Shown here piece by piece: positions 1-64,000 of a DNA stretch of 64,000 bases. The notes beneath the pieces were generated by a model. It was given only the letters and a program-made list of their open reading frames with translations, was not told the DNA's origin and did no database searches. The position numbers and the translations under genes are program-made. The DNA is from Bugula neritina (Eukaryota > Animalia > Bryozoa), in assembly GCA_964035545.1 (NCBI GenBank), contig OZ037770.1, forward strand, positions 3,194,662-3,258,661, in the 5' to 3' direction. How positions within the stretch are numbered: position 1 is the stretch's first letter; the number at the start of each line of letters is the position of its first letter.

Positions 1-396
1 CATTATCTAATGGTTTAGTATAATCTGTCCAAAATTATTTTGACTCAATTGTAACGTTTGCTTGGTTTTTTGAGAGGAGACAAACGTTATATATATATAT
101 CTGAATATTGCACAGCTCTAATACATAATGATTATTACATTTAATTAAAGAAAAACAAAATAGCGGTATTTAAACAGTTAATTTCAATTTTAAATTTTGA
201 ATAGTTATTAATGAATGCATCGAATGGCTATGTTTTATTTTTGTCATTTGATCAATGTTATTGTCTCAACAGAGACAACTGCAGTTTAATCAAAACGAAA
301 AATATGAATAACAGCACTTGAATTATGCAACTCCAAAATTTAAATTTTATTTTTAGAATTAGAGAATTATGTTTCTGAAATTTATTTTCTAGGTTT

Positions 397-511
397 TGAC
401 CTATGACCTGATGACCTAATGACCCTATGACCTGATGACCTAATGACCCTATAACCTGATGACCTGATGACCCTATAACCTTATGACCCTATGACCCTAT
501 AACCTTATGAC
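397..511 (+). repeat. Tandem (TGACC[C]TA/TGACCTGA)n array
   Basis: About 14 imperfect 7-8 bp units read directly. Confidence 0.9.
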
Positions 512-1414
512 ATCTCTCACGTCTTCAGTAATTATACTTGTGTTCGTTGAAATTTATTTATAAAGAAAATTTTAAATTTTGTGTTTATGTGATTGAAAGA
601 CTTTAATTTACTAATTTGCCCCAATTAAATATTTTAGTTTTTTAATGTTGCAAATAACATATTGTTTTAACTATTAGCTCAGCATTCAAGCTACAGTTTA
701 AAATATTCAGTTATAATTATTTGTTGTTTAAAGTTGTTTTAATAAACTTTAACCTGCATAACTCTAATTAATTGCTATTTCTACTATTATTGGCCGTTTC
801 TAACTATAAGTGGTATAATTATGCATTCAAGTTGCTTCCATCAACTTTTATCAAAATGATACATTTAAACTACAAACTTATAAAAAATGTTTTAGGAATA
901 AACCTAATCATGAGCAGGTTGTAAATGATTTTAAACAAAGTAGCTTAATGTTCACCAGCTTTATACGCACTAAACTGAAATATTATTGATCTTTACTTCG
1001 AAACAAAAATAACTTCTATTAAATAAGATATAAACTTGCAGACAAGCCAAGTGTATTATAATATTTGTGATGATAAACAAAACTGTCAAAAATAATTTTC
1101 AAATTGATTTCCTGTTGCTTTGTAATTTACCCAGTGTATGACACAAATTGCATCTGCAGTTTTTTTATCCTCAATAGTGTCATGCAGCACAGCGTATATA
1201 CTAAAACACAGTATATATAAGTTTTCAAAAAATATGCATTAAAACAATATATCATAAAGCAAAGACAATGTCTATTATAATACAATATGTAATAACATAC
1301 AATACACAATTAAGTTTATGTTGCACCAAATTCACAAAAGGAACAGAAACTAGCTAGTAGAATACACTCATATAACTGGCTGCTCATAATTGCTTGCAAA
1401 GGTTTTGCTATAAA

Positions 1415-1488
1415 AACCTTCACCTCTACTGGGATTTGAACCACAGAACTCCGATTTGCAAGCAGGCAAACTAAACGTCGCACCACCA
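1415..1488 (-). mobile_element. tRNA-like SINE head (related sequence at ~19960-20036)
   Basis: Minus strand has A-box-like GGTGGTGCGACG and B-box GGTTCAAATCCC. No complete cloverleaf. Confidence 0.45.
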
Positions 1489-1979
1489 TTAAACACTATT
1501 ATAATTGCAAGACCTCAAAAAGTTCACTTATAATTGCATTATTAAAAAATAGAAATTGCAGTACACTAAATACCATTATGTAAAAAAAGTCTTTAGTTAG
1601 AAAGTGCTAAAAATACAAATCACTTTAGCAGACGTGAGATATGAGCACGTAGCAGCATTTCAACTCGGCAGATGTCTCTCATTATTACCAATTGTTCTGT
1701 GATTATTGTAATAGATGCTGGTTTAGAACGTGACAAAACATTTATCTACTCTTGGCAAAATACCACATGATTTCGAGTAGTCCTCAGCACACTAAGTAGA
1801 CTGAGTTCTAGCTTTACTTAACAATAATCATAAGTCATCTATATATGGGACACTTAAATGAGTACTATATATCGATTGTTTATCTATTATACCAAGGCTA
1901 TAGATTACTTGCATGGTTGTATATTTATAACGTCAAGCTTTCCAGTGTTTGACAATTTGCTTACAAATTCGGTAATAGA

Positions 1980-4900
1980 ATGACTGACTTAAAGACAAGT
2001 TTCACTTTTGTTGGTAAGTATAATAGACACTACAAAATTTCTATTTTTTTATAACTTCCACTAACTGAAAAAAGTTCCAGTTATACTATAATAATTATAG
2101 TATAACTGGAACTTTTTTCAGTTATTGTTTGTTCACAGCTTAATTTCTGACTTCACTGGTAATGCTGGTATTTGATCACAGAAATAGACTTATTTGGTGT
2201 ACAGCTTATAGATTGTCAAATTTAATAATTATTTAACTGGGAAAAATATTTTAGCTTCAGGGTATTTTATTTTTACCAGCTCGCAAGTGGCTTTTACATC
2301 TTTTTTTGAAAGCAAAAATTTACAAGTTAATTTGCATTTATAAAGTTGCATGTATAATATATTGCCTTTTTTATTGTTAATTGAAAGTTCAACTGCGCGT
2401 TCACATCAAATGTGTTTAACTAGTTATGAGTCAGGTATAAAACATACATAAAATCAACAGGATATTAAACTGATTTGCACATGCTCCATACTTTATTTTT
2501 TTTAAAAGTAGGCCTACATAATAATATATTACTAGCCCTTGACTGCATTTATATGTAAGTATTTGGAAAAAACTGCAACACATTGATTAGAGTTAAACTA
2601 TGACCTACAAGTCCTAGGAGAAGTATTGCATATAGATACACTGACAAGCCCCACTGCTGTGCAACAAACATTTATCTTTATTTACCTGTATCTTAGTCTT
2701 CTTGACAGCTAAAGAGAGAAATCTACAGTGGCTTATTTAACCCTAATAATGTAGCATGCAAATGTATGCCTAATAAATGTTTAAAAGCAAATAAAGAATT
2801 AGCATCAATTGTTGTTACCTGGAGAAGTGCATTCTAAAATGCTCTACTGACTATTAGCTTTACCATACATTTTATTATCAGCTGAAAAATTGATTTTCAT
2901 TCTTGCAAAACATAATATGCATGATGATGAAATGTTGAAGCAATTAAATTGCAGTTATGTAATCATTAATTTGTCTTTTTGCAGTTTTAGCTCTGATTGC
3001 TGGGCCTGGCTTGGCTAGCAGGGAATGCAATCTGCACAACTTTAGTATACGTGGAGCTGCTACTTGCGGCTTACAATGGTGGCAGTCTAAAGACCTCGGG
3101 GAAACAATCAGGGTTTCTAATAAAATATCGGAAATTGTCAAAAACCTGGTAAAATCTGTTAATGCTTCTCTTTACGATGAAATAAGTTTTTCTCTTCATG
3201 GACAGATCATGGCTGAGTCAAATGACCCTCTAGCAAAGGTCATTGAGTCTGCTCTTACGGCATTTCCATTCTATGCAAGCATCGCGGCTGACATTCTCTA
3301 CAGCTTGGAGCTGACTCCAGATATGCTGGTGACTTTGAACCTACCAGAAGAACTTGCGACTAAAGAGTTCTTGCAACAGATGACAAAGGAATACTTTGAC
3401 TTTTCTTGTTCATCGTGAGTAAAATTTCATTTGCAAAACGAAATAAACTCAAGTTTCCATTGTACAAAAAGTCTTCATTGGTTCAGTGTATTAAACGATC
3501 TAAAATAAAAACGAATTACTTTAGGTTTCATCATCTCCTACCTGGTATCGTATATTAGCACCACCCACCTATACATTTGAACCAGTCATCTAAATGTTAG
3601 CACCACCCACTTATATTTATAAACCCCACCCATTTGTCTGAAATAAAAAGGAGCTACTTTAAGTTCCAGCATCTCCTACCTAGTTTTGTATATTATAGCC
3701 CCACCCACTTATATATGAGCCCCACCCACTTAAGTATTAGCACCTTCCATCTATATAGTAAAACCTATTACTTCTATAATTATTGACACCACCCACTTAT
3801 ATATTAGCACCAGTCACCTACATATTGGCCCTACCTACTTATATATTAACCACACTTACTTATATATTGGAACTGCTCATTTATAAATAAATAGCACCAC
3901 CCACCTATGTATTAGCACCACCCATTTATATATTAGCACCACCTAATTATATCATGTATGCATTAGCACCACTCACTTATCCATTAGCACCACCCATTTA
4001 TGCATCAGCACCACCCATGCATTTACATATATATTAGCACCACATATATAATATTAATATAATATAGTGAAGTAGCAATTGCATTCCCTAAGAAATTTTT
4101 GCTACTTTATAGTTCCTAGCTTTCTTGCATTGCTGAACAAATGCTTCTTTGCACTTAAAAATAAATAAAAAATAAGATGGCATATAATATGGGGTAAAAT
4201 TATGCTTTATCAGACATATGCATGTAAAGTCTATATTCAAATTGAATGACAATATTGTAGGTTTGGACTTGAAAGTGTGGTGAGCTGTACAAGGAGATGG
4301 GTAGTCCGCAACTGTAGAAATGGCGAGGATGACGTGCAGCAAGTAGCCAACTTGCTGAATCACCTCTTGAATGAATACTGCTACAACCGCTTTGCTAAAT
4401 CCAGCGTGTTAACCAGTAAGTCTTCAGCAATAGCATTTGATAAATTTTGATGTCAATAATTATTTTTAAATAAATCTCTCGCTTCTATATTATAGTTATT
4501 TGCTATACTGCAGGCTGTAGCTTTATAGGAACAAAAACTTTTTATATACCTGCGAGGTTCTTTATGTAATTACATATTCAATATTGATCCAATAAAAAAG
4601 TTGTTTGATAATATTTCAGCTTTCAACAGAGATTTTGGAGAGATTGGCAAAGCAGTGGTAGATTTTTACTGGGCTGAAGTGAACCAGACAGACTTGCACC
4701 AGCTGCCTCTGTCAAACACCTCTATTCTCGCAGATATCCTTTCTGGCTTTGATATGATAGTGCCACCTGATTTTAGTGCTTGCAGTCAGCTTGCTGAGCA
4801 ACTGATTGCAGGAATTTCTAAAATGAGCAGCCCTTTTAGCAATGTCGGGGTTGGCACAGCTCTAGAGAGTCTATCAGGGTAAGCAGTTTAAATATTAACA

Positions 4901-5683
4901 TTTGACATGCACTAGAATTTAACTTGAAAGCGGTTTTATTTGAGGTGCAGTAATGGAGAAATTGAGAAGATCCCGTGTAGCTCTAGATTATAATTTCAGC
5001 ATAACAAGTTATGCTCTCAAAAAATTTTGCACTTTTGCAAAACTAAAAGTTAGTAAAAAATTAAAGAACTTAGGCTATCTCAGTTTCTTCACTATATAAT
5101 AACTGCTCCTGTAAAAGTTTTTTCTGTCTTGAAACTCCTGAAAAATGAATTATCTTTTCTCAGTACAACTTAACTACTAATCTTGAAATATTGTGTTCAA
5201 TTTTGCCAAATTTAAAACACAAACTTGAAGTTACAATCTCCATGCTGCATGCTATTTCTTTATGGTATAGCATAGGCAGAGATTCTTAACTCTATATTAA
5301 AGAAATTTTTAATTTGAAGTCATGCAATGTGCATATTTTTAATTATGTTGTAAAAATTTCCCGTTTAAATACATCAACAGCATTTTTGGCTACTTTATTT
5401 TTCATTAGCACATATTAACATTTATTCACATATCATAAACTACATTATATATGACTAATCAAGCTAGCACACACAAACACACTGTATGTAGCAGGTTTTA
5501 TAGCAATGTCACCTGATTTATAATTCTAGAAAAATAGGAAGCTATATGGAATGTGTCCTTGACACGATACCTGAGGTATTTCCAGCTCTGGCTACTCAGA
5601 GTTCTCGTGAAAAGTACACCCTCTTCTTCAGACGTTTAGGCCTGTACAGATATGTTCAGCATCTCGATGTCACACAGGGATAG
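1980..5683 (+). CDS. Family copy 1: secreted 8-Cys protein (RGM N-domain-like module), 5 exons, ~343 aa, no GPI tail
   Basis: Exons 1980-2013, 2985-3414, 4261-4415, 4620-4878, 5530-5683. All junctions are GT-AG, phases 1,2,1,2, total 1032 nt, open frame. Starts with a signal-peptide-like MTDLKTSFTFVVLALIAGPGLA-S and ends ...FRRLGLYRYVQHLDVTQG*. Confidence 0.88.
2062..2124. repeat. Perfect 63-bp hairpin (31-bp arms, 1-nt loop) in intron 1 of copy 1
   Basis: TAACTGAAAAAAGTTCCAGTTATACTATAAT-A-ATTATAGTATAACTGGAACTTTTTTCAGTTA. Confidence 0.92.
3550..4045 (+). repeat. ~20-bp minisatellite (TATATTAGCACCACCCACTTA-like) in intron 2 of copy 1
   Basis: About 20 degenerate units. Confidence 0.85.
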
Positions 5684-8095
5684 TTCACCTGACAATAAAA
5701 CTAATCTGCATGTAATAACGTGTTTACTTACTGCCAAGCTAGCTTTCTACATATTATAATATAATAACATTATAATGTATTTGTTTGCACTGCCTATATC
5801 ATGTTTTGCTAGAATATGATTCACTTATTAATTTGAAATGTATTTTGTTTTACTTATAATGTCGAAATATTAAAGTTTGTACTAAATAATCAATGAACAA
5901 ATCAATAATTCAAAATACAGAAATAAAATAAAAGCTTTTTCTCAAATGACTAATTATCTAATAAGTTTTGCATTACCTTTTATCAGGTGCAATACTTGTT
6001 CAGCTACATCTACCTGATATATACATATCCTATAATGTTACTAACTATAGTATGCAGAAACATATCCTACATGCGGTACTCAATATGTTTAACAGATTTA
6101 TAAACTCTGTCTGCAAATTGTTGTACTGCATTGGAAAATGATTTCATTTATGTAACTTTAATAAAAAATTGAAATAGGTTATATAAAGTGTAAGTCGCCT
6201 ACTTCTTTCTATTGATTAATAAAGTGAAACATTTATGAAAAGCCAAGTGCATGACATAAATTTGAAAAATTGTTACATAGTAATATCATGAATACATAAA
6301 TTGTTTTCCAGTAAAGGAATATTTTGCAAACTGTGAACTATATATAACTGTTTTTACCATTGAGTAATATTCATCAAAACAAGGAACATGAGGTTATATA
6401 AGCTTTCACATCTCGATAGACTTTGTTCTTAGATTGTGATATAACATTTGATGTTATAGTATACTCTCTATATATAATTATTATAGTGCCAAGGGTTCTC
6501 TCAGTAGTTCACACTTTAAAGCAAACCTAAGTTATTATGTGAATATATATAAAGTGACACTAATTCCTATTAAAACAATAAGCTGGTAAATAACTTTATA
6601 TATACCAAGTTTTGCAGTGCATTATTGCATCATTGAAACTCATGGTTTGTATTATTATGCCGTCAATGTTACAACGTCTTTTTTTTGGAACTATTTTATG
6701 AGCAGCTTGGAGTTGAGAGTGAATGAGTGCATTAGCTTGGGGTCCTCAAGCTTTGAGTTGATGGACCTAATTCCAGACTAGAGAACCCCAAACTACTGCA
6801 CTGAGTCATCCCCAATTCCAAGCTGCTTATATAAGAACAATTTGTTTTTCTTTGAACATATATATTTTATAATATCAATTTTACTTCAATAGAATAAATT
6901 ATATTTTTTTAGTCATCAATCTAAAAGTATTTTCTCAATTTTTTGTTCATTAATTAAAAATATTGGCAGTGTTTTCAAAACTTAAAAACGTCATGGAACA
7001 ATTAATTATAGGTACATCCAGAGTTCTTCTATAATATTTATACATAACATTTCCTGCATAGCTGCAATAATTAGTCATAAATCAAATTTTTGAAAAAAAC
7101 AGACGTACAGTTTTTTTAAATTAGCAATAATGCACAAATATATGCAGTTTATAAATTTTTGATAGCTTCAAAAGCGATGCGTAATATAGGCTACAAGAAA
7201 ACATCTGCGCTCAAAAGCAAAACAAGTGAATTGCCAAAATATTTTTTAGTGAATCCTGGCAACAGTTTTCTGTAAATTATAGTTTTAGTAGTTTACGCAT
7301 TTCGTTTGCTAACCACAGTTTTCAGAAGAGTTTTAAAAGAATTTTACGATGATTCTGAATTTTAGATTAATGTGAAAGGGTAGATATTTTATTACTAGTG
7401 TGGTCTGTAGTTTTTATCCACATATTTGAAGTACAGCTTATGTTACGTACTCACTCTTGATCACAGCTAGCAGGATAAAGATAAGTTCTGAAGCTCTATA
7501 AATTAAATTTGAGATGCTAATTAAAACACTATATTTACATCACAAGTCTATAATTATTATGACCCATAGCAATGTAGAGCAGCATATTTAAGCACAAATA
7601 ATAACTTTTAAAGTTGATGTTATGTTGAAAGCAATGAGCACATGGCTAAAGTTTATAAAAAAATGTGTCACTTATAACTATATCAAATTGAAACCCTTTG
7701 ATTAAAATGTCGTTATTATAGTCCTTCTGCTTGTAGTACAATACTATCTAGTAGCAAAGCATAATATGCATTGTCAACAACTAAGAGACAAGGAAATTAC
7801 TCTACTATGCAGGAACTACATAGAATAGCAGAATTATCAGCTGTGAAATTGTCAAGCATATCATATAACCACCATCTGTTCTCTCCTATTGCGCTGTAGG
7901 TTTCACTAGAACGTGCCCGGTGCCTCATGGTGTCATATGAATGATGATTGAAAGATTTATTGTACGCTGAGCTAGCTAGTAAAAAGCACATATTTGGCTA
8001 AAAAGACATTGCAATCTCCAGAGATAACCAAATATATTTTAGGAACTAAAAATGTTATTTTAGAGTTGTCTTATTTTATCATTGTCTTGCAGTTA

Positions 8096-8424
8096 GCCCA
8101 GGGCCACACGGTGCGTATTTTCGCATGCGAAAATTGAAACCACAAGTAGCAAAGGCGTCCACTGTAGCGTCAGTGATGCGTGATAATTAAAGCCTTCATT
8201 TTTAAATCGCACTCGCTTTCAAGAAAACGCAATTTACTGGAATTTAGCACTAAAATAAAGAAATTGGGCTCGCTTAATAATTACCAGCCAATTAGGTGAC
8301 GACGACAGAGACGATTCGCACTTGCGTTGAAAATGCAGAGCGACAAGTGCGAATGTTTTCTCAACGTTTGCTACTTGTGATTTCAATTTTCTTATGCGAA
8401 AATACGCACAGTGTGGCCCTAGGC
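8096..8424. mobile_element. PIF/Harbinger (Tourist-like) MITE, copy 1
   Basis: Long TIRs GCCCAGGGCCACACGGTGCGTATTTTCGCAT... / ...AAAATACGCACAGTGTGGCCCTAGGC; TTA target-site duplication. Confidence 0.85.
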
Positions 8425-8884
8425 TTACTCATGATGCATTCCAATTTTTCTCTCCTATGCAGTACTCTTTTCAGCATGGCTGACACATAAATAGCACCCG
8501 GGCATATTCAAATATATAATCAGCAATCACATGATGGGCATACACCAACAGTATCATAGCCAAACTCTGTGGAATCTGTCTGTTATTATTAGTATGTGAT
8601 AAGTATAAAGGAAATTATTGCTAGGCAAGTTGGCAGGCTATTCGTACCTTGATGGCAGATCACCACAGGGTGTAAGTGCTTTAGCACTTAATACTCTGGT
8701 AGACTTTGTTCTGTAGCTTACCATTTGCTGAACCACTCAAAGACAGCTTCTATATGAAAAACCAATTCGGATAACACTTTTAGTTTTCATTAGGCTGAGG
8801 CTACACATCACTCGTCTAGTTTCATATATTTATAGCAATCAAATTCGTAATCCTGCACAGTTGCCAGACAGAGCTTCATTAAAA

Positions 8885-11418
8885 ATGACCTATCTGAAAG
8901 AGATTTCAGTTCTGATTGGTGAGTAGACTAAATTATATTTAAAAGCATACATTTTAAGTTTGTGTCGAAGTTTTCAACAAACTGGAAAGAGAAAAATATC
9001 TCTTTAGCTTAATACTTGTTTTATTTATTCTATGTGCTCTACTCTTAAAGCTTACTACTTTTTTATATTCGGAAAGTAGGCTCTTATGTTCTTTCAGCTA
9101 GATTCTATGCTGTTGTTTTTTATTATTTATTTGACAAAAAAAGAACATATTTTGTAGCTATTCTTTAAAGTTTTACATCTATATTGTCTCTAATTGGAAG
9201 AATATTTTAACATATTTTTGTCTTCACAAGTTATAAACAGTATATTATTATAAAGCTTAGACTTGAATTGCTTTCTAATGTATCCATCAAAATATCAAAT
9301 GACAACATAAAATGTGGTTACAATTATTAAATTGTCGATTAGTTCATCAGCGAGTTACTTGGTCAGTAAGCTACCCAGGAGTTAGTATTTTCAATTAATT
9401 AACTGAATGCGGCATAAGCCAGGTTCATGTTATATAATCTTTGAAATGTGTAAAATTTTGAGCTCGGTAGAAGTTACCATAATTCCTTCTCATTTGAAAA
9501 AATGATTTTTTTTTTTAATATAACTTAATATATCTGCTACCAACAATTTTAAACGAACTAAATTGCTTTAATGACTTCAAACTTGTCTTGCAGTTTTAGC
9601 TCTGATTGCTGAGCCTGGTTTGGCTAGCAGAGAATGCAATCTGTACAACTTTAGTATGCGGGGAGCTACTACTTGTGGCTTACAATGGTGGCAGTCTAAT
9701 GACCTTGGACAAACAATAGCTGTGACAAACAAGATCTCACACATAGCAAGAAATGTGATGAATACTATTAATGAATCCCTTTACCACGACCTAAATTTGT
9801 CATTGGTTGGACAGATTATGGCTGAGTCAAATGACCCCTTAGCAAAGGTCATTGAGTCTGCTCTTACAGCATTTCCATCCTACGCGAGTCTTCTGACTGA
9901 CATTATGTACAGTTTAGAACTGACTCCAGAAATATTGCAACGTTTCAACCTACCAGAAGAACTTGCGACCAAAGAGTTCTTACAGCTGATGACAAAAGAA
10001 TATTTTGATTTTTCTTGTTCACCGTAAGCTATTTTTTAAATTATTAAATTAATAATACCCAAGAACCTTTATTAATATTTAATTTTCTTTTAATATTCTG
10101 AAAAAACATACAAGGAAAAGGGCTTATAAGTTCTATCATTCTCGCATAATGTATGTTGAATTGCATCATTCCAACTGGTATAAATATGTAGTTTAACACT
10201 GCCCATTTAATACAGTATAGCACTGCCCAATTCTTATAGCTTAGCACTGCCCACTTTTCATAACTTAGCACCGCCCATTTTTTATAGCTTAGCACTGCCC
10301 ACTTTTTGTAACTTAGTATACTGCTCACTTACTATAGACTCCTAATTGTCCACTATACCAGTCCAATCTAAAAACGCAGGCTGAATAATATAAGCTCACA
10401 TTTCATTCTGCATAATACTTATACATGCCTATCTTTTTTAACTTACTTGATTGCAATTTTGTAGGTCTGGGATTAAAAGTGTTGTGAGCTGCCTTATGAA
10501 TTGGGTGAGACTCAACTGTGGGTATGATGACAATGTATATCGAATTGATTACATGCTCAGTAAAGTAGCTAATGAATACTGCGATGGTAGCTCAGCTAAG
10601 CCAGCTGTGTTGACTAGTAAGTTATTAGCATGTATAGTTCCTCATAACTGTATAATACATCAATTATTATTTTATTTTAGATATTATACATTTATTTTTA
10701 GAAAAAAGCTTTGTGGTAAACACGGGACTTTTTTAAAAACTAAAATTTCTTCACAAATGTGAGATTTCGATATTGTAACAGTGTTTTTATAATATTGCAG
10801 CGTTTACCAAAAACTTTGGAGAGATTGGTAAAGCAATGTTGAAGCTTTATGGAATTGAAAAAGATCCAACAAGTCCCTACCAGTTCCGTCTGTCAAGCAA
10901 CTCCCTGCTTGCAGACCTCCTTTCAGGTACCAACGTGACCGTGCCGGGTCTCAGCGCTTGCAGCCAGCCTGTAGTGCAGCTGAACAGAGCGATTGCTGAG
11001 CTGAGCAGCCCTTACAGCATTGTAGGGACTGGCGCGGCTTTAGAAAGTCTATCAAGGTAAGTAATTGAGGCGTTTAGTCACATATGGTAGTTACGAAATG
11101 CTTGTATGAATGTTTGATAGCTATTTCTGTCTCTTGTTACACAGAAAACTGTCTTTTTCTAGCTTAAGTTTACACACACGCACACACACAGCACACATGC
11201 ACATGATTGAAGATTTTGGGCCAAGGACTGTCTCTAAAAACTTGCTTTGTTAATTGATAAATTCCATTTGCAGAGAAATAGATGCCTATAATACAGAATG
11301 CGTCCTCAAATTCATTTCTGAAGTATTTCCAGCCCTGGCTTCTCAAAGTTTTGTAGAAAAGTACACTCTCTCTCTCAGACGTTTAGGAGTGTACAGATCT
11401 GATCAAAGTCTCTTATAA
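8885..11418 (+). CDS. Family copy 2: secreted 8-Cys protein, 5 exons, ~338 aa, no GPI tail
   Basis: Exons 8885-8918, 9594-10023, 10465-10616, 10801-11056, 11274-11418 (1017 nt, open). MTYLKEISVLIVLALIAEPGLA-S...RRLGVYRSDQSLL*. Same intron phases as copy 1. Confidence 0.88.
10190..10332 (+). repeat. 21-bp minisatellite (CTTAGCACTGCCCACTTTTTATAG-like) in intron 2 of copy 2
   Basis: About 6-7 units; they generate the spurious SYKKWAVL ORF. Confidence 0.85.
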
Positions 11419-11717
11419 TCGCACACAACGTGCAGCTTCATATTAACAATGATTTAAATATACCAACGCTAGCTTATATCTATTTACCACTTTGCTTCTG
11501 GTGCAAATACATTATTTTGTAGACTTCTATTATACTATAGTATGAAGTAGCACTCATTATTATATACATGCTTTAATAAAATAAATATATATTCACTGCG
11601 AACAAAAATTATGTATGAAAATAAGCAAATAGCACATAAATAACATGTGCATCAATTACTTGTTATATAGGGTTTGATATTACATTACTATAATACCCCA
11701 AAATACTATATATATAC

Positions 11718-11900
11718 ACCCTGTGAGAATTCCTTATGGAGCAAGTTTTTGTTCAAAACAGAATAAGTCTTTTGTTGAATAGGGCTAAAAACTCATTTAG
11801 ATGAGATACAAGAGCAATTATGACTGAATGTTGCTTTTAACATCACCAAAAGACTTTACTGGGATTTAAACCCATGACTATAATATTGTACAATCCATGT
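11718..11900 (-). mobile_element. Degenerate copy of the same SINE
   Basis: Collinear with 51205-51395 (ccctgtgagaa...gagcaattatgactg.atg...taacatcacca...aaccca). Confidence 0.6.
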
Positions 11901-12493
11901 TATTTTACGACACATATGCTAATGCTTTTATTACTCCAACACACAAACACTCAAGTTACAGTTTGAGCTAAACATTAAATTTCATCTTCAATTAGAGCAT
12001 AACTCCAAATGCAAGTTTTAGTTGGCTGTTTCTAATAATAGTACTTATAATAATTTATATAATTGCACATATGATAGGCTTAAAAGCACAATTCAACACA
12101 CGAGCCGATTTTTGTAATCAAATAATTCAACTGGCTAGTTTGTAAAATATTAGAGTAAACTATGTATTATATAATACAGCCACTATGCATAGTATTCTAT
12201 ATACATGCAGGACACATGCAATGTGCTAACAAGTATAGAAAATAAACAAACAAAACCTCAACTTCAACTTAAAAATGTTTAGATTATGAGTTGCTTATAC
12301 ATATATCCATAAAAATTATAAATTGTTATTCAACATAAGAACTTTTATTTAAGTATGTTAATGCAGATATTTGAATCATTCATTTAATTTGAGTTTCAAT
12401 TTTAGAACAATTATCAACAGGCCTCATGCTTGGATTTGTTAACTCGTGAAAAATTTACTCCATTAGTATACTAAATATATTAAGAGGTAATAT

Positions 12494-13227
12494 TGTAGTG
12501 AACTTACAGTTCACTATAAATTGTGGGTCTACTTATGCAAAGCCACTTCGCCAGGTTTCGTACAAACTGAATAGACTTTATTATTGCGAATAATACAAGA
12601 AATAAAACTGCTAAGCCTAGGGCCACACTGTGCGTATTTTCGCATGCGAAAATTGAAATCACAAGTAGCAAAGGTGTCCACTGTGCGCATTGAGAAAACA
12701 TTCGCACTTGTCGCTTAGCATTCTCAACGCAAGTGCAAATCGCCTGTGTCGTCATCACCTAATTTGCTGGTAGTTATTCAGCGAGCCCAGTTTCTTTATT
12801 TTAGTGCTATATTCCAGTAAATTGCGTTTTATTGAAAGCGAGTGCGATTTAAAAATGAAAGCTTTATTTATCACGCATCACTGACAATACAGTGGACACC
12901 TTTGCTACTTGTGATTTCAATTTTCGCATTCGAAAATACGCACCGTGTGGCTCTAGGATAACTAACACTAGTACACACGATTGCATAATAATAGAGTGAT
13001 TTACACACAACTTTACTTTACTAGAACTCGATCCACTCTGCCGGCTACGCTGCCTAACAAGCTTCCACTAAACATTAGTAGCTCTGCCTGCTAATTAATT
13101 GTTAGTCACATCTCATCGGTCAACACTGTGGTGCCATCCTAACGACATAATGCTGACTGCATCATGTAACTGTCCGTGTGAGAGTTATCCTTTCGATTTA
13201 ACTAATGCATTACTAAACACTCTTACA
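12494..13227 (-). mobile_element. Solo LTR related to the Gypsy LTR at 58672-59168, interrupted by a MITE
   Basis: TGTA...TACA ends, flanks ATAT/ATAG. Collinear similarity to 58672-59168 on both sides of the MITE (e.g. cacttcgccaggttt, actaacacta..cacacgatt.cataata..agagtgattta.acacaactttac). Confidence 0.8.
12615..12958. mobile_element. PIF/Harbinger MITE, copy 2, inverted relative to copy 1 and inserted in the solo LTR
   Basis: Same TIRs with a TAA TSD. The interior is the reverse complement of 8096-8424. Confidence 0.85.
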
Positions 13228-15356
13228 ATAGTTGATAGACTGTAATACAATATAAATAATACAATGCAACATAATATATGGTGAAATATATAACCGAAAA
13301 ATTATTTAATATAAAGATATAATATAGTGTAAATAAAACAGCATTATGTAATATCATATAAACTATTATAATACATTATAGTTGAATGATCTAATTAAAT
13401 AAATACCTATTCTAGAAAATTGTGTGAAGTCTAAATGTTGTACGCCTTATACCAATTATTACACAAAACATTCTCATTAATTGCCCAACTCTGGTACCTG
13501 TAAGTCTAAGAATATTGACCTAGATCCATTTAAAGTATAGACAACCAGTTAGCACCCTTTAAACTAACAAATAAAACATATAGCAGCCAGGCTAACAAGT
13601 AAAGTGGCGGAATTAGTTATATATGAAGCACTTCAGCAATATAGGACAAGCCATCACTAGGCATGTAAAAATATTAGTCACATGATGTAGAAACTGCTGC
13701 CTTCCGAAGAAATAAATATTTCAACGTGTTATCAGGTGATAAAAATGCATGCAATAAATTCTCATTTACTTAAGATATACCAGCACAAATAACACTATAT
13801 GCATCTTAAAAGGCCATGCATCCCAAAACTATCCACACATTGCAAGTTACTTACAGAGTATGAAACTGCATTGACTCACTGAGATTATCTAGTATATATG
13901 ACTTGCAGACTTCAGCTGAAGACTAAAGATAATGCTTAGTAATATGCTACACTGTTTTAACTACTCTCAACACAACTACAACTTTATACAATCACTAATT
14001 GGGCATTGTTTGCAACTATTGCTTAACAACTGTACATATTATGCAATTATTTATTACATGACTAATACTTATGTCTGTCTACTTTCTACCACTGTGCCAT
14101 ATATATTGAACTTAGCAGTAGCTTTGTGTTATAAGCTAGTGAACGTATAACAGGTGGTTTCTACAGAGTATGAGACTATTATAATAAAGAAGGATGTAAT
14201 GCTTGCAGAGATAATCTGCAGCAGTATAGTATAGTGAAAACAGAGGAACATTCTACATTATAGGCTTAAAATGATTCTGTAGGTGTCTAGACCATATTGA
14301 GTGATATTGTAGAATTTTTAAAAAGTTTCAAACTTTGTTATTGGTATAGATTTTGTTGAAATAGCTTTAGTTGTTGATTAGTATTCTACGACTGCTCTAG
14401 TAAAAAAGAAAACTATTCTAATACCAAACAGTAACTTTAGGCTTATCTAGTTTTGTGTTGGAGAACAGCTATTCAAGTTACGGGCTCAAGGAGCTCATAA
14501 CTTTTAGCTTGTTGGAACAGTTTAGCCTTTCTAAAATTACATAAATTTGTTTTGACAAGGAATAAATAACTGAAAATTGCAGTGAGCAGTATTGCAGGGG
14601 CTACATATAGCAAGCTAAGCAATACTAATATATTAGTATAATATTCTGTAATATTTCATCAACTGACAGTTCCCATTGACAGTTTATGATTTATAATTGC
14701 TAAATTTTTTCCCCTCATAGTCCTTACTTCCACACATAAATCAATTACAATAAATTAATTGTCAAAATATTATGCTTTCAATCTACCAGGAAAAACTTCG
14801 ACTAGAAATAGTTGAGTGCCAAGAATAGCTATTTAGAAGATAATGTATTGTAAACACTGTTCCACTTCATTTCTTCTATAGTAAATAATTTACAGCTTTT
14901 AGTTTGGAGTGTAGCTTTAGGCATAATATACCCGACTTAAAAATTCCAAATCATCTCTGTTAGATTTCAGCTATGTTTATATTAGCCAAGTTTGCATGAC
15001 CTGTAATTCTATAGGCATGAGTTATGGCAGACAGTTGCTATGGAAACGATATACACAACTGTTGTAATAGTTGCTTAAATTTGCTTCAAAGGTAGTTGTG
15101 GTGTGATATGCATAATTTTTTGGCATTAGTTGTTAGCCCTCTCCTTCACTGCTATATTCTATTACTTTGCACTATAGGAATGAGCGCTCTAATGGATTTG
15201 AGGTTTACATTTGGCATGAACTTAAATGGTTGTTGTTTTATTCAATGCAGCCATTTGCAAAAAATTGTTAAAAAGTCCATTGGCATATAGTATGGGGCTC
15301 ATAGACTCATAGAATAATTCCTGGGTTGACAGCTCTAACCCTTTTGTGAAATATGC

Positions 15357-15399
<43 letters not shown>

Positions 15400-15569
15400 G
15401 TATATATATATACACATATGTATATACATATATATATTTATTTAATTAAAATCTTAAACTTCAAGTAGTATATTATAGCTGCTACAGCGCTAAGGGTGTG
15501 CAAGAACTATAAGTATATAAGTATTACTCATTGGTGTCACAGTAGACATGGAATGAATCTTTTCACTGC

Positions 15570-15880
15570 ACCAGTAAGTTTGAGCAACATTAAGGAAATA
15601 GCAATGTTATTTTTGTTTCTCTTCAAACAACCTTAGATCAAATTGCTTCTTCATTTAAGCTGTGTCACGGTATTGCGCAATGTGGAGGTCTCCACGAGAC
15701 AAATTCATGTTTGAAGGTAACAATGCAAGTGTGACATAGCTGCCATCTCACCTTTCACTATATCATGCCTTCTCTGTTTCACATACGTAGCTTCTCTTGT
15801 CACCAAGCGGCAAGCACATACGTCTATACTCTCAGTTATTATTCATATCTGATGACAAGTTTTGCAATATTGTCTCATAT
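15570..15880 (-). mobile_element. Possible decayed non-LTR retrotransposon fragment (RLE-clade zinc knuckle / RHD region)
   Basis: Minus-strand translation CKTCHQI*IITESIDVCACRLVTREATYVKQRRHDIV, followed by a PD..D-like stretch. Heavily decayed. Confidence 0.35.
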
Positions 15881-17889
15881 TTAAGAAAAATAAAGTGATA
15901 TAGCACTTTAGTAAACTGCATTTGTACAGCTGCCATAGTGGAGAAAGGAGTTATTGGTTGGCATTTATGGTTTGATTGTTTTTACTTTGCTCAATCTTTT
16001 CTAATGATCAAAATTGCATTATTTAATACAAAACTCATGTTAAGAGTAATGCGTTAGATATATAAAAAAGTGGCCTTACTGGCTTTGATATCCACTGGCT
16101 TGCAGATCTCTTCCTTAGTTTCCATATTTATAATTTTCAGATTCAAATCTTTTTGCAAAAAAAAGGAACAACTTAATGAGCCAACATCAAAAAATAAAAT
16201 TAAAAAATTTGATAATTTTTTCTAAAAGCAATAATACAGAGGCACTAAATATATTTTATGGTTATAATAAATTCTCAGTCAGGCGTACACTTGAGTTCTG
16301 AAATACTCTTTCAAAGCTCTTCAGTATGTGTTGAAGGAAGATCAATTATTAAGTCCGCAAATAATTTATTAATTTTTGCAATTGCAAAATGAATTTCTCA
16401 TAATGCAAATATACATTTTAGGTACAATACAGGTGAGAAAAACATGGATATTTTATAGTATTTATATCCAGTCAAGAATTACATAGTGCATAAATTAAAA
16501 TGCATTAAAAAAAGTCAAAATAATGAGTGCTGAATATGTGGAAAATTATTATAGCAAGTAAAAATTAAATGCTTTCAAACAAATTTGATAGTTTTTTGCA
16601 TAAAAAACATCTGGATTTTAGATTTTATTATCTATTCCAATTCTTATTGTGATGCCAGGTCTTCACAACTGCTGATGAAAAACATGGCTCAAAGTGCACA
16701 ACAATCTACTTGACTTGATGTGCAATAGATATGGATTGAAAAACAATCATCAATCTAAAAGAGTGATTATTTTTAAATACATTATATGCTAAGTTTATTA
16801 TTGAATAGCAATTTATGTAAATGACAGTCTTATATGCAGTATAGTCTAATAAATATTCAACATATTCTTTCTTTGTTATATACAGGCCAAACTTCAACAG
16901 ATATGGCAGTGTATAACATCTGCAGTTAGTTACTGTTTTATCTGCATTTGTTGAAATGCAACATTTATGATATTATCATAGCTGATTGACACGATAGTTT
17001 TTTTTTCAGATAATAGTTGATGAATCCAAAATGGGTAACTAAAGTTACTGGTGAAAAAATTACACAATCTTATAAAGTTGCGTTTGCACCTCTAGATCTG
17101 CTAAAAAAGTACCGAGTTTAAGTTAATAATGCTTGTCCAGGTACCCCTTTATAGTCAAACTGAAAATCTTGGAATCATATAGTCTATAAGCAGTACATTT
17201 TAGCTTGAAACATACACAAATATACATTCATAATAATTATTTCAACACTGCTCACTAGAGGAAGTTAAAGGTCAATTTGAAGGCTGTGCCATGTTTTTAT
17301 ATCAACTGCCATCCTGTGTCAACAAGTTGCCCAACCTGTTATCAGCCTCATAAAGTTATACATGTTCAGTTGAATGCGACACTTCACAATGTGTAACATG
17401 ATACACACTCATATATCATCATGTGACAATGTTGCTGCATAAGTCACTTATAACTCAATTTCCTCATCTGAAATTGATTCTGTTTTCAAAGATTATGTGT
17501 AACATGTAAACTACATAGTATGTTTATCTCCTTATCTAACTGTAACTGATTCACATTCCCTATGTGATAGATGAAGTAAGCATGTCAAAACAGAATAGTA
17601 ATGTTTATAAAGTAAGTTTGACATTCTAAAATCTCTGTTTCAACAATTGTTTGTCAATGTCCTTGAATTAATGCTAAGAATGAGCGCTCTACTATCATAG
17701 AACTAGAATATCAATGTCTAATGTAACATAATATATATCATATTATATATAATATATATTATATACACGACTTCAATGTAAAATATGATATAAATTTATA
17801 ATATATATTTTATATTATCATATACTGTAACCATATATAAATTAAAAAATATATAATGTAATATAATATATATTAAGTACGTAGTTATG

Positions 17890-17928
17890 ATATAGTATAT
17901 ATAGATTATATATATATACCGGTATATA

Positions 17929-17985
<57 letters not shown>

Positions 17986-18035
17986 TGTATAATATATAAT
18001 ATATATATACTGTATAATATATAATATATTATACA

Positions 18036-18120
<85 letters not shown>
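17890..18120. repeat. (TA)n microsatellite complex
   Basis: Read directly. Confidence 0.95.
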
Positions 18121-18124
<4 letters not shown>

Positions 18125-20423
18125 AGTATGAAATATAGGATGTAATATAGCTTATTGCACATAATACATGTTGTACATTTACGTTACCATTTATATTTCA
18201 TATAAGATAAAATGTTATATTTATTATGTTATATGATTTCAATATATAATTGTGAAATTTGATATGATTAGCACAACTTCCATCAAAGGGGGAGAAATAT
18301 ATTTTTTAAATATTTTGGAAAAAGGCGACTAATTTTTATGAAAACAAGTGTAATAATTAGACAGACTTCCGATTGAACAATTTCCGCAAACCATCTCAGT
18401 TACGAAATGAAGGCCAATCGTTTTGCAAAAATCCTATTGCTGATAAAAAAATTTTCCACACATTTAAATCATTTAGCAGATTTGTAACTAGTTATCATTT
18501 ATTTACACTCGCTAAGCATAATAACTATCTCATTTAAAGTCACTGCCATTGGTTCAGTGGAATAATAGCACAAGTTTCAACAAATATGAGAATACTTCTC
18601 CAATAGGGCTTATATGTATATTAATCTATAACTTAATATTATATCAAGTGTGCAGTGTAATTCACAATTCCAACCGGTATGCAGCCTACAGTATCTGCTG
18701 CAATTGTTTGTGGATAATTAAAACTGTTGTTGAAATATCAGCTTCTAATTGGAAAGAGTATACTTGGGTATTGCCGAACTATACAGAAATTACATTTCAG
18801 CAAAGTAATTTTTGTCTTTTTTAGCTAAAAACAAATTTAAGTTAATTAAGGGTATAGACAAGATATTATAGTATATGTTGCAGTAATTTTTGGCAGCTTT
18901 CCAAAAATCATGGTGTAACGAAAGCTATTTGTGAAAGCTTTCGCCGATAGCTATTTACTGACAGTTTTTGGTAGATGAGTCAGTGTAGCTCAGTTTTCCT
19001 CCTGCTAAAGATGCAGGCAATCTATACTTAATTGTCAAAATAATTGTGAGTATCAAGTATTATATTATCTTTTGTTTTGAACTTCATTAACTAAATGTTT
19101 GTCAGCTATGTAATTAATGTTAAGTTAACAACATGTTTGTAATTTTCATGGTTATAGGTTACAGTAAAGTAAAGTATGAATATGAGTCTATATAAGTATG
19201 AATGAAGTTTAACGTATATAGAAAATATACTGTTGCATGGCAATAGACAAAAATAGAGTTGTGGCCTGCATCTGTGTCTTCCATTCATTCACCCTTCATT
19301 AAGTGAATCACAATACATATAGGCATCCGGGCCAAACAGCAGCAACAATTAACAGCTGATACAGTAACCATTATCGACTGTCACAGTATATCAGCTACAA
19401 ACTATTAAATTCTTAATTTTAGAGACCTTGGTTATTTCTATTTATATAGTAAAATAAGTTTTTGACCAAAACTTTTTGCCCCAATAAACTTTGAAGCCAA
19501 TTTTTTCATATATATTATCACATTAAGTAAAGCCACTGAGTCTTACAATATAGCCACAGATCGAAAATCAGCTAAACTCTTCTTAGATCTATTAGTGATT
19601 AAATAAAATTTAAAATAGCTTATATTCTATATTCAATTCATAAATAAATTTTGCTTTAGGGTTTCAGGTAAAATCTCTTTGCTATAAAGTTTTCATCTGC
19701 AACTATAAAATGCATGGAAAAGCTTTGATAAAAGAGCTTTACTAGTTATAGCTTAAGTTACTCAACTTTTTAATAAATTTTTGTTAAGTTAGGGTGCAAT
19801 TAGGACACTTTGCTGTAGTGTCCACATACATAACGCAAGCTTTTTTGGATTTCTCAATCATGTACTGCATGTACCATTATACCTCTTACAAACTGGAGTT
19901 GAAACTTATAAAAGAAAAATTAGATAAACTGAAAGTCATAATTACATTGTAATATATAAAACCTTTGCCTTCACTGGAATTTGAACCTGCAACCTCCAGC
20001 TTGATGCAACTAGCCATTACTAACCGTTACACCAGCACAAAGACCACTGAAAAAACTAAACACGATTACAATTACGGCCATATTTATTAAGAGGGTTACA
20101 TATCAATTGCACAATTTGTTTACTAACTCAAACCTTCATATCAATCACCCATAGTTTTTATCCTTATTATTGTTATGTAATAAGGAAGTTATGATTGAGT
20201 CATGCAACTGAAATGAAGTTTGCAACATTTATCATGGCATTTCAAGAGAGTTGATAAATGTGTTTACTTATTAGCACGCATGGCTGACTTTTTAGACTGT
20301 GAGCCAATAAAACTCACATGTTTGAGTTTTGAGTATAACACTTAGAAGTACATATTTAGCTTTGTAAAAGCCTACGTATAGAAATCATTCTATATAATAC
20401 GTAAAACTGATCCATCTGACATG

Positions 20424-20433
20424 TATATTTAAA
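20424..20433 (+). promoter_or_regulatory. Conserved TATA-like box TATATTTA(A/T)A upstream of exon 1 (also ~1920, ~8825, 25754, 36011)
   Basis: The same motif lies 50-75 nt upstream of the ATG in all five copies that have an exon 1, although the surrounding sequence of copies 1 and 2 is unalignable. Confidence 0.55.
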
Positions 20434-20495
20434 GAAGAGAAAAGTTCGAAGCCATTCATTACTTGCTATTAATGACAAGCTTACTCTACAGAACT

Positions 20496-23400
20496 ATGCT
20501 TCTAAAAGTAACTTTAGCATTTATTGGTGAGTAATTAAACTACTTGGGATTTATTCATTTAGTCATAAACTGCTGCTCATATATAAATAATTAAAATAGG
20601 TTAACATTTTTTTAATTGGTTATATAATTTATATTCTATAATCTAACTTTGTTGAACACATTGCTTTTAAACAGTAAAGCTTATGAATGTATATGTTAGT
20701 AGCATGTTACAGTTTCAAATTTATTATATTATCATTATCACTATGCCCAATTCGTATTCAGATTGACATAATTTGGTTTAAAATCGACGATAACTAATAA
20801 ATTATTAAACAAAACAGTTTTTTCTTTCTCAGATATAAAATAATTTTTATGAGAGTACCCAGATACTAACTTCAGAACTATTATAACTTACTTGTTTTGT
20901 GTTGTAGCGTTGGTTGCCAGCCCTACAGTGGCTAGCACGCAATGTAATATGTATAACTTTGGTGTTGGTGCTGGACTCCCTTGCGGCCTGCAATGGTGGC
21001 AATCAAATGACCTTGGACAATCTATAACAGTTTCAAAGAAGATGTCAGACTTTGCTCGGAATGTCATGGATGCCATTGACCCAGCTCTGTACAGTAGTAT
21101 TAATTCTAGTTTGACCGGGCAAATCGCAGCTGAATCAAATGATCCTCTAGCCAAAATTATTGAGTCTGCTCTTACGGTGTTGCCTTCCCTTGCAAATTAT
21201 CTGGCTGACGTGCTGTACAGCTTAGATTTGACACCTCAGATGTTGTATATCTTCAACCTACCAGAAGAGTTTGTTACCAAAGAGTTTCTGCAGCAGATGG
21301 CCAAGGAATATTTTGACTTCTCATGCTCTGAGTAAGTAGTTTGTGTTTTCCGAACATTCTTGTTAACTGGCTGCAGATTGCATAATGATTGTTAAAATTT
21401 ATTTGGACAAAGTAAACATACCTGATGGAAATAGTAAAGAGTTTTGAATAATCACACAGTTTTTGCTGGTAGCTTTTAACTATAAACAACTATGCCTAAA
21501 ATTAAGAAGGAACAAATGTTTCTTGGTAACTGCCTATGTTATAGCTGAAAGTAAATGTTAAACCAAGTTTTAGAAAAACACTAAACATATTGGTATATAA
21601 GCGTACAACACACACCGTTCAATTTTTAATAACAAGAATCTGCTAGTGAAGACCTTTTAATTGTTAAATGTTATAACACTTTCTGGAGATGCTAGATCTC
21701 ATTTCTTCTATTTTAACCAACGGAATCTCAGCTGACTGAATATATAGCTGCATCTATAAAATGCTAAACATAAGTTATGAAGTGTAAAAAATTTGAAAAC
21801 AAATAAATTTAAAAATTGCTTTTCTAATGCTTTCTCTTCTTTGTGACTAGCTCTCATTGTAAAAGATGACTTTTAGGGAATTTTTTAAGTTATTGCAGAA
21901 ATATGTAATATATACCATGTGATTTTAGCTTAACTTATTCTGCATTGTTATTATAGATACGGAGCTAAGGAATTTACAAGCTGCGTCTCTAACTGGGTTG
22001 ATAGCAACTGTGGGGCAGAGGACAACGTAGCTTATCTCAACCAGATTCTCAACAGCCTGGCTAATGAGTACTGTAACGGGAACTCAACCAAGCCCAGTGT
22101 TTTGACAAGTAAGATAGCAACAACTTTACAAGTTTAAAGTTACAGAAATTTTAAACTACATGTCAAATCCGAAAATAAGCACCAAATTAACAGATATGCA
22201 TATTTTTAAATTTTTTAAATAAGTTACAATGACATCGAAAAGCGGTGTACTTTTAAAATCTTGTTACATAATTATTATAACAACTTGCTCTGAATCAAAT
22301 GTAATATATATGCTGTATGATTGTCTAATTTATTTTAAATAGTTTAATTTAACATAGTTTATTTACATCTCTGCAGCCTTCAACAAAGATTTTGGAGAGT
22401 TTGGAAAAGGATTGGTGAAACTCTACGGAATTGAAAAAGATCCATCAAGCCCTTTCCAGTTCCGTCTGTCAAACAGCTCCATTATCACAGGCATCATATC
22501 AGGTGCTAACCTGACAGCTTTTACAAATATTGCTAATACTTGCACTCCCCTTGCATTAGCATTGGGTAGGGATATAACAGAGTTAAGTCAGCAAAACAGC
22601 ACAGTAACCATTGGTGATGCCTTGCAAAGCCTTGAGGGGTGAGTTGAATGATTTCGAGTATGTGCAGTTAAGTTGTATAAATTACTTCTCAGAAGATCAC
22701 AGTTTACATGCTATGAAAAACAAACCTATTTTTATAGTGCATCAGCATAATGTTTATGTAGCAGCTCTAATGCATGAAAAATAACATTGACAATGTGATA
22801 AATAAACATATTATGGACATACTGTATATGAAACAGCCAATAAATAAATTTGTATGTTATTGTAAGTATTAGTTTACCCAGTGAGTTTTAGTTTAATTTA
22901 TAGGTAATGTAAACTATTCTTGTCTATTAGCAGTTTCATAATGTGTAAGATAAAATATATTCTACACATATATGCACAAGTTGGAAAATGTTTCCATCTT
23001 TATATACAGCCTATAAGCTGCATTGTAATCCTGTTTGCAGAGGCATAGAATTCTACGTGAAGTGCACCTTACAGACTGTTGGTAAACTATTTCCCGAGCT
23101 GATAACTCCAAGTACTCTTGACAAATACGAGCTCATACTTCGACGATTTGGTTTCCATGATTTAGACCTAGCTTCACTAGTATGTATTATTATTAAATAT
23201 GAAATTTTTTTATACCACGGAGTGAACACAACTCCTACCAACATGCTAATATTATCTAATTTGCTTTGCATAGTCTTCTTTATTACTTTGCAAAACTGGA
23301 ATCATTTGTGTTTCAGAATTTATAGTATGGTAAAAACTATCTGCAGCAACACATTATCTTTGAACAATCAACTTTAAAATAAATATATTGAGTTTTGTAA

Positions 23401-23653
23401 AATAATTCTAAATCACTTTATATCTGCATGAAGTTATTTAATCAAAACTTTATTACCAAATTTCTGGCATAACATGATTATGCAGTGTAAATTCCATATT
23501 GCTTACTATATTTACAATAAAGTGAATTCAATATTCACATTTTAGGCTGCTGTTGAAGAGACAACTCCCATGAATGGTGCGATGAGCAAAACTCCAATGA
23601 CTGCCAGCTATTTATTCTTTTTTATGGCCTACTTTGTGTGGCGTTTTTATTAA
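20496..23653 (+). CDS. Family copy 3 (type A introns): GPI-anchored 8-Cys protein, 6 exons, ~371 aa
   Basis: Exons 20496-20526 (in-frame upstream ATG at 20472 also possible), 20908-21331, 21957-22108, 22377-22638, 23041-23179, 23546-23653 (1116 nt, open). Signal peptide MLLKVTLAFIALVASPTVA. C-terminus ...[28 protein letters not shown] (small residues, spacer, hydrophobic tail). Confidence 0.9.
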
Positions 23654-24117
23654 AAACATTTTGTATTGGCTCATAGAAATCAGATATTTAAACTTCAATA
23701 TTCTCATTTATGCAATTTTGTGATAACAATTTAAGATATTAATCATTTTTTATAAAAATAATTAACTGAACTTTTGCTGGTATTAATTTAATAAATAATC
23801 TCAACATTTAAATCATTTGAAATTTGTTTCAACAAAACTATATGTTTTTAACAGAATAGTTTGTTTAGTTCAGTCCTGATGGTGAATTAGTTTAAAATAT
23901 TCTTTTTTATCTCAAACCGGAAACTCAGAACTTGTAATCTAAGCACAGAGCGTTTAAAGAAGACAACTCCAAGTGATAAACAGTGTGAATAGACTAAAAT
24001 ATCTACATCAACCGTAAACCCTATACTAATATGTAATCTATTATAAAGCTTGCAAGATTCATCATATCTGAAAATAATCTGTCTTATTTCTATAAAATGA
24101 GCTGCCTTCACTGTTAG

Positions 24118-24281
<164 letters not shown>

Positions 24282-24651
24282 TTCACTTATAATCTCAATT
24301 TTCCCCATTATGAGTATTACAAAATATAACACCTATAACCTAATATTATATTATAATACAAAAATATAATACATATGTGTATATGTTACACAATAAAATA
24401 CATACTGAATTTACAACAATAGATGCACAGCATATTATACAATATGAAAACACTCTTCGCATATACTCAAGTACCTTTATATATATAATTGAAGTTGAGT
24501 TAGTCTAGCAGTACATTCATAATAATTATTTCAACACAACTCACTAGAAGAAGTTAAAGGTCAATTTGAAGGCTGTGCCATTTTTTTATATCGACTGCCA
24601 TCCGGTGTCAACAAGTTGCCTAACCTGTTATTAGACTCAGACGCCTCATTC

Positions 24652-25324
24652 ACCCCTGTTCACACATTGCCGTACCATATGCCGCAACAGCACAAATAAA
24701 ATGGCGCTGCTGTTACATTTTGTCAACAGGCATTCGCACATTGACAAAAAGTGCAACGCGTGATGTTGAGCTGTGACCAATCATAATGAGGCTAATTTTT
24801 GTCTGCGGTGACTTGTACGCCTTAGGATATTATTCACAAATTGTGCGAAACATTCTTTTCGAAAAATGTTATATAAATGCTACTGACTAAATGAAAGCAA
24901 TTAAAAAGAAACAATCTTCTTGTTTTAATACATGTGTCCCTAAAATAATTTGAATAATAAATATTTTAGCCGTCCAAATAACGTTTAAGATTCTGGTTTG
25001 TGAGCTTTTGTGATGAGGAAAGTTATATTTTTAAGCTGAGCCTAATTTAAACAAGTCAGATAAAAATTGTTTAATCTTTTAAAGTTTCTGAATTGGTTAA
25101 ATTAAATCAACAATAAGCAATTAAAATAAACTAGGGAAAATGTTCTTTAAACTTTAGTACCAGATCAACTCTACCTAATGGGAGCAAGCTGTAATTTTTT
25201 GCATCAAGCACTGCTTGATCAACGCCTCAGCGTATACCGGGGGACGATTCAGCTCGGATGTTACCAAAAATGGTAGATATTTGCTGTTACGACGCACAGT
25301 ATGGCAATGTGTGAACGAGGGGCT
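24652..25324. mobile_element. Old MITE upstream of copy 4
   Basis: Imperfect TIRs CCCCTGTTCACACATTGCCGTAC / GTATGGCAATGTGTGAACGAGGGG. Absent from the equivalent region upstream of copy 3. Confidence 0.7.
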
Positions 25325-25827
25325 ACTAACCATTGCAACACAGGGGCAACTGGGTAAACTATATATATAACACAAAGCTGTATCTTGTGTTTAATTACTG
25401 TCATGTATGACAAAAGGGTTACATATTTATTGCACCATTTGTTTACTAACTCATACCCTCATACCAATCACCCAGTTTTTATCCCAATCACTGAGAGTAT
25501 TGTTATGTAATGAGGAAGTTATGGTTGAGCCATACTGTTGAAATAAAGTTTGCAACATTTATCATGGCATTTCAAAAAGTTGATAAATTGTGTTCACTTA
25601 TTAGCACGCATGGCTAATTTTCTTAGACTGTGAGCCAATAAAACTCGCATACTTGAGTTTTTAGTATAACACTTAGCAGTACATTATTGAGCTTTGTAAA
25701 AGCCTTTGTATAGAGATCATTCTATGTAATATATAACTGATCTATCTGACATGTATATTTAAAGAAGAGAAAAGTTCGTTAAGCCATTCATTACTTGCTA
25801 TCAATGAAAAGCTTACTCTACAGAACT

Positions 25828-28800
25828 ATGATTCTAAAAGTAACTTTAACATTTATTGGTGAGTATTTAAACTACTTTGGATTTATTCATTTAGTCACAA
25901 ACTGCTGCTCATATACAAATAATTAAAATAGGCTAACATTTTTTGAAATTGATTATATAATTCATTTTCTATAATCTAACTTTGTCAAACAGATTGCTTT
26001 TGAACTGTAAAGCTCATATGAATGTATATTTTAGTAACATGTTACAGTTGCCAGTTTATTATATTATCATTATCACTATGCCCAATTGGTATTCAGATAG
26101 ACATAATTTGGTTTAAGGTACATGATAAATCATAAATTATTCAACAAAACAGTTTTTTCTCTCTCAGATATAAAATTAATTTTTATGAGAGTACCTAAAT
26201 ACTAACTTCAGAATTATTACTTACTTGTTTTGTGTTGTAGCGTTGGTTGCCAGCCCTACAGTGGCTAGCACGCAATGCAATATGTATAACTTTGGTGTTG
26301 GTGCTGGACTCCCTTGCGGCCTACAATGGTGGCAATCAAATGACCTTGGACAATCTATAACAGTTTCAAAGAAGATGTCAGACTTTGCTAGGACTGTCAT
26401 GAACGCCATTGACCCAGCTCTGTACAGTAGTATTAATTCTAGTTTGGCCGGGCAAATCGCAGCTGAATCAAATGATCCTCTAGCCAAAATTATTGAATCT
26501 GCTTTTACAATGTTGCCTTCCCTTGCAAATTATCTGGCCAACGTTCTGTACAGCTTAGATCTGACACCTCAGATGTTGTATATCTTTAATCTACCAGAAG
26601 AGTTTGCTACCAAAGAGTTCCTGCAGCAGATGGAAAAGGAATATTTTGACTTCTCATGTTCTGTGTAAGTAGTTTGTGTTTTCCGAACATTCTTGTTAAC
26701 TGGCTGCAGATTACATGTTAATTATCAAAAAATTGTTGGACAGAGAAAACATACCTGATGGAAATAGTAAAGATTTTTGAATAATCACACAGTTTTTGCT
26801 GGTAGCTTTTAACTTTAAACGACTATGCTTAAAATTAAGAAAGAACAAATGTTTCTTGGTAATTGCTTATATATCATAGCTGAAAGTAAATGTTACACCA
26901 AGTTTTAGAAAAACACTGAAAATTATTATATAATTGTACAACCAACTCTGTTCAACTTTTAATTTCAGTAGTCTGTCACTGAAAACTTTAAGTTAAATGT
27001 TATAACACTTTCTAAAGATGCTAGATCTTATATCATATATATATTTTACCCAGCTGACTCAACTGCATGACTGAATATAGCTGCATGTATGAAATGCTAA
27101 ACATAAGTTATGTAGCGTAAAAAGTTTTAAAGAAATTAGATTTATTAATTGTTTTTTTAGTGCTTCCTCCTCTCTCTGGTTAGCTCTCAATATAAGTTGA
27201 CCTATACTAACTGTTGTAAAAGATGATTGGTAGACAGTTTAATTTATTGCAAGATTATGAACTACCATTTGATTATAGTTTAATTTCTTCTACGTTGTAG
27301 ATACGGAGCTAAAGAATTTACAAGCTGCCTCTCTAACTGGGTTGATAGCAACTGTGGGGCAGAGGACAACGTAGCTTATCTCAACCAGATTCTCAACAGC
27401 CTGGCTAATGAGTACTGTAATGGGAACTCAACCAAACCCAGTGTTTTGACAAGTAAGATAGTAACAACTTTGCAAGTTTAAAGTTACAGAAATTGAACTA
27501 CGTGTGAAGTCCATAAACAGGCACTAATATAACAGAAGTGCATAATATCAACATTTTTATACATGTTACAGTGACAGTGAACAATGGTGTACTTTTAAAA
27601 TTTTGTTGCATGATTATTGTAATGGCATGCTCTGAATCAAATGCAATAATATGTTGTATCATTGTCTAATTTATATGAATTAGTATAGTTTAACATATAG
27701 TATGTTTACATCTCTGCATGCAGCATTCAACAAGAATTTTGGAGAGTTTGGAAAAGTATTGGTGAAAGCCTACGGAATCGAAAAAGATCCATCAAGCCCT
27801 TTCCAGTTCCGTCTGTCAAACAGCTCCATTATCATATCAGGTGCTAACCTGACAGCTTTCACAAACATTGCTAATACTTGCACTCCTCTTGCATTGGCAT
27901 TGGGTGCGAATATAACAGAGTTAATTCAGCAAAAGAGCACAATAGGCACTGGTGCTGCCTTGCAAAACCTTGAGGGGTGAGTTGAATGATTTAAAATATG
28001 TGCAGTTTTTTATTATTTCACGTGTTTTATTATGCTTTGACATGTCATTATAATCACGGGCTTTCCATGTACCGATCTCAGATCGATCTCGCTGAGATCG
28101 ATCTGAGAAATGTGCTCAGATCGATCGTTTTTCCATGAGAGTGTCAGATCGATCTCGCGAAGTTGTCTTCTCTTAAGTAAAGGATACTTTAAAAGTATAT
28201 TTTGTTCACCTATTTGAGTGATTAAAGCTACTACTGTTGAAAACAAGTCGATCTTAGTCTAAAATTTAATCCCAGCTATAAACTATACGCAGCAAAGCTT
28301 TCAGTGTATGGTAATTTGGCCAATTTAAAATAATTAATTTTAATTTTTCAGCTTGACAGCTTATATAAAATTAATGGCTGTCTTGCAGATTATTAATAAA
28401 CTTACAGGACTGTTAGGCTTAAAATTACAAAGAAAATAGCTAATGAAACTAAGTTTTAATAGCCATTTAAATTCATTTTAAATTCTCCCATTTTTTTACC
28501 TTCTACTGCATATAATTGAGTTTTCTTAATCGTTGCACTGAAAGTCAAAGTTTTGACATCTGAAAAGGTGGCTATCATAATTATTTAATGCTTTGCTTAG
28601 TAATTATCAATAAGTTATCATTTTTATTAGCAGACAGCATTGTAGCGCGCAGTCTTTTTCTACTTCTCAGATCGATCTGGCGTCTTTCCATGGTCTTATT
28701 GACATGAGATCGATCTGAGTTCGAGCTCCACAGACCGACCAGCTCAGATCGACAGAGATCGATCTTTGGCGTCTTTCCATGGATCGATCTCGCTGAGATC

Positions 28801-29848
28801 GGTACATGGAAAGCCGGTGAATATTTCATTTAAGTCAAAGGTTAAAGGTTAAAGGTTGAAGGTCAAAATGGCAGTCGAGTTGTAAATTACTTCTCAGAAG
28901 ATCACTGTTTACATGCTATGAAAAACAAATCTTTTTTTCGCAGCTCAGCGCATCAACATAATATTTATATAGCAGCTTTAATGCATAAAAAATGACTTTG
29001 ACAACTTTTAATAAACGTATGGATATTCTGTATACAAAACAGCCTTTAAATAAAGTTGTATAATCTTGTAAGTATATTAGTTTACTCAGTCAGTCTTAAT
29101 TTAGTTAGGTAAAGTAAACTATTCTTGTTTCTCCTCTATATATCAATATTCTACACACATAGGCATAATTTGAAAAATGTTTCCATCCTTACATACAGCC
29201 TATTTAAGCTGCATTGTAATCCTGTTTGCAGAGGCATAGAATTCTACGTGGAATGCACCATAGAGGCTGGTGGAAAACTATTTCCTGGGCTGATAACTCC
29301 AAGTACTCTAGACAAATACGAGCTCATACTTCGGCGATTTGGTTTCCATGATTTAGACTTAGCTTCACTAGTATGTATTACTATAATTATATGCAATTAT
29401 TAGTTATATATGAACTTTTATTACACCATGAAGTGAACACAACTCCTACCAACATGCTAATAAATAATTGGATTTACATGTGGGGTTCTTCCTTACATTG
29501 CTACACTAGAATAACTTGTTTTTTAATCTAGTATGCTAAAATCATTTTAAAGCAGTACATTGGCTCTAAACAATTGAATTAAAAATAACATAGATTGAGT
29601 TTCGCAAAAAAATTCTGGATCATTTTATATCTGTATATATAAAGTGATTTGATCAAAACTTTATTACCAACATTCAGGTATAACTTGATTATGTGATGAA
29701 AATTCACTATTGTTTATTATTTATAATAAAACGAATTCAAACATTTATATTTTAGGCTGCTGTTGAGGAGACAACTCCCATGAATGGTGCGATGAGCAAA
29801 ACTTTAATGACTGCCAGCTATTTATTCTTTTTTATGGCCTGTGCTTAA
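25828..29848 (+). CDS. Family copy 4 (type B introns): GPI-signal-bearing 8-Cys protein, 6 exons, ~363 aa
   Basis: Exons 25828-25858 (alternative ATG 25804), 26241-26664, 27301-27452, 27724-27976 (9-nt in-frame deletion versus copy 3), 29232-29370, 29756-29848 (1092 nt, open). Tail ...NGAMSKTLMTASYLFFFMACA*. Confidence 0.88.
28055..28819. mobile_element. MITE with GATCGATC-rich subterminal repeats in intron 4 of copy 4
   Basis: TIRs CAC(G/C)GGCTTTCCATGTACCGATCTC / GAGATCGGTACATGGAAAGCCGGTG; AAT TSD. Confidence 0.9.
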
Positions 29849-30265
29849 TTGTTGGCATTAAAAAAAATTGTATTGACTCATTATAGAAGTTAGATATTTA
29901 AGCTTAATTATTTTTATTTATGCAATTTTGGAATAACAACTTAGTTTATTAGCCACTTTTTTATCAAAATAATTAAGTAAACTTTTGCTAATATTAGGTT
30001 TTTTTAAATAATGTCAACATCTAAATTGTTAAAACTTCGCTTTAACAAAACTACATGTTTATAGCAGAAAAACATGTCCCTAGTTCAATCCTGATGGTGA
30101 ATTAGTTTAAAATAATATTTATAAATGTCAAATTGAAAACTCACAGCCCGTGATCTAAGCACGGAGCATACAAAGAAAACCCAGAAGTAATAAGCTTGTG
30201 TAAATAGACTAAAATTACATTAACCATTGACTTAGGAATTATTACTTACTTGTTTTGTGTTGTAG

Positions 30266-33200
30266 CCTTGGTTACCAGCCCCACAGTGGCTAGCACGCAA
30301 TGTAATATGTATAACTTTGGTGTTGGTGCTGGACTCCCTTGCGGCCTACAATGGTGGCAATCAAATGACCTTGGACAATCAATCACAGTTTCAAAGAAGA
30401 TGTCAGACTTTGCTCGAACTGTCATGGATGCCCTTGACCCAGCTCTGTACAGTAGTATTAATTCTAGTTTGGCCGGGCAAATCGCAGCTGAATCAAATGA
30501 TCCTCTAGCCAAAATTATTGAGTCTGCTCTTACGGTGTTGCCTTCTCTTGCAAATTATCTGGCTGACGTTCTGTACAGCTTAGATCTGACACCTGAGATG
30601 TTGTATATCTTTAACCTACCAGAAGAGTTTGCTACCAAAAAGTTTCTGCAGCAGATGGCGAAGGAATATTTTGACTTCTCATGCTCTGAGTAAGTAGTTT
30701 GTGTTTTCCGAACATTCTTGTTAACTGGCTGCAGATTGCATAATGATTGTTAAAATTTATTTGGACAAAGTAAACATACCTGATGGAAATAGTAAAGAGT
30801 TTTTGAATAATCACACAGTTTTTGCTGGTAGCTTTTAACTATAAACAACTATGCCTAAAATTAAGAAGGAACAACTGTTTCTTGGTAATTGCCTATGTTA
30901 AAATAGCTGAAAGTAAATGTTAAACCAAGTTTTAGAAAAACACTAAACATATTGGTATATAAGCGTACAACACACACCGTTCAATTTTTAATAACAAGAA
31001 TCTGCTAGTGAAGACTATTTAATTGTTAAATGTTATAACACTTTCTGGAGATGCTAGATCTCATTTCTTCTATTTTAACCAACCGAATCTCAGCTGACTG
31101 AATATATAGCTGCATCTATAAAATGCTAAACATAAGTTATGAAGTGTAAAAAAATTGAAAACAAATAAATTTAAAAATTGCTTTTCTAATGCTTTCTCTT
31201 CTTTGTGACTAGCTCTCATTGTAAAAGATGACTTTTAGGGAATTTTTTAACCCTTTCGCGATCAACTTTGAAGTTACGTAATTTTATGCCTCGTTTGAGT
31301 TTATCGCGAAATTTGCTAACAAAATTTGCATAACTTTCAATTTCATAATTAAAAAGTTACACTTGATTTTGGCCTTAAATAAACTGGGTATTATAATTTT
31401 AAGAGTATTTTCTGTTATAAAAAGCTTCTTAAAGTGACCGGAGACCTTAATTCTAGCTAAAATCAGTCAGTTTAATTTGACCTCTCAAAACCGCCATTTT
31501 AAAGTTGAAAATTCAAAATGATAAAATTAATTTATAATATAATTCAAAATATAGCGACTACAACATTTTTGTTTATTTAGATGTTCTTCTAAATGTAATC
31601 TGAATAAAATAAACTGGCTCTCTATATATTGACAGCAGTTTCTTGCATTTGAAAGTAGCGTTAAAATTTACCGATAATTTTGAAATTTAGGGATTAAATT
31701 GAAAAGCAACTAGCTGGCTTGGTAGCTATTAATGTAATCAAATTTAATGGCTATAATTATCCCAAAATTACCAAGCTGCACTATTAACATCAATTAAAAA
31801 AAGTTTTAGGCTGTTCGGTTGGAAACTAGAAGTTTAAAGTAAGCGCTATTGTTTATTTACCTAAAAGACCATATATGGTCCATTGATCTGTGGATAGTGT
31901 CGCTTTGAGGGACATATATGGTCCATTGATCGCGTAAGGGTTAATTTATTGCAGGAATATGTATTATATATACGATTTGATTTTAGCTTAACTTATTCTG
32001 CGTTGTTATTATAGATACGGAGCTAAAGAATTTACAAGCTGCGTCTCTAACTGGGTTGATAGCAACTGTGGGGCAGAGGACAACATAGCTTATCTCAACC
32101 AGATTCTCAACAGCCTGGCTAATGAGTACTGTGATGGGAACTCAACCAAACCCAGTGTTTTGACAAGTAAGATAGTAACAAATTTACGAGTTTAAAGTTA
32201 CAGAAATTCAACTACATGTCAAATCCAAAAATAAGCACCAAATTAACAGATATGCATTTTTTAAAATTTTTTAAATAAGTTACAATGACATCGAAAAGCG
32301 GTGTATTTTTAAAATCTTGTTACATAATTATTATAACAACTTGCTCTGAATCAAATGTAATATATATGCTGTATGATTGTCTAATTTATTTTAAATAGTT
32401 TAATTTAACATAGTTTATTTACATCTCTGCAGCATTCAACAAAGATTTTGGAGAGTTTGGAAAAGGATTGGTGAAACTCTACGGAATTGAAAAAGATCCA
32501 TCAAGCCCTTTCCAGTTCCGTCTGTCAAACAGTTCCCTTATCACAGGCATCATATCAGGTGCTAACCTGACAGCTTTTACAAATATTGCTAATACTTGCA
32601 CTCCCCTTGCATTAGCATTGGGTAGGGATATAACAGAGTTAAGTCAGCCAAACAGCACAGTAACCATTGGTGATGCCTTGCAAAGCCTTGAGGGGTGAGT
32701 TGAATGATTTCGAGTATGTGCAGTTAAGTTGTATAAATTACTTCTCAGAAGATCACAGTTTACATGCTATGAAAAACAAACCTATTTTTATAGTGCATCA
32801 GCATAATGTTTATGTAGCAGCTCTAATGCATGAAAAATAACATTGACAATGTGATAAATAAACATATTATGGACATACTGTATATGAAACAGCCAATAAA
32901 AAAATTTGCATGTTATTGTAAGTATTAGTTTACCCAGTGAGTTTCAATTTAATTTATAGGTAATGTAAACTATTCTTGTCTATTAGCAGTTTCATAATGT
33001 GTAAGATAAAATATATTCTACACATATATGCATAAGTTGGAAAATGTTTCCATCTTTACATACAGCCTATAAGCTGCATTGTAATCCTGTTTGCAGAGGC
33101 ATAGAATTCTACGTGGAATGCACCTTACAGACTGTTGGTAAACTATTTCCTGGGCTGATAACTCCAAGTACTCTTGACAAATACGAGCTCATACTTCGAC

Positions 33201-33709
33201 GATTTGGTTTCCATGATTTAGACCTAGCTTCACTAGTATGTATTATTATTAAATATGAAATTTTTTTATACCACGGAGTGAACACAACTCCTACCAACAT
33301 GCTAATATTATCTAATTTGCTTTGCATAGTCTTCTTTATTACTTTGCAAAACTGGAATCATTTGTTTTTCAGAATTTATAGTATGCTAAAAACTATCTGC
33401 AGCAACACATTATCTTTGAACAATCAACTTTAAAATAAATATATTGAGTTTTGTAAAATAATTCTAAATCACTTTATATCTGCATGAAGTTATTTAATCA
33501 AAACTTTATTACCAAATTTCTGGCATAACATGATTATGCAGTGTAAATTCCATATTGCTTACTATATTTACAATAAAGTGAATTCAATATTCACATTTTA
33601 GGCTGCTGTTGAAGAGACAACTCCTATGAATGGTGGGATGAGCAAAACTCCAATGACTGCCAGCTATTTATTCTTTATTATGGCCTACTTTGTGTGGCGC
33701 TTTTATTAA
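30266..33709 (+). CDS. Family copy 5 (type A): exons 2-6 intact but no exon 1 or promoter (headless copy)
   Basis: Exons 30266-30689, 32015-32166, 32433-32694, 33097-33235, 33602-33709, with no stops or frameshifts. Sequence upstream of ~30236 is the 3' flank of copy 4 rather than intron 1/exon 1. No in-frame ATG before a TAG at 30205. Confidence 0.7.
31251..31940. mobile_element. piggyBac-type non-autonomous element in intron 2 of copy 5
   Basis: TTAA|CCCTTTCGCGATCAA...TTGATCGCGTAAGGG|TTAA. The paralogous intron of copy 3 (~21885) has an empty single TTAA site. Confidence 0.92.
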
Positions 33710-34007
33710 AAACATTTTGTATTGACTCATAGAAATTAGATATTTAAACTTCATTATTCCTATTTATGCAATCTTGTGATAACAACTTTAGATATTAATC
33801 ATTTTTTATAGAAATATTTAACTGAACCTTTGCTAGTATTAATTTAATAAATAATCTCAACATTTAAATCATTTGAACTTTGTTTCAAAAAAACTACATG
33901 TTTTTAACAGAATAGTTTGTTTAGTTCAGTCCTGATGGTGAATTAGTTTAAAATATTGCTTTTTTAACTCAATTTGGAAACTCAGAACTTGTAATCTAAG
34001 CACAAAG

Positions 34008-34365
34008 CGTTTAAAGAAGACAACTCTAAAGTAATAAACAGTGTGGATAGACTAAAATATCTACATCAACTGTAAATCCTATACTAATTATGTAATCTAT
34101 TATAAAGCTTGCAAGATTCGTCATATCTGAAAATAATCTGTCTTATTTTTATAAAATGAGCTGTCTTTACTGTTAGTTATATATATATATATATAACTAA
34201 CAGTAAAGACAGCTCATTTTATAAAAATAAGACAGATTATTTTCAGATATGACGAATCTTGCAAGCTTTATAATAGATTACATAATTAGTATAGGATTTA
34301 CAGTTGATGTAGATATTTTAGTCTATCCACACTGTTTATTACTTTAGAGTTGTCTTCTTTAAACG
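34008..34365. repeat. Perfect 358-bp palindrome centred on a TA run
   Basis: 34187-34365 is the reverse complement of 34008-34186. Confidence 0.92.
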
Positions 34366-34390
34366 ATATATATAGGTAAATATATATATA

Positions 34391-34463
<73 letters not shown>

Positions 34464-34910
34464 TTACATATATATATTTACATATATATAATATACTTTA
34501 CTTATAATATCAATTTTTCCCATTATGAGTATTATAAAATATAACACCTATAACGTAATATTATATTATAATACAATAATATAATACATATGTGTATCAT
34601 ATGTTACACAATAAAATACATACTAAATTTACAACAATAGATGCACAGCATATTATACAATATGAAAACACTCTTCGCATATACTCAAGTACCTTTATAA
34701 TCCAAATTTTATTCGAATAAACATTAAAAATTATATATATATATAATTGAAGTTGAGTTAGTCTAGCAGTACATTCATAATAATTATTTCAACACAACTC
34801 ACTAGAGGAAGTTAAAGGTCAATTTGAAGGCTGTGCCAAGTTTTTAAATCGACTGCCATCCTGTGTCAACAAGTTGCCTAACCTGTTATCAGACTCATAC
34901 CCCTCATTCA

Positions 34911-35587
34911 CTCCCTGTTCACACATTGCCGTACTGTTCGCCGCAACAGCACTAATAAAATGACGCCGCTGTTACATTTTGTCAACAGGCTATCATACAT
35001 TGACAAAAAGTTCAACGCATAACATTGAGCTGTTACCAATCATAATAAGGCTAATTTTTGTCTGCGGTGACTTGTACGCCTTACGATATTATTCACAAAT
35101 TATGCGCAACATTTTTTTCAAATAATGTTATATAAATGGTTTTGACTAATTAAAACCAATTAAAAATAAACAATCTTCTTTTTTTAATATATTATGTGTC
35201 CCTAAAATAATTTGAAGAATAAATATTTTAGCCGTCCAAATAACATTTAAGATTTTGGTTTGTGAGCTTTTGTGATTGGGGAAAGTTATATATTTAAGCT
35301 GAGCTTAATTTAAACAAATCAGATAAAGATTTTTTTATCTTTTAAAATTTTTGACCTGGTTAAATTAAATCAACAATAAGCAATTAAAATAAACTAGCGA
35401 AAATGTTCTTCAAATTTTAGTACCAGATGCACTCTACCTAATGGGAGCGAGCTGTTATTTTTTGAATCAAGCACTGCTTGATCAACGCCTCAGCGTATAC
35501 CGGGGTTTGATTCAGCTCGAATGTTACCAAAAATGGTAGAAATTTGCTGTTACGACGCACAGTATGGCAATGTGTAAACAAGGGGCT
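34911..35587. mobile_element. Old MITE upstream of copy 6, co-duplicated with the gene
   Basis: Same element and same flanks as 24652-25324. Confidence 0.7.
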
Positions 35588-36084
35588 ACTAACCATTGCA
35601 ATACAGGGGCAACTGGGTACACTATAAACACAAAGCTGTATCTTGTGTTTAATTACTGCCATGTATGACAAAAGGGTTACATATTTATTGCACCATTTGT
35701 TTACTAACTCATACTCTCATACCAATCACCCAGTTTTTATCCCAATCACTGAGAGTATTGTTATGTAATGAGGAAGTTATGGTTGAGCCACACTGTTGAA
35801 ATAAAGTTTGCAACATTTATCATGGCATTTCAAAAAGTTGATAAATTGTGTTCACTCATTAGCACGCATGGCTAATTTTCTTAGACTGTGAGCCAATAAA
35901 ACTCGCATACTTGAGTTTTTAGTATAACACTTAGCAGTACATATTTAGCTTTGTAAAAGCCTTTGTATAGAGATCATTCTATGTAATATATAACTGATCT
36001 ATCTGACATGTATATTTAAAGAAGAGAAAAGTTCGTTAAGCCATTCATTACTTGCTATCAATGAAAAGCTTACTCTACAGAACT

Positions 36085-39000
36085 ATGATTCTAAAAGTAA
36101 CTTTAGCATTTATTGGTGAGTATTTAAACTACTTTGGATTTATTCATTTAGTCACAAACTGCTGCTCATATACAAATAATTAAAATAGGCTAACATTTTT
36201 TGAAATTGATTATATAATTTATTTTCTATAATCTAACTTTGTCAAACACATTGCTTTTGAACTGTAAAGCTCATATGAATGTATATTTTAGTAACATGTT
36301 ACAGTTGCCAGTTTATTATATTATCATTATCACTATGCCCAATTGGCATTCAGATAGACATAATTTGGTTTAAGGTACATGATAAATCATAAATTATTCA
36401 ACAAAACAGTTTTTTCTTTCTCAGATATAAAATTAATTTTTATGAGAGTACCCAGATACTAACTTCAGAATTATCACTTACTTGTTTTGTGTTGTAGTGT
36501 TGGTTGCCAGCCCTTATACAGTGGCTAGCACGCAATGTAATATGTATAACTTTGGTGTTGGTGCTGGACTCCCTTGCGGCCTACAATGGTGGCAATCAAA
36601 TGACCTTGGGCAATCAATCACAGTTTCAAAGAAGATGTCAGACTTTGCTCGGACTGTCATGAACGCCATTGACCCAGCTCTGTACAGTAGTATTAATTCT
36701 AGTTTGGCCGGGCAAATCGCAGCTGAATCAAATGATCCTCTAGCCAAAATTATTGAGTCTGCTCTTACAATGTTGCCTTCCCTTGCAAATTATCTGGCTG
36801 ACGTGCTGTACAGCTTAGATCTGACACCTGAGATGTTGTATATCTTCAATCTACCAGAAGAGTTTGCTACCAAAGAGTTTCTGCAGCAGATGGAAAAGGA
36901 ATATTTTGACTTCTCATGCTCTGAGTAAGTAGTTTGTGTTTTCCGAACATTCTTGTTAAATGGCTGTGTAGCGTCGCCACTAACTATAGATGAGTTGTAC
37001 TGGTGTTGGTTTTCGTAACTTTATTTTTACGTATTCCAACTGCCGTAAGAAACTATAAAAGTAGGTTATATATATACAATTATAATAGGTTTTTAAAACA
37101 AAACAAACAAAAATTATTTATGACATTGTAAAGTATTCAAACATATATGCAGATTTTAGATTAATCACCTTTTGCCTTCTTTTAGTGGCTAGCTAGGGTG
37201 AGTTTGACTCTAGGAAATGACATTGTAGGTCTACTAAAAATATTAAAGTTTATAATAAAAATGACAACAAATGATAACTGCCATAGACAAAGTTAATTAA
37301 TTATCAGTTAAGACAAGTATTAGTGCATGTATCACATAAACAAAAATTGAACTTGTATTCAAAGTTGACTTGAATTAGTAGTTGCAGTGAATTACTGTTA
37401 TGAGTAAAAGTAAAACTTTAAGCTACAAATTAGGATTCTATCCTGTGACAATCTGATCAATAACTGGAGAGCCTGTTTTAAGAAGTTGTAATTTTATGAG
37501 AAATCTATTATAAAGTAAACACATAGCCATGAATTTTATCATGTACCGACCACACTGGTATTTCAAACTTGTTAAACTCCTAAACATGTTAATTAAACCA
37601 AATATTTATTATTAAGTTGAAATAGATAAACAATACTTAAGGAAAGCTTCAAATCATACAAATACTGAAAAACAAAACTAACCTGTGCCTCTTGAAGTTA
37701 ATTCCAATTCAAATTCATTTATATTTTGCTAATTATATCATTAAAATGTATTGTTATTTATGCGATGGAACTTGCATTGCTAGCGCGCTACTATTCTTCT
37801 AACTGTAGGGTCAACGTCTGCAATGAAACATCCGGGCTGCCAAGACGTAAGGCTACAGCCAATGGGCGAGGGCGTGCTGTTATCTAATTAATAAATTGAC
37901 AACTATTGCAGTCGTTGCGTTGCGTGTATAGGCAAGAATCACGTGACGTGTTCATCTATTTGAGTAGAACGTTGCGCTAAACGCAAAGTTGAATGCTTAA
38001 TAAACTGTTGGATACTCATTCCGTTATGCTGCTTTTACAACTTGAAATAATTACGCTCTAGAGTATATGTGATAACTTTACAGGCTGCATATTACATGTT
38101 AATCATCAAAAAACTGTTGGACAGAGAAAACATACCTGATGGAAATAGTAAAGAGTTTTGAATAATCACACAGTTTTTGCTGGTAGCTTTTAACTATAAA
38201 CAACTATGCTTAAAATTAAGAAAGAACAAATGTTTCCTGGTAATTGCCTAAATATTATAGCTGAAAGTAAATGTTACACCAAGTTTTAGAAAAACACTGA
38301 AAATTATTATATAATTGTACAACCAACTCCATTCAACTTTTAAGTTCAGTAGTCTGTCACTGAAAACTAATTAAGTTAAATTTTATAACACTTTCTAAAG
38401 ATGCTAGATCTTATATCATATATATATTTTACCCAGCTGACTCAACTGACTGAATATAGCTGCATTTATGAAATGCTAAACATAAGTTATGAAGCGTAAA
38501 AAGTTTTAAAGAAATTAAATTTATTAATTGTTTTTTTAGTGCTTCCTCCTCTCTCTGGTTAGCTCTCAATATAAGTTGACCTATACTAACTGTTGTAAAA
38601 GATGATTGGTAGACAGTTTAATTTATTGCAAGATTATGAACTACCATTTGATTATAGTTTAATTTCTTCTACGTTGTAGATACGGAGCTAAAGAATTTAC
38701 AAGCTGCGTCTCTAACTGGGTTGATAGCAACTGTGGGGCAGAGGACAACGTAGCTTATCTCAACCAGATTCTCAACAGCCTGGCTAATGAGTACTGTAAT
38801 GGGAACTCAACCAAACCCAGTGTTTTGACAAGTAAGATAGTAACAACTTTGCAAGTTTAAAGTTACAGAAATTGAACTACATGTGAAGTCCATAAACAGG
38901 CACTAATATAACAGAAGTGCATAATATCAACATTTTTATACATGTTACAGTGACAGTGAACGATGGTGTACTTTTAAAATTTTGTTGCATGATTATTGTA

Positions 39001-41242
39001 ATGGCATGCTCTGAATCAAATGCAATAATATGTTGTATCATTGTCTAATTTATATGAATTAGTATAGTTTAACATATAGTATGTTTACATCTCTGCATGC
39101 AGCATTCAACAAGAATTTTGGAGAGTTTGGAAAAGGATTGGTGAAACTCTACGGAATTGAAAAAGATCCATCAAGTCCTTTCCAGTTCCGTCTGTCAAAC
39201 AGCTCCATTATCATATCAGGTGCTAACCTGACAGCTTTCACAAACATTGCTAATACTTGCACTCCTCTTGCATTGGCATTGGGTGCGAATATAACAGAGT
39301 TAATTCAGCAAAAGAGCACAATAGGCACTGGTGCTGCCTTGCAAAACCTTGAGGGGTGAGTTGAATGATTTAAAATATGTGCAGTTTTTTATTATTTCAC
39401 GTGTTTTAATCACCGGCTTTCCATGTACCGATCTCAGATCGATCTCGCTGAGATCGATCTGAAAAATGTGCTCAGATCGATCGTTTTTCCATGAGAGTGT
39501 CAGATCGATCTCGCGGAGTTACCTCCTCTTAAGTGAAGGATACTTTAAAAGTATAATTTGTTCACCTATTTGAGTGATTAAAGCTACTACTGTTGAAAAC
39601 AAGATGGTAGTAGTCTAAAATTTAACCCCAGCTATAAACTATACGCAGCAAAGCTTTCAGTGTATGGTAATTTGGCCAATTTGAAATAATTAATTTTAAT
39701 TTTTCAGCTTGACAGCTTATACAACATTAATGGCTGTCTTGCAGATTATTAATAAACTTACAGGACTGTGTGGCTTAAAATTACAAAGAAACTAGCTAAT
39801 GAAACTAAGTTTTAATAGTCATTTAAATTCAATTTAAATTTTCCCATTTCTTTTTACCTTCTACTGCATATAATTGAGTTTTCTTAATCATCGTACTTAA
39901 AGTCAAAGTTTTGGCATCTGAAAAGGTGGCTATCATAATTATTTAATACTTTGTTTAGTAGTTATCAATAAGTTATCATTTTTATTAGCAGACAACATTG
40001 TAGCGCGCAGTCTTTTTCTACTTCTCAGATCGATCTGGCGTCTTTCCATGGTCTTATTGACATGAGATCGATCTGAGTTCGAGCTGTACAGACCGACCAG
40101 CTCAGATCGACGGAGATCGATCTTTGGCGTCTTTCCATGGATCGATCTCGCTGAGATCGATCCGAGATCGGTACATGGAAAGCCGGTGATTATGCTTTGA
40201 CATGTCATTATAATATTTCATTTAAGTCAAAGGTTAAAGGTTAAAGGTTGAAGGTCAAAATGGCAGTCGAGTTGTAAATTACTTCTCAGAAGATCACTGT
40301 TTACATGCTATGAAAAACAAATCTTTTTTTCGCAGCTCAGCGCATCAACATAATATTTATATAGCAGCTTTAATGCATAAAAAAATGACTTTGACAACTT
40401 TTAATAAGCATATGGATATTCTGTATACAAAACAGCCTTTAAATAAAGTTGTATAATCTTGTAAGTATATTAGTTTACTCAGTCAGTCTTAATTTAGTTA
40501 GGTAAAGTAAACTATTCTTGTTTCTCCTCTATATATCAATATTCTACACACATAGGCATAATTTGAAAAATGTTTCCATCCTTACATACAGCCTATTTAA
40601 GCTGCATTGTAATCCTGTTTGCAGAGGCATAGAATATTACGTGGAATGCACCTTACAGACTGTTGGTAAACTATTTCCCGAGCTGATAACTCCAAGTACT
40701 CTTGACAAATGCGAGCTAATACTTCGACGATTTGGTTTCTATGATTTAGACCTAGCTTCACTAGTATGTATTACTATAATTATATGCAATTATTAGTTAT
40801 ATATGAACTTTTATTACACCATGAAGTGAACACAACTCCTACCAACATGCTAATAAATAATTGGATTTACATGTGGGGTTCTTCCTTACATTGCTATACT
40901 AGAATAACTTGTTTTTATAATCTAGTATGCTAAAATCATTTTAAAGCAGTACATTGGCTTTAAACAATTGAATTAAAAATAACATAGATTGAGTTTCGCA
41001 AAAAAATTCTGGATCATTTTATATCTGTATATATAAAGTGATTTAATCAACACTTTATGACCAACATTCAAGCATAACTTGATTATGTGATGCAAACTCA
41101 CTATTGTTTATTATTTATGATAGAATGAATTCAAATATTTACATTTTAGGCTGCTGTTGAAGAGACAACTCCTATAAATGGTGGGATGAGTAAAACTTTA
41201 ATGACTGCCAGCTATTTATTCTTTTTTATGGCCTGTGCTTAA
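36085..41242 (+). CDS. Family copy 6 (type B): GPI-signal-bearing 8-Cys protein, 6 exons, ~364 aa
   Basis: Exons 36085-36115 (alternative ATG 36061), 36498-36924 (3-nt insertion), 38680-38831, 39103-39355, 40625-40763, 41150-41242, open frame. Tail ...INGGMSKTLMTASYLFFFMACA*. Confidence 0.88.
36967..38082. mobile_element. 1.1-kb insertion in intron 2 of copy 6, probable solo LTR
   Basis: TGTA...TACA ends and a perfect 5-bp TSD GGCTG. Copies 3, 4, 5 and 7 have the empty site. Confidence 0.8.
39411..40188. mobile_element. Same MITE family in intron 4 of copy 6
   Basis: Same TIRs; flanks AAT/ATT; insertion point differs from that in copy 4. Confidence 0.9.
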
Positions 41243-41661
41243 TTGTTGGCATTAAAAAAAATTGTATTGACTCATTATAGAAGTTACATATTTAAGCTTC
41301 ATTTTTCTTATTTATGCAATTTTGGAATAACAACTTAGTTTATTAGCCACTTTTTTATGAAAATAATTAATTGGACTTTTGCTAATATTAGGTTTTTTTT
41401 TAAATAATGTCAACATCTAAATTGTTAAAACTTCGCTTTACCAAAACTGCATGTTTATAGCAGAACAACATGTCCCTAGTTCAATCCTGATGGTGAATTA
41501 GTTTAAAATATTATTCATAAATGTCAAATTGAAAACTCACAGCCCGTGATTTAAGCACAGAGCATACAAAGAAAACCTAAAAGTAATACACTTGTGTAAA
41601 TAGACTGAAATTACATTGACCATTGACTTAGAAATTATACCTTACTTGTTTTGTGTTGTAG

Positions 41662-44399
41662 TGTTGGTTACCAGCCCTACAGTGGCTAGCACGCAATGTA
41701 ATATGTATAACTTTGGTGTTGGTGCTGGACTCACTTGCGGCCTACAATGGTGGCAATCAAATGACCTTGGACAATCTATCACAGTTTCAAAGAAGATGTC
41801 AGACTTTGCTCGGAATGTCATGGATGCCATTGACCCAGATCTGTACAGTAATATTAATTCTAGTTTGGCCGGGCAAATCGCAGCTGAATCAAATGATCCT
41901 CTAGCCAAAATTATTGAGTCTGCTCTTACGGTGTTGCCTTCTCTTGCAAATTATCTGGCTGACGTGCTGTACAGCTTAGATCTGACACCTGAGATGTTGT
42001 ATATCTTCAATCTACCAGAAGAGTTTGTTACCAAAGAGTTTCTGCAGCAAATGGCCAAGGAATATTTTGACTTCTCATGTTCTGTGTAAGTAGTTTGTGT
42101 TTTCCGAACATTCTTGTTAACTGGCTGCATATTACATGTTAATTATCAAAAAATTGTTGGACAGAGAAAACATACCTGATGGAAATAGTAAAGAGTTTTG
42201 AATAATCACACAGTTTTTGCTGGTAGCTTTTAACTATAAACAACTATGCTTAAAATTATAAAAAAAAAACAAATGTTTCTTGGTAAATGTTACACCAAGT
42301 TTTAGAAAAAAACTGAAAATTATTATATAATTGTTCAACCAGTTCTGTTCAACTTTTAATTTCAGTAGTCTGTCACTGAAAACTTTAAGTTAAATTTTAT
42401 AACACTTTCTAAAGATGCTAGATCTTATATCGTATATATATTTTACCCAGCTGACTCAACTGACTGAATATAGCTGCATGTATGAAATGCTAAACATAAG
42501 TTATGAAGCGTAAAAAGTTTTAAAGAAATTAAATTTATTAATTGCTTTTCTAGTGCTTCCTCCTCTCTCTGGTTAGCTCTCAATATAAGTTGACCTATAC
42601 TAACTGTTGTAAAAGATGATTGGTAGACAGTTTAATTTATTGCAAGATTATGAACTACCATTTGATTATAGTTTAATTTCTTCTACGTTGTAGATACGGA
42701 GCTAAAGAATTTACAAGCTGCGTCTCTAACTGAGTTGATAGCAACTGTGGGGCAGAGGACAACGTAGCTTATCTCAACCAGATTCTCAACAGCCTGGCTA
42801 ATGAGTACTGTAATGGGAACTCAACCAAGCCCAGTGTTTTGACAAGTAAGATAGCAACAACTTTACAAGTTTAAAGTTACAGAAATTCAACTACATGTCA
42901 AATCCGAAAATAAGCACCAAATTAACAGATATGCATATTTTTAAATTTTTTAAATAGGTTACACTGACATCGAAAAGTGGTGTACTTTTAAAATCTTGTT
43001 ACATAATTATTATAACAACTTGCTCTGAATCAAATGTAATATATATGCTGTGTGATTGTCTAATTTATTTTAAATAGTTTAATTTAACATAGTTTATTTA
43101 CATCTCTGCAGCATTCAACAAAGATTTTGGAGAGTTTGGAAAAGGATTGGTGAAACTCTACGGAATTGAAAAAGATCCATCAAGCCCTTTCCAGTTCCGT
43201 CTGTCAAACAGCTCCATTATCACAGGCATCATATCAGGTGCTAACCTGACAGCTTTTACAAATATTGCTAATACTTGCACTCCCCTTGCATTAGCATTGG
43301 GTAGGGATATAACAGAGTGAAGTCAGCCAAACAGCACAGTAACCATTGGTGATGCCTTGCAAAGCCTTGAGGGGTGAGTTGAATGATTTCGAGTATGTGC
43401 AGTTAAGTTGTATAAATTACTTCTCAGAAGATCTCAGTTTACATGCTATGAAAAACAAACCTATTTTTATAGTGCATCAGCATAATGTCTATGTAGCAGC
43501 TCTAATGCATGAAAAATAACATTGACAATGTGATAAATAAACATATTATGGACATACTGTATATGAAACAGCCAATAAAAAAATTTGTATGTTATTGTAA
43601 GTATTAGTTTACCCAGTGAGTTTTAATTTAATTTATAGGTAATGTAAACTATTCTTGTCTATTAGCAGTTTCATAATGTGTAAGATAAAATATATTCTAC
43701 ACATATATGCATAAGTTGGAAAATGTTTCCATCTTTATATACAGCCTATAAGCTGCATTGTAATCCTGTTTGCAGAGGCATAGAATATTACGTGGAATGC
43801 ACTTTACAGACTGTTGGTAAACTATTTCCTGAGCTGATAACTCCAAGTACTCTTGACAAATACGAGCTCATACTTCGACGATTTAGTTTTCGTGATTTAG
43901 ACCTAACTTCACTAGTATGTAATACTATATATGTAATTATTAGTTATATATGAACTTTTATTACACCATGAAGAGAACACAACTCCTACCAACATGCTAA
44001 TAACTAATTTTTATTGCATAGTGTTCCTTATTACATTGCTATACTAAAATCATTTGTTTTTATAATCTAGTATGCTAGAAAAGTTTTACAGCAGCGCATT
44101 GGCTCTGAACAGTTAAATTTAAAATAACATAGATTGAGTTTCGCAAAAAAATTCTGGATCATTTTATATCTGTATATATAAAGTGATTTAATCAACACTT
44201 TATGACCAACATTCAAGCATAACTTGATTATGTGATGCAAACTCACTATTGTTTATTATTTATGATAGAATGAATTCAAATATTTACATTTTAGGCTGCT
44301 GTTGAAGAGACAACTCCTATAAATGGTGGGATGAGTAAAACTCCAATCACTGCCAGCTATTTATTCTTTTTTATGGCCTACTTTGTGTGGCGTTTTTAA
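41662..44399 (+). pseudogene. Family copy 7: headless, chimeric A/B copy with two nonsense codons
   Basis: Exons 41662-42085, 42694-42845, 43112-43373, 43776-43914, 44295-44399. TGG>TGA at 42731-42733 and TTA>TGA at 43318-43320 relative to paralogs. No exon 1 upstream. Confidence 0.88.
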
Positions 44400-45667
44400 T
44401 AAAAACATTTTGTATTGACTCATAGAAATTAGATATTTAAGCTTCACTATTCTTATTTATGCAATCTTGTGATAACAACTTTAGATATTTATCAAATAAA
44501 CTTTTGCTATAGTATTAATTTATTAAATAATATCAACATTTAAATAATTAGTTGATGTTTGCTTCATAGTCTGGCAGAACTGGGGGTTAGGTTCGCAATC
44601 TCGGATAAAGTTTTTTCTCTCTTGATTATTTATCTTGAGGGTCCAGGTAAATGTTTCCATGTGGGTTTGGACCCGCCATACTGGAGCATTTCGAGAAATC
44701 CAAGATGGCCGCCAATTATGAAAAAATCGTTATCTAATAGGCATAAAGTCTATATTATGTTGCAAAAACAAAAGTGTTTTGATGATTCAAATAGATGTGC
44801 ATTTTTGGAACAAATATGTGCCATGCCAGTGCAAAATTAATCAAAGTAAAGAGCCAAGAGACATGTTGCTCAGTTCATAAATTCGAATTGCTTCAATAAA
44901 ACATCACAGGGAAATTATACAAGGTTTTTGAATAATTGTTTGGACAGACATAAAAAAAACAATGCTTATTGCCAGTGAATAGAAAGTGAAAAAAATTCAA
45001 AGGCATATTGCTCAGCTAAAGTTAAAATGGAACATATATATAATCAAACAGATGTGACAAACTTTCGCTCATGATCATATTAAACATCTGTCTCATTTTT
45101 ATCTATCATTAGCATTTGTTAGAAATGTTAGTTCATATTGCAGCACACTCCTGTTACTGTTTTACAAGGACAGAACTCTGTGCATGGGATATAGATCTAC
45201 TAGAACAGCCATATCTTGTTGTTATTTGCATGATTGTTGGCTTCCACAGGAGTATTCAATGAATTTGGGCCATTTTACTTTATGCAGCACACATCAGCAG
45301 ATTGTGATCAAAAATTTTAAAGTTTGCTCAAAATTCATGAAAACTTACTATATAGAGTAATAGAATTTGCTAATTCCAACTATATGCATAGCAAAAAACT
45401 GGGAAGAGGTCCTGCAACATTTAAGCGCGGCGTCATGTCATACAAGCTAGATATATATTTGTGAACCATCACCATCTATATATTATATCTCAATGTATGA
45501 AGAAAAGAGGAAAAAAAACATAGAAAATCATGCATAATTGGAAAAGCCTTAATTATTCAGTTTATTTGTTAAAATTTTAATAGTTTGAGGCAAAAATCTA
45601 TATACATTAGCAGCTAAATTATAAATAATTGGTGGACTTTTGATTTATCAAAACTATATTAGGTTTA

Positions 45668-46204
<537 letters not shown>

Positions 46205-46205
46205 C

Positions 46206-46725
46206 AAAACGTCAATGACTGCCAGCTATTTGTTGTTTATTATGGCCTAGCCTACTTTGTTTGGCGTTTTTATCAAAAACATATTAATTTTTATATTGAC
46301 TCATCAAAATTATATACTTAAATTTAATTATTTTTATTTATGCAAGTTTGTGATAACCACTTTTTTATGAAAACCACTATCTGCTAGAAATAATTTAATA
46401 ATCACATGTAAATTGGTAAAACTTTGCTTTAACAAAATTAGAAAAATTATAATAGCAGAATAGAATCTCTAGTTTAGTCCTGATGATGAATTTGTTTCAA
46501 ATATTTTTTATAAATCTCAAATTGAAAATTCAGAATTTGCAGTCTAAGCACAGAGCAGTTAAAGAAGACAACCCTGAAGTAATGAGCATGTGTAAATAGA
46601 CTAAAATTGCCTTAACAATTGACCCATTGCTAATCATACTATAATATACTATATAGTTCAAAATTAATTGATTTTGAAAATACTTTGCCCTATTGGTTTG
46701 TAAAATAAGCTGCTTTTACTGTTAG
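46206..46725 (+). pseudogene. Remnant of an eighth copy: 3' half of the GPI exon plus 3' flank
   Basis: aaaacgtcaatgactgccagctatttgttgtttattatggcctagcctactttgtttggcgtttttat matches exon 6 of copies 3/5 but with a stop/insertion. Downstream sequence matches the 3' flanks of copies 3-5. The 5' part is replaced by the TA tract. Confidence 0.8.
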
Positions 46726-47597
46726 TTTTCATCAATCAAAACGGTTTTTCCAGTAGCTATAACTGTTTTATATGATTATATACACAAAATTGCTAAGTAA
46801 AACACACTGCATGGCTAAAACTATAGGCACATATTATTTTGATGTTGCAGTAACAAAGATGTTGACTCTGTGGTATTTGAAGTTGCATTGAACAATCGGT
46901 TTATTATTAACATGATTACTTGCTTTGATTGTTATTATGTTTAAAAATAATAATGAAACAGGAAGTTAAAAAAATTAAACAGTCTTAAGTCAAGCAGAAG
47001 ATTCTGTATTACTATACATGCACATTTTCAACAACATAAACAATTATCCTGTTTTCGGAAACTCTTTTTCAAAACTTTAAAACTAATTAATATATAATAT
47101 AATTATATAAAGTGTTAGCTTTAGGCTGAAGCTTAATTGTACCTAAAAATTGAAAGACACATCAACAAGTATATACATAATATTGTTGTATCCCAGACCT
47201 TAACATTTCACAGATACATGCACTGTATGTGTTGCAGTGTTGTTAAACTATTCCCACATTTGATGCACAAGCAGAAAGCGATAACTGACTGCCATCTAAT
47301 AGAACAAAATTATAACAAATAAAAAAGCAGTTTTAAGACTTTAAAAGAATGGCTTTTGAACAATTTTTTTATTTTATGACCATATTTCAGAGTTTCAAAT
47401 TTTTTTTACAAATTTTGCATCTTGATTATATTTTTAGTGAAACTTAAACAAAAGTATTTGGTTTAAGTAAAAAATATTACCAATTAATCATAGGATTAAG
47501 CAATGCATTATGACAAATAAAGTGTAGGTATGTTAAATTGAAATGGCAAAAGCAATGATCTATTTTCTAAATTTAAAACTGTTATGTTATTAGAATA

Positions 47598-47762
47598 TTA
47601 TATTATTTGAGCTGAAAGCAAATTTTTGAGTAAAGTGGCGGTGCTCAGAGTAAAAGTTATGACTGACAGAGTTGTGCTTAGAATCGGGCTGGAGTTGGTC
47701 AAGTCTCCTTGCTCTTGTATTATTCCTGTGTTAGTCGTGTTGCTGTGTGTCTGATTGAGCTG

Positions 47763-47826
<64 letters not shown>

Positions 47827-47841
47827 TATATACATATATAC

Positions 47842-47926
<85 letters not shown>

Positions 47927-50900
47927 ATAGCTGTAGTGTGATAGGAAGTGATTTAAGAAATGATAAATATATATTTACCTTGTATTTTTCAGCGCTGCTC
48001 ATCAAGGTTGCAAACTGCTTCGAAACTTGAGAGACCTATAACATATAACTGAAATGCAACTATATAATTGATAGATATTTTAGTTGACAAAACATAAGAA
48101 TAGAAAAATGTTTTATGCGTATAAGAATTCATGCATGTTATTCCCATTCCAATATGCCAAACATATATGTAAACGTGACATATAATTTTGCTATTTTTGT
48201 CTTAGATGAATGCTGTAAATTTCTACAGTAAATAAGCAACGAAGGTGCAAACCACATCTAATTGGTGAAGGGTTTTGTGTTACATGTTACTTTAGATAGT
48301 TCTCATGATAAAATGCGCATTGAAATACAAAAGCCAAACTAACATTGAAATCTTTAGTGAAGACACAATCATAGAAGCAGGGATCTCTGTACAGGGTGGG
48401 CACTTTAGAACAAACTTCTTTACATTTTTCTTTTACGGTGTTGTCTTTGGAGTAGTACACGAAACTATCATCTGCAGGTAAAAATTTAAAACATAAAATG
48501 GAGCAACTAACGAAGAGAATGCTTTGGTAAACAAAGCTTAAACACACATTGCAAGTGACACACACGCACACGCACACACACAAACACACACGCACACATG
48601 CACGCACAAACACACAAACACATAAACATGACACACACACTCGTGCATTAGCAAACTGGCTTAGCATAATCTTGGCACTCAATTGCCATGTACAAAATAA
48701 ATAGTCTTCAGGTACAAACACTAATAATAATCACTAAGATTTTTATTTTTAATTTTTCTTGTAAATTTATGATAGGCTGCAATAACATGAAGTTGTCAAT
48801 ATATTTTGCTCATACCTACTATGAATAACCCGTACACAATTATTTATATTACTTTTGATTAACCTGAAATGTTGATGGCTTTACTACATCCGGGTATCAG
48901 CATGCCGAATGAGCGCTTCACAAGTTTCTCAGATGCTCGAACCACAAACAGATATGTGTCTCTATATAAACATACATGATCATAAATTAGAACAATCCAG
49001 AGTATGTATAAAAATGAGTTTTTTGTTGCTTTTAAATTATCAAACTTGTAACAACAGCCTGTGTCATTGCTTTTTTAGCTGGCGAAGTAATTACTTTGAT
49101 GTTTTCAAATTTGGAAAAAAGCTTTAAAGCAAAACAAAAAACAAATACTACATTCAGCTTTTTTGAAAAATTATATTGCTTTGAGTTATTACTATATGCA
49201 TGCGCAGTTTTGGTTAGGTAAAAAAATGATATTCTACTTCGGATTCACAAAGCCTCCTTTTGGTAATTGAATAGTATCATTGTTGAGTTAAAAATCAACC
49301 AACAGTTTTATGTATATTGTTTTAACATATTATATTACATTATATTACATTATATTATATTATAATATATTATATTTTATTGTATTATATTATATTATAT
49401 TATATTATATTATATACTGACTTGTATTTTTCTATATGAATTGAAGAACCAGTTTTATGTTGAGTCATAATCACTGTCTTATTTCCAACTTTTCTTAGAG
49501 TTACTCCTCCTATAAGGTGTAAAATAAATCATGCAGGTAACTCTTATTGCTTTCAAAATAAAACGTGCTATAAGAAATTTGAAGCTGTCTACAGTTTTGC
49601 TCTAAAAAAAACATGGCCATATGTATAAACTGTCATAATTTTAATGTAATATGCTGCCTTTTAATTAGATAATAGTCTATATATTTAGACAGGCACATTA
49701 AATTTGATGAAGCTACAAATCATAAATATATACTTCAATATACCCATTCTAATTGGTTTTGAATAAATTTAGACTACATGATATATCTGCAAAAGTTTAT
49801 TATAGTTAAATAGCAGTGAAAAGGAGGCAAATACTATATTAAAGTTGTTATAAAACCTATTACGGTAATTTTATTATGGAAAATACATTTTATAAAAGTT
49901 TTAGGTTTTTCTTTTAACAACACAGATATGGTTTATTGTGAATAAATTGTTATATAAAAAAACTCCCCTGACACGTTTCAGCCTTTACAAACAAATATCT
50001 TCTTACCCATCATTTGGTTTTACCTGCTAATTTAGATACTAAACTGAAATTTTGTTTCATTACTTAAATTTTACTAATAAAAATTTTAAATTTGTTTATA
50101 TAAAAAAATATGTGTTTTCTATGCAAAATTTAATAAAACATTTATGTTGCATAAGAACAATTTTTTAACGTTCTATTAATTTTTTTCTAAAAACACAACT
50201 TGTTTGCAAAAATAGAATGCAAATAAAACATATATATAGTTACCAACCTGCATTCTTAAGACTTTTCCTATTCTCATACTTAAGACTGTCACTAGGGAAT
50301 TCTCCACTGGTAGTTTGATAGGACACGAGCTTTTGATCGTCTTCATAGAAAATCAGCGACATCTAAAAACGTGATTCATAATTATAAATTTAGCACAACA
50401 TAGTGTTTTCCTTGTTAAGCATGACTCAGCATAACTGATGTAAACATTGAAATATATTTTTGTTGTTATCATTTTTGGCAAAGCCTTTGCCGCTCTAATA
50501 CCTTACAATGTGTTACTTAGTGATTTAGAAAAGTGCTCTTTAATCTGCAAAACCATAAGAGCCTTTTAGTTTGAAACTGGAAAAAAGCATTTGCCATTGG
50601 TCGTTGACTAAAAAGATATTTAGCCTATGAGGTGTTAGCCAGGTCACAATAATTGAAAATCCAAAGGTGATGAATTGAAATGTTAGTGTGGCTCTTGATA
50701 ATGCTAAGGATACCATGGCCTGCAAATTGAAAGACATCTGCAGTATGAATTAATTTGGGGAAACAATAGCTTTGACAAGCTGAGAGTTGATAGGCTGCTA
50801 GAGCCTAATAACTGACAGAGTACAAGTTAGGCGATCATTGAAGTTATAGCAAAGGGAGTGGAACTTGCTGTAGTGATTTCCCATTTGGTGTCCAGTAGAG

Positions 50901-53900
50901 CAAAACATTGGTTTTTACAGCTCATAAACTTGTTGTAATATCTATTCATGACAGAATTTGCATATATAGAAACATAGTTTCAAGTCCTAATGTAAAACTA
51001 CTAGAGCATGGTCCTGCTTTTTATACAGCAAGAAATTATAAGAAATATAATTTGTATGAATGCATGAACAAAGTTAGTCATGAGTATTTGTATAATGTCA
51101 TTACTTAATAAGGTTATTATTCGAAAAATTAGTAAAATAACAAAAACTTTAAAGGACTTGTGGACTCTATAGATTTATAAAAAAAACTCACGCAAGTTTA
51201 TAGTCGCTATCCCTGTGAGAAACCCCTGATGGTAAGGGTTTTTGCTAGAACGGGTTAAGGACTTGTTTAAATGAGGCGCAGGAGCAATTATGACTGGATG
51301 CTCTTCCTAACATCACCAATGGCTTTTGTCAAGGTTCGAACCCACAACTTCGTGTTCAAAAAGCAAACGCTTTAACCCCTAGACCACGGCTGCTCTATAG
51401 ATATTAACAAAATATTGAAGTAGTACTTATTTACAGCAGTGATGTACGTGGCTCCACTATCTCTATCTTCACTTGCATAGTCTGCGTATGCCTGCAGTTT
51501 AAAGTACTCATTCTCCATGTATTTGTGCCAACCAAGAGCTTCACACGTTTCTACAACTCCTTGACTTCTGTAACTGAGCATGTGCGGGTCTCCAAATACA
51601 CCCAACGTATATTGCTCATCAGAATCAAAGTTTATCTACATATAAAATGCTTACCAGTGTCATTGTATAATATAGAAACAAATAACTATACAAAGAGTCA
51701 CGTTATGCAGTAATAGAAGTATTGATTCAAGCAAACTTTATTCATTATTCTTTCATATCAGTATTACATCTATAGCTAAAATGCTGTGCAACTAAAAACA
51801 TTCAATAATGTTATTGCTAAATACTTTAAGTATTTTCATCACAAATTTTACATTATGGTGCAGTGAAAGGATTGTATGCTTGAGAACATACTAAAAATAA
51901 ACTTATTGTATTTTTCACTGTATTGTACAATAAAAGTATTGAATTATTGCAGTATTTCGCAAAAATATCTTTGCATGCTTTACAAAATTTTAAAGAAAAG
52001 TATCGCTTGTTTTATAGTATTGTAAACTAACATTTTTGTCATGTAATAAAGTATTGCATTATCTCAAGGTATTGTATTTTATTGCATAAGTGCTATTGCA
52101 AAACATTTCATATATGCAGTTCATCGAAAAGATTTTCTATGTTATCCCTAAAAGCATGTCCGATATTTTCATTAACAAGAATGATATTTACATGGTTTAA
52201 GCTACATTAAGTATAACCACATATTCTATGAAACCAATCAGCCGACCTCCTGACCAGACACTGCGGGAACTCCAAGCCCTTGGAATACTCTGTTGAAATG
52301 CGCCATAATCCCAGGAGTTATTGCCCCTTCATACTTCTGATTCAGTTCTCTAGTCAGGCATTCTGCATACGAGTGGATCCCGCTGTGAAAAAAAAGTTGC
52401 AAAAGTGTCTTTTTTCAGGTTTTTAGTCTAATGATACTTTCACTTGATTACTGGGTTAATTAAAAACAAAAAGTATTACAATATTTTAGCAGCTAACCAT
52501 GATGCTCCTCTAAAAGTTTAAAGAAGCCAAATGGTAAATTAAGCTTAGTTATATAAGCAAAATACTTACAAAAGAAGACTGTCAACAAGAACTTGTAGAG
52601 AAAGTGTACTGCCTTCGTCTAAGTAATTTGGCTGTTCAAGTTCATCAGATATGAAATTGATTGCTGGAGAGCATCTCTCAATAAATATTTTTTTCAACTG
52701 ACTAAACTTTTCACTGTCAGCTAAGATTGAATTCTCATAGTGAATGTCAACTTTAGAGTCAGTGAGTTGTATTTGAATTCTTAGAAGATTGTCAAGTAGA
52801 GGTTTAAATGAACCTGATAATTTTTCTGTAAATTCTGTAAAATACAGATTATAGAGAAAAAAGTAAAAAAGTAAACAATAAACTACTCTTTCTCTTTGAT
52901 TTATAGCTAAATTAAGAGTCACATATATAGTAATGTTTTAAACTGACATAGTAACTTTTAAATTGATACCAATGATGGATTGCATATCCAGGTTTATTAA
53001 TTTTTTATTTGATTCATTCATATAATTTCTTGCATTGAATATCATTTAATAGAACATGATAAGCTTAAATTTAGTGCAAAGATAAAAAAGTTTAATTTAC
53101 CGGAAATAAGCTCTCGTTTTGCTTCCTCCCCTTCACAATACGTTTCACTCATTTCATCAATCATGTCATTCAAAAAACTTGCTTCATCACCACACAAACT
53201 GCTAAGTTTAGGCTTAGCACAAGCAGCAAAAGCTTTTCTTCCATAACTAGAGTAAAAAGTAGAGTGATTAGCAGTTGGAGACAGTGATAAACAACTACGA
53301 TTAGCAGAACAAATACATGTGTAGGTATAAACAAATAAAGTCGCTATAGAAGCAAACACCAGACAATAAAAAAAAACATTTGAAACTGCATGGAACTGAT
53401 ACCACAATGCCACATTTGAATAAACATAATTTTATCAAAGAGGCTAAAACAATTTGTTTGAAAGCAATTGTTAGAAAACAAAAAATCTACAGACAGGATT
53501 TGAAAATTTCCGATTTTATGCCATCAATTTACAAAGCATCAGATTAAAATCAGAAATGTTTTCTATAATACCATAACTGTGAAATAACTTTTTGCTGTTC
53601 GTTTTTCTGTAACACATTACAATAATTTACATCATATTGTTGCTATATCAAATATATACATCAGTAACTCTTAATTAATTCATTCTGGTTAACTTATCCT
53701 GGAACTTACTTTACATTACATCCAAACTTCACATACTGCTTGATAAAGTCAATGAGAAGATCTGGCCTTGCTAGTGTAGGGTTCAGTTTCAGATAAGAAA
53801 AATGATTTTCTGTAAACCCCAAACCAAAAAATATGGTGCCAGCTGCAAACACAGGAAGTGGTTCAATCGTCAGAAGGGATTCAACAATTTTAGCAAATGT

Positions 53901-56900
53901 AATCGAGTCTGTCAGTGAAATTGATTCACTTGGAGAAGTTGTAGTAGATGTTTGGCTTTCAGAAACTAGAGTTGATGTTTGGCTTACAGGAATTGTAGTT
54001 GGTGTAGGTGTTTGGCTTCTATAAGGAGTTGTAGTTGATATAGGTGTTTGGCTTCTATAAGAAATTGTAGTTGGTGTAGGTGTTTGGCTTTTATAAGGAA
54101 TTGTAGTTGGTGTAGGTGTTTGGCTTCTATAAGGAGTTGTAGTTGATATAGGTGTTTGGCTTCTATAAGGAATTGTAGTTGGTGTAGGTGTTTGGCTTCT
54201 ATAAGGAATTGTAGTTGGTGTAGGTGTTGGTGCATATGTTGGGCTTCTAGGAGTTGTAGTTGGTGCATGTGTTTGGCCTCTAGGAGTTGTAGTTGGTGTA
54301 GGTGTTTGGCCTCTAGGAGTTGTAGTTGGTGCAGGTGTTCGGCTTCTAGGAGTTGTAGTTGGTGCATGTGTTTGGCCTCTAGGAGTTGTAGTTGGTGTAG
54401 GTGTTTGGCTTCTAGGAATTGTAGTTGGTGTAGGTGTTTGGCTTCTATAAGGAATTGTAGTTGGTGTAGGTGTTTGGCTTTTATAAGGAATTGTAGTTGG
54501 TGTAGGTGTTTGGCTTCTATAAGGAATCGTAGTTGGTGTAGGTGTTTGGCTTCTAGAAATCGTAGTTGGTGCATATGTTTGGCTTCTAGGAGTTGTAGTT
54601 GGTGTAGGTGTTGGTGCATATGTTTGGCTTCTAGGAGTTGTAGTTGATAGCATTGTTTTCAGATTTAGAATTAAATGAGTGGCATTAACTTCATTCAGGA
54701 AGGCTTCAATAATATCAGAGAATTCAGCTGACACGTGATTGGTAATTTCCACTGACAAGTCATGTCTGCTCCACCATTCCAGACCACAGGGAATCAGTGA
54801 TTCATTGAGAATGTAGAAAGCATTGCAGCGTGATCCTGCCGCTGCTGGTGTATAACAGGCTGTAACTTGAACAGTGAATAAATATCATATACTACACCAC
54901 GGGATAAATCATATATTATATGCACATTATTAGCATCAATGAGCATGCATTTTTACATTGAAAGTATAACACTGTAGTATACTAAAATTTATTTTGGTTT
55001 AAATAGATTTAAATAAAAATACTACTATGTAGAATGCATCTATATCTACTAATTGCATTTTTGTATTTTATATAAGCAAAATCATGTAATTAAATAAAAT
55101 TTATTATTTACGAATTGCCCGCAATTCAGGGAAGTCAACAGGGACAGCTTAGTCCCTCACAGTCCATACCTTCTCGGGGTCAGTGGCGACCCCGTCTCGA
55201 CCAACTACATGGCCAAGGTACTTAACCTCTTGTTGCAATAATGTGCACTTAGAAGGTTTGAGCTGAAATGAGTGTCGAAGTCGGGGGAGATGACAATGAC
55301 ATCATCGAGATAGATGAGCAAGGTCTTTAAGTGTAACCCACTCAGGACCTGCTCCATGAGTTGCTGGAAAGTGGTCGGCGCAGACGTAAGTCCAAACGGC
55401 AACACCTTCTATTTCTAAAGCCCATCCAGCGTAACAAACGAGACCTTGTCCTGGGTATCAGACTCTGGAGCACCTGCCAATACCCGCTTAGCAAGTCCAA
55501 CGTACTGAAGAACTTGCTATCAGTTAAAGCATCTAACGACTCATCAATCCTAGAAAGAGGGTAAGCGTTCTAGATGGTCACTCTGTTTAGTTTGCAATAA
55601 TCTACACAAAACCTTTAGATCCCATCTTTTTTCTAAACCAGGACAACTGGAGAGCTCCAAGCACTATGAGCTGGCTCAATCAGGTTCTAGTTCAAAAGGT
55701 CTTGCACCTGTCGGCTCACTTCCCTTTCCTTTTCAGGACCTAACTGGCGGGTCGGCTGCCTGATAGGCACCGTCCCAGCTGTCAGGGGTATCTCATGACA
55801 GACAGCCTTAGCCAAGCCCATGTCATGGTCGCTGCAACTAAACACATCTTTGTACTCAGAGAGTAGCTGCACCCCTACCAGGCGTTTCCGCTTCATCTCA
55901 CAGCCATTGCAGTCATCTCCGTACAAATATACCAAGTGTTTAGGCACCAGCCTCCTGCCGTCCCTAGTGGGTACCTATCGGGCTTTGTCCGCTGTTCCCA
56001 GGGCGGGTCCGACATCCTCTTCCTCTACGGAGTGGAACCTTCCCACTAGTGAACCAGCCGGCAGTTCTATCAACTCCGTGAAAAGATTCACACACTGGAC
56101 CAGGAACTCTTCCTGCTCATCCAGTCTATTCAGACTGTTGGTAAGCTGGACGCCCCTAGTGCACCTTCCACCACTCCAAAATCAGGGATTTTCCTACAGG
56201 TCAATCTGCAGCGAACTGTAGCCCTAAAGCGCCCAGGTGCAGTACAGCGCTGTATCACCTGCACTCCCCTCACCAATGATCGACCAAATCGGCGCACACA
56301 GGCCAGCTCACGCCCGGCCATCATCGCCGCCGACTTCTTAAAGTCAAGGTGGCACCTGTGTCGCTTCAGAAATGAGTTGGCTGACGCTGAAGGTCTTGCT
56401 GATCACCTGATCATGGACTCTACCAGTCAATTCTATCACACCATAAAAAGGAATACATGACTTGTCCGCCAACATGCCGTGTTCCCCTTCATATAGCTTC
56501 AGGTTAGCCTGGTCTCTAGCACTGAGTGTGTCAAACAGACGCTGGCTCAGAAGGTTTGTGGTACACCCAGTATCCAATAGGAAGGTGACAGCTTTTCCGG
56601 TAAGTTTACCGGGTAAGGTATAACTTCTTCCATATGGCTGGGCGCTCACTGAGCGGTTCGTCTCTGGAGGCGACACCTCATGTGCATGGAGTTGAAAATG
56701 CACCTGCGCTTTTCGGCTGCGAGGGGGTCGTCTACGTCTCGTGGGCAAGCTGGTTACATCGTGGTCTTACTCACACACAGACGGCCTAGTGAATGCTCGG
56801 TCTTGCGCTCGTGTGAGCAACTGAAAGAAATCCCTGTCTCACAGGATAGTTAAGGGCAACCTTTCAACTGCAACTGCCTTGCTGAGGTTTGCATTGTAAT

Positions 56901-59432
56901 CATATAAGAATTCAGTACCAGTAAAATAAAATCTCACCTAATTGTGCTAGAGTCAAAATTTAAAACTATGTTGTAGATTTTTTTTTCTCCAGTGTAACTT
57001 TTTTAGAAATTTCAATTTTCATATTTTTTGCAAAGTTATAGACAAAAAACTGCCCAATTTTGCCTGAAAAGCTGACTTTTCAGTACCGGTGAAATATCTC
57101 AGCAGCATAACATGATATCTGAATAAAAATTGCACTGCTGGAATCCTGAGATATGTCTCCAGTGTAAGTTTTTTTCCCAATAACTCTTCTAGATTGCCCA
57201 TAAATTGGTGATTTATGCACTAAAAATGCCATATTTTTTCATAGTAAATTAGCAGCGCGCAGTGCTTCACGCTTCAATGAGCATGTAGGGATGTGAAAAT
57301 ATTGGCGGTACATGCTAATTACAGGCTTGCTAGCTGGCAGGCTATTATAAATAGCTTGCTTTGTACTTTGTTTATGTAGCGCCTATAATGGAATGTTGAT
57401 AGATAACGCAGCCCTAATGCAGGTTGCTGCTTATTGGTCGTAGTTTAATCTTAGGCTAAACAATTGCAAGTAGGCAACACGCATGCCACCCGCAGAGCAG
57501 TATTATTCAAGAACCTAAACTAGATTTTGAGAGAAGTTTATGATATTCTTAATGAGGATGCCCTTAACTATCCTGTGAGTGCTCCCACTTGTCGTACATC
57601 AAGCAAACCTTCAAAGTGGTTTTCAAGTGCTCAAGCCGAAGGTTCTGGCGGGCCTTGCAGCCTGCTAACTCTCTTTGGGGCTTGCCACTCTGGAGAGGGC
57701 TGCATCCTTACCCGATTGGCTTTGAGCCTTGGCCTTGGCCTCGGAGGGTTAAACTGAAGCCCACGGTCGGCGGAGTCTACCATAGGCTGTTTCTGTTTAA
57801 CTGCCTCCTTCTACCACGGGGGCAGCTTCAGACGGAATGCCCACCGTTATCACATATTTTGACAGCTGCTGGCGGCCTGGTGGGTCGCTCAGCTGTCGAC
57901 TGTTGGCTGTTTGGCTAACAGCTCGCGAACCAAGCTTGCGGTCAAGCTGGTTAGCTCGTTGGCTGCCACCGTGGCGACATATGCAGTCGTCTTGGCCGGC
58001 GTTGTCGACCTCAACAAGTCGTCGTTGGCCTCAACCTGCTGCACTGTCGTCCTAGGCCGGCATGTACTGTTGGCTTGGAAAAAAGCATTTCCAAGCCTGA
58101 AAGCTCGCTCAATGGTCTCAACCTCAACTACCAGCAAGTGTTGCTTCAGCCCTAGGTTGTTAATAGACTGGAGGAAAGCATCTAGTGCCAAACTCTGCCG
58201 ACCATTCACAGGCAAGTCCCCATAAGCGACTTGTGCTAGCTGTTCTACTACGATTGCGTGCTTGCAAGGTAGTCTAAAGATTTCTCTCAAGTCGTTGGAG
58301 CTGCACATGAGCATCTCAAGCAATCAGCCTAAACCGGGCTCTCAATGCCTCGAAAATATCTCCGACGTCCTGACCTATCCCATAGGGTTTAGCCGGCCCT
58401 ATCAGAAACAACCATAGATGGATCAGAGTAATCCTAGGAGGCCATCGACAAATGGCTCCCACATCACTGAACTGAGTAATAAATTGCTCCACATCCTCTT
58501 TCCCTGAGAAGATGGGAGCACGTAAATGATACCTGTCCATAGGCAGTGTGGGCCGCCTATGTCGTCTTCCATCGCTACCAGTTCCTGACGGGGTATGTCC
58601 TTGTCGTCGGCCATCTTTTAATCCCTGGCTAGGAGTATTTGCAATAAGAAAGATCCCACCACTGCCACCATTGTGTGAATCTACCATTCCCTATAATTAG
58701 TGGATCTACTCATTCAAAGGCACTTCACCAGGTTTATCACGAATTGAATAGAATTTATTATTTACGAATTATACAGCAATAAAAGTTACTAACACTAATG
58801 CACACGATTACATAATAGAGAGTGATTTATACACAACTTTACATGATGAAGATCCAATCCACTGTGCCAGCTAACCGAGCAGTTAACTACTAGCACAAGC
58901 TATTCATACCTCCTACTAAGCTGATTGGCTATTTACTAACGCTAGCTATAATTCCTAATTGACTAGTCCTGCCTTGTTTCACTGCGTACATTGGTAGCTA
59001 GTAATAATTGTCCAGCCAAGTATAAGAGAGACGATATGCATTACGATTGGCAGCGATTACGATAATTAATCTGCTGCAATTGTAGACATCGTGCCATGAT
59101 GCGTATAGGGAGTAAGCCACGAGGAGTTGTCCTTTCATTAAAAACAATAACGATACCAAATCTTTACAATACTCGGGCTCTGACTTACAGACAGGATGAG
59201 AACAAAGAATTTTTTTTGTATAAAAGAAGGCGTCCTCGCAGTGTAAGGTCAGTCTACTACTGGAACTCGCTGGGTCAAGACTACCCTTTTAAAGCATCCA
59301 CTCGACAATAAAGATATATCCACAGTCTACCACTACTACATCTTTTTCTTACTATATTGGAGTTATGCTCCCAACAAAACTGCTACAATACTTACTGAGA
59401 ATAATGATGCTGATTAGGTTAATAAACTTCAT
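47598..59432 (-). CDS. RGM/hemojuvelin-like GPI-anchored protein, 12 exons, ~860 aa: signal peptide, 8-Cys module with mucin insert, GDPH vWF-D domain, Cys-rich C-terminal region, GPI signal
   Basis: Exons 59432-59396, 54859-53710, 53246-53101, 52834-52570, 52382-52247, 51635-51435, 50362-50248, 49509-49422, 48961-48864, 48471-48344, 48035-47979, 47759-47598. All GT-AG, 2583 nt, open. Key motifs: [24 protein letters not shown]; CGLEWW; [44 protein letters not shown]; [14 protein letters not shown]; [14 protein letters not shown]; hydrophobic C-terminus. The exon 5 donor (gtcggc) is weak. Confidence 0.85.
47766..47925. repeat. (TA)n tract filling most of the last intron of the RGM-like gene
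   Basis: Read directly. Confidence 0.95.
51205..51395 (-). mobile_element. tRNA-derived SINE with a V-SINE-like central domain
   Basis: Minus strand reads GAGCAGCCGTGGTCTAGGGGTTAA (A-box) ... GGTTCGAACC (B-box), then TTGGTGATGTTAGGAAGAGCATCCAGTCATAA, which resembles the V-domain GGAAGGGCATCCGG motif. A degenerate second copy lies at ~11718-11900. Confidence 0.65.
53984..54650 (-). repeat. Coding minisatellite (30-39 bp units) encoding a mucin-like [17 protein letters not shown] repeat
   Basis: Roughly 20 tandem units of gtagttggtgtaggtgtttggcttct(ata)agga inside exon 2 of the RGM-like gene; all length variation is in multiples of 3. Confidence 0.95.
56838..57579. mobile_element. Non-autonomous DNA transposon nested in the Gypsy gag-pol region
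   Basis: Terminal inverted repeats CTCACAGGATAGTTAAGGGCA / TGCCCTTAACTATCCTGTGAG around an AT-rich interior. Possible 3-bp TSD TGT/TGC. Confidence 0.8.
58652..58670 (-). other. Primer-binding site complementary to the 3' end of tRNA-Leu
   Basis: TGGTGGCAGTGGTGGGATC lies 1 nt inside the LTR. It resembles the complement of the eukaryotic tRNA-Leu 3' end (...ATCCCACCGCTGCCACCA). Confidence 0.8.
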
Positions 59433-60839
59433 TCTTTTAGAATAACAAACAGCTGATTGAACCTGTAAAAAAACAAGTGATATACTTCTTCAAAAAAAAT
59501 AAATAAATTGGCATAATATTTTTACACAGGCAGTCCTTATGCATTTTGGTGTTTAATTCAAATGAGTATTTTAGCATTTTTAAAATAAGTTTTCTTTTAT
59601 AGTTTAGTGCCAGCTTAAAATTTAAAATAATGCTTGTCAAAAAAAACTCTGCAAATTAGTTTTTTTTCAATGCTATAGCTTCAAAGATTATAGCCTGAAT
59701 TTAGTAAAACTGATGAAGCAATTTAAAAAAAACTCTAATTGTTACTCCTTAACCTTTGACTGTTGTAATTTTAAATATTCAAGAATGAGTAATAAACTAT
59801 ATTTCACACAGTGTTTACAATGCAGCATAAATAGATTATCTATTCACTACTTGTCATATGCAGACAGCTTGACGTTGCATGCTCAAATAAAACTTTTTTT
59901 AAAATAACTTTTTGCACATGCAATGATGGCCTTTTAAGTAAGAGTGCAAAATTCAAACTATTACTATTAGGCTAGCTATATACTAGATTGTGTGATGTAG
60001 CAGCTAAAAGTAGCAAACATACAATGAAAGTTAACAATAATTTTTATTAGCTTTGAGAAAATAATTTATCACGGAACAAAAATTGCTTACTGTTTCTGAA
60101 TGTAATATTTAAAAAACTCAACAACTTATCAGTTGTAAAAAAACAACCACCTCAAATCAAAATTGCTTTTGTTTGCAAATTGATTGCTTTGAAGGCTCAC
60201 CTGTAAGTCACTATACTTCAAAGTTTGCGTCAAAACTTAAAAAGATTGCAGGACCAGCTGCAACCCATATTTCGATATATTATTCTTGCAACATGCAATT
60301 CGAAGTATTTATTTTAAAGTTATTATGTAAAGAATTTATGCAATTTATCTATTTCAAATATAAATTGATTGTTATTATGCTATAGGTTTCTAATGCAGCA
60401 ATATAAAATATATTAAATAACATATTTTCTTGTAATTTGATTAATAAAAACACTGATTATCTTTACCTAATAATATAGCAAATTAATCTTCAAACTTCAG
60501 AAAGTAATGTACAAAAGCCGTTATTATTTTATTTAAATTAAAAATTCAGAAATATTGACTTTTGAATCTCCAATGTGATTTCAATCAAAGTTAACAACAG
60601 TAAAGAAGCCTCATATAGGCAAATTTGTTGAGGCTTCCAAAATGAAGCAATTATAGGCTACAATTACCCTATTTAAATCTTTTGACTGAATCTAACTTTT
60701 GATTGAATTACAGGCTTTTCTACTAATACTAACATGTCAAGATATAAATGCATCTATTTGTGTAGATGTATGTGCATGTGGATATGTTATATATGTATTA
60801 TATATGATGTAAATGCACGTATGTATGTAAAAGCACACA

Positions 60840-60962
60840 TGTGCATATATGTGTGTGTGTGTGTGCATATGTGTGTGTGTGTGTGCATATGTGTGTGTGT
60901 GTGTGCATATGTGTGTGTGTGTGCATATGTGTGTGCGTGTGTGCGTGTGTGTGTGTGTGTGT

Positions 60963-61008
<46 letters not shown>
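60840..61008. repeat. (TG)n microsatellite
   Basis: Read directly. Confidence 0.95.
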
Positions 61009-61011
<3 letters not shown>

Positions 61012-61459
61012 AACTTGATATCACATAGTATTGTCTGAATTATATTTATATTGTAAAATAATAAAATTATATGACATAGCGCTATTGGTTTCAGCAAAAT
61101 AAAACATAATAATATAATTTGAGATCAAACGTATTATATTATAAATACTAGAATATAAAATTTTAAGGAAATTGCATTGTGATACAATAATGAGTTTGCA
61201 ATGAGTCATATAATAATATAAATGTCAAGTTATACTGAGCAAAATGTTTAAAAAGGCACTAGAGCTAGTCTATCCAAAAAACTATAAGAACTGAAGACCT
61301 GAAACTACATAGCGTAGACTATATTATTATAATTAGAAGTACTAATATTCCAGCTTGTCTTTAAAGGAGCTATATTTATAGATACAAAATTAACTTTAGC
61401 ACAATATAGCCTATACTTGAATGATTACCGATGCAGTTTTTGCAAAAGAAAAAATAAAA

Positions 61460-61632
61460 ACTGCTACTGCCATACTGCTACTGATACTGCTACTGCTATA
61501 CTGCTCTGATACTGATACTGCTATACTGCTACTGAAACTGCTACTGCTACTGCTATACTGATACTGCTACTGCCATACTGCTACTGATACTGCTACTGCT
61601 ATACTGCTCTGATACTGATACTGATACTGCTA
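61460..61632. repeat. (TACTGC/TACTGA)n hexamer repeat
   Basis: Read directly. Confidence 0.92.
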
Positions 61633-61840
61633 GGGATGTGTGACAGTTGTAGACTACACAAGGCTCCAACCGCTTCTTAAACCATACAAGCTGAGCCATC
61701 ATTTCCATAAATATACCTCCAGAATTGGTATCACCATGGCACATTATAGCCAAGGCCACAATGGATCCATTATAGTTAGATGATTCTAAGAAGTCCTTTA
61801 TGATCATTTGGGTGGCTGATGAGTTTTCTGTTTCAGTTAC
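61632..61840 (-). pseudogene. Caspase p20-like pseudo-exon
   Basis: After an AG acceptor: VTETENSSATQMIIKDFLESSNYNGSIVALAIMCHGDTNSGGI, then a frameshift to YGNDGSACMV*EAVGALCSLQLSHIP. This resembles the caspase SHG...IYGxDG...L.GKPK segment. The 3' end runs into a microsatellite. Confidence 0.6.
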
Positions 61841-62855
61841 CTATCACAGCTATAAAGGAACAAAGTATAAATAATATTTTTTGTACAAGAATATTTCGTT
61901 GTTAATTTTTTTCATTATTTTTTGTGTTTTTTATTTCAATTCTTATTATATTTTCCTATATCTGAGGACAGCCACTGAAAATAAATCCGCCATAGCTGAC
62001 CTCTGACCTTATATATATATATATATGTGAAGCAGAATAGTGATAAGTTACAACTGACAAGCTATAAAAATCTTGAATGTGGCATCATATATACACACAC
62101 TATTTTTATATATATTGTCGTAAGTTTTGTTGTTTAATTGGTGATTGTTGATTTGCTTTTTTTTAATGTAGCTTTTGTTTTGTTTTACGATAATGAAATT
62201 TTAATTGCTTCAAAGTTGTAAAACATTGCCAAAAATGTAGGCATGCAGCTCAAGTCATACAAATTTATTTTTCAATAATAATAAAACGGCACAAAAAAAT
62301 AAATATATTTTATAATCTAAACTGAGTTGCATCACTTGATCAATGTATAATCGCAACACATTGAAAATAAACAATTTTGTTGATAATATAAAATCAGGTA
62401 TAAAAGTGATGTTCAACTCCGCAAGCATAAACGTATAGAGTATATTGAACATAATAAAACAGTTTTTCAAATACATAAATTAGAGTATAAGTAACAAAAT
62501 ACCATATTTCACAGAAATGTATATATACCTTGAATTAGCAATTTTTATGACAATCATGATATTAATTACTTTTCATTAACTGCAGCATGATAAAGATGCT
62601 CTGAAAATATTATTTTTGTTTCATTATGGCAGAACCTATAATTTTAGCATAAAGTCTCTAAAATTTAGAAACACACATGGAAGGTAAAAGTTGACAAAAA
62701 ATATGCATTAAATTTTTTGATGAGGGTGTAAAAATTTATTTTAAAAAATGTATTTGTCTTTCCTGAATATATCGCCACTAATTAACATTTTGTGCTGTGC
62801 AGTTTCAAGTTATGTATTGATATAAAATAAGTCAGCGGGTAAAAAAACAGGTTGT

Positions 62856-63763
62856 TTAACTAAATATTGCTGCCACAGCTGCAATCATCATCACACAGGT
62901 CAGCATGGTTGTAGGTTTGTCTGCTCCTGAATTTTCGTTTTCAACTCTATTGAAGTCCTCTAAGATGCTATCGTCGTCGCTTTCAATCTCTTCCTGCATG
63001 CCCGCAACATCAATAAACGTTTCGGCTACCTGCAATCAATAAACAGATATCACATTACATATTACATCACATTAAACTCACATTATATAGCACCATATTT
63101 TATTATATAATGTACATTATTTTACATTACATTACATCTAATTTACATGCTATAACTACATAATAATATTAGGCTAAAGTTGCATCATGTTTGTATTACA
63201 TTGCATCATATTGCATTTACACTACTGTATGTTTAAAACCATCAGCATTGTATTGCATTCAAAATGGCATCAACTAAAGTTCTTTTAATAATTATTTTAG
63301 GATAAATAAAACTTTCAGTAAAAATGCACTATATATAATTATATTTGCTACAACAATATAAATCATAATTACATTGATTCGAATAAAATAGAAAAGCCAG
63401 AAACTAACAGTGTTGGCTATAAGATATACATGTTATGTTATGGGTAATGGTTAGTTGTACTGAATATATTCATTCGGTAATGCTTTTGATTCTAATAAAC
63501 CTGACAAATTGCAGCAAAAAATAAATATTAATTGTGGTAGAAAACTAATAAAATGCATTTATTTGAGACATGGCCAGACTATTGAAGGATATGTTGGTAA
63601 CTGATGAAATTATAGCAGCTTTTACAAAATGGTAGTTATCTCCTCCCACTCACCTCAATGTCCCCTGTGACCTGGCAGTCAAAGACACACGCATCCCGGT
63701 ACAAGGAGTTGATACCAGTGCAGGCGCTTTCACATTCTTCCGTACTTCTTTTCTTTCTTTTGG
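62856..63763 (-). CDS. Last two exons of a second RGM-like GPI-anchored gene (5' part lies beyond the window)
   Basis: Exon 63763-63654 encodes KRKKRSTEECESACTGINSLYRDACVFDCQVTGDIE, homologous to exon 48471-48344 with the same phases. Exon 63029-62856 encodes VAETF...ENSGADKPTTMLTCVMMIAAVAAIFS*, a GPI-like signal. Confidence 0.8.
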
Positions 63764-64000
63764 CTAAAAACAAGGCAACAATATTTTATTAATATGAACC
63801 GAAGTCAAATACAACAAATATCGCAGCTAGTTTAAAAGATTTTTTCATATAGATAAATAAAATAGACTTTAAAGCGCGCTTTACAGTTTAAATCAAGCGA
63901 CTATATAAATTTATTTGATCTAGCTTTTCACAACATAATCGACTGTTGATTATCTTCTAAAAGTTATAATCTTGATTTGTATTATGCAAAACAGGTATAT

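Follow-up and report, generated by a model that had tools for sequence, protein, structure and literature searches.

The window (a 64,000-nucleotide stretch of Bugula neritina DNA) contains seven units on the + strand and a 12-exon gene on the − strand that share a common module of ~320 aa with eight cysteines, together with part of a second long gene, whose start lies ~7.3 kb outside the window (Table 1). The motif CGL(Q/E)WW occurs eight times in the window (+ strand, positions 3065, 9674, 20982, 26315, 30340, 36575 and 41736; − strand, position 54788), and GDPH once (position 51593, − strand). In gene models based on GT/AG boundaries, the introns follow phases 1, 2, 1 and 2; in the long gene and in copies with six exons, a phase-0 intron comes next. 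The eight cysteines align across all copies. Signal-peptide and GPI calls in the cluster were made from hydropathy only, and database searches were run exon by exon.

Table 1. Features of the module gene cluster
Feature	Position	Strand	Description
Copy 1	1980..5683	+	Signal peptide and module; five exons (1980-2013, 2985-3414, 4261-4415, 4620-4878, 5530-5683); 343 aa; lacks a hydrophobic tail and is predicted to be secreted
Copy 2	8885..11418	+	Signal peptide and module; five exons; 338 aa; predicted secreted
Copy 3	20496..23653	+	Signal peptide, module and GPI-type tail; six exons (20496-20526, 20908-21331, 21957-22108, 22377-22638, 23041-23179, 23546-23653); 371 aa
Copy 4	25828..29848	+	Six exons; 363 aa; 5' half of probable two-module gene 4+5
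Probable read-through intron, 479 nt	29787..30265	+	RNA contig and frame check
Copy 5	30266..33709	+	No exon 1; remainder intact (module and GPI-type tail)
Copy 6	36085..41242	+	364 aa; duplicate of copy 4
Copy 7	41662..44399	+	Duplicate of copy 5; no exon 1; broken in this genome
Long gene 1	47598..59432	−	Modelled with 12 exons (59432-47598) and 862 aa; predicted signal peptide; exons 2-5 encode the module and its mucin insert, exons 6-10 the RGM_C-like GDPH domain
Long gene 1, exon 6	51435..51635	−	GDPH at 51582-51593; Pfam RGM_C E 6.6e-5
Mucin insert	53928..54647	−	Inserted into a module loop encoded by exon 2 (aa 86-325, ~240 aa)
Long gene 2, exons 10-11	62856..63763	−	Furin-type site RKKR; C-terminal helices matching RGM_C (E 9.8e-4); ends in a GPI-type tail

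The initial annotation had attributed the eight cysteines, the CGL(Q/E)WW motif and the phase series to every unit, which holds in the models, except that exon 1 is missing from copies 5 and 7. For these two copies the upstream region is also absent and no replacement exon 1 was found, and copy 7 additionally carries two in-frame stops (42731-42733 and 43318-43320); neither can therefore be regarded as the intact stand-alone gene it had been taken for. The proposed division into secreted, GPI-anchored and long forms was retained, but the mucin segment lies within the module, in exon 2, and not at the boundary between module and vWF-D domain. This insert consists of 33-36-nt tandem units and is rich in Thr (35%) and Pro (22%). 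Long gene 1 ends in a predicted GPI-type tail that is only weakly hydrophobic, and the C-terminal hydrophobic tail is shortened in copies 4 and 6. Long gene 2 (11 exons and 601 aa in its model) also contains GDPH, is without mucin and has two introns of phase 0, introns 5 and 10.

The short copies are transcribed. In RNA contigs from other colonies, joints match the modelled introns 2-5 of copy 3, confirming this part of the splice models, while a loose contig end continues from exon 1 into exon 2; all six exons of the short-gene type are covered. Furthermore, copies 4 and 5 are probably one two-module gene, because a contig from run X3 joins a copy-4-specific exon-6 variant in frame to an exon 2. 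The donor of this read-through intron (phase 1) lies 31 nt into exon 6 of copy 4, at the likely (predicted) GPI attachment site, and its acceptor is the exon-2 acceptor of copy 5. The joined frame is stop-free over 704 aa, with the predicted order signal-module-module-GPI. An assembly artefact at the junction was considered unlikely, since a contig from another colony crosses the same join between the 3' end and the region upstream of exon 2. The surrounding unit has been duplicated (24300-31224 versus 34515-42588, ~93% match).

An RGM_C-like domain in the long genes

The C-terminal half of the long genes is RGM_C-like, as had been proposed: single exons match Pfam RGM_C (PF06534) at both ends of this half and in the correct order (exon 6, E 6.6e-5 and 8.9e-5; exon 10, E 9.8e-4), with each match, as a single exon, being under the 27-bit cut-off. 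A separate NCBI model of 282 aa also matches PF06534 (E<=1e-5). RGM_C was found in the long genes only and is absent from the short genes. Conversely, the vWF-D assignment was not recovered at the profile level, as none of exons 6-10, searched singly, matched VWD (PF00094) at E<=5.

Both long genes resemble the RGM/hemojuvelin/DRAG-1 family (RGM_N PF06535 plus RGM_C PF06534) in their predicted signal peptide, GDPH at the start of the RGM_C-like region, C-terminal helical part with ACVFD-x3-TGD and predicted GPI-type tail, and long gene 2 also in its furin-type site. Compared with the genome's own RGM, the C-terminal half shows ~33% identity over the best 36 aa and is encoded by five exons instead of three. 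In the canonical Bugula RGM, the cysteines that link the cleaved halves lie ahead of GDPH, in mid-domain and in an LCxxSC motif; both long genes are without them, and in exon 6 of long gene 1 no cysteine precedes GDPH. Cleaved RGM halves remain disulfide-linked, whereas ITIH, which is without the cysteine, is released (PMC11670116; PMC4395201).

By analogy with RGMs, we infer that the long proteins autocleave at GD-PH. As they are without the tethering cysteines, cleavage would probably free the module, so that the same chemistry is predicted to result in release instead of a linked heterodimer. A beta strand before GDPH may provide a non-covalent hold on the module. The long-type paralogue L053 has lost GDPH, and cleavage is therefore not required in all members. 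ITIH heavy chains and the sponge aggregation factor MAFp3/4 likewise carry their Asp-Pro site in a vWD-like domain that lacks a linking cysteine, which allows release of the N-terminal part (PMC11670116). They differ in that the bryozoan proteins have no ITIH or wreath match, are predicted to be GPI-anchored and carry another N-terminal cargo. GDPH-vWD mucins (MUC4, SUSD2 and FCGBP) share GDPH and, with long gene 1, a mucin segment, which in the bryozoan gene interrupts the helical module.

Relationship of the module to RGM_N

The canonical RGM of this genome is located elsewhere (G000:C1:527131-537431), with RGM_C matches of 102.8 and 81.1 bits and an RGM_N match of 29.6 bits; on these matches, the cluster genes are not its RGM orthologue. 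While the RGM_N profile (PF06535) identifies this gene on contig C1, the cluster yields no match to it at E<=1. Module profiles aligned with the genome's own RGM_N at an hhalign probability of <0.3% and did not match PDB RGMs, and no RGM was present among the fold matches of the module models. RGM_N matches on contig C239 proved to be 9-bp satellite DNA.

Structure prediction yielded a confident nine-helix fold for the first (exon-2) domain (pLDDT 85; best Z 3.4, no PDB match) and pLDDT values of only 35-62 for the exon 3-4 region; in folding the full module, alignment depth was confined to exon 2. ESM Atlas returned no usable match. The exon-3 region, with a cysteine spacing of 11-8-20, was modelled as a helical hairpin at low confidence (pLDDT ~60). 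This spacing is near the RGM_N pattern (~8-7-21), and exon 3, being poorly modelled, may hold a remote RGM_N-like helix pair; the RGM_N fold itself has three helices and three disulfides. The intron phases and repeated alignments hint at a duplication of exons 2+3 and 4+5; as an internal module duplication this was not significant, with 1-7 of 40 column shuffles reaching the score.

In RGMs, the BMP-binding linker reads RGD/RGN-L-x-Y-H (PMC7354924). It is absent from the module, where the aligned exon-3 segment that follows the fifth cysteine is acidic (e.g. AEDNV and EEEDK), and the canonical Bugula RGM retains G-x-L-x-Y. With the lack of a PF06535 or fold match and a size of ~320 versus ~70 aa, this argues against the initial annotation, in which the module was the RGM N-domain and the short genes were BMP decoys. 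The bryozoan family also differs from RGMs in being expanded and mostly without RGM_C.

Origin and possible roles of the family

At least 15 module loci are present in this genome, and its divergent paralogues are also long-type (the gene at 33.79 Mb on C1 was inspected piece by piece, its joined model being left out). In another species, module exons 2-5 and a GDPH exon lie on one contig (L058), again without the tethering cysteine before GDPH. Word-based searches for full-length homologues gave nothing new, and literature searches did not reveal a description of the family. In a midpoint-rooted tree, in which several outgroup rows were of half length, the Bugula short genes formed one clade (support 98/96). 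With the long type kept in another species, the tree shows the short genes to be derived, apparently by loss of the RGM_C cassette between phase-0 introns, in agreement with the suggestion that the module was split off as GPI-anchored and secreted genes. Pairwise dN/dS values all fall within 0.22-0.55 (copy 5 versus copy 3, 0.24), indicating that the module loci are under purifying selection.

We propose that the working part of this bryozoan protein family, which includes surface and secreted forms, is a novel all-helical, eight-cysteine module of ~320 aa, a scenario which, taken as a whole, has in our estimation an even chance of being correct. The ancestral form would have comprised signal peptide, module, RGM_C-like GDPH domain and GPI signal. 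Following autocleavage of the long protein at GD-PH, the RGM_C part would serve as a display-and-release anchor for the module, because the disulfides joining cleaved RGM halves are missing; long gene 2 would contribute a furin site and long gene 1 a mucin spacer. The module-GPI genes would have arisen when exons 6-10, which form a cassette between phase-0 introns, were lost; stop gains would have produced the secreted genes, and a promoter deletion with a cryptic donor the two-module gene. Most likely, these proteins bind ligands in a coat or mucus layer at the colony surface, where large amounts would be needed, and do not act as BMP co-receptors. A little more tentatively, RGM_C may not be confined to RGMs: bryozoans may use it generally, as a GPI-anchored device, to release by autoproteolysis a new extracellular helical domain without a solved relative, which would occur released, tethered or secreted, extended by a mucin, or in tandem through read-through.

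An immune or allorecognition function, with GPI-anchored and secreted pattern- or self-recognition proteins evolving by birth and death, was judged improbable: in keeping with it are the tandem expansion with its pseudogenes, exon-6 gene conversion, many differences between the RNA contigs of different colonies, and a colonial host with a bacterial symbiont, but dN/dS is low throughout, a signalling tail is lacking and the contig differences can reflect paralogue mixing. Slightly less probable still is that the module is a greatly expanded RGM N-domain, with the short genes acting as soluble or tethered BMP decoys or modulators. The RGM-like layout (helical cysteine-rich N-terminal part, GDPH domain, furin site and GPI), the exon-3 hairpin with its cysteine spacing and the known decoy activity of soluble HJV (PMC4395201) are set against the profile, hhalign and fold results, the acidic linker and the presence of a canonical RGM on C1. 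ITIH-like cross-linking, in which the module-end Asp would be joined after GD-PH cleavage to mucus or cuticle glycans, is quite unlikely, as most copies are without the GDPH domain and hence incapable of that chemistry, and the domain's best family is RGM_C and not ITIH, despite the mucin insert and the lack of a tether cysteine, which is shared with ITIH and the sponge aggregation factor (PMC11670116). Equally doubtful are carriers of lipids, sterols or symbiont macrolides such as bryostatin: the all-helical disulfide-linked fold, conserved WW and many hydrophobic residues would suit such hydrophobic small molecules, and nematode polyprotein lipid-binding units similarly combine tandem units with furin sites, but no lipid-binding fold was matched and homologues exist in species besides Bugula.

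RGM domains have been regarded as exclusive to the RGM family (PMC10084454). A conserved union of RGM_C with an unrelated or unrecognisably changed N-terminal part, as proposed here, would make the GDPH domain a mobile processing unit. The module is, moreover, a candidate new extracellular fold from a phylum that has received little study, and its naturally occurring, predicted secreted versions should be easy to express; the locus appears to record stepwise the conversion of a receptor-like gene into GPI-anchored, secreted and two-module genes. In the distant copies L036 and L038, exon 5 ends in a stop and is followed by a decayed GPI exon.

Comparison of the family with RGM proteins

The initial annotation took the module (a helical, 8-cysteine unit of ~320 aa encoded by exons 2-5) to be the RGM N-domain, which was not borne out: no RGM_N (PF06535) match appeared in the cluster at E<=1, profile-profile comparison with the genome's own RGM_N gave a probability below 0.3%, and PDB sequence searches with the module returned no RGM. 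RGM_N matches on contig C239 (L022-L030), above the Pfam cut-off, were rejected as false, representing a 9-bp-based satellite array. Alignment identified no counterpart in the module of RGD/RGN-L-x-Y-H, the BMP-binding linker of RGMs (PMC7354924). The exon-2 domain was modelled as nine helices (pLDDT 85, pTM 0.75), and when this fold was compared with 48,161 chains the best Z was 3.4, while Foldseek gave no match; this is no proof of a new fold. For the longer-module fold, NCBI's own 313-aa protein served as input; exons 3-4 were modelled poorly, so exon 3 may still hold a pair of helices distantly like RGM_N.

The C-terminal half of the long genes (exons 6-10) was, as initially proposed, RGM_C-like, exons 6 and 10 matching opposite ends of PF06534; exon-by-exon searches gave no VWD match. 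Contig C1 carries a canonical RGM with both domains (L016, L017, L021). In long gene 2, an RKKR sequence separates the beta domain from the last helices, in the position where HJV carries its RNRR furin site. Alignment to the canonical Bugula RGM shows cysteines that are missing from both long genes: the one preceding GDPH, another upstream, one in the mid-domain and the first of LCxxSC; in RGM/HJV, disulfides link the cleaved halves (PMC4395201). The predicted processing logic of the long genes is that of RGM, but the family has no detectable RGM_N, no BMP motif and no tethers and is not the genome's RGM orthologue, so that the proposed RGM membership fails on these points. According to a review, RGM domains are unreported in other families (PMC10084454), and no paper describing the module+GDPH family was found in the literature.

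In the most likely reading, the long proteins would be GPI-anchored precursors, autocleaved at GD|PH, which in the absence of tethers display and release the module. The short genes would supply the same module without the cleavage step, in tethered, secreted or doubled forms, the module probably being an abundant ligand-binding protein of the surface or mucus layer; we give this reading an even chance. A function as recognition receptors is unlikely; pairwise dN/dS is 0.22-0.55 throughout. BMP decoys, favoured by the RGM-like layout but opposed by the missing BMP linker, are slightly more doubtful. ITIH-like cross-linkers (ITIH, likewise without the linking cysteine, is released; PMC11670116) and hydrophobic-ligand carriers are both improbable.

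Gene models and expression

Exon models with canonical splice sites have phases 1,2,1,2, and their eight cysteines line up across all copies; the eight CGL(Q/E)WW motifs and single GDPH of the window lie where the initial annotation implied. Other parts of that annotation required revision: the ~240-aa mucin of long gene 1 sits within exon 2, in a module loop; copies 5 and 7 lack exon 1 and upstream DNA, copy 7 also containing two stops; and a second long gene (long gene 2; 601 aa, without mucin) ends in the window. In NCBI's older assembly, a frame break in exon 5 divides long gene 2 between two genes, one of 313 aa and an RGM_C gene of 282 aa. KAF6034273.1 and KAF6022777.1 (NCBI, Bugula neritina) show ~90% identity to neighbouring family members, which places the source of the window (C6:3194662-3258661 of an animal genome of 216 Mb) among bryozoans of the B. 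neritina group. Database searches were run exon by exon, joined gene models being confined to local scripts.

RNA-derived contigs from other colonies show joints at copy 3 introns 2-5, as well as a loose end leading from exon 1 into exon 2; these contigs were placed on copy 3 at 85% likeness, and their source could be any of copies 3-7. Intron 1 of long gene 1 contains a broken Gypsy-like retrotransposon in the orientation of the gene, with gag-like, aspartyl protease (Pfam E 1.3e-4) and RT-like pieces in several frames; a search for its LTR pair found none.

Locations of features in the window and at related loci
Feature	Location	Strand
MITE-like elements	8091-8429, 12612-12963	
Palindrome	34008-34365	
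Short-copy relic	46205-46727	
Long gene 1, exon 6	51435-51635	-
Gypsy-like element	55100-58700	-
Long gene 2, 3' end	62856-63763	-
Long gene 2, exon 6	L031:3884-4084	
Intron 4 insertion	L037:5200-6900	
Three module loci	C6, 0.86-1.01 Mb	
Divergent long-type gene (L053)	C6, 8.796 Mb	
Canonical RGM	C1:527131-537431	
Tandem GDPH genes (L060, L061)	C1, 17.158 and 17.172 Mb	
Large GDPH gene (L055, L056)	C1, 33.78-33.79 Mb	
Satellite array	C239:300000-392000	

Family history and a probable two-module gene

The short genes of Bugula group in a single clade (98/96), with the long genes (100/99) outside it. In long gene 2, intron 5 and intron 10 each have phase 0, and dropping exons 6-10 therefore gives module+GPI directly. 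In two distant copies a stop closes exon 5 and is followed by a decayed GPI exon, showing an apparent change from GPI-anchored to secreted. Between the two long genes, exon 6 is near-identical in DNA over ~130 nt, compared with 25-60% protein identity in the other exons, and it does not match the allele in the older assembly, indicative of gene conversion.

One contig from RNA sequencing run X3 joins exon 5 and the opening 31 nt of exon 6, the latter in a variant exclusive to copy 4, to an exon 2. The internal donor of copy-4 exon 6 is phase 1, and its joining to copy 5 creates a stop-free 704-aa frame comprising signal, module, 10-aa linker, module and predicted GPI tail. This joint is supported by that contig (depth 9) and matching loose ends in run X2; the same joint could also arise from a circular RNA of copy 4. 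Read-through from copy 4 as a two-module gene would explain why copy 5, despite its missing exon 1, has stayed intact and shows purifying selection (dN/dS 0.24 versus copy 3), and likewise why the copy 4 tail is shortened. The 4+5 unit is duplicated at ~93% identity as copies 6+7, in which the second module is broken.

A perfect 358-nt palindrome lies where the 4+5 unit borders its duplicate; it may be either a trace of the duplication breakpoint or an assembly fold-back. A decayed (~70%) exon-6 tail with 3' flank is the leftover of one more short copy. Two copies of a ~340-nt MITE-like element with terminal inverted repeats flank copy 2, in opposite orientation.

Family members elsewhere

On C6, a profile search identified 14 closely related module loci; 11 lie in this cluster and three at 0.86-1.01 Mb. 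A divergent long-type gene on the same contig, with GRNS replacing GDPH, is predicted to be non-cleaving. Contig C1 encodes three more distant GDPH genes in which the C-half exon layout recurs, together with exon-3-type units. The large gene has at least 20 exons, repeated helical cysteine units, at least two exon-3-type units, a GDPH domain, an RKR site and a GPI-type tail, with no Pfam match for the pieces scanned; the tandem pair also carries exon-3-type units.

Exon 2 matches only 14 of 1.84 billion representative proteins. Its matches are Bugula records and contigs from other animals (25-45% identity, same intron position), and we infer that the family is limited to bryozoans. In another species, module exons 2-5 and a GDPH exon occur on one contig (L058), the upstream cysteine being absent there too. 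A distant copy (L037), with no exon 5 within the fetched DNA, carries in intron 4 a ~1.7-kb insertion with an open frame that is GIY-YIG-like by eye.
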